Numbered from the stretch's first letter, positions 1 through 59,797 are shown. The stretch is DNA of 59,797 bases from Reclinomonas americana ATCC 50394 (GCA_048213135.1 PS015049.1:67499-127295); one strand, 5' to 3'. Made by a program: numbers and translations. The notes: generated by a model from the sequence alone, not told the origin.

Positions 1-1879
1 CCTGTGTGTGTTTCTGCCTTTGCCGATGATCGTCACGTGGTGGTGTCTTCTGTTCGTGAGGCGCAGCTGGTCCTGGATCTGTCCAAGCGTTTGGCCGAGT
101 GGTCTGGCATTGCCGACAACCCGCAGAAGTCATTGGTGCTGGCTCTGCGTGCTCGGAACAAGCCGACTGGTCCAATGCAGGCGCAGAATTTTGTGGCGGA
201 GGAGTTCGATCCCGAGCTGCTGATGGCTGGCACTGCGTTGCGATCCATGTCATCCGTCACTGAATGCGATCGTTAGCGCCTTGGCTACCCGTTCTACTCA
301 CCGACTCGTACAAGTGAGGCGAAGAAGCAAGTGGCGGAGATGCTGGAGAAGCAGCTCTTCACTCCGGTCGATGCCATGAAGCAGTCGTCGTTGTTGCAGC
401 TCCAGAAGGTGGATGCCGTTCGCCGCTTCGTCCTCACCGAGGCCACCTTTGTCATGTCGGCGGTGAACGTGCTCCCTAGATTCGACCGCAAGATCCGCGA
501 CAGCATCCGACTCTGCCTTGGCCTCGACAACGACTCCGGCACCCCCTTCCTCTACACTCCGCTGTCTCGGCCTGTACTCTGTGGTGGAACGAGCGGCCTC
601 TCTGTTGATCAACTCGGCGGTGAAACTGCTGACACACCGCCAATCGCTGGCTTGGCGTGTGGCGGAGCACGTGCTCCATTGCTCGGTGAAGGCGGCCGGT
701 GGTCATGTTGATGACTTTTCGCCGTTGCCGACTGCTGGTTTGGTGGCCAAGTACCGGCAGACGAACGAGGTCACAGACGTCAATCGCCAACAGCTGCCAG
801 TTGCCACACCTCAGCGGTATTTCTCTGTGTTACTGTCTCCTGTTGCTCCTCCGGCTGGTGCTGCTGCGGTTGCTCCTGGTGCAGGTACTCGGTTTCAAGT
901 GGCCACTGATCCGAATGCTCCTCGCCGCGCTGTTCGCTCCAATCTGATGGGTGTTGCTCTCGGGCACGCTCTGAAGTTGGGTGTCAGTGTGGAAGTGCAT
1001 CCGGCTGCTGCGCATTCTGCTGGNNNNNNNNNNNNNNNNNNNNNNNNNNNNNNNNNNNNNNNNNNNNNNNNNNNNNNNNGTGTGGTGCCTTTGTCGACTC
1101 TCTGGAACCCATGACTTGGTGGCTCAGGGCAGCGGCATCACCGAGAAGGAGCAGCGCTTCCTGTGCAAGATGTGGACCAACTCCGTCATGCTCAACACCA
1201 AGGCGGCGGTCTTCAGCGGCAACCCGGCTGGCCCTGCCTCGCTGTGCCCACTCTGTGGCAAGGAGTCGGAGTCGCTGGTCACTTGCTCAACGGCTGTGAA
1301 AAGCTGAAGGGCTTGTGGACGACGCGCCACGACAACGTGCTCGACGTCCTTCAAGCGGCTCTGGTGCGGCGCCCCAAGGTGGACGGTGTGGCGTGCCAGC
1401 TGGTGCGCGAGTGTGTCGACATTGGCTTGCTGCCCGCGGCGGTGGACTTTGCCAACCACGCCAACTTCGCCAGGCTCAAGCCGGACCTCACCCAGCTGGT
1501 TCATACCAGAGAGGGGACTGGTGAGATCTGCTCGGTCCAGGTGGTGGAGTTCGCCAACGAAGACTCGGTCAAATCTGCTGTCAACGGCAAGAAGGCCAAG
1601 TACGACACGTTGGTCGACGCCGTCAAGCAGAAGGTTGGCGATCAGGCCAAGGTTGAGCTGGTGGTGCTCCCTGTGACCTCGATTGGCACGGCTCTGGCCT
1701 TGGTGTCGACTGGCCTCGAGCTCCGTCGTCTCGGCGTGCGCAACGTCCGACAGTGCATCTCCCGCCTTTGCACGACAAGCTTACGTACAAGTTACTCGAT
1801 GTTTGTCCAACGATGCAAGGGAGTGTGTGGTGCACAGGTTCAGGCCGGAGTGCAACTTGCTCATGGTGGTGTGCTGTGA
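1..1879 (+). mobile_element. 3' part of an RLE-type (R2/NeSL/CRE-like) non-LTR retrotransposon, disrupted
   Basis: RT motif AFADD (near 13-27) followed by NPQKS and a degraded (Y)LG motif. C-terminal CCHC knuckle CPLCGKESES-GHLLNGC (across a 1-nt frameshift near 1275), then RHDNV, KPDL and E...K..KY of the restriction-like endonuclease. No introns; stop at 274-276 and several frameshifts. Confidence 0.85.
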
Positions 1880-2104
1880 GAGAAGTAACAGTTCCCCAAT
1901 NNNNNNNNNNNNNNNNNNNNTGGTAGATGCTCATTGTTGTGTATGGATCAGTGAAGTTTCTATTATTATATCGGGGGGACACAGCGGCAGCTGCGTGTTC
2001 GATGCGACGATAAATTAATATTAATTGTATATATAATTGTGCTGCTCGCGAGAACAACATAAACTTACCACCGCTGCGATCACTTTGAGAGTTTGGCTGA
2101 GCTC

Positions 2105-3168
2105 ATGACGGTTCCGCTGGATGACCTCGTCGTGTACATGTGTTGCATGTTGGAGGAACGCTCTCGCGATGCCATGTCCGACCTGCGCGAGAAGGGCGCC
2201 ACCAAGTTTTCCATGTAAGTGCTAGCATCTAGTTCAACTGTACTCCATTGAGCTTTGCGCTTGTCCCACACCAGCAGAATGCGCGAAGGCTCACGACTGC
2301 TGCGTGATTTACGTGTCGCAGTGGCCGAATCACATCCGTGTACACCGAGATTGTCGGCTCTCGCGTTGAGGATGGGCAGGAGGTTATCGAGGTGGGCCGA
2401 GTCCGTTTCGAGAACGCTACTGCGCCGCCCTACACGGACGGTAGCTGCGACCAGGTCGGGTGCTGCCTTTGTCGCGACATTATGCGCCCATACGATGAAC
2501 ACTGCTGCGGCTGCTGCAATTTCAAGCGCAATCGCGAGTGTTACTGCTGCCCTCAGCCATGCGGCGGAACGAAGGCACACTGCTTTCGCTGCTGCCATTG
2601 CGCGATATGCATGTGCTTTGGACCGCCTGCGTGCATTGCCACCAGCGCAATCGGTGTCATCGGCGCCCCTTTTTCGTGGACAATGGCGCCGTGCGGTTGC
2701 TGCTCCTCCGACGTCTGCTGCATCTGCCGCTGCACCTCGGCTGGTATGCGACACGCTTGTGGTTGCCCGTTGGCGTGTTGCTGGTTCGTGTGCCGCTGCT
2801 GCCCGTCGCGAGTCTGCTCCTGCATGGACGAAATGCGCGAAACGGCACACCATGACATGTGGCTTTACCTCCAGCATCACCGCACGCGCGACACGGATGG
2901 CCGAATTCGCCATTTCGCACTGCTGGGCACGAGGACTAGCGAAAACGAGGGCATTCCGCTGTTGCCTGGCTGCTGCAGTATGGGCAGCGGCGGCAATTTT
3001 ATCGACGACATCGATCGCGAGGGCCCGGCCGCGGGCACCGGAGCTCGAGCTGCGGCGAATGCGGAAGATGAGCGCCGCCGGATCTGCTTGAGTTTCCCTG
3101 GCACTGCAGCAGACTTCACGCGAGTGATGACTGCTTCCCTGGCCAAGGTCCGCGCCGCTCCGCAGTGA
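2105..3168 (+). CDS. Cysteine-rich protein of unknown function (2 exons: 2105-2214, 2322-3168)
   Basis: ATG at 2105; a GTAAGT...GCAG intron (2215-2321) joins in frame to the 2338-3168 ORF; about 35 Cys in about 130 aa around a hydrophobic segment. Confidence 0.7.
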
Positions 3169-3491
3169 CGGTACCGGTTATCAGCTCCTGTCTCCGTTTT
3201 GCCAGGCGCCGCAGCTAGCGCGCGCAGCTGCAGCGGCGCCCTTCCCTTTCCTTCATCACCAGTCAGTGAGCATCCGGATCCTTCAGCACGAATACCCGCT
3301 GCGCCAACAAGCCTCGTGCGTGTGCTTCAGAGTGAATCCGTGATGCCATCTACATTGCAATATTGTATAATAATAGAAACTTCACTGATCCACAACAATG
3401 AGCATCTACCAGTGATCGCCAACAAGATCATGACGCGCGCGCGCGCTCGTACCAGGCAATAGCGCACGTACCACCATCAGCGGAGGCTGAC

Positions 3492-3555
3492 CAGCAGTCG
3501 AATGCACCTCCACACTGACATCCAACTTGTAGAGCGTGTCTGAGAGCAACACCCA
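3492..3555 (-). mobile_element. Short inverted fragment homologous to the retroelement at ~947-1010
   Basis: Reverse complement tgggtgttgctctcagacacgctctacaagttggatgtcagtgtggaggtgcattcgactgctg aligns with tgggtgttgctctcgggcacgctctgaagttgggtgtcagtgtggaagtgcatccggctgctg. Confidence 0.7.
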
Positions 3556-3664
3556 GCTGACACTTGCCATGGTCAACGCAGCTGGTGAGCCACTGGAGGA
3601 TGTCGCGTCAAGACTCGAGCTGCCGGAACATCACGATCTGATTCAGCAAGAGACAAGGCGGAAT

Positions 3665-3975
3665 GAGGCACTTGTTTTCAAAGTTCGATCGCGACCTGTT
3701 CTCAATGCATTTGTGCTTCATGCAAACGCAACAGACGGAGGGGAGAGAGGGTGGGAGAGCGCACTCACAACGAGTGGCTTCTTGCATGCAGGCGAGACAA
3801 GGAGCGACACTACCTGTTTTCAAAGTTTGACCCGTTTTGAATGCTGTTCGTTTTTCACGCAAACGCAACGAACGGAGGGGAGAGAGGGTGAGAGAGCGCG
3901 CTCACAATGAGTGGCTGCTTGCATGTGGGCGAGACAAGGAGCGACACTGCAGGCACTTGTTCGCGATGTTCGAAC
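3665..3975. repeat. Diverged tandem repeat, ~137-bp unit, two copies plus a partial third
   Basis: gcaaacgcaac..acggaggggagagagggtg.gagagcgc.ctcacaa.gagtggct.cttgcatg..ggcgagacaaggagcgacact occurs at ~3722 and ~3859. Confidence 0.8.
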
Positions 3976-3991
3976 GTCACTCAATGCGTTG

Positions 3992-4060
<69 letters not shown>

Positions 4061-4910
4061 GACGACAGTACGTAGGTTAGTTACGTTACGTACGTACGTA
4101 CGAACGAAACGAACGAACGACGTACGACGACGACGACGACGACGAACGTACGACGTACCACCGACNNNNNNNNNNNNNNNNNNNNNNNNNNNNNNNNNNN
4201 NNNNNNNNNNNNNNNNNNNNNNNNNNNNNNNNNNNNNNNNNNNNNNNNNNNNNNNNNNNNNNNNNNNNNNNNNNNNNNNNNNNNNNNNNNNNNNNNNNNN
4301 NNNNNNNNNNNNNNNNNNNNNNNNNNNNNNNNNNNNNNNNNNNNNNNNNNNNNNNNNNNNNNNNNNNNNNNNNNNNNNNNNNNNNNNNNNNNNNNNNNNN
4401 NNNNNNNNNNNNNNNNNNNNNNNNNNNNNNNNNNNNNNNNNNNNNNNNNNNNNNNNNNNNNNNNNNNNNNNNNNNNNNNNNNNNNNNNNNNNNNNNNNNN
4501 NNNNNNNNNNNNNNNNNNNNNNNNNNNNNNNNNNNNNNNNNNNNNNNNNNNNNNNNNNNNNNNNNNNNNNNNNNNNNNNNNNNNNNNNNNNNNNNNNNNN
4601 NNNNNNNNNNNNNNNNNNNNNNNNNNNNNNNNNNNNNNNNNNNNNNNNNNNNNNNNNNNNNNNNNNNNNNNNNNNNNNNNNNNNNNNNNNNNNNNNNNNN
4701 NNNNNNNNNNNNNNNNNNNNNNNNNNNNNNNNNNNNNNNNNNNNNNNNNNNNNNNNNNNNNNNNNNNNNNNNNNNNNNNNNNNNNNNNNNNNNNNNNNNN
4801 NNNNNNNNNNNNNNNNNNNNNNNNNNNNNNNNNNNNNNNNNNNNNNNNNNNNNNNNNNNNNNNNNNNNNNNNNNNNNNNNNNNNNNNNNNNNNNNNNNNN
4901 NNNNNNNNNN

Positions 4911-4960
<50 letters not shown>

Positions 4961-4984
4961 ACGACGAACGAACGACGACGAGAC

Positions 4985-5042
<58 letters not shown>

Positions 5043-5050
5043 CGAGGGAG
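3992..5050. repeat. (GA)n and (GAC)n microsatellites flanking an assembly gap
   Basis: Directly visible. Confidence 0.9.
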
Positions 5051-5694
5051 AGTGAGACGCCCACCAAGCACATCCACCACCCTATTCCACACGGCGACTC
5101 GACCTTCAACTTCCCCCACACAGCCGGCAGCGGCGACAGAGCCAGCAAGGTGGAAAGAAAGTGCTTCGCCTACGGCCTGAAGGAACACACTGGAGAATTG
5201 TACTCTCTCGCCGTTACTCCCGACGGTCAACACATTCAGTGGACTGGCGAATGGAGGAAGCTTAAGTGCTGCGATGATATACTTCGCGATGAATTGACAA
5301 AGAACAAGCACTTAATTTAAGCTTCATTTCACCACATTATTCATTGCAATCATGCGCAGCGACAAATGTCCATTATATGTTAAAGAAGAGGGGGCAGGTT
5401 GTTCTTTCACTCACGACCAACAAGCATGCAGTGAAGTTCCATCATCAGCAAGTATGGTCGATATCAGATTCAGCAAGTGGCCGTCTAGCCGACCATGATC
5501 CATCAGCAGCAAGAAAACCCCATCAGCGAACCCGCACCATCCAGCGACACAATCCTAGTCCCTCTGCCGTCCACCCTTGTTCCTTGACCCTCGTGCACTT
5601 CACCATCTCCTGCAACCTTGGCGGAACGCACCTTTTCGCCTTGCTACCCTTGGCCTTCAACCCACTTCGGCCGAAAATTTTCCACTCTTGTTTA

Positions 5695-8600
5695 CTACAC
5701 GGTGCCGTCGACATGCGCCGCGGGTGCAGCGGCCGTCTCTGTCGCTGCCACAGGCTCTACGGTGGTGGCGGCAAGTGCGGCGGCGACGGCGTCTGGAGGC
5801 GGGGCTTTGGTGTAGGCGCGCTCGTTCTCGGCCTCCCACTCGTCGCGTAGCGTGCGCAGGAACACGGCGGGCGTGTCGAGCTGTTGCAGGAAGAAGCCGC
5901 ACGGTCGCTGCCAGTCGACACTGACGGTCACGGCCGCGCCGAGTTCGTGCGGTGGTAGGCAGAGCGGCGAGGTCACCACGTCTTGCCGCGGCATGTCGCC
6001 GTACACAATCAGTTGCGCAAAGCCACGAATGGCCGCCACCTGCGTGACCATCGGCGATGAGTGTTAAAGAGGGGGGAAAATCTCAACTCGTGACACACTC
6101 ACCGCCGTGAGGCACATGGGAAAGTTGATTTGCTCGCCATCCATGACAATGAGGTGCAGCTTGCTGCGCGGGAATGAGCGCCACTCTTGCCAGCAACCCA
6201 ACAGCGGCATGGTGACAAAGAAGACGCGTGCGGCGGAGGTGACATCCACAGCCTGCAGAGGATGAGTAAATGCAAGTGCATGGCCTGTCGTGCCACTGGC
6301 GTGTTCTTGTTCATTGCACACACCGACATGAGCGATTGCGTCGTCGACTCCACATGGCACCACTCCTGCTCGGCGACAAGCGAGTCGGGACGGGGTAGCC
6401 GCGAAATACCGTCGGGTGCGTCTGCAGTGTATCGCGAGATGAGCGTCGCCACGCAGTGCGCATCATGCTTCGAGAGACCACACACACACACCTTCGCGGA
6501 CAGTGACCGACGACAAGCCCGGCAGCAGCTGCAGGTATCGCGCTCGCGTAGCCAGCATCTGTGCATGACTCGCAAACAGCAGCATCACTTTCGAGTCGTG
6601 AAGCATGGTGGTCAGCAAGTCCACCATGCCCAGCTGGAGCAGCTTGCGACCTGGAAGGAGAGGGAGTGGCATGTTGAGAGCGAAGACACAATCACGGTGA
6701 GATAGAGGAGTCAACACAATAGCGCACCACACTGGGGCAGGGCTCGGATCAACAGCACTCCGTGCACCAGTGACTTTTGAAGCGCCGTCTGCTGTCCAAT
6801 GGTCCACTTTTCAATGCCCCACAGCGGACACCGTGCAGTCAGGTGGCTCTGCACCGCGTGGCGGCTGAACCGCTCGGTCAGATTCATGGTTTTGCCACTG
6901 GCCACACGCTTCATGCGCTGCGGCAGTGCCGGGTCGGTGAGGAATCTGGGGGAGGGAGAGAGGCGGCCGTGAGGAAACGCGACGAGGGTGGAGGCACGAG
7001 CATACAACGCACCGACGCAGACTGAGGCCAAGAACGCGCAGCAGCCAGTATCTGGCCTCGAGGGGAGCGGTCTCGAGGTGAGCAAGTTGGGCGGCGTACG
7101 ACAGCTGTCGACAAGTACGTCGTGAGAAGAACCGCAATGCAAGAAGAGAGCGACAGGGAAAATTCCCGCACCGGAGGACGACCATCAATGAGACCATCGA
7201 GTGCGGTGACCAGTTGGCGCGCGTCGACTTGCATCGGCTGCAGGTAGTTGAACGGGTCCTGCGCCACCACGGAGCGAATTCTCTCGTCGCCCATGTGCAA
7301 CACGTGCTGCCGCCCAATGTCGATATTCTCAAAGGCCGCCAGCAGCGGCACCATGAAGCGCACGTCGCCGGCCGCGTAGTCGAGCAGCACCTCCTTCATC
7401 GGGCGCACTTCCCACAAGTTCCACTCCTTCCGCATCATGTCCTTGACACTGATCTGAGTGGAGGGAAGTTAGACGAAAGAGGTGCATGCTACTGTACTCC
7501 AGCAGGATGAGGCGCGAAACTTTCTCGTCCACAATCGGCAAGTTGAAGAACTTGAGCACGTCATTGACACCGCAGCTGTTGCCCTTTTTGTGTGCGCCGA
7601 CGCGACGCTGGAGATCATTCATGGCCAGGAACGTGTCGAACACGCCGCGCGGAATGATGCCAAACTGGTGCGACAGTGCCGCCGTGTCGCAGCGCAGGTC
7701 GTGGATCACCTTGATGATATCCTCGCGCTCCAAAATCACTCGAAGCAACTGTATGTGAATGAGGGAAGGCGGTGAGGTGAGAGAGAGAAAAGGAGAGAGA
7801 GTGTGTGAGAGAGAAAGGGAGTGCGAGAGAGAGGGATGAAGAGGGAAAGGGAGAGAGTGTAAGAGAGAGGGCGACCATTACGTCAGCGAGCACAAAAAGA
7901 GAGAGGGATGAGAGACAAGACAACGCATTCGTGAGAGGAGAGAGAGGGGGGGGATGGAGGGAGGGAGCGAGAGACGCAACGCTGTCCTCTCGCGCCAGCA
8001 TTGTCGGCTCAACCACCACCTAACAAAGCAAGCATGGCATCAGGCGAGGGGGAACAACAACAGCAGCATCACAGCAGTAGCAACAGTACGCACGTCAAAC
8101 AGATACACATTCTGATCGACATCAGACAGTTGCATCAGGCAGAGACGACCTCTGGACATCGCAGTGAGCACACACCACGAACGCTTGCACAAACGATTGA
8201 ACTCACGTGTATCCGAGACTGACACCCTCACAATCCCAGCCAAGCACAGTGCTCGAGTCCAGCAATCGTTGCGACACGGCCTGGCACTGCGCGTACGTCG
8301 TGATGTAGTGCGTCTCGGCACTGTCGTTTGGCACAAACGGGATTGGAGCTATGCATGCACGCAGATGAGACGATCATCAACCATAGGAACAAACACGCAG
8401 TCGATCGCGTCCACGCACGAGGATCAGGCATGCGAATGGTTCCCGACGACTCTGCGCACAGCATCATTCGTCAGTGGAGAGAACGAAGAAGAAGGAGAGA
8501 GAGAGAGAGAGAGAGGAGGAGGAGGAGGAGGAGGAGGAGGAGANNNNNNNNNNNNNNNNNNNNCGGAGGAGGAGAAGAAGAAGACGGAGGAGGAGAAGAA

Positions 8601-9035
8601 GAAGACGGAGGAGGAGAAGAAGAGGAGGAAAACAAGGAGGAGGAGGAACCCGCAGCAGCAAACAACAGGAAGCCCGTCGCACCAGACAGCAACCTCCGCG
8701 TGATGGAAAGCGTATGCAACGCATGATGCAAGCCAATCATGATCTTGTTGCCAACCTGGGCAACCAAGGTAAACAACACACTCACATAAACTCATTCCAA
8801 AAAAACACACTCGTCGGACTTGCCTCCTTATCCTTTGCAGAGGCATATGAGAGACACCGCAGCATCGCAAGTGACTCGCCCACCTGTGCCTGTGCTGTCT
8901 CCACCTCGCGACACACAGCCTGCACAAAGGAAGAGAAGTGAGAGACAATGAGAGGCAGAGAGGGTGAGAGGGGGAGAGAGAGAGAGTGCGTGTGTGTGTG
9001 TCTCAGTGTGCGTCTGCGTCTGTCAGTCAGTCTGC

Positions 9036-9076
<41 letters not shown>

Positions 9077-9340
9077 TGTGTGTGTGTGGGTGCGTGTTGA
9101 CCTCCCTCTTCTCTTCTCTCTCTTCTCTCTCTCTCTTCTCTCTTCTCTTCTCTTCTCTCTCACACACACTCTCTTCTCTCTTCTCTCTCTCTCCTCTCTC
9201 ACCTCATAAGGAAAGCCCGCATGTGCAATGTGCGCGGGAATGAGCCTATCGCCCGCAGTCGAGGAGGAGTCAGTGGCAAGTGACGAGCACGAGGCCTCAT
9301 CACTCACACCGTCCTCAGTGACCACATCATCCTCTGCACC
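5695..9340 (-). CDS. EXD1/Egalitarian-like DEDDy 3'-5' exonuclease with a C-terminal degenerate Upf1-like SF1 helicase domain (multi-exon; 5' end uncertain)
   Basis: Spliced product: LGWDCEGVSLGYTGRLCLMQL...VYLFDV...KVIHDLRCDTAALSHQFGIIPRGVFDTFLA...WEVRPMKEVLLDYAAGDV (ExoI/II/III). Downstream: QQTALQKSLVHGVLLIRALPQCGRK...KVMLLFASH...RVFFVT...LIVMDGEQ...QLIVYGD. Stop at 5695. Confidence 0.8.
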
Positions 9341-9724
9341 TGCACACACATAGGGAGTGAGACACAGAGAGTGAGCAGAGAGGAGCAAAGACACACAGCG
9401 CAACTGCTCATGAGACTTGTATGACAGAGAGAGAGAGGACATTCGATTCACTGTGTCCTCCGTCCTTCGTCGTTCTCAATGAGCGACGAGCAGCCTCGCT
9501 GTCCACTCAACTGGAGTGTACGCGAGGAGCCCACTGCCTCCTCCTCCACCGGCCTCGTTGGAGCAGTTGCGTAGCCGCAATCTCGAAGAAAAAAACAACA
9601 AGTTTGCGCGCGAAAATCACACTCACAAAAAAAACAGCGTCGCGGTGTCACTCTTCCTCCGATTGTCGTTGCCCCACAACTGCCTTCCTTTAGCGGCGGC
9701 AGTGATGCAGGCGCAGAGGCTTCT

Positions 9725-10794
9725 ATGATTGTGGCCGCGGCCTTGGCTGCAGCAGCTGCGCGACAGACAGAGACGTCGTCGCCGGTGACTCCTCCCCACT
9801 ATGCGCCTTCGCCACTGTCGCCGACGCGTTTGTGGGCCGGTCAGCAGGTGTATCAGTATGCTCCGGTGGTGGTGGCGAGTGAGGCGGAGGAGGCGGCGTA
9901 TTATGAGTCGGCAATTGCGTTGGAGCTGAAGGCGTTTGCGGCGGATCTTGGAGCTGCTTCTTCCTCGACGACCACAACGACGACTACTGTGAGTGGGAAG
10001 CGTTTGCGAGGGGAGGACGAGCAGGAGGAGCAGGTGGCGGCGACGGTGGCGGTCAAGAGACCACCGAGAAAGCGCAGAAAGCTGCTGATCTCGTCGGACG
10101 ATGGTGCCGATCGGAAGAAGAAGAAGAAGAAGGCGAAACGAAAGACACTGGCATCACCTTCCTCCTCGTCATCATCATCATCGTCATCGTCTTCATCGTC
10201 GTCGTCATCATCCTCTGATGAAGGCGACGATAAGCCACTGTCGGCGCTGCTCAAGGGAAAGAAGGGCAAGCAGGTCAATCATCGTTGTACACCACCACAG
10301 TCGTTCCATCTGTGTGCTCACTGCCGACGTGCAGGCCAAGAGTGCTGCTGCTGCTGCTGCTGCCCCTGCTCCACCACCACCGCCACCACCTCCAGCTCCG
10401 GCTCCGGCGCAACCTGCGCCGCCCAAGATCCGCACCAGTGGCAAGAAGCTGAAGATTGAGCAGGCGGAGATCCCGCGCTTCAAGTACGACTCGACAGCGC
10501 CCATCTTCAGGTGCCCCTCCTCATCCTCGCCAGTGATGCCCCTTGTTTCTCATTCACATGTCCTTGCGCAGTGGCATTCGGCAAAAGATGTTGGGTGCAC
10601 TGATCGAGCAAGCGGCGTGGTTGCCGCAATGCCTCAACGCGAAACACGTGATTCGGTACGCGATGCAGCTGGAGGAGAACGCGTACACTCGGAGTCGTGG
10701 AGTTGAGGTGGTGTACAAGGGATCGATAGCGGCCGATGTGATGCGCATCAAGAGGGCGGTGGCGAGCAAGGAGATGTTGACAGATGTGCGGTAA
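9725..10794 (+). CDS. Low-complexity, probably nuclear protein with a C-terminal helical domain resembling the REXO1/TFIIS-M-like region (3 exons)
   Basis: Basic clusters (KRPPRKRRK, KKKKKKAKRK) and Ser/Pro runs; GT-AG introns near 10274 and 10511; C-terminus IRQKMLGALIEQ...LEENAYTRS...VYKGSIAADVMRIK. Confidence 0.6.
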
Positions 10795-10966
10795 ACGACA
10801 AGAGTAGATTTGGCTTGGGAAACGAAACAGCATTTACACACACACGCACTCACGCATGCACACGCGGAGGATCCGGTGGCTGGTGGGAGGGGAAAGAACA
10901 ACGGGAAACACGCACGACCGGCACAATGAGGACGGCAGATATTTGGGGGTATGAAGCGCAGGAGAC

Positions 10967-13900
10967 TCAGTTCTCTTGCTCGTCGGTGTCCGGCTCGGCG
11001 TCCTTCTCGCCACCGTCGTCGTCGGGCAGCACAAAGTCGTCCTCCACGGCGTACCTGCATTGTTGGTGAGTGTCACCACGTGGGAGTGCATCATCCTGCG
11101 GGAGGCGAGACGCAACAGAATCTTGGTGACTTCCTCGAGGAAAGGTGGCACGGCGTCGGGGGCGGCCTCCTGCGTTGTCTGGCACATAATCTCAATGTCG
11201 CGCAGCTTGCCAAAGTAAAAGTCACGCTCGCGCTCCAGGCCGTCCACAATCAGCTTCAGCTCGGCCAGTTGTTGTTNNNNNNNNNNNNNNNNNNNNNNNN
11301 NNNNNNNNNNNNNNNNNNNNNNNNNNNNNNNNNNNNNNNNNNNNNNNNNNNNNNNNNNNNNNNNNNNNNNNNNNNNNNNNNNNNNNNNNNNNNNNNNNNN
11401 NNNNNNNNNNNNNNNNNNNNNNNNNNNNNNNNNNNNNNNNNNNNNNNNNNNNNNNNNNNNNNNNNNNNNNNNNNNNNNNNNNNNNNNNNNNNNNNNNNNN
11501 NNNNNNNNNNNNNNNNNNNNNNNNNNNNNNNNNNNNNNNNNNNNNNNNNNNNNNNNNNNNNNNNNNNNNNNNNNNNNNNNNNNNNNNNNNNNNNNNNNNN
11601 NNNNNNNNNNNNNNNNNNNNNNNNNNNNNNNNNNNNNNNNNNNNNNNNNNNNNNNNNNNNNNNNNNNNNNNNNNNNNNNNNNNNNNNNNNNNNNNNNNNN
11701 NNNNNNNNNNNNNNNNNNNNNNNNNNNNNNNNNNNNNNNNNNNNNNNNNNNNNNNNNNNNNNNNNNNNNNNNNNNNNNNNNNNNNNNNNNNNNNNNNNNN
11801 NNNNNNNNNNNNNNNNNNNNNNNNNNNNNNNNNNNNNNNNNNNNNNNNNNNNNNNNNNNNNNNNNNNNNNNNNNNNNNNNNNNNNNNNNNNNNNNNNNNN
11901 NNNNNNNNNNNNNNNNNNNNNNNNNNNNNNNNNNNNNNCGAGCGCCTGCACCTTCTTCGAGTCGCCGCTGCCGCTGCCGGAGGCACCAGCAGCACGAGCT
12001 ACAAGGGTGCGTGAGAAAAGGAAGGAGGAGAGGGAGAAGAGTAAGGGTGGGTGTGAGAGACGAAACCAGAGGCTGCCGGTTTCCTCGCGGGTGGAGCCGG
12101 GCGGCTGGGTGCGGCCGAGGCCTCGGCGGCGGGCGCAGCACCAGCAGCACTTGCAGCAGCCGGTCGCGCGACCTGTGTGCGTGCATGCATGTCAGAGGCG
12201 AAAGTTTGCCAATCTGTTTCCCTTCTGCACGCTACCTTGCTGGCTCGCGGAGGTCCCGAGCCCGGTGCGTTTTTCCTGGCACCTGGGAGGAGAGTGCAGT
12301 GAGCACACTTACCATGACAAGAAAACAAAAGAAANNNNNNNNNNNNNNNNNNNNNNNTTGCCTTGTCTCTCTCTCACAGGAGCGGCTCACTGCCAGCTAA
12401 TGCACATTCTGTTCCCTGGTGTGTACTGCGCTCCTCAGGCCCTTCACTTTCTGTGCTGTCTGCTGACTGACAACTGTGTGTGCAGACTCGATCGCACTGC
12501 ACAAGGTCAACTTCAACGCCAAGCTGGAGCACGAGTATGTCAACAACTTCAAGATCCTGCAGGCGGCTTTCAGCAAGCTGAACATCAAGAAGGTGCTCAT
12601 TATTATTCTTGCAGCCTCGCTCGCTGCGCCGCACACGGCGACTGACTGCGCGTGCAGAACATTGAGGTCGACAAGCTCGTCAAGGCCAAGTACCTCGACA
12701 ACTTGGAGTTTGTGCAGGCGCGTTTGCTCTGTTGCTGATGATTGTTTTCTCGCTCCACACTTGACTCACCACGCATCTGCAGTGGATGAAGCGGTATTTT
12801 GAGTTGCACTACGACCAGACGCCGTACGACGCCAAGTACGAGCGCGATTCGGCCATTGCCCGCTACAACGGTTTGAGGGCGTGCTGAATGTGTGTGCATG
12901 TGTGCGTCGGGGTACAGTGCCAGAGTGGGTTTCAGAGGAGGAAAAAGCATGGGTACTGCTCCTCGGCCAAGCCGCTCATACATCGTCGGTGCCCTGCATT
13001 GTGTGTGTACGCGTGTGTGCACATGTGTCCACCGAACAGTCAAGCGGCCGGCGTTGACGCAGATCGAAGGTCTCCAAAAACTCCCCATGCAAATCTCTTC
13101 CTGTCATCCTCCCCTGCACCGTCTCTTTGCGCTCTCCTTCTCCTTCCNNNNNNNNNNNNNNNNNNNNNNNNNNNNNNNNNNNNNNNNNNNNNNNNNNNNN
13201 NNNNNNNNNNNNNNNNNNNNNNNNNNNNNNNNNNNNNNNNNNNNNNNNNNNNNNNNNNNNNNNNNNNNNNNNNNNNNNNNNNNNNNNNNNNNNNNNNNNN
13301 NNNNNNNNNNNNNNNNNNNNNNNNNNNNNNNNNNNNNNNNNNNNNNNNNNNNNNNNNNNNNNNNNNNNNNNNNNNNNNNNNNNNNNNNNNNNNNNNNNNN
13401 NNNNNNNNNNNNNNNNNNNNNNNNNNNNNNNNNNNNNNNNNNNNNNNNNNNNNNNNNNNNNNNNNNNNNNNNNNNNNNNNNNNNNNNNNNNNNNNNNNNN
13501 NNNNNNNNNNNNNNNNNNNNNNNNNNNNNNNNNNNNNNNNNNNNNNNNNNNNNNNNNNNNNNNNNNNNNNNNNNNNNNNNNNNNNNNNNNNNNNNNNNNN
13601 NNNNNNNNNNNNNNNNNNNNNNNNNNNNNNNNNNNNNNNNNNNNNNNNNNNNNNNNNNNNNNNNNNNNNNNNNNNNNNNNNNNNNNNNNNNNNNNNNNNN
13701 NNNNNNNNNNNNNNNNNNNNNNNNNNNNNNNNNNNNNNNNNNNNNNNNNNNNNNNNNNNNNNNNNNNNNNNNNNNNNNNNNNNNNNNNNNNNNNNNNNNN
13801 NNNNNNNNNNNNNNNNNNNNNNNNNNNNNNNNNNNNNNNNNNNNNNNNNNNNNNNNNNNNNNNNNNNNNNNNNNNNNNNNNNNNNNNNNNNNNNNNNNNN

Positions 13901-14508
13901 NNNNNNNNNNNNNNNNNNNNNNNNNNNNNNNNNNNNNNNNNNNNNNNNNNNNNNNNNNNNNNNNNNNNNNNNNNNNNNNNNNNNNCTGTGCAAGTGGGCA
14001 AGTGTGTGTGACTCTGTGTGGCTGTGTGCATCACCCACCTGAGGCAAAGTCCTCGATCTTCTTCTGATCCTGCACAGAGGAAAGAAGGAAGGCAGGAAGA
14101 AGAAGAGTGAGTGGCGATCGCCATCGCACCTCTCTCTCACTCTCTCATTCCCTCCTCCGCACACAAACCATTTGAAGCAGCTCATTCGCCCACGCCAGGA
14201 TCTCGTATCGACTGACAAAGTAGGCACTGCATGTGCGCACAAAGAAACACAGAGAGAGAATGAGCGCGCGAAATGCCATTGTCAACAACAACAGTCACGT
14301 CATGTGTGCGTGAGATCAGTTGGCGCTCTTTTTGTGTGCAAAGTGACTGCTCTTCTCTCTCTCTCTGCTTGTGTGCGCAAGTGTGTGCCTCAGTGAGTGT
14401 GTGACACAGCAGCAACACAATCGAACATCTCTCTCACTCAGTGTTTGCTGTGTCTCTTGTCTGTGAAGGATCAACGAACCTGTCCATCATGCCTTACTCG
14501 TTCAACAC

Positions 14509-14555
<47 letters not shown>

Positions 14556-14647
14556 GAGACAACACACACACAAGTCAGTGTCTGCGTCATTTCCACTGCA
14601 TTTTTTTCATCAGACAGACCGATGGCTTCTCCTGCACCTGCGTCCAT
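10967..14647 (-). CDS. EB1: EB1 / MAPRE microtubule plus-end-binding protein (middle exons lie on an inverted contig)
   Basis: Minus exons give [44 protein letters not shown]; a Pro/Ala linker at 11940-12282; EBH domain [27 protein letters not shown]...KILYAVEDDF. Confidence 0.95.
12380..12870 (+). CDS. EB1: EB1 CH-domain exons on the gap-bounded contig 12358-13147 (opposite orientation to the rest of the gene)
   Basis: [76 protein letters not shown]; splice phases match the flanking minus-strand exons at both ends. Confidence 0.92.
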
Positions 14648-14799
14648 GATTGCTCTCTCTTTCCTTTACACGCACACGCAGCACACACACAGCACACTGG
14701 AAGAGTCTTGAGTGCGTGGACAATCGGCGAGCACGCAACGTTCATATTCGCTTCCCGCCAAATCGCCATTGTCCACACTTCCGATTTTCGAGTGAGAGA

Positions 14800-17108
14800 A
14801 TGAGCCAGCGTCGCTTTGACTTGACTGTGTTTGGTGCCACGGGTTACACTGGTTACTAGTCCATCGCAGCATGCTTCACTCTATGCATTTTTTCACTCAC
14901 TTTTTTTGTCTTTTTTTGTGTGTTTTGTGTCTCTCTCTCTGTGTGTGTTGTTGTTGTCAGGCACTCTGATTGCCGAGTACCTCGCAAAGCAGCATTACGA
15001 TGCGAGCAAGCTGTGTTTGGCCGGGCGGAGGTGAGTGCTTGCGTGAACGGAGTTGATTGATCGGAGTTCGCATGCACACACGCGTTTCTCTCCGTCTCCT
15101 CTCTCTGTGTCTGTCTGTGTCTCTGTCTGCCTGTGCATGAGTGGCCGAGTGCGCCCTTGTGTCTGTGTGCACTGGCACTTGTACAATGTGAAGATTCTCT
15201 CTCATGATCACTTTGCAGCAAGGAGAAGCTGGAGGCTCTCAAGAAGCACTTGGAGGTGCGTGCATTCTCTCCTCCTCTCTGCCTCTCTCTCTCTCTCTGT
15301 ATCTCGCCGCACACACTTGCCCGACATGCAGAGCATTGAGAAGTCGTTCAATCGCGTCAATTTGCTGGTGGCCAGTGTCGACAATGCCGACGAGGTCGAG
15401 GCCATGATCCGCCTCACCAAGGTCGTTGTCAACTGCGTTGGTCCCTTCTTCCGCTACTCCGAGGTCGTCGTCCGCAACTGTGTCGAACACGGCACTGATT
15501 ACGTCGATATCACGTTGCGTCACTCTCTCGAATCTGCTCCTCTCTGCCCTCACTCATGCGCGAGTGCAGTGGCGAGCCCAACTTCATTGCGCTGATGATG
15601 GACAAGTATCAGGAGCAGGCCGAGCGCAACAATGTGCTCATTATCTCTGCGTGCGGCTTCGATTCGGTGCCCGCCGATGTCGGCGTGCAGTACGCGCGTC
15701 AGCAGTTCGGCATTGATCGTGTGCGCTCCGTCGAGGGCTATGTGTCGTTGAAGAACTTTGGGTTGTCGGCCGGCACGTGGAACACCATGCTGGACAGGTG
15801 GGGCGATGGGGGGAAGAGGGAGAAACGGGGAAGGGGGAGGAAAGGGGCAAGGGGGAGAGAGAAAGCGCAGAGGCAAGAATTGTGAGGGCATGTTTGTGTT
15901 TATGCGAGAAAGCGAAGCGCAGGGAGGCTGAGGAGTATGGCGGTCTCTTGAATTCGTCCACCAGGTGATAGAAGCAGATCTCGTCACTCTCTGTGCTGCT
16001 CGTATCCTCCACTGCATATGGCGTCGGTGTTGCTTCAGCAGACGGAGCAAGCGTCGTATTCGTGTCACATGAGAAGAAGCGAGGAAAGCGTGGAAGCAAG
16101 AAAGTGACACACTGAGTCGTGGTCGGCGCGATGAGAAGGAGAAATGATGTGTCATGTTTTCGTTTGTTGCGGGCACGGCCGTCGCCTTCCGCTCACCATC
16201 GCTTCTCCGACCCCACAGCATCGCCAACGCCAAGCAGATGGCTGCCGTGCGTCGCAAGAGTGCTGGCCCGCCGCCGGCTTCGATCCCGAAGGTCTGCTCT
16301 TTCCACGTACTCCTTTTCCAAACACTCTCACTTTCTCTCACGTATTCTCGCAACCCACAGGAAAAGCGCGTGCTCAAGAAGCTGCCACACAAGTGCAAGC
16401 AGATGGACAACACTTGGTGCATTCCGTTTGCCACCTCCGACCCGTTCGTGGTGCGCAAGACGATTGAGATCCAGGCGGACAAGTCGATGCCCTACTTCCA
16501 ATACGGCCACTACCTGTCGGTCGGCGGTCTGTTCCGACTGATCATCATGGCGCTGGGATTCGCGTTGGGTTGCGTCGATCAGCACGCGAGCAAGAACTCG
16601 ACCTGTGACTCACTTGTGTTCGTGCCAGTGTTCCTGCTTGCCAAGTTCAAGCTCACGCGCGACCTGCTCCGCAAGTACAAGTCGGAGGGCTCGGGGTGAG
16701 TTCCCTAGAGAAAGGGTGTGTGTGTGTGTGTGCTTAACCTTTCTCAACTGTGTGATCTCGGCTCGTGCAGCTCGTCGGTCGAGAGCCGCCAGTCGAGTCG
16801 CTCGAGAATTCTGTTCCTCGCTCGCGACGACAACGGAAAGCTCCTGGGACAGGCGGAGTTCACCGGCGCTGATCCCTATGATGTCACCGCTGTGACTGTC
16901 GTGCAGGCGGCGCGCGTGTTGCTGGAGAAGAGAGTTACGTTTGCAACGCTTCCGTCCTCTCTCACTCTCACTGTTCTTCTCACACGCTGTTGCGCAGGAG
17001 CAACTGCCGATGCGTGGTGGTGTGGCCACTCCAGTGTCGGCACTCGGCGACGTGTACACCGACTACCTTATGCGCTGCCCGGAGATTGCCTTCCGCAAGG
17101 TGGAATGA
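14800..17108 (+). CDS. SCCPDH: Saccharopine dehydrogenase-like oxidoreductase (SCCPDH family), multi-exon
   Basis: FDLTVFGATGYTG, LAGRS, VVVNCVGPF, YVDITGEP, ACGFDSVPAD, SAGTW, GADPYDVTA, GGVATP. Confidence 0.9.
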
Positions 17109-17167
17109 GAGAACACCGTAGAGAGAGCGTACATGTTCACTCGCGCGTTCTTCGCCCGCCTTCCCCG

Positions 17168-18260
17168 TCACCTATCGCGTTCTGGTGGCGAGCCCAGTGA
17201 AAATGGCTCGAGTGCTGTTGTTGTTGTTGTTGTTGTTGTGGCCACAGTGGGTGCACCACGCCCAGCTGGTGGTGCGGCAGGTGGCGGACCGGGAGCAGCG
17301 GCCGCCGACTGTGAAGGCGTGGTCTGAATGGCGGGGAGTACCGGCAAGCGGAAACCACGTCCCCGACCAACCGCAGTGCTCACTGGTGTTCTGCGCAATG
17401 ACAACAACGGAGTCAAGAGTCGAGCAAAGTGGGTGCGCGGCGACACGTTGTTGTACGAAACGACATGTTGGAAAGGGGCGTTGTCGACCCCGGTGGCCCC
17501 ACGGAGCCCACGCCCGCCGCACTGCAAGACAGATAGAAGTGAGGAAAAAGAGGGCACACACACACACACACACACATCGAGGCGAGAGCGGATTACGGTA
17601 CCTGGGCGACGGGCCAGGAGCGCCGCGGCCTCGTCCTCGTCCCATCACGCCCGCCAGGAGCGATGACACGGCACTGCCCCCGCACAGCACGTGTGAGCGA
17701 TGATGCATACGACAGTAACAACAACAAGGAGTAGCGCACCTTGGTTGCTCAGCTGGTGGTCGATCGCGAGTCGGTCGTTCCTGATCGCGCACCACCCCGT
17801 CGTCCTCGTCCGAATCGTCGTCGTACACGCTACGGCCTGTGGCGGCGGCAGGTGTGAGAAGAAGTGGTTCGCGCACCTCTTTCATGGATCCACACACCTC
17901 GTCCCAAGGGCGCTGCTGCGGTGAGTCCACCCGGTGTGATAGTCGTCGTCGTGGTGGTTGTGGTGGTCATCGGCGCACCACCAGCGGAGCCAGCGCGCAG
18001 CCACGATGGCGCCCCTGTGCCCGCTGGTGGTGGAGCAGCAGCGGTGGCCGGCGGTGGACTGGCCACTGAACCTGCACTTCCGCGACCTCGCCCTGCTTGT
18101 GAAATGAGAACAAAGAGAGCAGGAGAAGAAGGAGAGGTTTGAGAGGGGGGTGGAGTGGAGCGCACCTCGTCCACCCAGCGCGCCCAACACACTCGACATG
18201 AAGCGACCACCGGCAGCAGGCGAGCCAAAGTTCGTGCTGCCGCGAAGGCCGCCGACGGAT
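17168..18260 (-). CDS. 3' exons of a low-complexity GRG/Ala/Pro/Thr-rich protein (5' part unresolved, probably in the gap)
   Basis: Open segments with repeated GRGRG separated by short GT-AG introns containing CA/GA tracts; no recognisable domain. Confidence 0.45.
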
Positions 18261-19153
18261 GGAGGACTGTGGGGAGGGAGGGAGAGGAAGGGAAAGGGTG
18301 AGTATTCATGGCAAAGGACAATAATAATGGTTGACAGCAGCGACGTACTAGCACGAGCAGATTGAGAGAGAACGGAAGTAGAGACAAGAAACTCTCTCTC
18401 TCTCTCTTTCTCTCTCCCGCAACCACAACCTTGGATGCATGAACCGNNNNNNNNNNNNNNNNNNNNNNNNNNNNNNNNNNNNNNNNNNNNNNNNNNNNNN
18501 NNNNNNNNNNNNNNNNNNNNNNNNNNNNNNNNNNNNNNNNNNNNNNNNNNNNNNNNNNNNNNNNNNNNNNNNNNNNNNNNNNNNNNNNNNNNNNNNNNNN
18601 NNNNNNNNNNNNNNNNNNNNNNNNNNNNNNNNNNNNNNNNNNNNNNNNNNNNNNNNNNNNNNNNNNNNNNNNNNNNNNNNNNNNNNNNNNNNNNNNNNNN
18701 NNNNNNNNNNNNNNNNNNCTTTGAAGGATGACAGGATGCCTCACAGACAAGGATGAAGAAAGGAGGAAAGAGAGAACGAAGCAACCAACACACCCTCTCT
18801 CTTTCACTCCCTCTCCCTCTCCCTCTCCCTCTCCCTCGCTCCCTCTCCCTCTCCCCTTCCCGGCAACCGCAACGTTCGATACACGATCTTCTTCGGTGCC
18901 TTGCAGTGCACACCAAACGCATCNNNNNNNNNNNNNNNNNNNNNNNNNNNNNNNNNNNNNNNNNNNNNNNNNNNNNNNNNNNNNNNNNNNNNNNNNNNNN
19001 NNNNNNNNNNNNNNNNNNNNNNNNNNNNNNNNNNNNNNNNNNNNNNNNNNNNNNNNNNNNNNNNNNNNNNNNNNNNNNNNNNNNNNNNNNNNNNNNNNNN
19101 NNNNNNNNNNNNNNNNNNNNNNNNNNNNNNNNNNNNNNNNNNNNNNNNNNNNN

Positions 19154-19865
19154 GAATCCACGCAAAACCACCGACAAGCGCAGATGGATGACGCCCTCGG
19201 AGATGGTGTGCAGTCGGAAGCGGTCTTCGCCCGTCACCACCACATCTTCGTTCATCAGTCGCGGTGCTCCACCCAGAAAGATCGCTGCATCGCCACAACA
19301 GTCAGTGCGAGCAGGGACGTACGCAATCAGGAGGCGAGGCGACGCACTGCGCAGAGTATCGCCCAGACTGCCCATGGGTCTCCACGTCGGACACTCGATC
19401 TCGTAGTGCCCGGGCGCGCATGGAACCGTGCACGTACCATACGACACTGTCACGCACTGTCGGCGACACAGCGCGCACGCACATCCGCAGCGACAAAACA
19501 ACTCACCAAACTGATTGCGCCCGAAGAAATCCTGCGTCCACACCTTGAAGAAGAAGCGCGGCCAGCCCTCCACCGAGTTGCACGCATAGTACAGATCCAC
19601 AGGGTGCGACCACACAAACAGCGATCCATCCTGGAACAAAACAATGTCACTTGTCTGCCTCCTCACAAATCGCTCTTGTCTGTCTCTCACCGATGGACAG
19701 TCAGTGTGCGTTGTGCCTCGATCATCACCCGCCAACAGCGTCCACGAGTCCTTTGGACTGATATCATCCATGAGAGTGCCTCCAGGCGCCGACTGCTCAC
19801 CAACACCAGTCGATGAAGACGAGGCGCCACTGTGTGAGGCACCACCAGCACCTGCTCCAAGAGTG

Positions 19866-19905
<40 letters not shown>

Positions 19906-20155
19906 CGAGTGTGTGTGTGTGTGTTGTGTACGTACCTCCTCCTGCTCCACCTGGCTGGTGCAGCTCATTGCCGGCCAACACTCGCCACTCACACAGCAAG
20001 TTGCTCTTGCCGTTGAAGAGAGTGGCGCCGACGACCTCGCCAATGATGTGTGCCTCTGCGCGCTGCTCGTGCTCAGGCACCAGAGGTGGTGCGGGTGCCA
20101 GCACGCCCGAGGCCACAGTGGAGGCGCCACCAGCAAGAGCACCGCCTGCGCTCAT
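19154..20155 (-). CDS. B9D2: B9 domain protein B9D2/MKSR2 (ciliary transition zone); 3' end runs into a gap
   Basis: AEAHIIGEVVGATLF...LLCEW...WSHPVDLYY...GWPRFFFKVWTQDFFGRNQFVSYG...PGHYEIECPTWRP...FLGGAPRL...RFRLHT. Confidence 0.92.
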
Positions 20156-20542
20156 TGTGGAGAGATAAGAGAGAAGAGCGGGAAATTTGGTGTAAGAAGG
20201 CAGTTTCACGATGACGGAAAAGTGACCGGTGTGGCGAGGAGTACATAGTGACAGCTACAAAGGATCGATGAGAGGGCGGAAGACTGCAACTGCAGCAGGG
20301 GGATCTGCACATCACGATGGATCGCGACTTCGAAGTTCTAGTCGACGTCGACGTTTTCCGGCCCGGCCCCCTCCTTCCCGAGAGCGTATGCCTTGTCGCA
20401 GTAGTTCACTGCCTCTCCCTTGCACCTGCTGCGTACAATGCCCAATCAACGCAGCGATGGCATCGGAACGTGCATGCAGAACTTCGCCACTGATTGTGCA
20501 TGAATTGCCGGTCTTCCGCTCCCTCTCTCTTCCGGATCCACC

Positions 20543-21850
20543 ATGACAGGTACACAACTACGCTCCGTGCACTGCCTCCCTACCCGGTCAGCCTCAGCTG
20601 TGTCCCACTCGCCATTTCACATTCGTTTTCGATCTCATCATGCTGGGCGCGTTGGCAGTGTGGCGTGGCGAATCAGTCTTCTACTGGAACGACTTGTCGA
20701 GCGTTCCTCGCCACATTCTCGAGTTGGACGCCATTGTGCTGGTGTGCACACTGCTGGCGCTGCTGCATGCGTTCAAGCATCGTCGGTTGGTGCGTCATCA
20801 CAGATGATGACGAGATGTTCCGCGCGATATGCATTCACTTCGCCTCTCTGCCTCTCTCTGAGCAGAGCGACATCTTCGCCTTCTTCCTGCTGGCCTTTGT
20901 CACCGAGCAGGCATCTGTGCGCAGCGGCACGCACTGTCACGCCGAGGCCACTGTCATGATTTCGCAATGCAGCTCCCTCAACTCGGTGGTCTTCTACGTG
21001 CCCTGGTTGTACTTTTGCCAGCTGACTGCCGAGCGTCTGCGTTTGCACCCGCTGGCGCGTCCGTTTGTGGCCGGTCTGCTGCAGCACGCGTTCTGTGCTC
21101 CGTATGAGATGCAGGGTCCGACGGTGGGCTACTGGCGATGGCCGGCGGCCGATGGATTGCTGGCTGGTGAGGTCAACAACTTTAACGGCATCCCCGGCGT
21201 GCAGCGTGCTGGCGAGCCTGGCCTGTATGCGCTGGATCACGTGCAGTTTGCACTAAAGGAGCGCGTGTTTGGCGCGCCCATCATGGTGCGTCGAGTCACA
21301 CTCCTTCCTCCTGCTCCTCTCCTCTTTCTCTCTCTCATCACTTGATTCGCAGGCGCTGTACTTCCACGCTGCCCTCGGATTCAGCATTGCTGTCTGCCTG
21401 GCCGTGGGCCGCTACCTGGCGCCGCGCCGCCGTCTGGTGCACCTGCTGCTGGTGATTCTGTTCTGCTGGCCCGTGGCACTGCTGTGGGACGGCCCGACGA
21501 CGCTGCTGGTGTTCCGCGGCGTCTCGCGTCTCATCTCTGTACCGACCATCATGGCGTTGATGGTGTGGCCGGTGGTGGCGACGAGCTTCCCGCCGCAGCA
21601 GCACGAGGCCGCGTCCAGCAAGGGCAGCGAGTCGCGCGATTGGATTGCCGCGCTGGCTGTGCTCCTGCACCACGGCCTGTTCCTGGTGTCGCCGTTCTGG
21701 CTCCAGCATGGCGTGTCACTCGAGCTGTACCTCATCATCAGTGCGCTCACCCTCTTCAGCATCACGGTGCACTGGCGCGCCTGCCGTCTGCCCGTGCCGC
21801 GTGCGACCGAGGTGGCCGCCAAGCCCAGCAAGGGTCGCAAGGGCGACTGA
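20543..21850 (+). CDS. Multipass membrane protein, possibly of the CruF/DUF7802-like superfamily
   Basis: Several hydrophobic helices; motif FYVPWLY...PFVAGLL...PYEMQGPTVGYWRW...FGAPIMALYFH; intron at ~21286-21353. Confidence 0.6.
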
Positions 21851-21949
21851 GCACGCACGCACACACGAAAGTTTGTGCTCACATTCTATTCTTCCTCTCG
21901 TCCACTTGCAAAGTAGTGAACGACGCTCTCCAATTCTCATTCGTTTTTT

Positions 21950-23040
21950 TTACAAACCCAGTGCCGCAATCTTTTCCTCCACCTGCCGTGTCACCTCTGC
22001 CAGGTGCTGCTTGGACTCCTCCAGCGTCACCCGCGCCAGTGCCACGTCTGGTGGCAAATCGAAAAACACTTTCAGCTGCGAATCACGCGACGACAACTGC
22101 TGCTCCAGCTCCGCCAGCTCCTCCGCCAAATGCACAATCGAACGGTGTGTTGTGTCCTTGTCGACGCCGCTCTCGCTGACCAGTTGCTGCGCGCGACTGC
22201 GTCAGCCAACTCCCTCCCACCAATGCCTTCTTCATCGCTTCCGCTGTCACCCACCTTCAGATTCTGCACCGTGACCTCGTACTGCTGCTGCTTGCCGCGC
22301 AGGTAATCCAAGTTCTTTCTGCGCGTCTCCATGGTGGTCTCCAGATCGTCGGTCAGCGATTCGATCTCCGCCGCCTGCGATCGCACGTGCGCCAACTCCT
22401 CGGTCGCCGTGTGTCGCGCAGCGGCCTGTAATGAGCGCTGCGTGGCGAGTTCGGCCACCTCTGCGTCCTCCACCTCGTCCATCTCCTGCAACAGGTCGGA
22501 GAGTGCCACCAAGTACCTGCACTCACGAATCAGCAAACACGAGACGAAACGCAGGGCGATGTGGGCGCTCCCGCGAAACGTGTTCACACTGGCGTCCTTG
22601 ACTTGCAGCGCCACCCCCAGTGCCGTGAGCGTCTCCAGATCGCGCAAGGCATCCTCGCTGAGATGCTCGTGTGGCACATACCCAGCGTGCTCAATCATGG
22701 TCGCCAGTCGCGTGCCTGTGATCGACGAGGATGAGGAAGGAGCAGAGGGACCGATAGTGACAATGGTGATCGCGCAACTCTCTGCGCGATACTCGGCGGC
22801 CTTGTGTGCCAGATCCTCCATGATGATGCCGTGCTCTGCACTCGCATGCTGCTGCCTTCGTTGCAGCTCGAGGAGAGCGGGAATGGTCACCTGTCGCCGA
22901 TCACAAGTGTGATGATGATGATCATTTCGCGCCAAAATGAACACAGCGCTCACCTCGCTGTCCATCTCAAAGTCGGGAACTCGCTGCGTGTGCAGCACAC
23001 TGCGCAGCCATTCGTTCACCTGCGCAATCTTGCCGTCCAT
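21950..23040 (-). CDS. HAUS1: Augmin subunit HAUS1
   Basis: VNEWLRSVL...VPDFEMD...EDLAHKAAEYRAE...KNLDYLRGK...FFDLPPDVALARVTLEESK, collinear with the remembered HAUS1 pattern after removing four short introns. Confidence 0.85.
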
Positions 23041-23177
23041 CTCTCTCGAGGACGGATGAAGAAGACTGATTGAGGACAACTCGCAGCGGCAGGACCAGCG
23101 CCTGCTTTCCTGAACCTGCATCTTCTGCTTCGCGTGAAGGGTGACCACAAGCTGTGCATCTACCATAGTTTGCTTTA

Positions 23178-26174
23178 TCAGTCTTGCTTTCCAGCAGCTT
23201 CCTTTTCTTGAACATGCACCTGCGCCGTGCGGCGACGGCAACAGCAAGCGCGACAGCAGAGGCGCATAAGTCGCCACACGAACGCCAGCAACTCGGCGAG
23301 CAAGCTCGCTGTGCACAGGCCGAGCAGCGGTGTCTCCCACATGACGCGCAAACCGTACGCCACCATGAAGAACGAAGTCATGGCCGTCGCGAAGAGCATC
23401 GACAGCAAGAACACTGGCCACACCAGCAGCTGCCAGTACCATCGGCGTGACCACGGCCAGCCCTGTGTCGCACCAGTTGAGTTGCAGCGAAAATAACGTA
23501 TAAGTGGCAGGCACACGGCGCACGAACCTCATGCCAGGTGACGAGAATGAGCAGCGGCACATACAACGCAATGAACATAATGGTCACAAAGAGAAGGCCA
23601 TTCCACGTGAAAGTCGCCGAGCTGAACGACAGGATGAGTGCATAGCACCGCGAGAGACGATGACGGGAATGGGAGATGAGGCGAACCGTCCCGACACGAG
23701 CCAGCCCCACCAGAAAATGTGCACCCAGTTGCCGCGGAGGATGCGGGCTGTGCATGCGCAAAATGTGAGGAAGGAACCGCCACACTTGCTGCTGGCGTCA
23801 ACAGAAACTCACCTGACAGCAGCGGCGCAAACCAAAAACTGACACCGGCGACCGTCAGCAGCGTAAAATGGAGTGGCGACAATGCCGGTGCAAAGTTCTG
23901 CACGGTGTGTGAGATGCATGGAGGCAACGAAAAGCCTTTCCTCGCACAGCACGCAACTGTCAACCACAAGAACCGACCTGGAACCAGCTTGCGCAGCAGC
24001 GTGGGCAGCAACACGAGGCCGACGAACGTGCAGAGGTAGGCCACCACAGCCACGGTGCCGATGATGTGCCGGAACTTGAACTGCTGCAGCAACTGAGGCC
24101 ACGATGTGAGGCCACCCCACGCTGCGCATGTGTGCAAAAGAGGAGCGAGTGTGAGCGGTTCCAACACGGGGGAAGCACCAGTAGCGAGACAGCACGCAAC
24201 CGAATTGTTTCGGCTTGTGCGAGCAGTGGATGGTTCGCGTGCTGCACGAGTGAACGGGCTTCTTGTCCACAGTTGCGTCGACACACACTTGCACTGTGTG
24301 TTGGCGATCCATGTCGGCCTCGGTGGCGCACAGCGGCTGTGCACGATTGCCAGTGCACAGGAACGCTCCCGGCTTTGATTCGTCATGCAGTGAGCACGAC
24401 AATGGTGACGTCTCGCTCGAACCGTCCCACACGGCGGTGGCGTGCACCGGCTCGTCGGAAGGCACAAACACCAGCGCACGGACCGTCGACAACTGCAACA
24501 CATCACTCAGCGCCACCGCGCAAATGAGTGACACAGCAGCAGCATTCGTACCTCCTTGTGTGCCGTGTCGTCGTCAAAGACAGACGCGTGGCGCTCATCC
24601 AGCGGATGTGTCACCAAGATCACTGCGTGCAAGCAGTCGATATGTGAATAGAGGTGCTATCGTAGCCAGCTGTATATCACACGCACCTGGCCACTCATCC
24701 ATCTTGGTCTCGACTGCCGACCACGATCCTCGATCGAACGCCACCACGCGGAACATTTGCGACTCTGTGATAGCACGTCAGCACGCGGAGGACGTGAGCA
24801 AAGCAGGTGCTGGGCACGAAACTCTTGAAATCCGGCAACTCCATCTCATGCACCGACTGCACGAACACCACACGCCACAGGTCAGTGTTGTCTTGTAGGC
24901 GCAGGCGACCGACACGAAACTCACCGGTACCACACGCAGCACATTGAACATGCGATGCAGGTGCACGTGTCCGTTGAGGACGAACGACACTGGGTGTGCT
25001 TGCATCAGATCGTCAAGTGTCTCGCCGGCCGAGGTGGTCTCCGCGTCGATCTGCAAGCACACGGTGAGTCCCCATTCTGCACAATCGCCAACGCCAGTTC
25101 TCGCTCACCGCACACCACGGCCAGTGCATCAGCAGCACATTGTGCCGGTACTTGCCGTTCTCCTTGAGCAGAGCCGCCAGCACATCCTGCAACACACGAC
25201 GCACAATCAGGTCGCAGCGGGGAGAGAGAAGAGTGGTGTGCGATAATTCGCTCACCATCGTCCCCGTGTACATGTGACCAATGATGGAGCTGAACGGTGC
25301 AATCACACCGGGCTCGTTGGCCAGATCGACCGCAATGAAACGCACATCGTCGTGCACCGCCACATACACACGCTTGCGATCCAGAATCGGTCCCCACACC
25401 GAGTGCCGCGCCACGAAATCTGCAGGCAGATCTGAGACACAACTCTCGCAGCGTGTCGAGCCACCCCCTTCCTCCTTACCATATTGACTGTCGACACCAC
25501 GTGTCGGAACTCCGTACGCGTCGTGATTGCCGCGAATGTCCAACCTGCTCGATACACAGGTGAACACGCGTCACTTCCCGACAACATGTACATGCAAGAC
25601 AACTCAACACTTTGCTGGGCGAAAAGAGCCCGTTGGTCTCCAACGCTCGCCGGTACGCCATGGCCTCCTCCTCCACCGAATGCCCATGCGTGAACTGCTC
25701 AAAACCCCTCACCATCTCAGCAAACGAAAACTCAGAGGAAAACACGTGTCGACAGTCGACACTGACCACAATCTTGCTGTCGGTCATATCGCCAGTGACA
25801 GTGATCAGTCGCGGATGAAACGTGCGTGCAAGCAGCTCACTCAGATGCGCAAAACGACGCTGCGTGTCGACCTCGAACACATTCAGGTGCAGATCGCTGA
25901 CCTGGTGTCACACATGCACATTAGCAGAAGTCGTGAGGAGAAGGCGGCTGCCCCCAAAAAGCAACTAAACATGGATAAACCACCACAGATCGCTCTTCTC
26001 CTTGGGTGCTGCAGCCTCCAACCAAGGCACCTGCACACCTGCGTAGACACTGTCTGTGCGCCACTGCCACTCGCGACTGTCGACATTGCGCTGAAGCACT
26101 GCTGGATCAATGCTGCCAGTCGCACAAGTGGACACAGCGAGGAGGCAGAGGAGGCAGGCAATGAGCGCGCGCAT
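23178..26174 (-). CDS. TMEM62: TMEM62-like calcineurin-like metallophosphoesterase with signal peptide and C-terminal TM helices
   Basis: WFIHVSDLH, TGDMTDSK, LDIRGNHD, MHWP, LNGHVH, MELPDFK..FRVVAFD, WPVILVTHP; hydrophobic C-terminus. Confidence 0.85.
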
Positions 26175-26227
26175 GTGAATGCAAAGAGCGTCGAGGGACA
26201 CGACTGGGACTCTCTTCGTTTTTTGCA

Positions 26228-26901
26228 ATGTCAGAGAAGCCAGCACCGAGTGATCCCTATCAGGTACGTGCGTGTGTGTGAGAGAGAGAAGAGAGAGTGT
26301 GTGTGTCTAGAGGCTCAACTCGCTCGCAGAATGTTCGCGTGGGGCGACTCAAGCTCAAGGGCGAGTTGCTGAAGGAAGTCAATGGCGATGGGAGCAAGTT
26401 GCGCGCTCTTTCCCCTCGGTTTTTATGTGCATCACACAGTGGCTCACTGTGCGCAGAGTGCGACGACGCAAGAAGCGCGACATTCAAGAGATCTCTGCTG
26501 ACGCGCAGATCCTGACTGCGGCCGACTTTGAGGAGCAAGAGGAGGCCGAGAAGCAAGTGCGCACTGGCCGCTTTTCTTTGTGTGTGAGAGTGTGGCTCTC
26601 TCATATGGTGTTTATGTGTGTGTGTTGCGTCTCCACCCGCAGGAGTTCATGGAGATGAAGCGGCAAAAGACCGAGGCGGAGCTCAAGTTTGAAAAGGCGC
26701 GCAGAAAGAAGGAGAAGGCCGAGGCCAAGAAGACGGCCTCCAAGTCGTATCGTGAGCGCATTCAGGAGTTCAACGCGCACATCTCGCAGCTCACAGAACA
26801 TCACGGTGCGTCCGCATGTTTTCGCATGCCGCCGCTGATTCGAGTGACTCAACTTGCCTGTGCGCACACGCACAGATATTCCCAAGGTCGGCCCTGGCTA
26901 A
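26228..26901 (+). CDS. FAM32A: FAM32A-like protein
   Basis: YQNVRVGRLKLKG...KTEAELKFE...ASKSYRERIQEFNAHISQLTEHHDIPKVGPG. Confidence 0.9.
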
Positions 26902-27048
26902 CCGACAGGCCACGCTGCCTTCCCGGCGTCCCGCTCTCAGAGAAAACGCCAACACACTTCAGTCTTTTATACAGCTGTCAATCTTATCGTTCCACCCACC
27001 GCCGCACACTTAATCTCGCCCTCGATGTTCTTCACCTCTATCACCCTC

Positions 27049-29992
27049 TCAGTCAAACTCGTTCAGGACGTCCCGCACGGCCTCGGACGAGGGTCGCGCC
27101 ACGCCGGCTGGCGGGATGTACCGACAGAATGCTGGCGGGAGGAACTTGTAGTTGCGCGGATCCGTGTCCTCGTGCGGCACCGGCGTAAACTTGGTTGGTG
27201 GATCCGAGTAGCGCGCGGCAAAGTACGGTCGTCCACCCGGCATTGTGGCGGCCATCCCACTTGATGGCTCCAGATGCATCATGTTGGGTGCGTACTGCTG
27301 CATCGAGTTCATCTGGCACGGGCACGGGCACTGGTGCAAGTGGAACTGAGCGTGATCACGCGGCGCCGTGCACGTCAGCGGTGTTCCCATCCAGGTGTTG
27401 CAGAGGGCATGTTGATGCGGATGGTATGCCGACGATGGCGGCTGCATCTGTGGTGTCGGCGCTCCATAGTACTGCGCAGGTGGTGGTGCCATTGACGGGT
27501 GTCCCTGGGCGAGCGGCATACGCGGGGNNNNNNNNNNNNNNNNNNNNTGCTGTCCTGCGACATGGGTGGTGGCTGATAAAGTGGTTGCGCTTGTGCGTGC
27601 GATGCTGGTGGCTGCTGTTGCTGTTGCGACGGTGCTGCGGCTGCAGGTGGTCGACCGCCGCCACCAACGCTGCCTCTTCGTGGATTCGGAGCGGTGGCTG
27701 TTGCTGCTGCTGCTGCGGCTGGCTGTGAGCGCCCGTCGGGGGACGGGCTGTGCTGGCGCGAGCGAGACGGTGTCGTGTTTGAGGACGACGGGCGCCGTTG
27801 TCGTGGCTGCGAGGCGGAACGACCGCGTGCGCCACCATCGTCTTGACCCGCGCGGCGACCGCCAGCTGGTGGTGGTCTGCCACGTCCTGCCGCGCCGTGG
27901 TCGTCGCCGGCGGCCGCCGCTGCGGCACCACCCGATCCAGCCCCTGCACCTGCCGCACCGTGATCTGCTGCACCCGGCGCTGCACCGCTACCGGGTTTGG
28001 GTTGCATGAAAAAGTCGTCAATCGACGTCGGTTGCTTCTCCCACGGCTTCTCTCGCGTGTCGTCGTANNNNNNNNNNNNNNNNNNNNNNNNNNNNNNNNN
28101 NNNNNNNNNNNNNNNNNNNNNNNNNNNNNNNNNNNNNNNNNNNNNNNNNNNNNNNNNNNNNNNNNNNNNNNNNNNNNNNNNNNNNNNNNNNNNNNNNNNN
28201 NNNNNNNNNNNNNNNNNNNNNNNNNNNNNNNNNNNNNNNNNNNNNNNNNNNNNNNNNNNNNNNNNNNNNNNNNNNNNNNNNNNNNNNNNNNNNNNNNNNN
28301 NNNNNNNNNNNNNNNNNNNNNNNNNNNNNNNNNNNNNNNNNNNNNNNNNNNNNNNNNNNNNNNNNNNNNNNNNNNNNNNNNNNNNNNNNNNNNNNNNNNN
28401 NNNNNNNNNNNNNNNNNNNNNNNNNNNNNNNNNNNNNNNNNNNNNNNNNNNNNNNNNNNNNNNNNNNNNNNNNNNNNNNNNNNNNNNNNNNNNNNNNNNN
28501 NNCTGCCGGCCGCGCCCGCGTCGGTGCAACACATTGTCCTTCATCTGCGGCAGGCAAGAATCAGTGCGCCTAGCGGGGAGAGAGAGGGAGTGTGTGCGAG
28601 GCGCATTTTCACCTGGTCTTCTGGTGGCCACGAGTTGAACGACTTGAACTTGTCCTCCTCCGGAATCGGGTACCGATTGCCTTGGCCGTACGGATGGAAC
28701 GGCTGCTTGACGCCACGGCGATTGGCCACCATCGACTGCAAGTAGCCCGGTGCGCCAGCCACATCGGCATCGTCACTGGGGAGATGAAGCGTGAGTGAGT
28801 GAGTACGTGACGGGTGGTGGGGGGCGGAAGCACGAAACTGTCCGTGAGCGGCACGATTGGCGTTCTCAGCATTGGGATCGCGCGAAGCTCCTGCGCCTCC
28901 CGCATGCCCGTGGTGCTGGCGATGTCCCGACGGTCCCTCATCATCCGAGGCCTCACGAGCGTCCCACTCTGCCTGCGAGTACGGATGGTACGAGCCGGGT
29001 GCCGGATGCTGATCACCGTACGATTGCTGCAGCTGCTGCGGATGTTGCTGCTGCTGTGACTGTGGACCCAGTCCCTGCTGACCTCCCAGTCCCTGACCAC
29101 CAACGCCGCTGCCGCCACCGCCAAACGCCTGCTGCGTTCCAAACAACACGCCAGCACCCGACGCTGCTGCCGCCGCCGCAGCACCGCCTCCTCTGGCAAA
29201 CGCCGACGCCACCAGCCCATCGTTCGGCCCGCGTCCCAGTGTCGACTGCCTCGCCGAGCTCTCCAACAGCAGCGAGACATGCGCCGGCACCGATCGCAGA
29301 TCGCCCATGGTAAAGTACGTGTACTGAATGAAGCATGCGTCAGCGACTGTGGGTGCGTGACCAAGCGATGACGCGTGACGAGGAACACACACACCTGATC
29401 GCGATGCTCAGTCGACCAGCGACCAGCCACCGTCAGTCGCTGCCGTCGGCCACTGCCGTTGCTGCCACTGCTGGCGAGCGAGTCCGAGTCGGTCTGTGTT
29501 GACGGGCGCGTGTGATCAATCGTGAGTGAACAATGGCGATCAATGACGACGCTTCTCTCTCGTGCATGGCGTGTGTGCGCAGAGTTGACTGAGAGATGAA
29601 GGCGCAGAGCAAGAGAAAGAGAGAGAGGAAAGCAGCACAGACAAGAGTGCGTTCGATTTCGCTCATCATCATCGTCCGTTACAAACCTTGGTCCGACCAT
29701 AGTAAAGCGGCTTTGGGGGCTCTGGCGCACATCGCTCACTGGCCGCTGCGTGCACCAGTGGTGCACACCGACAGGCGTACATCCCTCCTCCTCCTCCTCC
29801 ACCACCACAGCGACAGCACTGCTGCTGCTGTTGTTGTTGTTGATGAAGTTGGGCGGCCAATTGCAGCTGCTGAGCAACGGCGACCGCGGGCGAGATTTGA
29901 CGCTGCGATTGGTGCGCCCAGTAGTCGGAGGGGGCGCAGCAGTGGATCAGGTGCTGGCCATTAGGGCAGCCACAAGTGCACCCCGACGACAT
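27049..29992 (-). CDS. Large low-complexity Gln/Gly/Pro-rich protein of unknown function (multi-exon, two gaps; start uncertain)
   Basis: Long open minus-strand exons (e.g. 28839-29310, 27548-28067, 27049-27527) separated by GT-AG introns. Confidence 0.55.
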
Positions 29993-30119
29993 TTGCAAGA
30001 GAATTCGGATCATTTTCGGTCGGCTGGCGATCCAATGATGAACTCATCCATCCTCGTCTCGGGAGACAAGCGGGCCACAGTTGCAGTGTGGTGGAGTTGT
30101 GCACAGGTACATCGATTCA

Positions 30120-31744
30120 CTATCTTACATCACCTTCTGCAAGCAACTGCTGTATCCTCTCTCCCACCTCACCCGGAACCCGCCACTCACTGTCGAGTCC
30201 GGCGCGTCGCTGCGTCTGCGCCACCAGCCGCGCCGCCGACTCACCGTCGAACGACACTGACGAGCCTCGCCACAAGCGCGTGAAGAACTCGTTGTCCCAC
30301 GTGTTGTGGCCGTGGTATGTGTATGTATACAGCACTGGTGCGTCAATCACCAGGATGTTGTTGTGTGCCAGCAGCACCTCCACGGCTTCCTTGTCCTCGT
30401 CCCGATTCTGTGCCGGGTACGTGGGCATGCGGGAGCGCAAGCACAGCAGCGAGTTCTCCCAGCCATGGTTGCTGGTCACATGCAGCGAGGGTGTCACGTG
30501 AGGCTGCGCGAGCTGCAAACGGCGCAGCATGACGGCCGGTGCAGGCGTGGCAAGAACGCCCTCCTGCTGCTCCTGATGGTCGTTCACCATCAGCAGCGCG
30601 AACAGTTGCACGTGGATGCGATCGCGGTCGTACACATCGTCGTCGTCCCACACCATCACGTAGTCGCCAGAGGCCTCACGTACGGAGAGGTTGCGCATGT
30701 CGCCCAGTGTCCTCGAGCTTGCTTCTGTCGCTACCACCACGCGGATGCCAGCTTGTCGTTGCAGCTCGCTGTCGCCGACGACAACGTCCAACACACGCTC
30801 GAGGCCAGGTGCGCTCTCGCGCGAGCCCACAATCAGCAGCTCTCGTGCCGGGTACGACTGTTGCATGTACATGTGGATGGCGCGCGCCGCAAAGGCCAAC
30901 CGCTCCGAGCGTGAAGAGATCATCAGGCAGGAGACACGCAATTGCGTGCCATCAGTTGCGACCGATGGCGGGAAGAAGAAGCCCGGGGAGGCGACAACAC
31001 TGTCGTCTGTAGCCACGGGTGCCACCAGCACGTATGGAATGTTGCTGAGTGCTGCACACAAAAAACCGGAGTCAGCGCAGGGAGAGCAAGCGAACGCGCA
31101 AGTGGCGGGACTGCAAACCATGGCCTTCGTCAACAGACTTTTGGCGACAAGGCAATACAACAGACACCGCATCGAGATGAGCAGCAGAGGCGAGTGTGCT
31201 GCTGCATAGAACACGCACTCACCCACTCTCCAAAGCTCTCGCCCAGTGACGGGCACAACTCACTCGCTCGCTCCTGCTCCTCGCGCGAAGCCAGTGTCCA
31301 GACTCCTCCTCTCTTCTTCGGAAGGAAACTGTTGATGTTGTTGCGCCGCATAGTATCAGCAGCAGCCGTGGCATCCACGCACTTGAAGAGGAGCATGTGG
31401 CCAGTCTCTTCATCCAGGGAGCACCACAGACGACCGCACGAGCGGAGAGCAGAAGGATGCGACAGGTCGGGGCATCGACAACTCCGTCGCTGTTTGCGCG
31501 CGCGCGAGTGTGTGACAGGGTGAAAGTGAGGTATAATGAGTGTGTATGCACGTACTTCGTCGCCAGTTGAGGTGAAAGCGGAATACTTGGCTGCATGTGT
31601 ATGTGTTTTTGGTGAGTGACTGTGCGCACTGCAGAGTTCATCCAGTGAGTGCTGCTGCACATGCTCACCATTGAAACTCCACACATGGATGCACTGTGTG
31701 AGAAGCACGAGTGCAACGAGAAGCGTGGTGAGACGCGTCCGCAT
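30120..31744 (-). CDS. GT2-like (GT-A fold) glycosyltransferase, tandem copy 1 of 6; signal peptide and N-terminal Cys domain
   Basis: RVSCLMISSR...QQSYPARELLIV...TLGDMRNLSVREASGDYVMVWDDDDVYDRDRI...WENSLLC...NRDED...YTYTYHGHNTW; 5 exons. Confidence 0.88.
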
Positions 31745-31957
31745 GGACAAGAAAGTTTGAGCGAACATTCGTGAAATGGCAATTTCATCATCATGCGCAC
31801 GGGATGATATTGCATGCATGACATTTTTGTCGACTACGCAGCAACTGCATCTTGCACCGTGTACAAAGGGGGCGGTGTGCCCAAGCCCTCCTTTTCCTCC
31901 ACTTGTGCTCACTGTCACACTGCCTTTCTAGATCTACACGATCTTGCCAACAATACA

Positions 31958-33637
31958 CTATCTTTTTTCGAAATCATCACCGAGCTCGAGTGCAACTCCC
32001 CCGGATCCGGATCCTGCAAGCAGCTGCTGTATCCGCCTTCCCACCTCACCCGGAACCCCCCACTCGCTGTCGAGCCCCGCACGTCGTTGCGTCTGTGCCA
32101 CCAATCGCGCCGCCGATTCACCGTCAAATGTCACCGACGCGCCTTGCCACAGACGAGCAAAGTGCTCGGCGCCCCACGTGTTGCGGCCGTGGTACATGTA
32201 CGTGTACAGCACTGGTGTGTCGATCACCAGCACGGTGCTCTGCTTCAACAACTGCTCCACGGCGGCCATGTCCTCGCTCCGATTCAGCGACGGATAGACC
32301 GGCATGTGCGAGCGCAAGCACAGCAGCGAGTTCTCCCAGGGGCGGTTGAAGGTCACATACAGTGAGGGCGACACGTGAGGCTGAGCGAGCTGTTGACGCC
32401 GTATAAAACAAGCCACTGCTGGTGCGCCCTCCTTCGGGCCTCGGTCACTGTTCACCGCCAGCAGCGAGAACAATTGCACGTGGATGCGGTCTCGGCTGTA
32501 CACATCGTCGTCGTCCCACACCATCACGTAGTCGCCCGAGGCCTCGCGTACGGAGAGGTTGCGCATGTCGCCGAGTGTCTGCGACTCGGCGTCGGCCATA
32601 ACCACGACACGGATGCCGGCTCGTCGCTGCAACTCGTTGTCACCGACCACCACCTCCAACACTCGTCGCAGGCCAGGCGCACTATCGTGCGAGGCCACAA
32701 TCAGCAGCTCTCGTGCCGCGTACGACTGCTGCGTGTACATGTAGATGGCGCGCGCAGCGAAGGCCAGTCGCTCCGGGCGCGACGAGATCATCAGGCAGGA
32801 GACGCGCAGCTGTACGCTGTCGTCTCGGCCGTCGGTTGCATTTGCAATCGTTGTTGTTGACAACAATGGTGGTGACAGGAGGCCCGAAGAAGCGACGCGC
32901 GAACGCGTAAGTACTGGCGTCACTAGCACAAACGGAATGTTGCTGAGCGCTGCACACGAAGTGAGTCAGCGAAGAGACAGATCGCAAAGTGAGGAGTGTA
33001 AACAAACCATCACCATCATCGATCAACTGTGCAAACAACGACATGAGCACACCAGAGGCGCGTGTGCTGCAGAGAACAAGCACTCACCCACTCTCCGAAG
33101 CTCTCGGCCAGCGATGGGCACAACTCGTTAGCTCGCTGCTGCTCCTCGCGCGAAGCCAGTGCCCACACGCCATTCTTCGTCTCAAACAAGTTGCTTCCGC
33201 GCCGCACATCGGCAGTGGTCACGACGCCGTCCACGCACTTGAAGAGGAGCATGCGTCCAGTCTCTTGGTCCAGGAAGCACCACAGCCGACCACACGCGCG
33301 GAGGGCAGAAGGAAGAGTGTAGTCGGGGCACCAGCAAAATCGTCGCTGCGCATGCGCAATGCATGTGAGATGATAAGGGGAAGAGAGAGGGAGAGGGAGA
33401 GGGAGAGAGAGGGAGAGGGAGAGAGAGAGAAGAGAGATAGGAGAGAGAGAGAGGCACGAACTTCCTCTCCTGCTGAAGTGAATGCGGGATACTTGTCTGT
33501 GCGTGAATGCATGTGTGAGAGGCCAAGTGTGTGTGAGCTGTGTGCTCAGACAACACAGCATGTTCACCACTGGAACTCAGCGCACACTGTGCGAGAAGCA
33601 CGACTCCGATGAGAAGTGCGATGAGATGCGTCCGCAT
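31958..33637 (-). CDS. GT2-like glycosyltransferase, tandem copy 2
   Basis: Same motifs and 5-exon structure as copy 1. Confidence 0.88.
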
Positions 33638-34015
33638 ACACACGCGAAAACTGATGAGATGGATGACGTTTCCGAATTGCGCTGCGGACACCTTGCGACG
33701 ATGGCGTGACAAGCTGCGACTGGTGTATGCAACGCCACCACTTGCACACGTGCACAGACGTAAGCCTGCATTGAGGTGCAATGGACATTGAACTGGAAGA
33801 GAGACGCGGTTTTGAACTTCGAGCTGCACGGGAACTTGTAATACTGCGACGAATTCGAACTTGTGGTGAGTCGCCGGCGCCGCACTCCTCCCTTGTGTGG
33901 CACGAAGACGGGAAAGCGAGAATGAGATGCATCCGCGCCCTCATTCACCATCCTCTCCTCGCGCGCCTTCTCTTGCTCGGCTTCCCTGTCCCTCAACACA
34001 CTGCATGCACGTTTA

Positions 34016-35690
34016 CTATCTTTCATCGCTTTTTTCTGCAAGCAGCACCTGCTGTATCCTCTCTCCCATCTCACCCGGAACCCCCCACTCGCTGTCGAGA
34101 CCGGCGCGTCGCTGCGTCTGTGCCACCAGCCGCGCCCCCGACTCGCCGCCAAATGTCACCGACGAGCCGTGCCACAAGCTGGTGAAGTGCTCGTTGCCCC
34201 AGGTGTTGCGACCGTGGTACATGTACGTGTACAGCGCTGGCGCGTCGATCACCAACACGGCACTCTGTGCCCACAGCTGCTCAGCGACTGCCGTGTCCTC
34301 GCTCCGATTCAGCGACGGATAGACCGGCATGTGCGAGCGCAAGCACAGCAGCGAGTTCTCCCAGCCCTGCCGATTATGGGTCACGTGCAGCGAGGGCGAC
34401 CCGTGAGGCTGCGAGAGTTGCAGTCGGCGCAGCATGACGACCACTGCTGGTGCGACGAGGACGCCATCCTGCTGCTGTTGATATTCGTTCACCGCCAACA
34501 ACGCGGAGAGTTGTACGTGGATGCGATCGCGGTCGTACACGTCGTCATCGTCCCACACCAGCACGTAGTCGCCCGAGGCCTCACGCACCGACAGGTTGCG
34601 CATATCGCCAAGTGTCTGCGACTTGGCGTCGGCCATGGTCACCACGCGAATCCCAGCTCGTCGCTGCAGCTCGTCGTCACCGACAACCACCTCCAACACT
34701 CGTCGCAAGCCTGGCGCACTCTCGGGCGAGGCCACAATCAGCAGCTCCCGCTTCGAGTACGACTGTTGCATGTACATGTGGATGGCGCGCGCCGCAAAGG
34801 CCAGTCGCTGCCGGTGCGACGAGATCATCAGGCAGGAGACACGCGGCGGCTGTTTGTTGCCTGCATCCGCCATCGACAGTGGTGGTGTGAGGAAGCCAGC
34901 ATATGCCGACGCCGGGCCGGTGGGTGTTGGGGTCGACAAGACGTATACGTACGGAATGTTGCTGAGCGCTGTACGAGGGTCAGCGCATGGTCTTCGACAG
35001 GGAGCTTGAATTCTAACACAAACCATGACCGTCGTCGATCAGCTGTGTGCGATCGCGAGAGAGGGGCAGCAAACACGACTTGCGCGGTGAGTGCCAGAGA
35101 CGCACGCATTACCAAGAGTACACACGCACCCACTCTCCAAAGCTCTCCGCCAGCAAAGGGCACAACTCGCTCGCTCGCAACTGCTCCTCGCGCGCAGCCA
35201 GTGTCCACACACCTTTCTTCGAAACAAACTGATTGCCACGGCGCCGCCTGTCGGCTGCAGAGACATCGCCGTCGACGCACTTGAAGAGAAGTATGCGTCC
35301 AGTCTCTCGATCCAGGGAGCACCACAGTCGGCCACAAGAACGCAAAGCAGACGGATGAGACTGATCGGGGCACATGCAATATCGTCGCTGTTTGCAATGC
35401 ACGCATTAGGAGGGAGAGTGCATGCGAGAGAGAGAGAGAGAGAGAGACGAGTGTGTATGCACGCACTTCCTCTCCGGCTGAGGTGAATGCAGGATATTTG
35501 GCTGTGTGTGAGAGAGAGAGAGCGAGAGAGAGTGTGCATGTGAGTGAAACAGGTGAGATATGGCAAATTGGTTGTAATTGCGTGCACAGCACCACAACAT
35601 CCACTCACCACTGAAGCTGAGCACGTGCGTGCACTGTGCGAGAAGCACAACTGCGATGAGAAGCGCACTGAGCAGCAGCGTCTGCCTCAT
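34016..35690 (-). CDS. GT2-like glycosyltransferase, tandem copy 3
   Basis: Same motifs and 5-exon structure as copy 1. Confidence 0.88.
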
Positions 35691-36085
35691 TCACGGCTGA
35701 ACGCGTGCTGTTCTTCTTGCGTGACACGACGTGCATACGTGACCGACGAAGTGGCCGCTGCGAAGTGCACGAAGGCGCATGTGGTAGCAAGTGATCTCGA
35801 TACATCCGCTTGCGAACTGGCTGTACGCACATGTGAACAGCAGTTTGCTCCCAACGTCGAAGTCGATCAATAGCAACAAAGCGTGCAGCAGTTGGTGCGC
35901 ATGCGCTCCTCATGCACAGGCTCAGAAAGGCAAACCAACACTATCTTCGCCCTCTCTAACTCTGCGTGTCCCTCTCCCCACTAACGCGGGGTGCTATGTC
36001 TGCTGGTATCATGATATCGATCGATCACCAAAATTGTAGGTTCACAAATGCGTGGACCAGTTACCAGCGCAAGCGCTGTAGCACG

Positions 36086-37726
36086 TCAGGTAACAAGCAC
36101 TCGCTGTATCCTCTCTCCCACCTCACCCGAAACCGCCCACTCGCTGTCGAGCCCCGCACGTCGCTGCGTCTGTGCCACCAGCCGCGCCGCCGATTCACCG
36201 TCAAACGTCACCGACGCGCCTTGCCACAAGCTTGCGAAGTGCTCGTTGCCCCAGGTGTTGCGACCGTGGTGCATGTACGTGTACAGCGCTGGCGCGTCGA
36301 TCACCAACACGGCGCTCTGCGCCCATAGCTGCTCAGCGACTGCCGTGTCCTCGCTCCGATTCAGCGACGGGTAGACCGGCATGTGTGAGCGCAAGCACAT
36401 CAGTGAGTTCTGCCAGCCATGATTGCTGGTCACATGCAGCGAGGATGGCACGTGAGGCTGCGAGAGTTGCAGTCGGCGCAGCATGACGACCACTGCTGGT
36501 GCGGCGAGGACGCCTTCCTGCTGCTGTTGATATTCGTTCACCGCCAACAACGCGGAGAGTTGTACGTGGATGCGATCGCGGTCGTACACATCGTCGTCGT
36601 CCCACACCATCACGTAATCGCCAGTGGCCTCACGTACGGAGAGGTTGCGCATGTCACCGAGTGTCTGCGACTCGGCGTCGGCCATAACCACGACACGGAT
36701 GCCGGCTTGTTGCTGCTGTCCGAAATCACCCACCACCACCTCCAACATGCGCGCCAGGCCTGGTGCACTCTCGTGCGAGGCCACGATCAGCAGCTCTCGT
36801 GCCGGGTGCGACTGCTGCATGTACACGTGGATGGCACGTGCCGCAAAGGCCAGTCTCTCCGGGCGCGACGAGATCATGAGACAGGAGACACGTGGATGCT
36901 GTTTGTTGCCTACGTCCGCCATCGATGGTGGTGGTGGTGGTGGTGGTGGTGTGAGGAAGCCAGAATATGCCGACGCCGGGACGGTAGGTGTCGGGGTCGA
37001 CAAGACGTATGGAATGTTGCTGAGAGCTGCACAGGAGTCATCAGCGCAGGGATAGCAAGAGAGCGGGGGAGTGCGAAACAGCAAACCATGACCGTTTTCG
37101 ATCAACTGTGCGAACAATGGCAACAAGCACGACTTGTGCGGTGAGTACCAGAGACGCGCGCATTACCAGGAGTACACACGCACCCACTCTCCAAAGCTCT
37201 CCGCCAGCAAAGGGCACAACTCGCTCGCTCGCAACTGCTCCTCGCGCGACGCCAGTGCCCACACACCGTTCCTCGAAACAAACTGATTGCCACGGCGCCG
37301 CCTGTCGGCTGCAGAGACATCGCCGTCGACGCACTTGAAGAGAAGCATGCGTCCAGTCTCTCGATCCAGGGAGCACCACAGTCGGCCGCAAGAACGGAAA
37401 GCAGACGGATGAGTTTGGTCGGGGCACATGCAATATCGTCGCTGTTTGCAGCAATGCACGCATTAGGAGAGAGTGTATGTGTGTGTGTGTGTGTGAGAAA
37501 GAGAGAGAGAGAGACGCGCACGCGTGTGTGTGTGTGTGTGTATATACGCACTTCCTCTCCTGCAGAGGTGAATCCGGGGTACTTGGCTGTGTGTGTGTGT
37601 GTGTGAACGTGAGCAAAGGGCTTCTGCGCGCTTATGTGCATCGCGCTCACCACTGAAGCTCAGCACATTGATGCACTGTGTGAGAAGCACGAGTGTAATG
37701 AGAAGCGCGAGGAGCAGCACTCGCAT
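36086..37726 (-). CDS. GT2-like glycosyltransferase, tandem copy 4
   Basis: Same motifs and exon structure; WQN in place of WEN. Confidence 0.88.
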
Positions 37727-37944
37727 GAGTGAAGAAAATATGTCGGCGAACTTTTCATACTTTCCATTTCGTGCAATAATGCAACAAGCTGCTGAGCTTG
37801 TTTATTAGTACGTACGTCATTGGTGATAAGAGAAAGCTTGTTGAACAACGTTATCGGGCGGCACTGCGACAAGAGGTGCAGCCTGTCTCTCTCTCTCTCT
37901 CTCTCTCTGCAAGCCAAGTAACACTGGATGCACACGCACGTTTA

Positions 37945-39595
37945 CTATCTTTCATCGCCTTTTTCTGCAAGCAGCACCTGCTGTATCCTCTCTCCCATCT
38001 CACCCGGAACCGCCCAGTCGCTGTCGAGCCCGGCACGTCGCTGCGTCTGTGCCACCAGCCGCACCGCCGACCCACCGTCAAATGCCACCGACGCGCCTTG
38101 CCAGAGGTGAGCAAAGTGCTCGTTGCCCCACGTGTTGTGGCCGTGATACACATACGTGTACAACGCTGGCGCGTCAATCACCAACACGTTACTCTGTGCC
38201 TTGAGAATTTGTATAGCGTCCTTGTCTGAGCTCCGGTTCAGCGACGGGTACGCGGGCATGCGGGAGCGCAAACACAACAGCGAGTTCTCCCATGCGCGAC
38301 TGTTGGCCACATGCAGTGAGGGTGTCACGTGAGGCTGCGCGAGCTGCAATCGGCGCAGCATGACGGCCGGTGCAGGTGCGGCAAGGACGCCCTCTTGCTG
38401 CTCCTGATATTCGTTCACCGCCAACAGCACAGAGAGTTGCACGTGGATGCGATCGCGGTCGTACACGTCGTCATCGTCCCACACCATCACGTAATCGCCC
38501 GAGGCCTCGCGTACGGAGAGGTTGCGCATGTCGCCGAGTGTCTGTGACTCAGCATCAGCCATTACCACGACACGGATGCCGGCTTGTTGCTGCTGTCCGA
38601 AATCGCCCACCACCACCTCCAACATGCGCGACAGGCCTGGTGCACTCTCGGGCGAGGCCACAATCAGCAGCTCACGCTCCGGGTACGACTGCTGCATGTA
38701 CATGTAGGTGGCACGCGCTGCAAAGGCCAGCCGCTCCGGGCGCGAAGAGATCATCAGGCAGGAGACACGCAGTTTTGTTTCATCAGTAGTCGGCAGCGTG
38801 GGCGGTGAGAAGAAGCCCGGGGAGGCGATGACCGTGCCGTCTGCAGCCATGGGTGCCACCAACACGTACGGAATGTTGCTGAGTGCTGCACATAAACAGG
38901 AGTCAGAGCAGGGAGAGTAAACGAGAGAGCGAGTGCATTCGGACCGTGACCATCCTCGACCAACTGAGAGAAGGAGATGAGCACCAGAGGCGCGTGCGCT
39001 GCTGCAGAGAACACGCACTCACCCACTCTCCTAAGCTCTCGGCCAGCGATGGACACAATTCGCTGACTCGCGCCTGCTCCTCGCGCGGAGCCAGTGCCCA
39101 CACGCCGTTTGTCGTGAAAAATCGGTTGCCTCCACGCCGCATGTCGGCAGTGGTCACGATGCCATCCACGCACTTGAAGAGGAGCATGCGTCCAGTCTCT
39201 TCATCCAGGGAGCACCACAGCCTACCACACGAGCGGAGAACTGCTGGATGCGATTGGTCGGGGCACCAACAGTATCGACGCTGCAAAGGGCATCGTTGGA
39301 TGTGTGCATCTATTGTTCGCAACAGCAAGAGAGTGCACACTCGCAAGAGAGAGAGAGAGAGAAAGGGGAGGGCGCATGTTGCACGTACTTCCTCGCCGGC
39401 AGAGGTGAATCCAGGGCACTTGTCTGTGTGTACATGTTGTGTGTGAGTGAGTTTGTAAACGTCTGCAATTAATCAGTTTCTGTGTCTGGGTATGCAACGC
39501 GCTACATCCTGCTCACCACTGAAACTCAGCACATTGACGCACTGTGTGAGAAGCACGAGTGCAACGAGAAGCGCGGGAAACCGCACTCCTTGCAT
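37945..39595 (-). CDS. GT2-like glycosyltransferase, tandem copy 5
   Basis: Same motifs and exon structure; NRSSD in place of NRxED. Confidence 0.88.
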
Positions 39596-39952
39596 GTGCG
39601 AAGAATTTGTTGACCTTTTTTTTCAGACTGCCAACTGGTCGACCTAGTTGTTAGCTCCATGGAGCTTGTATTATTAATCGTTGGTGAGACTGAAAGAGGA
39701 AGAGAGTGAGAAGGACGAAGAGAAGAGCATGAGTATGTGCGTGTGTGAGAGAGAAAGAGAGAGCAGCGGCGTTGCCTGCAGCTGTGTCACTCAATCGAAT
39801 TATAATTAATAGTCCGAGAAAGCTTGTTGGGCAACGTTAACGCCATCGGGCGGCGCTGTGATAACAGTGGGGCGCCTCCTCCTCCTGCAGCGCACCTGTC
39901 TCTTCTTTTCTCTTGCCCCTCTCTGCAAGCCAAGCATGCACACGCACGTTCA

Positions 39953-41522
39953 CTAACTTGCATCACCGACTCCTGCGAGCACGAGCTGTATCCTCTTTCC
40001 CATCTCGCCCGGTACCGCCCAGTCGCTGTCGAGTCCAGCACGTCGTTGCGTTTGTGCCACCAGCCGCGCCGCCGGCTCACCGTCAAATGTCACCGACGAG
40101 CCTCGCCACAGGCTAGTAAAGTGTCGACTGTCCCACGTGTTGCGACCGTGGTACATGTACGTGTACAGCGCCGGCGCGTCAATCAACAGCACCGTGCTCC
40201 GTGCCAACAGCTGCTCCACAGCTCGTCTGTCCTCGTTCCGATTCAGCGAGGCATACACAGGAATGTGTGAACGCAGGCACAGCAGCGAGTTCTCCCATGC
40301 ACGATTGTGCAACACGTGCAACGAGGGTGTCACGTGAGGCTGCACGAGTTGCAGGCGGTGCAAGATAGAGGCCACGAGAGGCGCTGCTGGTGCACCCTCC
40401 TTTCGTTCTTGCTCTCGTTTCACCATCAACAGCGAGAACAGTTGCACGACGATCCGATCGTGGTCGTACACATCGTCGTCGTCCCACACCATCACGTAGT
40501 CGCCCGAGGCCTCGCGTACGGAGAGGTTGCGCATGTCGCCGAGTGTTCGCGACGTGGCGTCTGTCATTTCCACGACGCGGATGCCAGCTCGTCGTTGCAA
40601 CTCGCTGTTGCCGACGACCACCTCCAGCACACGCCGCAGACCGCGTGCACTCTCCTGCGAGGCCACGATCAGCAGCTCGCGCTCTGGGTACGACTGCTGC
40701 ATGTACATGTAGATGGCGCGAGCCGCAAACGCCAGTCGCTCCGGGCGCGACGAGATCATCAGGCAGGAGACACGCGGCAGCACATTGCCGATGTCGTCAG
40801 TGATCGACAACTGCGGTGAGAGGAAGCCGCCGGAGGAGGACCTGCCGTTCTCGTGCGCAGACACTCGTGCCTCCAGCACGTACGGGATGTTGGTGAGTGC
40901 TACACACGAGTCAGCGCGCGTAAAAGACAACACGCAAGCGAGCATGCAAACCATGACCATCCTCGATCAACTGACAAGCAAGACATGAGACGCGCACAAA
41001 AAGGGGGGCTACTGCACACACACTCACCCACTCTGCAAAGCTCTCCACCAACGAAGGACACAGCTCGCTCACTTGCGCCTGCTCCTCGCGCGAGGCCAGC
41101 ATCCAATGACCATTTTTCGGCAGAAATCGATTTCCTCGACGCCGCACTTCGGCCGCTGTCACTGCGCCGGCGACGCACTTGAAGAGAAGCGTGCTTCCAC
41201 TCTGTCGATCCAGCGCGCACCAACGCGCCTGGCAGGCCCGGACAGCTGCCGGATCCGGCGGCGATTGGTCTGGGCACCAGCAGAATCGACGCTGTTTACT
41301 TTGACATGAGAGACATGAAGGGAAAGAGAGCACGCGCATGTGTCTGCGCATACCTCCTCGCCAGTGGACGTGAATGTGTGGTGATTTGCTGCGTGTGTGA
41401 CAATGAGTTATGATCAGTCTGCGCGTGTGTGTCGCATTGTGTTGCTCACCGCTGAAGCTCAGCACCGCGATGCAGTGTGTGAGGAGCACGACTGTGATGA
41501 GCAGCAGCAACAACACTCGCAT
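39953..41522 (-). CDS. GT2-like glycosyltransferase, tandem copy 6
   Basis: Same motifs and exon structure; most divergent N-terminal domain. Confidence 0.88.
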
Positions 41523-41720
41523 GAGTAGAGTGAGCGCGCGAGTTTCGTTGATTGGTGGTCTGAAGACGCGCGTTCAACTTGACTTGGTTGAACACATGAG
41601 CGCGGCTGGTGGCGCAGAGAAAAGAGGGTGAGTTTGTGCGTTGTATGTGTTGAAGGGGAGAGTGAGGGGGAGAGAGCGGGAAAGAGAGAGTTGAGTCGAG
41701 GTGGCGACCAAAGTGCATGA

Positions 41721-41784
<64 letters not shown>

Positions 41785-41993
41785 ATGTGTGTATGTTTGT
41801 GTGTGTGTTGTGTATGTAAGGAGGGCGAGGTGGGAAAGAGATAGAGAGAGTGGTATGGACAAGTGGCGCCAAATGTGATGTGTGAGAGAGACAGAGCGTA
41901 TTCACCACTCTGCATGTACATGTATGCACTGTTGTTTAGCGAGGGATGTAATGTGCATTCATTGACTTTCATCTCGCAGTGTCAAGCGACGCG

Positions 41994-44436
41994 ATGGCGA
42001 AGTCGCTGCCGACCTGTTCCGAGTTGCTCTCCTCCTNNNNNNNNNNNNNNNNNNNNNNNNNNNNNNNNNNNNNNNNNNNNNNNNNNNNNNNNNNNNNNNN
42101 NNNNNNNNNNNNNNNNNNNNNNNNNNNNNNNNNNNNNNNNNNNNNNNNNNNNNNNNNNNNNNNNNNNNNNNNNNNNNNNNNNNNNNNNNNNNNNNNNNNN
42201 NNNNNNNNNNNNNNNNNNNNNNNNNNNNNNNNNNNNNNNNNNNNNNNNNNNNNNNNNNNNNNNNNNNNNNNNNNNNNNNNNNNNNNNNNNNNNNNNNNNN
42301 NNNNNNNNNNNNNNNNNNNNNNNNNNNNNNNNNNNNNNNNNNNNNNNNNNNNNNNNNNNNNNNNNNNNNNNNNNNNNNNNNNNNNNNNNNNNNNNNNNNN
42401 NNNNNNNNNNNNNNNNNNNNNNNNNNNNNNNNNNNNNNNNNNNNNNNNNNNNNNNNCCCCGCACTCTTCCTGCTCTCATCGCTCACTCCGTCTGCCGCAG
42501 TTCCGTGGCGACATTCCCGAGAGCGAGGTCTTCTCGCAGCTGCTCGACATTGAGGAGCGCATCGATCGGCAGCTGAAGCGGCGCAAGCTGGATGTGGCCG
42601 ACGCCATGAATCGCCTCACCAAGGCGCAGGAGATGCTGCAGCTGACGTTTTCCGGCACGCGCATGGTCGACCCCGCGAACCCCGCGAATCAGCACATTAT
42701 GATCTCTGTGGACGCGGGGATGCCGACGCGCACCGTCAATGCGCCGACCTCGTTTGATGAAATGTGCACGCGCGTGGTGCTGGAGGTGATTGTGGCGCCT
42801 GTTTGTGCTCTCCGCGTTTTTTTCTTACCACGCTGCACAGGTCGGTTCGCTGGCCTCGGGCACGTCGGCCGACCAGCTGATGACGCTCGAGTGGGACGGA
42901 GCCGGGCGTGTGCGACCCTCGGCCGACCGGCCTGTGCACACGGGCACGCTGGAGGAGGAGCGAGTTGCGTGACNNNNNNNNNNNNNNNNNNNNNNNNNNN
43001 NNNNNNNNNNNNNNNNNNNNNNNNNNNNNNNNNNNNNNNNNNNNNNNNNNNNNNNNNNNNNNNNNNNNNNNNNNNNNNNNNNNNNNNNNNNNNNNNNNNN
43101 NNNNNNNNNNNNNNNNNNNNNNNNNNNNNNNNNNNNNNNNNNNNNNNNNNNNNNNNNNNNNNNNNNNNNNNNNNNNNNNNNNNNNNNNNNNNNNNNNNNN
43201 NNNNNNNNNNNNNNNNNNNNNNNNNNNNNNNNNNNNNNNNNNNNNNNNNNNNNNNNNNNNNNNNNNNNNNNNNNNNNNNNNNNNNNNNNNNNNNNNNNNN
43301 NNNNNNNNNNNNNNNNNNNNNNNNNNNNNNNNNNNNNNNNNNNNNNNNNNNNNNNNNNNNNGCACTGTACCTTTCTCGCGCAAGTCCACGCATTCATTGG
43401 GTGTGCTGTTGCAGCCGACACGCCTGGCGTGGCGCTTGCCATATGTGGCCGCTCAGTTCTCGATGCCACCTGCCACGCTGCCGGCCTCGGCGGGTGTGGA
43501 CACGAAGCGGCCGTATCTGTGGCTGCGCGTGCACATTTTCGTGAACCACCAGCCGCCGCGGTTTGCACTGTCGCCGGCTCTGCGGGTGCTGGTTCCTGGC
43601 ATCGACCACGGCTCCAAGGCCGACATTGTGGAGGCTGTGTGGACGCACCTCAAGCAGACGCAGCAAGTGGACTTGACCGGTGACGGTGACTGTGTGATCC
43701 AGGTGGCCAGCGAAGCATTCCAGCAGCTGTTTGGTGGCCGCACCGAGATTCCCGTGTCGCGGCTGGTGGCTGAGATCGAGAGGCACCTCACGCCGCTGCC
43801 GCCCGTCACCATGGAGCTGTGGTATTCGTGAGTCGCTGTTGGGGGTGTTGTCTGCGCACTGTGCGGCTGGCGGTGGCGGCTGACCTGTGAGTGTTTTTGC
43901 CAGGCACTCGATGAATGCGCCCGACAGCAAGAAGCTGGAGACCAGCATCTACACGACGGGTGTGTCGACCGTGGAGGACGATCCGCGAACGGAGCAGGAG
44001 GTACGCATATGCAACCGCCGGCCTGCCCGTACGTATTAGCTAATGTTCGTGATGTGCCGCAGATTCGCGAGCTGAATCGACAGATTGCCGCCGACATTGA
44101 GACCATTACGCAGCGACGGCAGCGGCGAGCGTTCCTGTCGCAGTTTGCCGAGTCACCGGTGCATGTGTTGGAGAACTTTGTTGTGCAACAATCACGTAAC
44201 TTGCAGGTTTTGTGGTGGCGCGTGGGGTGGAAGGAGGCGTTGCAAGTGTCTGGCTGACCGTGGTGTGTTTCTTGTTTTGACAGGCTTTCCAGGATCGCGA
44301 GAGAGAGCTGATGCGCCGGAGTGCATTGTTCACGAAGCCGTGGATCATGGACGCTGTCTCGCACTACGCTGCCGTTGAGCGGCAAAAGCGGAAGCAGCAA
44401 CAGCAGCAGCCGCCGCCACCACCGCCACCGCAATAG
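41994..44436 (+). CDS. SMARCD: SWI/SNF subunit SMARCD/BAF60-like (SWIB domain); two internal gaps, start uncertain
   Basis: IPESEVFSQLLDIEERID...PPRFALSPAL...IVEAVWTHLK...HLTPLPP...RRAFLSQFAESP...QQSRNL...RRSALFTKPWIMDAVSHY. Confidence 0.85.
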
Positions 44437-44924
44437 TGCAATTGTGCCGCGTACGAGTGCATGACCATAATGAAGAGAGAAGCACACGGAAACCGGACCC
44501 AATATTATTTGACACGCAGGGTACAGTCACAAATTGACACAAAAACTAGATGGCGGAAGCAACAGACCACAACCGACACGATGGCACACGAGTTCGTGCG
44601 CACAAGACGCGCANNNNNNNNNNNNNNNNNNNNNNNNNNNNNNNNNNNNNNNNNNNNNNNNNNNNNNNNNNNNNNNNNNNNNNNNNNNNNNNNNNNNNNN
44701 NNNNNNNNNNNNNNNNNNNNNNNNNNNNNNNNNNNNNNNNNNNNNNNNNNNNNNNNNNNNNNNNNNNNNNNNNNNNNNNNNNNNNNNNNNNNNNNNNNNN
44801 NNNNNNNNNNNNNNNNNNNNNNNNNNNNNNNNNNNNNNNNNNNNNNNNNNNNNNNNNNNNNNNNNNNNNNNNNNNNNNNNNNNNNNNNNNNTCCCTCTCC
44901 CTCTCCCTTTCGCCCTGTTCACAG

Positions 44925-45228
44925 AACCTGCTCAAGACGGAGAGCTTGGCCAACAAGCCGTTCCTCATTCTCGGCAACAAGATCGACGTCGGCCGTGTCA
45001 ACGAGGAGCAGCTGAAGCGCATCTTGGGCATTGAGAACGAGTGCACGGGCAAGGATGTTGCGTGTGGGAGGCTTGTGTGTGTATGTGTGCGGAGAGAGAG
45101 AGAATTATTGACTCGATGTGCAGGGTGGCAAGGCGGAGGGCAAGCGCCCATTGGAGGTGTACATGTGCAGCATCAAGCTGGAGATGGGCTACGCCGAGGG
45201 TTTCCAGTGGCTGGGCAAGTACCTTTGA
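44925..45228 (+). CDS. SAR1: SAR1 GTPase, last two exons (on the gap-bounded, apparently inverted contig 44892-45541)
   Basis: NLLKTESLANKPFLILGNKID...RPLEVYMCSIKLEMGYAEGFQWLGKYL*. Confidence 0.92.
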
Positions 45229-46664
45229 AGAGGGAGAGAAAGAGAGTAGCGTTTGAAGATTGTTTGTGTATGTGTCTTGGAAGCGAAGCAGTGCGAGAGA
45301 GAGTGATGGTGAAAATGGAGTTGAGAGCTTGTGCAGACAGAGGTGGTCAGTGAAGAATGATTGGTCGTTTTTCCCGTGCGCCTCCTTAGAAGAGCAAAAA
45401 ATGCGAAAGGAGTGCGGCAGCGCCAGGTCACTCGGTCGTTCGATGAGGCCACATGGCGGGCCATTTTGAATGTTAACAAGGTATTGCAAAGTAAGCGCAC
45501 GCCATTGGCCTTTCGCTTCAGTTGTGAGTCGTGTGGTGGCANNNNNNNNNNNNNNNNNNNNNNNNNNNNNNNNNNNNNNNNNNNNNNNNNNNNNNNNNNN
45601 NNNNNNNNNNNNNNNNNNNNNNNNNNNNNNNNNNNNNNNNNNNNNNNNNNNNNNNNNNNNNNNNNNNNNNNNNNNNNNNNNNNNNNNNNNNNNNNNNNNN
45701 NNNNNNNNNNNNNNNNNNNNNNNNNNNNNNNNNNNNNNNNNNNNNNNNNNNNNNNNNNNNNNNNNNNNNNNNNNNNNNNNNNNNNNNNNNNNNNNNNNNN
45801 NNNNNNNNNNNNNNNNNNNNGAGGGGGAAAGGGAGAGGGACAGGAAGAGGGGGCAAGGTGAGGGACAGGGAGAGGGGCAAGGTGAGGGACAGGGAGAGGG
45901 AGAGGGAGAGGGGGCAAAGGTGAGGGACAGGGAGAGGGGGAAAGGGAGAGGGACAGGGAGAGGGGGCAAGGGTGAGGGACAGGGAGAGGGGGTAAGGGTG
46001 AGGGATGGGGTGAGGGACGGGGAGAGGGGGCAAGGTGAGAGAGAGGGGGCAAGGGTGAGGGATTTGATAGAAGGGCGAGCGCATACAGTTACAAGATTTG
46101 CTGGTGGAAGAACGGAACCCCGTAACAACGGAAGGAGGAGAGGAGCGCAGCAGCAGACACTGGATGCAGAGAGTCTGAGAAGACAATTTGCCGCAGTGAG
46201 CATCACCCACATCGGCAGAATCACACAGCATGGAGACACGCATTTGCTACAAACAGAGCACAAGACGCAATCCCTTGCAACACAGACAGCCCAGACAGCA
46301 ACCCACGCGACATTCATGCATCCGAGAATGAGAGCGAATCACACCGGTGATGCAACACCACGAAATATGCCCTCCTGCCAACTAACTCTCCACCACCAGC
46401 ACACGCCACTCTCTACTAGTGCGCTCGACGACACACGCACACACACACGAACGGAGTTGAGGAGTGACCAGGGTGCTCAAATCCGTTGAAACAAGCAACA
46501 AAGAGATGTGCCAACTCCTCACGGACAACAACAAGCACACAACACACTGTGTGCGCTACGTCACCCCCAAAAAACACACAACAGCAGAGAGGACAAGGAG
46601 GAGCCCCGACAAGTCCGTCTTTTGCGCGACGACATGTCCACTCTATTTGCGCGTGTGACGCAAC

Positions 46665-47208
46665 ATCCAACTCAGCGCGCGACTCATGAATGCGGTCCTC
46701 GTCGCTCGTGTCCACCAAGAACACAATAGCATCACATGTGGCAAAGTACGACGGCCACAGGCGGCGAGCTGAAGAAAAAAGAGTGAGAGACATGTTTGAG
46801 CGCGACTCAAGTCACACACAGACAGAGAGAGAGCCGACCTGGTCCATGGCCACCCATGTCCCACGCGTTGAACTTGATGTTGCCCATGGAGAACTCCTCC
46901 TCAGCTGCCACGCACAAGGTAACAGTCAGTCAGCATTCATGTCACAGGTCTCGCTCAAAGTGTGTTTTGCGCAACTTGGATGTGCGGTGGGCATCGCCTG
47001 CACCTTTCGATCATCCTTCAGTGTGTGCAACAGTGTCGTCTTGCCGGCATTGTCGAGTCCCAACAGCAAAATCGTTCCACTCTTGCCATACAGACCTACA
47101 CACAGCAACAAGAGCTCTCAGAAGTCTCACTCTTATTGAGAGGCTCCACAACACGTGAGGCTCACCAAGTGCGGTCAGCAGGCTGTAGAACCATCGCACC
47201 AGAAACAT
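46665..47208 (-). CDS. SAR1: SAR1 GTPase, first four exons
   Basis: [19 protein letters not shown]...[18 protein letters not shown]...PTAHPTEEE...WDMGGH..ARRLW...AIVFLVD...ESRAELD. Confidence 0.93.
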
Positions 47209-47584
47209 CTTCTCTCTCTGTGAGTGACAGAAGGTGTTAGTTGACGCGTGTCATACTCATGTTGTGAGTCACACAGTTGTCTCAAGCACACGCGGGAGAC
47301 GGAGGTACACACACAGAGAGAGAGAAAGAGAGGGGAGCGAGAGCAGAAGGCGTGCGCGTGTGTCACACAAGAGAGACAAGTCAGAGATGGCACGTGGCAT
47401 AACAACTTGCGCGCACACGCTCTCTCACACACACAAGCGCGCACAGAAAGAGAACACACATACGCAGAGAGAGAGAGAGGCCAGGCGCGCACCTTCTCTT
47501 CTCACGTCCAACGCGAAAAAGTGTGTGTGCACCGTTACTCGCCGATCGACCGACCGGAGCACCTATCCAACTTCAATCGGCCAG

Positions 47585-48648
47585 ATGCGGTGGCTTCCGC
47601 TCGTTCCCGTGGCGCTCACTGGCGCTGGCGTGGCGGCCTCTGCGCTGCTTCTGCACAACGTCGACGTCACGGCGCCAATGCTGCGCGCGTCGTTTGCGTC
47701 CTCGTGCCCCGCGCACTTTGATGACGTGCCGCGCTCGGCCGTGCATGTGTGGGCCGCGCTGGCCATGCGTCCTGCGTGGCAGCCGCACGTCGCGCAGCAC
47801 GTGTCGCTCACAGAGGCGTATGGGCATTTGTTGAATGAGGACGATGATGTCGATGAGTGCAAGCAGACGGCGTCGACGTCGCTGCTGTGCACGCTGGCCA
47901 AGGTGCAGCATCCGCGCATGTTTCTCACAGAGCAAGGTGCCTGCGTCTACGTGCGTTTCCTTTTTACATTGCAGTTTCCTCATATCCGCCACCAGCGCTT
48001 TTACTGCAGCAACTGCGCGAGTGTGGGACGCCGGCAAGCGACCGTGTGCTGGCCGTCAATGTGGCGCATGAGGTGTTGAAGGGCGAGCCGAACCCGTTCA
48101 CGCTCTCCGCGCTCCGTCACGTCTACGACCGCGCGTTGCAGCACGAGACCGATCCGCAGCCCTTTGCGCAGCTGGCGGCCACCGAGACGCGGCGTGTGGC
48201 CTCGGGCGCTCTCCAGTGCGTGCGCTACGAGTTCACTCCAACGCAAGTCACCGTGCGTCTCCACGAGGCCACTGCCGTGTGGGACTTGCGCGACTGCCTC
48301 GTGCCCATGACAGCCGCCACGGTCACTGCGCAGTTGACTGCGCTGCTGTGCCGCCCACCGCCGCCGCAGCGCAGCCTGTGGCTCTCGCTCATGTGGTTCA
48401 CCATTGCCGGTCTCGGCTCCTTCATCGCACAGCGTGTCGCCGTGCGACCCCTGGCCATGCACGTGGCCGGAGCACACCCGGAGCCGGGAACCCCTCGCGC
48501 GGCCGCCACCGATGCCGCTCGCCTCACCGCGCTCCCTCTGCTGACGCTCCTGCTCAGCCGCGCGAGTGTTCCCATGGCCGTGGCCTCACTGTGCGCAGTC
48601 GCCTGGGCCGAGTTCGGCGCTCCCTGCTCAGTGACCTCCAGTTGGTGA
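47585..48648 (+). CDS. Unknown protein with a hydrophobic N-terminus and C-terminal TM helices (2 exons)
   Basis: Two long GC-rich reading frames joined by a plausible GT-AG intron near 47937-47995. Confidence 0.55.
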
Positions 48649-49197
48649 GCCGCGCTCAACGCGCACTCGCGGCGATGGCGATCGTGCCGCCGTGGCAGCT
48701 GGTGCTTTCGTCACCAATGAGCGCTGTGACAGCAAGCCACCACGTCCACGAAGCATTGACTGCGCGGCGGCCGCAGAGGACACTGGCGCCGCCGCTGTTG
48801 TCGACGAGGAGGACGATGCCATGAGCGGAGGAATGAACTCGTCCTCGCCATACATCGCTGCTGATGACGATCCCGGCCCGCTCAGCCCCAACAGCAAGAG
48901 AAACTCATCAAAGTCGAGTCGCTCTCGTGACTGCAACCCGCGTGCCGCACGCAGCATCTCAAACTTCTCCTCCGGCACCCCGGACAGCGTCCACAGAATG
49001 TGTCTCAAAGCCGCCTGTGAGTGTGTGAGTGAGTGAGAGAGACAGCACTCGCGCGCGTGTGTGTATGTATATGCACTGACCACATCAACGAGCCCATCGG
49101 AGCCGGTGAGCAAGCTGAGAGCTTCTTGTGCGCGGTCACGTGGCGTGCCCATGGACAGTTCAATGTCGCTGTGTTGCTCGCGGGCAGTTGATTGCAT
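48628..49197 (-). CDS. Small degenerate calmodulin-like (EF-hand pair) protein; start at 49197 or 49152
   Basis: After removing the CA-repeat intron 49015-49080: AQEALSLLTGSDGLVDVAALRHIL...EEKFEML...LDFDEFLLLL, paralleling the calmodulin C-lobe. Confidence 0.55.
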   Translation of the reverse strand: MQSTAREQHSDIELSMGTPRDRAQEALSLLTGSDGLVDVVSAYTYTHARECCLSHSLTHSQAALRHILWTLSGVPEEKFEMLRAARGLQSRERLDFDEFLLLLGLSGPGSSSAAMYGEDEFIPPLMASSSSSTTAAAPVSSAAAAQSMLRGRGGLLSQRSLVTKAPAATAARSPSPRVRVERGSPTGGH

Positions 49198-49204
49198 TGT
49201 ACGG

Positions 49205-52200
49205 ATGAGTGAGCGTGGACCGCTTGTGTCGCTTGTGTTTGAGCGTGTGGATGTGCTGCGACCGGCGACACCACCGCCTCCACCAGTGATTGCAGAGGAG
49301 CAACAAGTGGAACACGAGCAGGAGGACGAGGGAGAGGAGAAGCAAGTGGAGGAGGAGTCACCTTCTTCTCCTCCTCTGCCACCACCTCTCACTGGCACAG
49401 TTGCGCTGTCTGTTGCTCAGTCGCTGCTTGCTCTTCTCTGTTGTTGACTGTTGTTGTTGTTGTTGTTTCATAGTCTGTGTATGCCAGTGGTGTGTTGTAT
49501 GAGGGAACGGTGGCAAGTGAGGCGGGTGTGCCGCACGGGCATGGTGTGTTGACGTGGCCGGATGGGACGCGGTATGAGGGGCAGTTGGTGAATGGGCAGC
49601 CGTCGGGCGAGGGCGAGCTGGGGTGGTGAGTGGAAGGGAGAAGGAAGAGGGAGAAGGAAGAGGGAGGGGAAGGGAAGGGAAGGGAGGGAAGGGCGATGAG
49701 GGAGAAGGGAGAGGCGTGCATGGAGAATGCAGTTAAGGAGTGAGAAAGAGAAAGAGAAAGAGAGCAGACCGGTTTACGAGCATGCAATGAGAGAGAAAGC
49801 GATCTGGCATCAGAGAAGCAAGCAAGGCCACTGAATGGGAGAGGGAAGGCGGAAAAGAGAACCTGGTTGAGGCTGACAGGTCAACCGATGGTGCGTCGGT
49901 GGAGCAACGAGAGGGAGTAGAAGCAGGCTGATGGGAATGCAGAGAGACCTGGCTGGCATCAGAAACAGACGAGCGTGGGAAGGGGGAAAGAGACAGACCG
50001 ATAGGCATCGAGCACGACACCAGCATTGGTGTAGAGTTCTGGTCAGTAGAAACAGAAGCACTGTGGGAGGCCGACTGATCTGCAAGGAAGCGATGAGCCG
50101 AGAGCAGGCAGCAGACGCTGATAGAAAGAAAGGCAGAAAGATTGACAAGCAGCATCCAAGACAGCCGTGAGGGAGAGGTCTGCTGAGACGAAAGACTGCC
50201 AGCACGACGCGGAACGCGTGGGAAAATGAGAGAGACAGGTGGACACGCGCCGGGTAGCGAGGGAGTGATCTCAATAACGGGAGGCGAAGAGCAGAACCGA
50301 AAGCATGCAGACATGCTCTCTTTCTTGTCCTTTCGTGTGTCTCATCCTTCTCCCTCCCCCGCCTCCCCCCAACAGGCCCAACGGCTTCACATACCGCGGC
50401 AGTGTGTTGAAGGGACAGCGGCACGGTTGGGGTCGCCAATTCGCACCCGACGGTGGAGTGCTGTACGAGGGCGAGTGGGAACTGGGTTTGCGACACGGGC
50501 GCGGCAAGTTTGTGTATCGCACACCGAATGGGGACCACACGTACGACGGCAAGTGGCAGCACGGGCAGCGACACGGGCGTGGCGTGATGACCTACAGCAC
50601 CGGCAACGTGTACGACGGCGAGTGGACGCACGATTGCATCACGGGTCACGGCTGCATGTCGTGGGACGGTGGGCGAGTCACGTTTGATGGCGAGTGGCTG
50701 AATGGCATGCCACACGGTGTGGGAGTGCACACGGAGCAGCGCGGTGTCTCGGGCTCCGGGGGCAAGTCACTGGCCAATTGCTACAATGGCGAGATGGTGC
50801 ACGGAATGCGCGAGGGCTCGGGTACGATGAAGTACGCCAACGGCTCATCGTACACCGGAGCATGGCGGCAGGACAAGAAGGTGCGCCACGCGACTAGCGC
50901 CCTGTTGGATTGATTGTTGTTGCTCACACGTGCAATCTGGTCGCAGCACGGTTTCGGGTCGTTTATGAGCGAAATGGGAGCGCTGAGTCGCGGCATGTTT
51001 GAGGAGGATCGCTTCCAGTACAGCTGCGAGTCGCCAGTGGCGGCGTCGCTCGAATCACCCCCGCACGACTCGGACGACACCTCTGGTGCCGTACCGCCGT
51101 CGACTGCCGCATCGGCGCCCACGATTGCGTTTGTCGAAAACACCCCACGAGCACCCAAACCACCACCAGCACCATCGGCAGCAGCGTCAGCAGCGGGAGA
51201 CCAACACTCCAGTCGCAAGGCGGCAGACGACAAGAAGAAGGCCTCGTCCACCAAGAACACGGCACGCTCCGGCAATCCGAGCGCACCGCCCTCGGCTGCA
51301 CCGTCCACCGGCACCGCTGTGGTGGCCGTCACCACCAATTCGCCTTCAGGCACACCCGTGGTGCGCGCCACGGATTGTGCGCGTGCGGTCGGCCGTCTTC
51401 GCACGCAATTCATCGCCCTGGAGGTATCGGATCTGCTGCCGCCCGGCACCAGTTCCAGTGCCGTCGACATGGTGCGCAATGTGCTCTCGCAAAACTACGG
51501 TGAGCTCGATGGAGACGGGGATTCTCCTTTTTTCATCATATCTTCGTAGCCTTCTCACTTCTTCCTCCTGTCTGCAGATGCACTGCGTGCCCTGTTCCAG
51601 TTCTTTTCGTCCAAGGATCTGGCCGGTTCTGTGGCATCGGCACGCTCGCCTTTCCAGCGTCGTGCTCGATTCTCGCCCGTGGATCCCACCACATTCAGCA
51701 TGTCGGCGACGGCCGAGAGCAAGTTGGTGGCACTCGCCGCCATTCACATGCCATGCTTGCCCGATGAATCGCTGCGATGCTCGCTGCAGGGTCCCGGCAG
51801 TGCCACACCACCAGGAACGGCGCTGGAGTTGTGGCAATCGTGGTTGATTTTCCGTCGCGCGGGAGTGCAGGATCAGAACACAAGTATTGGTGAGGAGACG
51901 GGCGAGAGAAGTGAGCAGAAGGAGGCAGGAGGCTCACCCCCTCCCTTTTTCATGTTCGCAGCTGTCATCGACCGCATCCTGTCACGCATGGCGCACGATC
52001 GACTGATCGATACCAAGCGCAACGACGCCACCGCACACGCTCCGGTGATGCAAGTGTCGTTCCGCCAGTTTGCCGAGTCACTGGTACGACTGGCACATCA
52101 CAAGTACTCGCAGTCGGTGTACACGATGCAACCGGATCGTATGCGCAGCGAGGACGCAGCTCCACTGCACGAAAAGGTGGCGATGCTGTTTTCGCAGCAC

Positions 52201-52937
52201 TTGCAGTTGGTGGCCGAGAGGTTGCCGCCCGCCAAGTCGTCGGGTCAGTCGCCGCCGTCTTCTAGCGGACCACCCATCACCGACGAGCCGGATCCGGTGG
52301 TGGACGCCATTGAGAATGCCATCATGGACGATTTTGAGGCGGTGATCCCGATTTTGTCGCGCACGTACGATTCGTGTGTGCACCGCATGCGCGAGCTGCC
52401 GGCCGAGCACACGAACAGCACGCCGTGTGTCACGGTACGCATGTTCCTGTCGCTGCTGAAGGTTTGTTTGTCGGAGGAGTGACAAGAAGAAGCATCATCA
52501 TCGATCGCTGTGCACGTTCCTCATGCGGTGGTGCGATTGCAGGAGTGCAAAGTCATTGACGACGTTCTGTCATTGCGCACCGTCACCTCGTGGTTCGAGC
52601 GTCTGTTTGTCGCCCCTCCGGTCGCCTCAGCAGACGACGAGCAGCATACTGTGTCAATAACCGCCGGCGATCGGTCGCGCATCATGTCTTTCGAGGTGTG
52701 TTACCATCGTCAACAAGCGCGGAGTAATGGACCCCCTGCTCACATCCCTTGTCTCCCTCTCAGTTGGTGTTCCCTGACTTCCTGGAGGCACTGCTGTGGT
52801 GCACGTTCTTCCGAGCGCTGGGTGCCGCTCGTCAGTCGGCATCATCGGCCCGTGCCGCGGCCATTGCAGCGACCGCCGATCGCGCACGGAAACAGTGGAT
52901 GAGCATGGTCGAGGCCCTGGATATGTGGTCAATGTAA
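49205..52937 (+). CDS. MORN-repeat protein, RSPH10B-like radial spoke component
   Basis: About 8-9 MORN repeats (YEGxxxxGxxHGxG) followed by a region with VSFRQFAESLVRLA...LVFPDFLEALL. Confidence 0.8.
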
Positions 52938-52978
52938 ACGAGTACAGTTGTCCTCGCGTCCTTTCTGTTTCATCGACA

Positions 52979-53176
52979 ATGGCGAGCGATGGCCAGCAGT
53001 TGTCGCTAGTCATGATGGCCATGCCCTCTGTGCTGATTGTCATCGCGGTGGTCTCCCTCGTTGCCACCATTGTCAAAGTGGTGCTCTCTGTGCTGCGCAC
53101 TGGCAGCAGAGCAAGCAGGAGACATCGACCACCAGCACCGATTGATCGCCCAGCTCTCCTTGGTGAGGACACACAC

Positions 53177-53216
<40 letters not shown>

Positions 53217-55369
53217 TGCATCTCACTGTGACACGCAGCGCGGTATGGTCTGTCGGCGGAACGCGGTCTGTTGCCTGTCGCATGCAATGCATCGCTGCCT
53301 GCTGAGTTTGCTGCGTGGGAGCGCTTGTCGGAGGAGTTGCCGCGACTGAATCGCGAAGGACGACTGCGTGAATATGTCGACCAGCACTTGCCGGTGCTTG
53401 AGGCCACGTCGGAGCTGCTGGAGAGCGATGAGCACGTGCGCAGGGCGTTCATTGTGCTGGGACAGGTGCGCTGTGTTCTTCCTTTCTGCATGCGACGACT
53501 GGCGGCGACTCATGCATGCGCGCCCTCGCAGTTCGTGCACTCGTATGTCAATGGAGCACAGGCTGCGTGGGGGCTGGTCGGAGGCACCATTGCGGCGACG
53601 GAGCGAGTGCTGGTCGTTCCACCGCAGCTGGCCGTGCCTTGGAATCAGGTGGCGTGTCGTCTGGGTGTGCCGACGGCGCTGACATCGGCACTGGACTTGT
53701 GGAACTGGCGACTGGTGGATCCGGCGGGCGCGTTCGAGCCGCACAACCTGACGTGCCTGTCGACGATGACGGGCACCGAGTCGGAGATCGCCTTTCACAT
53801 GATTCCGTGCAGCATGCAGCAGGCGGCGGCGCATCTCATGTTGGATTTGGTGACGGCGCCTGAGCATCTGGTGGCCACGCAAAACGCCGTGGCGTTGACG
53901 TCGTTGCTGTGCGAGCTGACGGCGGTGCTCGTTGAGTGCAAGAGGCTCTTTGACACGGTGGACGAGCTGGTGAAACCCGACATTTTTTACTCGGTGTACC
54001 GCCCGCTGCTGTCGGGTTGGTGGCCGAGCGGCCTCGTGCTGCGTGGGGTGCCGCCAGACGCACCACTGGCTCCGCTGTGCGAGCGTCGCGGGGATGGCAC
54101 GGTGGTGTCCGCGGCCAAGGGCCCGAGTGCGGGACAGAGCACGCTGATTGCGCTGATCGATGCGTTCCTCGGGGTCGCGCACCACGGCGAGGCCAGTGAG
54201 TTTCAGAGCGAGATGTGTCGGTTCTACATGCCGCACTGGCATCGCCAGTTGTTGGTGGATTTTGCGGAGAGTGTGAGGGAGAATGGCGCGGTCAAGGTGC
54301 GTGGGAGGGACAGGGGGGAGAAGGAAGAGAGAGATAACGTCAACGTGATATCGTCTTCCGCTCTTCCTTCGCGACGCTTTAAGAAGTGTGGTGGTAGCGA
54401 ATGTTGTTTTTCTAGAAGGAGACACCGATCGGGTTGCCTTGGGGCTGTGGCGTTGCAGCGGGGAGAGAACGACAGAACGAAAGAGAGAGAATTGCAGCAA
54501 GACGATTGCATCTGAGCACAGCAGTGTGGTTGCAGCGATGTTGTTGTTTGAAAAGGAGACGTAAGTCAGGTTGCCTTGCAGCTGTTGCGTTGCAGCGGAG
54601 AGAGAAGAGAGAGAGAGAACTGCGGCAAGACGATTGATTCAGCACAGCAGTCGGGTGGCAGCTGCAGCGATTGAAGAATGAGATTCAGGTCGGGTTGCTC
54701 TGGGGCTATGAGAAGAAGAAAGACTGCGTGAAGACTGTGTCAGAGCGCCAGATTGGACGGAGTGAGAAGCATCTGCAACCATCGTGCAGCAGGCTCGTAG
54801 CAGCAGTGACGGAGAGACAACTGCAGCATGATTCTCCTTGCGACTCTTTCAGCGGCCTGGAATGCTGTTGTTGGAGAATGAGGCTGTGAGACAGACTGCT
54901 TCAGTTTTCCACCTTTGTGGTGGGCAGTGTCAGCGGCGTCACATTGGAAGAATGAGCAACTATCATGGAGTATGCTCGCTACGTGGCGGAGTCCTCCTTC
55001 GCGACTCTCTCAGAGACGTGGAATGTGGGTGGCAGACAGCGACTGCTTTGAGAAGGAGATGCAGATCGGGTCACCTTGTGACTGTGGGGAGAGAGAGGTT
55101 TCCCGCTGTTGGATAGTATTCACCTCTTTCTGTGTGTGACTCCGCTGACGCCAAGTGCACCGATCACACAGGACCTCGTCAGCACCATCGGCAACGAGAG
55201 CCTGGAGAAGGCCTACCAGCAGTGTGTGGCCGCACTGGCCGACCTGCGCGTCTTCCACTTGGGTGTCGCCACTCGGTACCTGCGGATGGCTTCGCACGGC
55301 ACTGGCGCGAGTGACTTTCGCCACATGCTACGCGAGGCCATTGATGGCACACGCGAATCTGTTAAATGA
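52979..55369 (+). CDS. IDO: Indoleamine 2,3-dioxygenase family heme enzyme with an N-terminal hydrophobic segment (4 exons)
   Basis: YGLSAERGLLP, HSYV, LAVPW, LWNWR, TGTESE, FYSVYRPLLSGW, GPSAGQS, YMPHWHR, LRVFHLGVATRY (proximal His), GTGASD. Confidence 0.9.
54395..54745. repeat. Diverged ~130-bp tandem repeat inside the long IDO intron
   Basis: aaggagac..tc.ggttgccttg..gctgt.gcgttgcagcgg.gagagaa...gagagaa.tgc.gcaagacgattg..agcacagcagt occurs twice, plus partial copies. Confidence 0.7.
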
Positions 55370-55508
55370 ATCATCAAAGCAGCACTCTGTTCAGAACAGG
55401 TGGCAAACAGAGTTGTACAATCGTCCAGTCCGATGCACACGAGAAGCGGAAAATGTACAGGAGGCGGGGGTAGGAAAACACACGAGCGGGGAGGAACACT
55501 ATACGCGA

Positions 55509-57409
55509 TCACGCATCGTCGTCGACGTCGAGCGCGCCCTTGGCCTGCATCATCTTGAATGTCTGATACTCGTTGTAGTGTTGCTTTCGTCGCCTCTTGA
55601 ATTCATCACGCCGCCGCTTCCTCTCTTCAGGAGTGAGACCGTCGTCCTCCTCGTCACCGCCGTGTGCATCGCCACCGCTGCCACCGGCAGCGGATGATGA
55701 GCCGTGGTGGGGGCGATCTTCGTCAGAGTCTTCACTGGAGACGTCGTCCCATCGCTTGTGCACTGTGAGGGGGAGAGCAGGGAAAGGGGGTGAGAAGGGA
55801 GATAGAGGGACGGATAACAGGAGAAGGAGCGTATGGAGTAGAGTACGCGAGTGAGCAACAGGCACGAAGAGGCGAGACGAGAGAAGAGCAGGTGCAAGTG
55901 GGGAAAAGTGAGTCGGTGGCGCGGACACAGGAAGCAGCAAGTGAGCACTGTGGAGTGAGTAACACGAAGATCAGAGGCGATTGTGTCACGAGAAGCACAT
56001 GCAAGTTGGCGAGATGGAACAGAAGCGATAGAAAGCAAAATCTGACAAAGATGCGAGTGAACGCATCTAAACAATCAAGCACACCAACCTTCCGACTTCA
56101 ACGCGCCACCATGCTCTGCCAGTCGCGCCTCCAATCCCTCAAACGCCGTCGCAGACAGATCCATGGGCACACTCATGCTGCTGCTGCTGCTGCTGCCGCC
56201 GCCGCCGCTGCCGCCAGCCGGATTAGGCGAGCGCGGTGTTGTCTGGTCCTCATCGCTGTCGGCTGCGAGAACAGCAAGAACCAACAGATGAGGAAAGGGA
56301 GCACGATCAGTCGACTGTGTTCTCTTCGTGTTCCCTTGCTTTCATGTGCAAGTGACAAGCACACATGCATAGACGCTGCTTCCGGAAGCGCAAGACGCTT
56401 CTTTCATCGCGCACCTGCTCTGCGCGAGTACACCAATAGACACGCTGCTTCTCGTCGTGAAGTACTCATCGCTGAACAGCAAAGCTTGACAAACGAAGCG
56501 AGAACACAACAAGCACACATGCTCAGCTCTCTTCCCTGTCTCTCATTCATCGCCACACCTGCTCTGCTCGGGTACGACGATGGAGAAGAGAGAGAGGCAG
56601 AGTACACGACATACACACGCTGCCATATGCACCGTGCAAGATGCACATCCTTCTGCGTGTTCGAGTGTAGACGACGAGAAACAGAGAACGACATGCACAC
56701 AGACACCGCTTCTTTCGACGTGCATGCATCGCTGACCAGCAGAGCTTGACAAACGCAGAGAGACAATGCTCTGCTCTCTTCCCTGTTTGCCGTCGGAGTG
56801 CATGCGGCCAACGAAGTGAGAGAAAGAGGGAGAAGAGCACTTACTCTGCTTCTCCTCTCTGTCTCTCCTTCCGCTGCATCTCATGTGCTATACGACCAAC
56901 GAAGAGAGAACCGCTGACTCTGCTTCTCCGCCTGAGTGCGACAACATTCTCTCCCCTCATTCTCACTTCCCCTTTGCTCTCCTCCCACTCACCTTCCGTG
57001 TAATGCACATAGGGCGTCTTCGGCTCATCAATCTTCATCGTCGCCGACTTTTGCGCCTCATTCGTCATCAAGTTGGCCTCATCCCACACCACAGCTCTCC
57101 TGCTCACACACACACGCACACACACAGAGAGAGTGAGAGTGACGAATGATGTCATTCTCTCATTGAACACACACACAAGTGAGACCTTGCTCTCTCGCGT
57201 TTCGGCTTTGCCTTCGGTCTCTCCGCATCTCCGCCAGCAGCTGCTGTTGCTGGTGCTGGAGGAGGAGGAGGAGGTAGTGTTGCTGCGCCTGCGCCATGCT
57301 CCACCACTGCACTTCCTTCTCCTCCTTCTGCGCCACTCATTCGCACATCGTCGTCGTCGTGCGCGTGCACAATCAGAATGCCCTTGGGCGGTCGCGAGGA
57401 AGATGCCAT
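55509..57409 (-). CDS. PPP1R2: Protein phosphatase 1 inhibitor-2 (4 exons)
   Basis: [35 protein letters not shown]. Confidence 0.93.
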
Positions 57410-58092
57410 TGTTGCACACACTGCACAAAACGAAGAAGATAAGAGTGATTGAGGAGCTGCTTGGTTGATCGGAAGATGCGCATGAATTCGCTCGAGTTGC
57501 AAGCTCACGTATCCGAGTCTGCTGGTTTGCTGTGAACGGGTTCGGCTGCAGGGAAAGCACGAGCGAGGAGTGGATTTCGAGTTCACGGTTTGCGAATTCG
57601 CGAAGGTTGACCTTGAACTCGGAAGTTGCAGTGCGTGCGCTGTGAATCTGGCAGGTTCACGGACCCGTATCTCTTCATCTGCTTTCAGTTGAGGACGGGC
57701 TCCAGCGGGTCCGGAAGAGCATGCAAGCGCACCTGCGTTCGACTTCGGGGAATTCGAATTCGGATTCGATGTCGCAACCGGGATTTGCTCGTTTCTGTAA
57801 CTCTAAAGCTGCTCGTGCAGCACTGATCCACTGCAGCTGCCCTTCACCGCACAGACGGACAGAAAGCCGAGCCGCGACCATCCAATATCGATATCTGCAT
57901 TCTGTCGTCCGTCCGCCTCTGCATCCTTATACCCAGCGAGCTGCTCGTAGAACCTACCACACACCACGCCCTCCGCTGCAAGCAACAAAAGGAAGCCTCT
58001 CCTTTCTCCTCTTCTTGCATGAACATTCGTCGATTGGCAATCCGAACTGAGCTCGAATTCACCGCACACATCGCGACACACACGCACAAGAA

Positions 58093-59797
58093 ATGGCGTT
58101 TGTGGACTTTGTGGCACCGGCGCTTGAGTTCGCCAAGAAGGCGGTGGCGGACGATGAGGCCAAGGACTACCCAAATGCCTTTCAGAACTGTTGCGCGCAC
58201 GCATACACACAGACATCTGACATTCTCTCTCTCTTTCACTCACTGTGTGTGTGTGTAGACATGCGTTCCTCTGAGTACTTTCTCACGGCGATCAAGCATG
58301 AGAAGGCAGAGGCGCGCAAGCGGCAACTGGAGAGCAAATTGAAGGAGATTGTCACGCGCATGGAGGCCATTCGGGAGTTCCTTGATAAGCAGGCGCAGGA
58401 AGGCAGTGGCAGTGATGGAACGGCGATGAGGTGTGGAGATGATGATGTACTCTTGTGTGTGTGTGAGAGGGAGGGGGAGGGAGGGAGGGAGAGTGTGGGG
58501 CCGGACAACAAGAGAGGGAGAGAGAGGAGAGAAGGGAGAGAGAGAGAGAAGGGGGGAAGAGAGCGAGGGAAGGGGAGTCTAGTGCACAGAGCGCATGGAG
58601 GGTTGGGGGAAAGACTGGCATTCAATCTCTCTTTCTCGTCCCTCTCTTTCTCATCCCTCTCTCTCTCTCNNNNNNNNNNNNNNNNNNNNAGCATTACACC
58701 TGTTTCCCTCTTTTTTCTCTCTTCTTTCTCTCTCTTCCCTTTCTCTCCCCCTCTCTCCACCTCTCCCTCTTCCTCTCGCTAGATTGAGACAGAGTATTGA
58801 GGACTGACAGAGAGAAGACAGCGATTCACTCTCTCCGACTGGGTTCACCTGCATGTTGAGAGTGTCTGTGTGCTCTCTTCCTCTTCCATCTCTTCCGCTG
58901 TCTCTCCCTCCCTCCCTCCCTCCCTCTCGCTGGATTGGCGGCCGAGTATCGAAGACTGGCAGAGAGAAGATAGCGATGCACTCTCTCCGACTGGACACAC
59001 TTGCATGCACGAGAGTCTCTGTCATATCTCTTTCCCTTCCATCTCTCCCATCTCCAGTCGTGTTCTGAACGATGCGCTCTCTCCGCAGGAATCGCAAGGC
59101 CGGCGATCCGAGCGGCGACGACGAGAAATCCAAGATGAAGGCCAACTTGAGTGGTGCGTTACTCGGCGTGAGCTCTCTCTCTGTCCGTCCCCTTCAATCT
59201 CACTTCCTCCNNNNNNNNNNNNNNNNNNNNNNNNNNNNNNNNNNNNNNNNNNNNNNNNNNNNNNNNNNNNNNNNNNNNNNNNNNNNNNNNNNNNNNNNNN
59301 NNNNNNNNNNNNNNNNNNNNNNNNNNNNNNNNNNNNNNNNNNNNNNNNNNNNNNNNNNNNNNNNNNNNNNNNNNNNNNNNNNNNNNNNNNNNNNNNNTCC
59401 TCCTCCTTCGCTCTGCAGAGGCCTTTGTGGCGGAAAAACCCAACGTCAAGTGGGACGACATTGCCGGTCTGGAGGGCGCCAAGGAGGCGCTGCAGGAGGC
59501 TGTCATTCTGCCCATCCGTTTCCCGCAGCTCTTCACCGGCAAGCGCGAGCCATGGAAGGGCATTCTGCTGTACGGGCCACCCGGCACAGGCAAGTCGTAC
59601 CTGGCCAAGGCCGTGGCCACCGAAGCCGACGCCAATTTCTACTCGGTGTCATCATCAACGCTGATGAGCAAGTGGCTGGGCGAGGCCGAGAAGCAGGTGG
59701 CGACGCTGTTTGAGATTGCACGCGAGAATGCGCCCGCCATTATCTTTGTCGACGAAATCGACTCGATGTGCGGTGCGCGTGGCGAGGGCGAGAACGA
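58093..59797 (+). CDS. VPS4: VPS4 AAA+ ATPase (MIT domain and start of the AAA domain; continues beyond the window)
   Basis: [14 protein letters not shown]...[74 protein letters not shown]...IIFVDEIDS. Confidence 0.95.
58775..59050. repeat. ~150-bp direct duplication in a VPS4 intron
   Basis: ctcgct.gattg...gagtat.ga.gactg.cagagagaaga.agcgat.cactctctccgactgg at ~58775 and ~58925. Confidence 0.8.

Follow-up and report, generated by a model that had tools for sequence, protein, structure and literature searches.

A donor class displaced by one nucleotide appears abundant among the short introns of a Reclinomonas americana genomic window

Roughly one short intron in four in a stretch of the compact eukaryotic genome of Reclinomonas americana ATCC 50394 (59,797 nt, GCA_048213135.1 PS015049.1:67499-127295; hereafter the window) appears to start with a donor of the GTT(G/T)CG(T/C) type, so that a donor form rare in humans would be abundant here. 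To the extent that sequence and homology can tell, the 20 originally predicted sites (Table 1) are genuine introns in which cleavage falls before the GTT and follows the GT-AG rule, in keeping with reading frame and homology. We judge the chances to be about even that these are short U2-type GT-AG introns forming an abundant second donor class that is read in one recognition register shared with ordinary donors. The sample on which these statements rest is one 60-kb window with approximately 80 introns.

The original prediction had named 20 such donors, and a position check in the window found a GTT heptamer at all 20 of the first-intron bases and strands it gave: 12 read GTTGCG(T/C), five GTTTCG(T/C), and one each GTTACGT, GTTGAGT and GTTTAGT. 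All 20 introns have GT at the 5' end, as U2-type GT-AG introns do. An AG acceptor was traced for 19 of them, giving 18 introns of 56-79 nt and one of 232 nt, and most acceptor contexts carry a YTNAY-like motif near the 3' end (judged by eye, uncounted). For the twentieth site, 46664(-), the donor contig is bounded by gaps and the AG acceptor lies at 44924/44925(+), on a contig that looks inverted. The assembly here is a draft scaffold interrupted by 17 N runs, and two of its contigs seem to be inverted. U12-type (minor) introns, whose donor motif is (A/G)TATCCTT, were considered and rejected, with none of the 20 donors resembling that motif.

Table 1 Shifted donors and introns in the window, with the exon end (lower case), the start of the intron and the basis of each assignment.
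Gene	Position	Strand	Length (nt)	Exon end	Intron start	Status	Basis and remarks
3'-5' exonuclease-domain	7454..7520	-	67	aaa	GTTTCGCG	candidate	motif-aware pass
3'-5' exonuclease-domain	7749..7980	-	232	agc	GTTGCGTC	shifted intron	blind gene finder; CT-rich
EB1 C-terminus	11055..11116	-	62	tct	GTTGCGTC	shifted intron	blind gene finder, EB1 profile
EB1 linker, low-complexity	11999..12066	-	68	ctg	GTTTCGTC	candidate	architecture; contig gap-bounded
SCCPDH-like	15514..15569	+	56	cac	GTTGCGTC	shifted intron	blind gene finder, homologues
SCCPDH-like	16569..16628	+	60	tgg	GTTGCGTC	shifted intron	homologue alignment; in frame
SCCPDH-like	16934..16997	+	64	aga	GTTACGTT	shifted intron	blind gene finder, alignment
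HAUS1	22517..22579	-	63	cac	GTTTCGCG	shifted intron	HAUS1 Pfam profile; in frame
HAUS1	22716..22778	-	63	aga	GTTGCGCG	shifted intron	HAUS1 Pfam profile; in frame
TMEM62-like	23898..23957	-	60	aca	GTTGCGTG	extra candidate, absent from original prediction	motif-aware pass only
TMEM62-like	24122..24200	-	79	tcg	GTTGCGTG	shifted intron	blind gene finder
TMEM62-like	24765..24822	-	58	aga	GTTTCGTG	shifted intron	blind gene finder
TMEM62-like	25545..25608	-	64	agt	GTTGAGTT	shifted intron	blind gene finder
Metallophosphoesterase-like (TMEM62-like)	25902..25970	-	69	cat	GTTTAGTT	shifted intron	blind gene finder
FAM32A-like	26398..26456	+	59	caa	GTTGCGCG	candidate	architecture; upstream exon ends ...LKLKGELLKEVNGDGS
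No family assignment	28776..28838	-	63	aca	GTTTCGTG	shifted intron	blind gene finder
SWIB-domain	44180..44283	+	104	ttt	GTTGTGCA	possible shifted intron, absent from original prediction	blind gene finder
SAR1 C-terminal part	45057..45123	+	67	gat	GTTGCGTG	shifted intron	blind gene finder
SAR1	46658..46664	-		gat	GTTGCGTC	shifted donor	Arf profile; acceptor 44924/44925(+), apparently inverted contig
SAR1	46905..46975	-	71	caa	GTTGCGCA	shifted intron	Arf profile
MORN-repeat	49400..49473	+	74	aca	GTTGCGCT	candidate	motif-aware pass; blind pass took 49357
VPS4 MIT domain	58190..58258	+	69	act	GTTGCGCG	shifted intron	blind gene finder, MIT profile

Neither GTTGCG(T/C) (39 observed versus 32.8 ± 5.6 expected) nor the whole heptamer class (74 observed versus 67.1 ± 9.1 expected) is over-represented in the window, and the test is therefore whether the sites are really introns. 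A gene finder with no access to donor positions +3 to +8, referred to as blind, placed a donor at 11 of the 74 class heptamers, compared with 3 of 273 equivalents that have a base other than T at +3 (p = 4.6e-6); for GTTGCG(T/C) alone the counts were 6/39 versus 1/91 controls (p = 0.003). Against a baseline of 83 donors among 7190 GT sites, its preference for the class was 13-fold over the average GT; the remaining 63 of the 74 heptamers in the window were no predicted donor in this pass, and one intron was predicted in reversed sequence used as a control. T is the sole extra base seen by this comparison, which makes the description of the class as the normal donor shifted by one accurate. Our working list of introns draws in part on a second, motif-aware pass of the gene finder, whose class matrices include positions -3 to -1; the statistics of the list therefore contain some circularity, from which the blind-set figures are free.

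The working list holds 79 introns, of which 22 are shifted, 36 standard and 17 fit neither class, while the other four keep the ordinary register with T as the third intron base (GTTCGT, GTTTGT). The class had been put very roughly at a fifth of introns and called mainstream. The counts bear this out as a fifth or more: the blind set assigns it 11 of 74 short introns, and the working list 22 of 79.

Homology supplies a separate line of evidence. Homology testing covered 10 of the 20 sites. Collinearity after intron removal, judged against profiles or homologues, is exact at nine of them; the tenth, 45057, agrees with removal but falls within a loop of variable length. The nine include all three introns described at the outset as in frame and stop-free (16569, 22579 and 22778), which are indeed 60, 63 and 63 nt long without stops and whose removal leaves a collinear product. 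In the SCCPDH-like gene, all three junctions fit an alignment of 24 homologues (14 of them shown). At 15514, tblastn of homologues ends query residue 111 at 15511 and resumes with residue 113 at 15571, and the MAFFT alignment is gapless across DYVDI/T/GEPNF. Retaining the 16569 intron would insert 20 residues that are absent in 13 of the 14 homologues shown and represented by three residues in one; with it removed the product aligns gap-free with those shown. The 16934 junction, LLEKR/EQLP, adjoins a short stretch of variable length with gaps in all alignment rows shown. In HAUS1, a profile piece covering positions 23-59 lies upstream of the 22778 junction and the next begins at 61-62, and the 22579 junction separates pieces 62-101 and 105-190 with a split codon in between.

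The SAR1, VPS4 and EB1 genes give similar results. At 46975 in SAR1, exon 1 runs to Arf position 48, codon 49 is split, and exon 2 residues 2-19 match positions 51-68; at 46664, the Arf piece 72-105 closes exon 3 and exon 4 begins from 105-106 after the acceptor ttcacag/AAC. The exons flanking 45057 match solved SAR1 chains around a loop of variable length, three residues longer here than in yeast SAR1 and two shorter than in human, and since this intron is 67 nt long its in-frame retention is impossible. Across the 58190 junction the MIT profile continues collinearly from positions 4-25 to 30-56, and the spliced VPS4 product is collinear with an intronless VPS4 on a metagenome locus (L002). 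The EB1 profile is matched over positions 1-38 of 41 by the exon end at 11116, and the following exon gives L-Y-A plus an acidic tail.

Splicing at 25970 joins FIH/VSDLH and splicing at 25608 joins SPSK/VLDIRGNHD in a gene whose TMEM62-like family label comes from a weak Atlas lead (score 0.88); for the 23957 candidate in the same gene, the blind pass paired that acceptor with a donor at 23984, 27 nt upstream of the candidate one. Intron-like architecture is the support for 7520, 12066, 26398 and 49400, with 7520 and 49400 also chosen by the motif-aware pass. In place of the 7520 donor the blind pass chose an intron running from 7497 to 7449, and the exonuclease profile does not discriminate between the two models, while the FAM32A profile gives a weak match on a later exon of the 26398 gene (E = 0.061).

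The exon end distinguishes the two classes, as had been claimed. In the blind set, G occupies position -1 at 16 of 23 standard donors versus 1 of 11 shifted ones (p = 0.0024); the working list gives 30/36 versus 3/22, with AG at the exon end in 14/36 versus 0/22. Among the 20 originally listed donors, G precedes three (12066, 16569 and 24200) and AG none, matching the earlier count. The -1 base of the shifted class is mostly A (9/22) or T (7/22), and its G count (3/22) is not significantly under base composition in the working list (p = 0.08); the class is without the ordinary -1 G preference rather than avoiding G. With canonical U1 in the shifted register, A is the sole -1 base able to pair. 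On the intron side, an invariant T at +3 is followed by G, T or A, mostly C, then G and T or C, the block lying one base farther from the cleavage site. Position +3 is G in 34/36 standard donors, and the matching shifted position +4 is G in 15/22 and T in 6/22. The block does not simply duplicate the standard one, as C at shifted +5 (equivalent to standard +4) occurs in 19/22 versus 18/36, a bias with p = 0.006 in the working list and p = 0.14 in the blind set.

Written from exon -1 to intron +6, an ordinary G/GTGCGT differs from /GTTGCGT only in its second base, G in the former and T in the latter, and a single recognition register is therefore the most economical mechanism. The U1 snRNA 5' end would pair with one and the same seven-base stretch in either class, tolerating one mismatch in the shifted class, and the catalytic spliceosome (U6, U5, Prp8) would then cut before the only GU present, one base upstream. 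Cleavage would thus occur at whichever GT is present while the recognition register stays constant. Tolerance at +3 is part of this picture, since T also occurs there in the four ordinary-register introns. Points against this reading are the 63 class heptamers left unused as donors, the C bias that sets the shifted block apart, and the frequent T at -1. We infer every step that involves an snRNA, and an Rfam search detected no snRNA genes in the window. The original prediction holds, by gene finder and homology, for the reality of the introns, their abundance, the -1 difference and the shift by one, and its suggestions about shifted or bulged U1/U6 pairing, a variant snRNA or an altered spliceosomal protein keep the standing of inference.

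A bulged uridine is a possible but rather unlikely alternative, in which G at +1 sits in the normal register and one U of +2/+3 is looped out, leaving the remaining bases to pair as usual with U1 and, at a later step, with the U6 ACAGAGA box. Such a bulge gives as many intron-side pairs as the shifted register, some accommodation of the extra base by U6 is required under any model, and bulges at +3 (or +2) have been validated in human cells (PMC4856993). A bulge should accept any extra base, however, and T alone was seen; it would also keep -1 opposite a U1 base that prefers G, yet G is scarce there in both the blind set and the working list.

We regard as improbable a dedicated variant factor, which could be a second U1 with A in place of C opposite +2 of the shifted register, a U6 whose box has changed, or a modified U1C, LUC7 or Prp8. 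At 15-28% of introns the class is big enough to sustain such a factor and has its own C bias at +5, but the data can be explained by one U1 species tolerating a single mismatch, and nothing in the window bears on a variant snRNA or protein. We hold it just as doubtful that this lineage routinely defines 5' splice sites in a second way, through the shifted register and with the support of co-evolved snRNAs. One form might combine a U1 5' end preferring C at +4 with another variant of U1 (or U6) for GUU donors; if so, recognition of about a quarter of introns would depend on a system that comes into play only accidentally in other eukaryotes. A somewhat poorer prospect is a degenerate donor needing no register, only GT and a nearby G(T/C) at loose spacing with a tolerant +3: the 17 of 79 introns in neither class, including cag/GTCGGC, which is exact by the Arf profile, and the four with ordinary-register +3 T would suit it, but loose spacing predicts an extra A, C or G to be as common as T, contrary to the blind counts, and the sharp -1 split between the classes points to two defined configurations. 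Artefact, whether by mis-tracing introns onto a common GC-rich heptamer with 39 near-expectation copies of GTTGCG(T/C) or by assembly errors adding T to a gappy draft, is very unlikely and already largely refuted, as an independent blind model prefers the class, nine junctions are exact by homology, and sequencing error would leave the exon-end G preference intact.

The shared register that we favor has partial precedents. In human shifted-register pairing all U1 pairs are moved by one position; Roca and Krainer reportedly described such 5' splice sites, with INPP4A and GTF2H1 as examples. Their 2009 study is cited in PMC4856993. Like them, the donors here have GU followed by U at +3, a block displaced by one base, and cleavage that stays at the GU, but the block is GCG(T/C) in place of the human AAGU. 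Entamoeba-type donors (GUUUGU) share the regular T at +3, with G kept at +5 in the ordinary register and at +6 here. The frequencies differ as well: shifted and bulged registers are established at human sites, and the validated non-canonical registers together are estimated to make up ~1.5% of 201,541 (PMC4856993), compared with 11/74 (blind) to 22/79 here. On our reading, the shifted-register pairing seen at rare human sites would serve roughly a quarter of introns here. Sites of the bulge +2/+3 register (Roca et al. 2012, as cited in PMC4856993 and PMC9311317) likewise have one added nucleotide between GU and a conserved +5G-type block, but in the window the added base is T throughout, and the G at the exon end on which a bulge would draw is lacking. 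The two-class view of 5' splice sites, weighted to the exon side (U5) or the intron side (U6), would describe the shifted class as strong on the intron side without an exon-side consensus, although the model as summarized in PMC11732430 involves no one-base shift of the intron block.

The 3' ends of shifted and standard introns look similar, and their median lengths in the working list are 64 and 70 nt, respectively. Among the donors in neither class, those with a poor intron side tend to come after CAG or AAG. Five of the six GT2 paralogues in the window carry atg/GTTTG(C/T), again an ordinary-register donor with T at +3.

The original prediction described an abundant second class of 5' splice sites in the window, in which introns start GTT(G/A/T)(C/A)G(T/C) and the ordinary donor block is displaced one base into the intron, and it named 20 such sites, cited here by first intron base. 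A string check found the positions and strands of all 20 heptamers to be correct, and the exon-end preference claimed for them was borne out, with G preceding 3/20 sites and AG preceding 0/20. We traced an AG acceptor for 19 of the 20 sites, 18 at 56–79 nt and one at 232 nt, and a YTNAY-like motif, judged by eye, lay just 5' of most of these acceptors; at 46664(−) the intron continues onto the neighbouring contig. Across the two strands, GTTGCG[TC] occurred in 39 copies and the whole shifted heptamer class in 74, where third-order Markov simulations gave expectations of 32.8 ± 5.6 and 67.1 ± 9.1, respectively. Motif frequency by itself says nothing about splicing: because the motif lies near its chance frequency, many exon ends will have such a string close by, and a separate line of evidence is required.

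We wrote a small dynamic-programming gene finder whose donor requirement was GT only, with zero score for +3 onward and for the exon end (the blind pass). The exon score came from a three-periodic Markov model, trained first on Pfam-supported frames and subsequently on the program's own output; the acceptor score combined AG, a −3 pyrimidine, the YTNAY motif, and an intron-length prior. An initial version lacking the length and branch priors merged adjacent genes and called many long false introns, and was superseded. The blind pass predicted 83 introns, 74 of them 45–110 nt long, and the same program returned 1 intron on a reversed-sequence control. Amongst all GT sites, 83/7190 were used as donors. 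For the heptamers of the original prediction, with T at +3, the corresponding figure was 11/74 (14.9%), compared to 0/31, 1/110, and 2/132 when the same heptamers carried A, C, or G at this position (T versus pooled controls, P = 4.6 × 10−6). GTTGCG[TC] alone was used in 6/39 copies versus 1/91 controls (P = 0.003). Eleven of the 20 named sites were recovered. The nine misses comprised the three in-frame introns at 16569, 22579, and 22778, invisible to the program by design, two sites in SAR1 exons left unmodelled, 12066 and 26398, likewise unmodelled, and 7520 and 49400, where another donor was preferred.

Junctions were also examined by homology, scanning exons one by one and comparing profile coordinates across each junction. 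The pieces of HAUS1 matched profile positions 23–59, 62–101, and 105–190, with split codons falling between them; as these pieces adjoin, two 63-nt in-frame segments match no profile position. On the Arf profile, SAR1 exon 1 ran to position 48, exon 2 covered 51–68, exon 3 covered 72–105, and exon 4 began at 105–106, a collinearity that pins down two introns, 46975 and 46664. The same profile fixes a further SAR1 intron whose donor, cag^GTCGGC (the caret marking the junction), is in the ordinary register and non-consensus; further donors with a poor intron side are also preceded by CAG or AAG. At 45057 the junction falls in a loop of SAR1 that varies in length, which is compatible with the predicted intron, its position not being pinned. 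For VPS4, MIT positions 4–25 and 30–56 were collinear across the junction at 58190, and the spliced product was collinear with an intronless VPS4 on L002, a metagenome contig of 59% G+C; the AAA domains of the two proteins share 74% identity. When the VPS4 AAA exon was used to scan metagenomes, it returned 80 loci with a best identity of 79%, L002 being the only useful one; no evident close relative or further sequence of this genome was found amongst the 80. In EB1, the profile at the exon end had reached position 38 of 41.

HMMER, run exhaustively with a single exon of the SCCPDH-like gene, gave 771 matches. When the product was aligned by MAFFT to 24 full-length homologues (14 rows shown), the SCCPDH junctions at 15514 and 16934 fitted. 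Retaining the segment at 16569 would create a 20-residue insert; 13 of the 14 rows shown have none and one has three residues. Intron 1 of this gene, with donor ctg^GTTACTAG, lies outside both donor classes and is needed for the collinearity of GATGYTG^TLIAEY with homologues. Other searches returned little: a protein homologue search at 'longer' lengths found none for one TMEM62-like and one SCCPDH exon, a solved-structure search gave no match for two SCCPDH exons and chance-level matches only for two TMEM62-like exons, and Pfam scans of single exons matched neither the TMEM62-like exons nor most SCCPDH exons. Atlas assigned Metallophos to a TMEM62-like exon at 0.88, a weak lead only, so the name TMEM62 stays provisional. 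Taken from these sequence comparisons, the junction is exact by homology at 9/20 named sites, and homology and the blind pass combined give independent support to 16/20.

We then ran a second pass using two donor matrices from the blind set and permitting GC donors, which gave 77 introns and in several cases replaced an odd donor with an ordinary motif a few bases away. In one of these cases the result was a homology-supported GC-AG intron of 65 nt, cag^GCGCGT, that restores EFVQ^WMKRYF in the EB1 CH domain, where a GT-only model loses VQ. The working list of 79 introns consists of the second pass plus unmodelled homology-supported introns, minus doubtful ones; predictions below 1900, in a reverse-transcriptase-like region, and those at 27777(+), 42792(+), 58351(+), and 37079(−) were left out. 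The donor called at 37079(−), GTTTCGCA, was rejected as false because five paralogues splice at a donor 7 nt upstream. The list contains 36 ordinary donors (G[TC][AG]NG[TC]), 22 shifted donors (GTTNNG[TC]), 4 in the ordinary register with T at +3, and 17 others. The proposed share of a fifth of introns is thus a fair one, with the shifted class making up 15% of the blind set (11/74) and 28% of the working list. These data confirm the observation in the original prediction and support its reading that the shifted class is real and abundant.

The ordinary donor reads G^GTG(C/A/T)G(T/C); 34/36 ordinary introns carry G at +3. In animals and fungi donor +4 is mostly A; in the window +4 is C in 18/36 ordinary introns. 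G at −1 was found in 16/23 ordinary but 1/11 shifted introns of the blind set (P = 0.0024). The working list gave 30/36 versus 3/22, and an AG exon end in 14/36 versus 0/22, figures that are partly circular since the second-pass matrices include −3 to −1; the 3/22 is below base composition without significance (P = 0.08). ^GTTGCGT and G^GTGCGT, each seven bases, differ at the second base only, the same G being exon −1 in the ordinary class and intron +1 in the shifted class. We infer that there would be one recognition register, with cleavage at whichever GU is available, which would account for the T-specificity, the lost −1 G preference, and the identical remaining block. Such a register would be that of rare human sites; validated non-canonical registers are estimated at 1.5% of 201,541 human sites (PMC4856993). 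A bulged-U register and a dedicated snRNA variant are possible alternatives, as is a generally loose donor. At the position equivalent to ordinary +4, C occurred in 19/22 shifted versus 18/36 ordinary introns of the working list (P = 0.006) and in 8/11 versus 9/23 of the blind set (P = 0.14), and donor requirements may be stricter in the shifted class than in the ordinary one. T at +3 was also seen in the ordinary register: two 5' introns and a ~19–23-nt micro-exon are common to the six GT2 paralogues, and their second donor reads atg^GTTTG[CT] in five of the genes and acg^GTCCGA in the sixth.

A shifted-register mechanism was reportedly described in 2009 for rare human sites. Our literature search of article texts (motif and splicing terms, shifted or bulged registers) found no such class as a major genome component; it brought up no relevant work on the motif, and the work it found on shifted or bulged registers was human or general only. 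Out-of-register U1 pairing and cleavage choice have been studied on few human sites and reporters. A genome with a displaced signal in a fifth to a quarter of its introns would be a natural large-scale experiment offering thousands of sites, in which the contributions of U1, U6, and Prp8 might be separated and one might ask how shifted donors originated and whether snRNAs co-evolved with them. Shifted introns will be overlooked or wrongly placed by gene finders trained on one donor matrix only, and in-frame ones, if missed, silently lengthen predicted proteins by ~20 residues.

The window is a draft scaffold of 59,797 bases, 58% G+C amongst determined bases, with 17 N runs, and carries dense genes on both strands with numerous short introns. 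An Rfam scan of the whole window gave no matches. Its gene density and intron size are compatible with figures published for a phytomyxean parasite, namely 404 genes/Mb with 4 introns of 60 bp to a gene (PMC4471660), a mean intron of 55.7 nt (PMC2483917), and an intron of 68 nt in a table of PMC13746701, a compatibility that falls short of an identification.

Gene content of the window from Pfam scans of open frames, with other located features
Feature	Position	Strand	Basis or remark
3'-5' exonuclease domain			Pfam, open frames
EB1			Pfam, open frames
SCCPDH-like (saccharopine-dehydrogenase-like) gene			Pfam, open frames
Ciliary B9 protein			Pfam, open frames
HAUS1			Pfam, open frames
GT2 paralogues, six in tandem	30123–41102	−	Pfam, open frames
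SWIB			Pfam, open frames
SAR1			Pfam, open frames
MORN repeats			Pfam, open frames
IDO			Pfam, open frames; confirmed by Atlas
IPP-2			Pfam, open frames
VPS4			Pfam, open frames
Coding-like region	1–1879	+	RVT_1, very weak (E = 0.094)
EB1 C-terminus	10967–11274	−	CH domain on +
Gap-bounded contig	12358–13147		apparently inverted
EB1 GC-AG intron	12718–12782	+	second pass
SCCPDH intron 1	14852–14960	+	homologues
TMEM62-like gene and HAUS1	21950–26174	−	fused by gene finder
Gap-bounded contig	44892–45541		apparently inverted
SAR1 exons 1–3	46665–47117	−	exons 4–5 on +
SAR1 intron, non-consensus donor	46769–46838	−	Arf profile
MORN-repeat gene, unknown gene, and IDO	50313–54415	+	fused by gene finder
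Intronless VPS4	L002:732–1454		metagenome contig

Spacers between genes are very short, and the gene finder fused neighbours at two loci. The coding-like region at the start of the window is possibly a mobile element in decay, since no donor motif marks its predicted introns; the region was excluded from intron counts. EB1 and SAR1 are each split across strands, and two gap-bounded contigs appear inverted relative to their neighbours.
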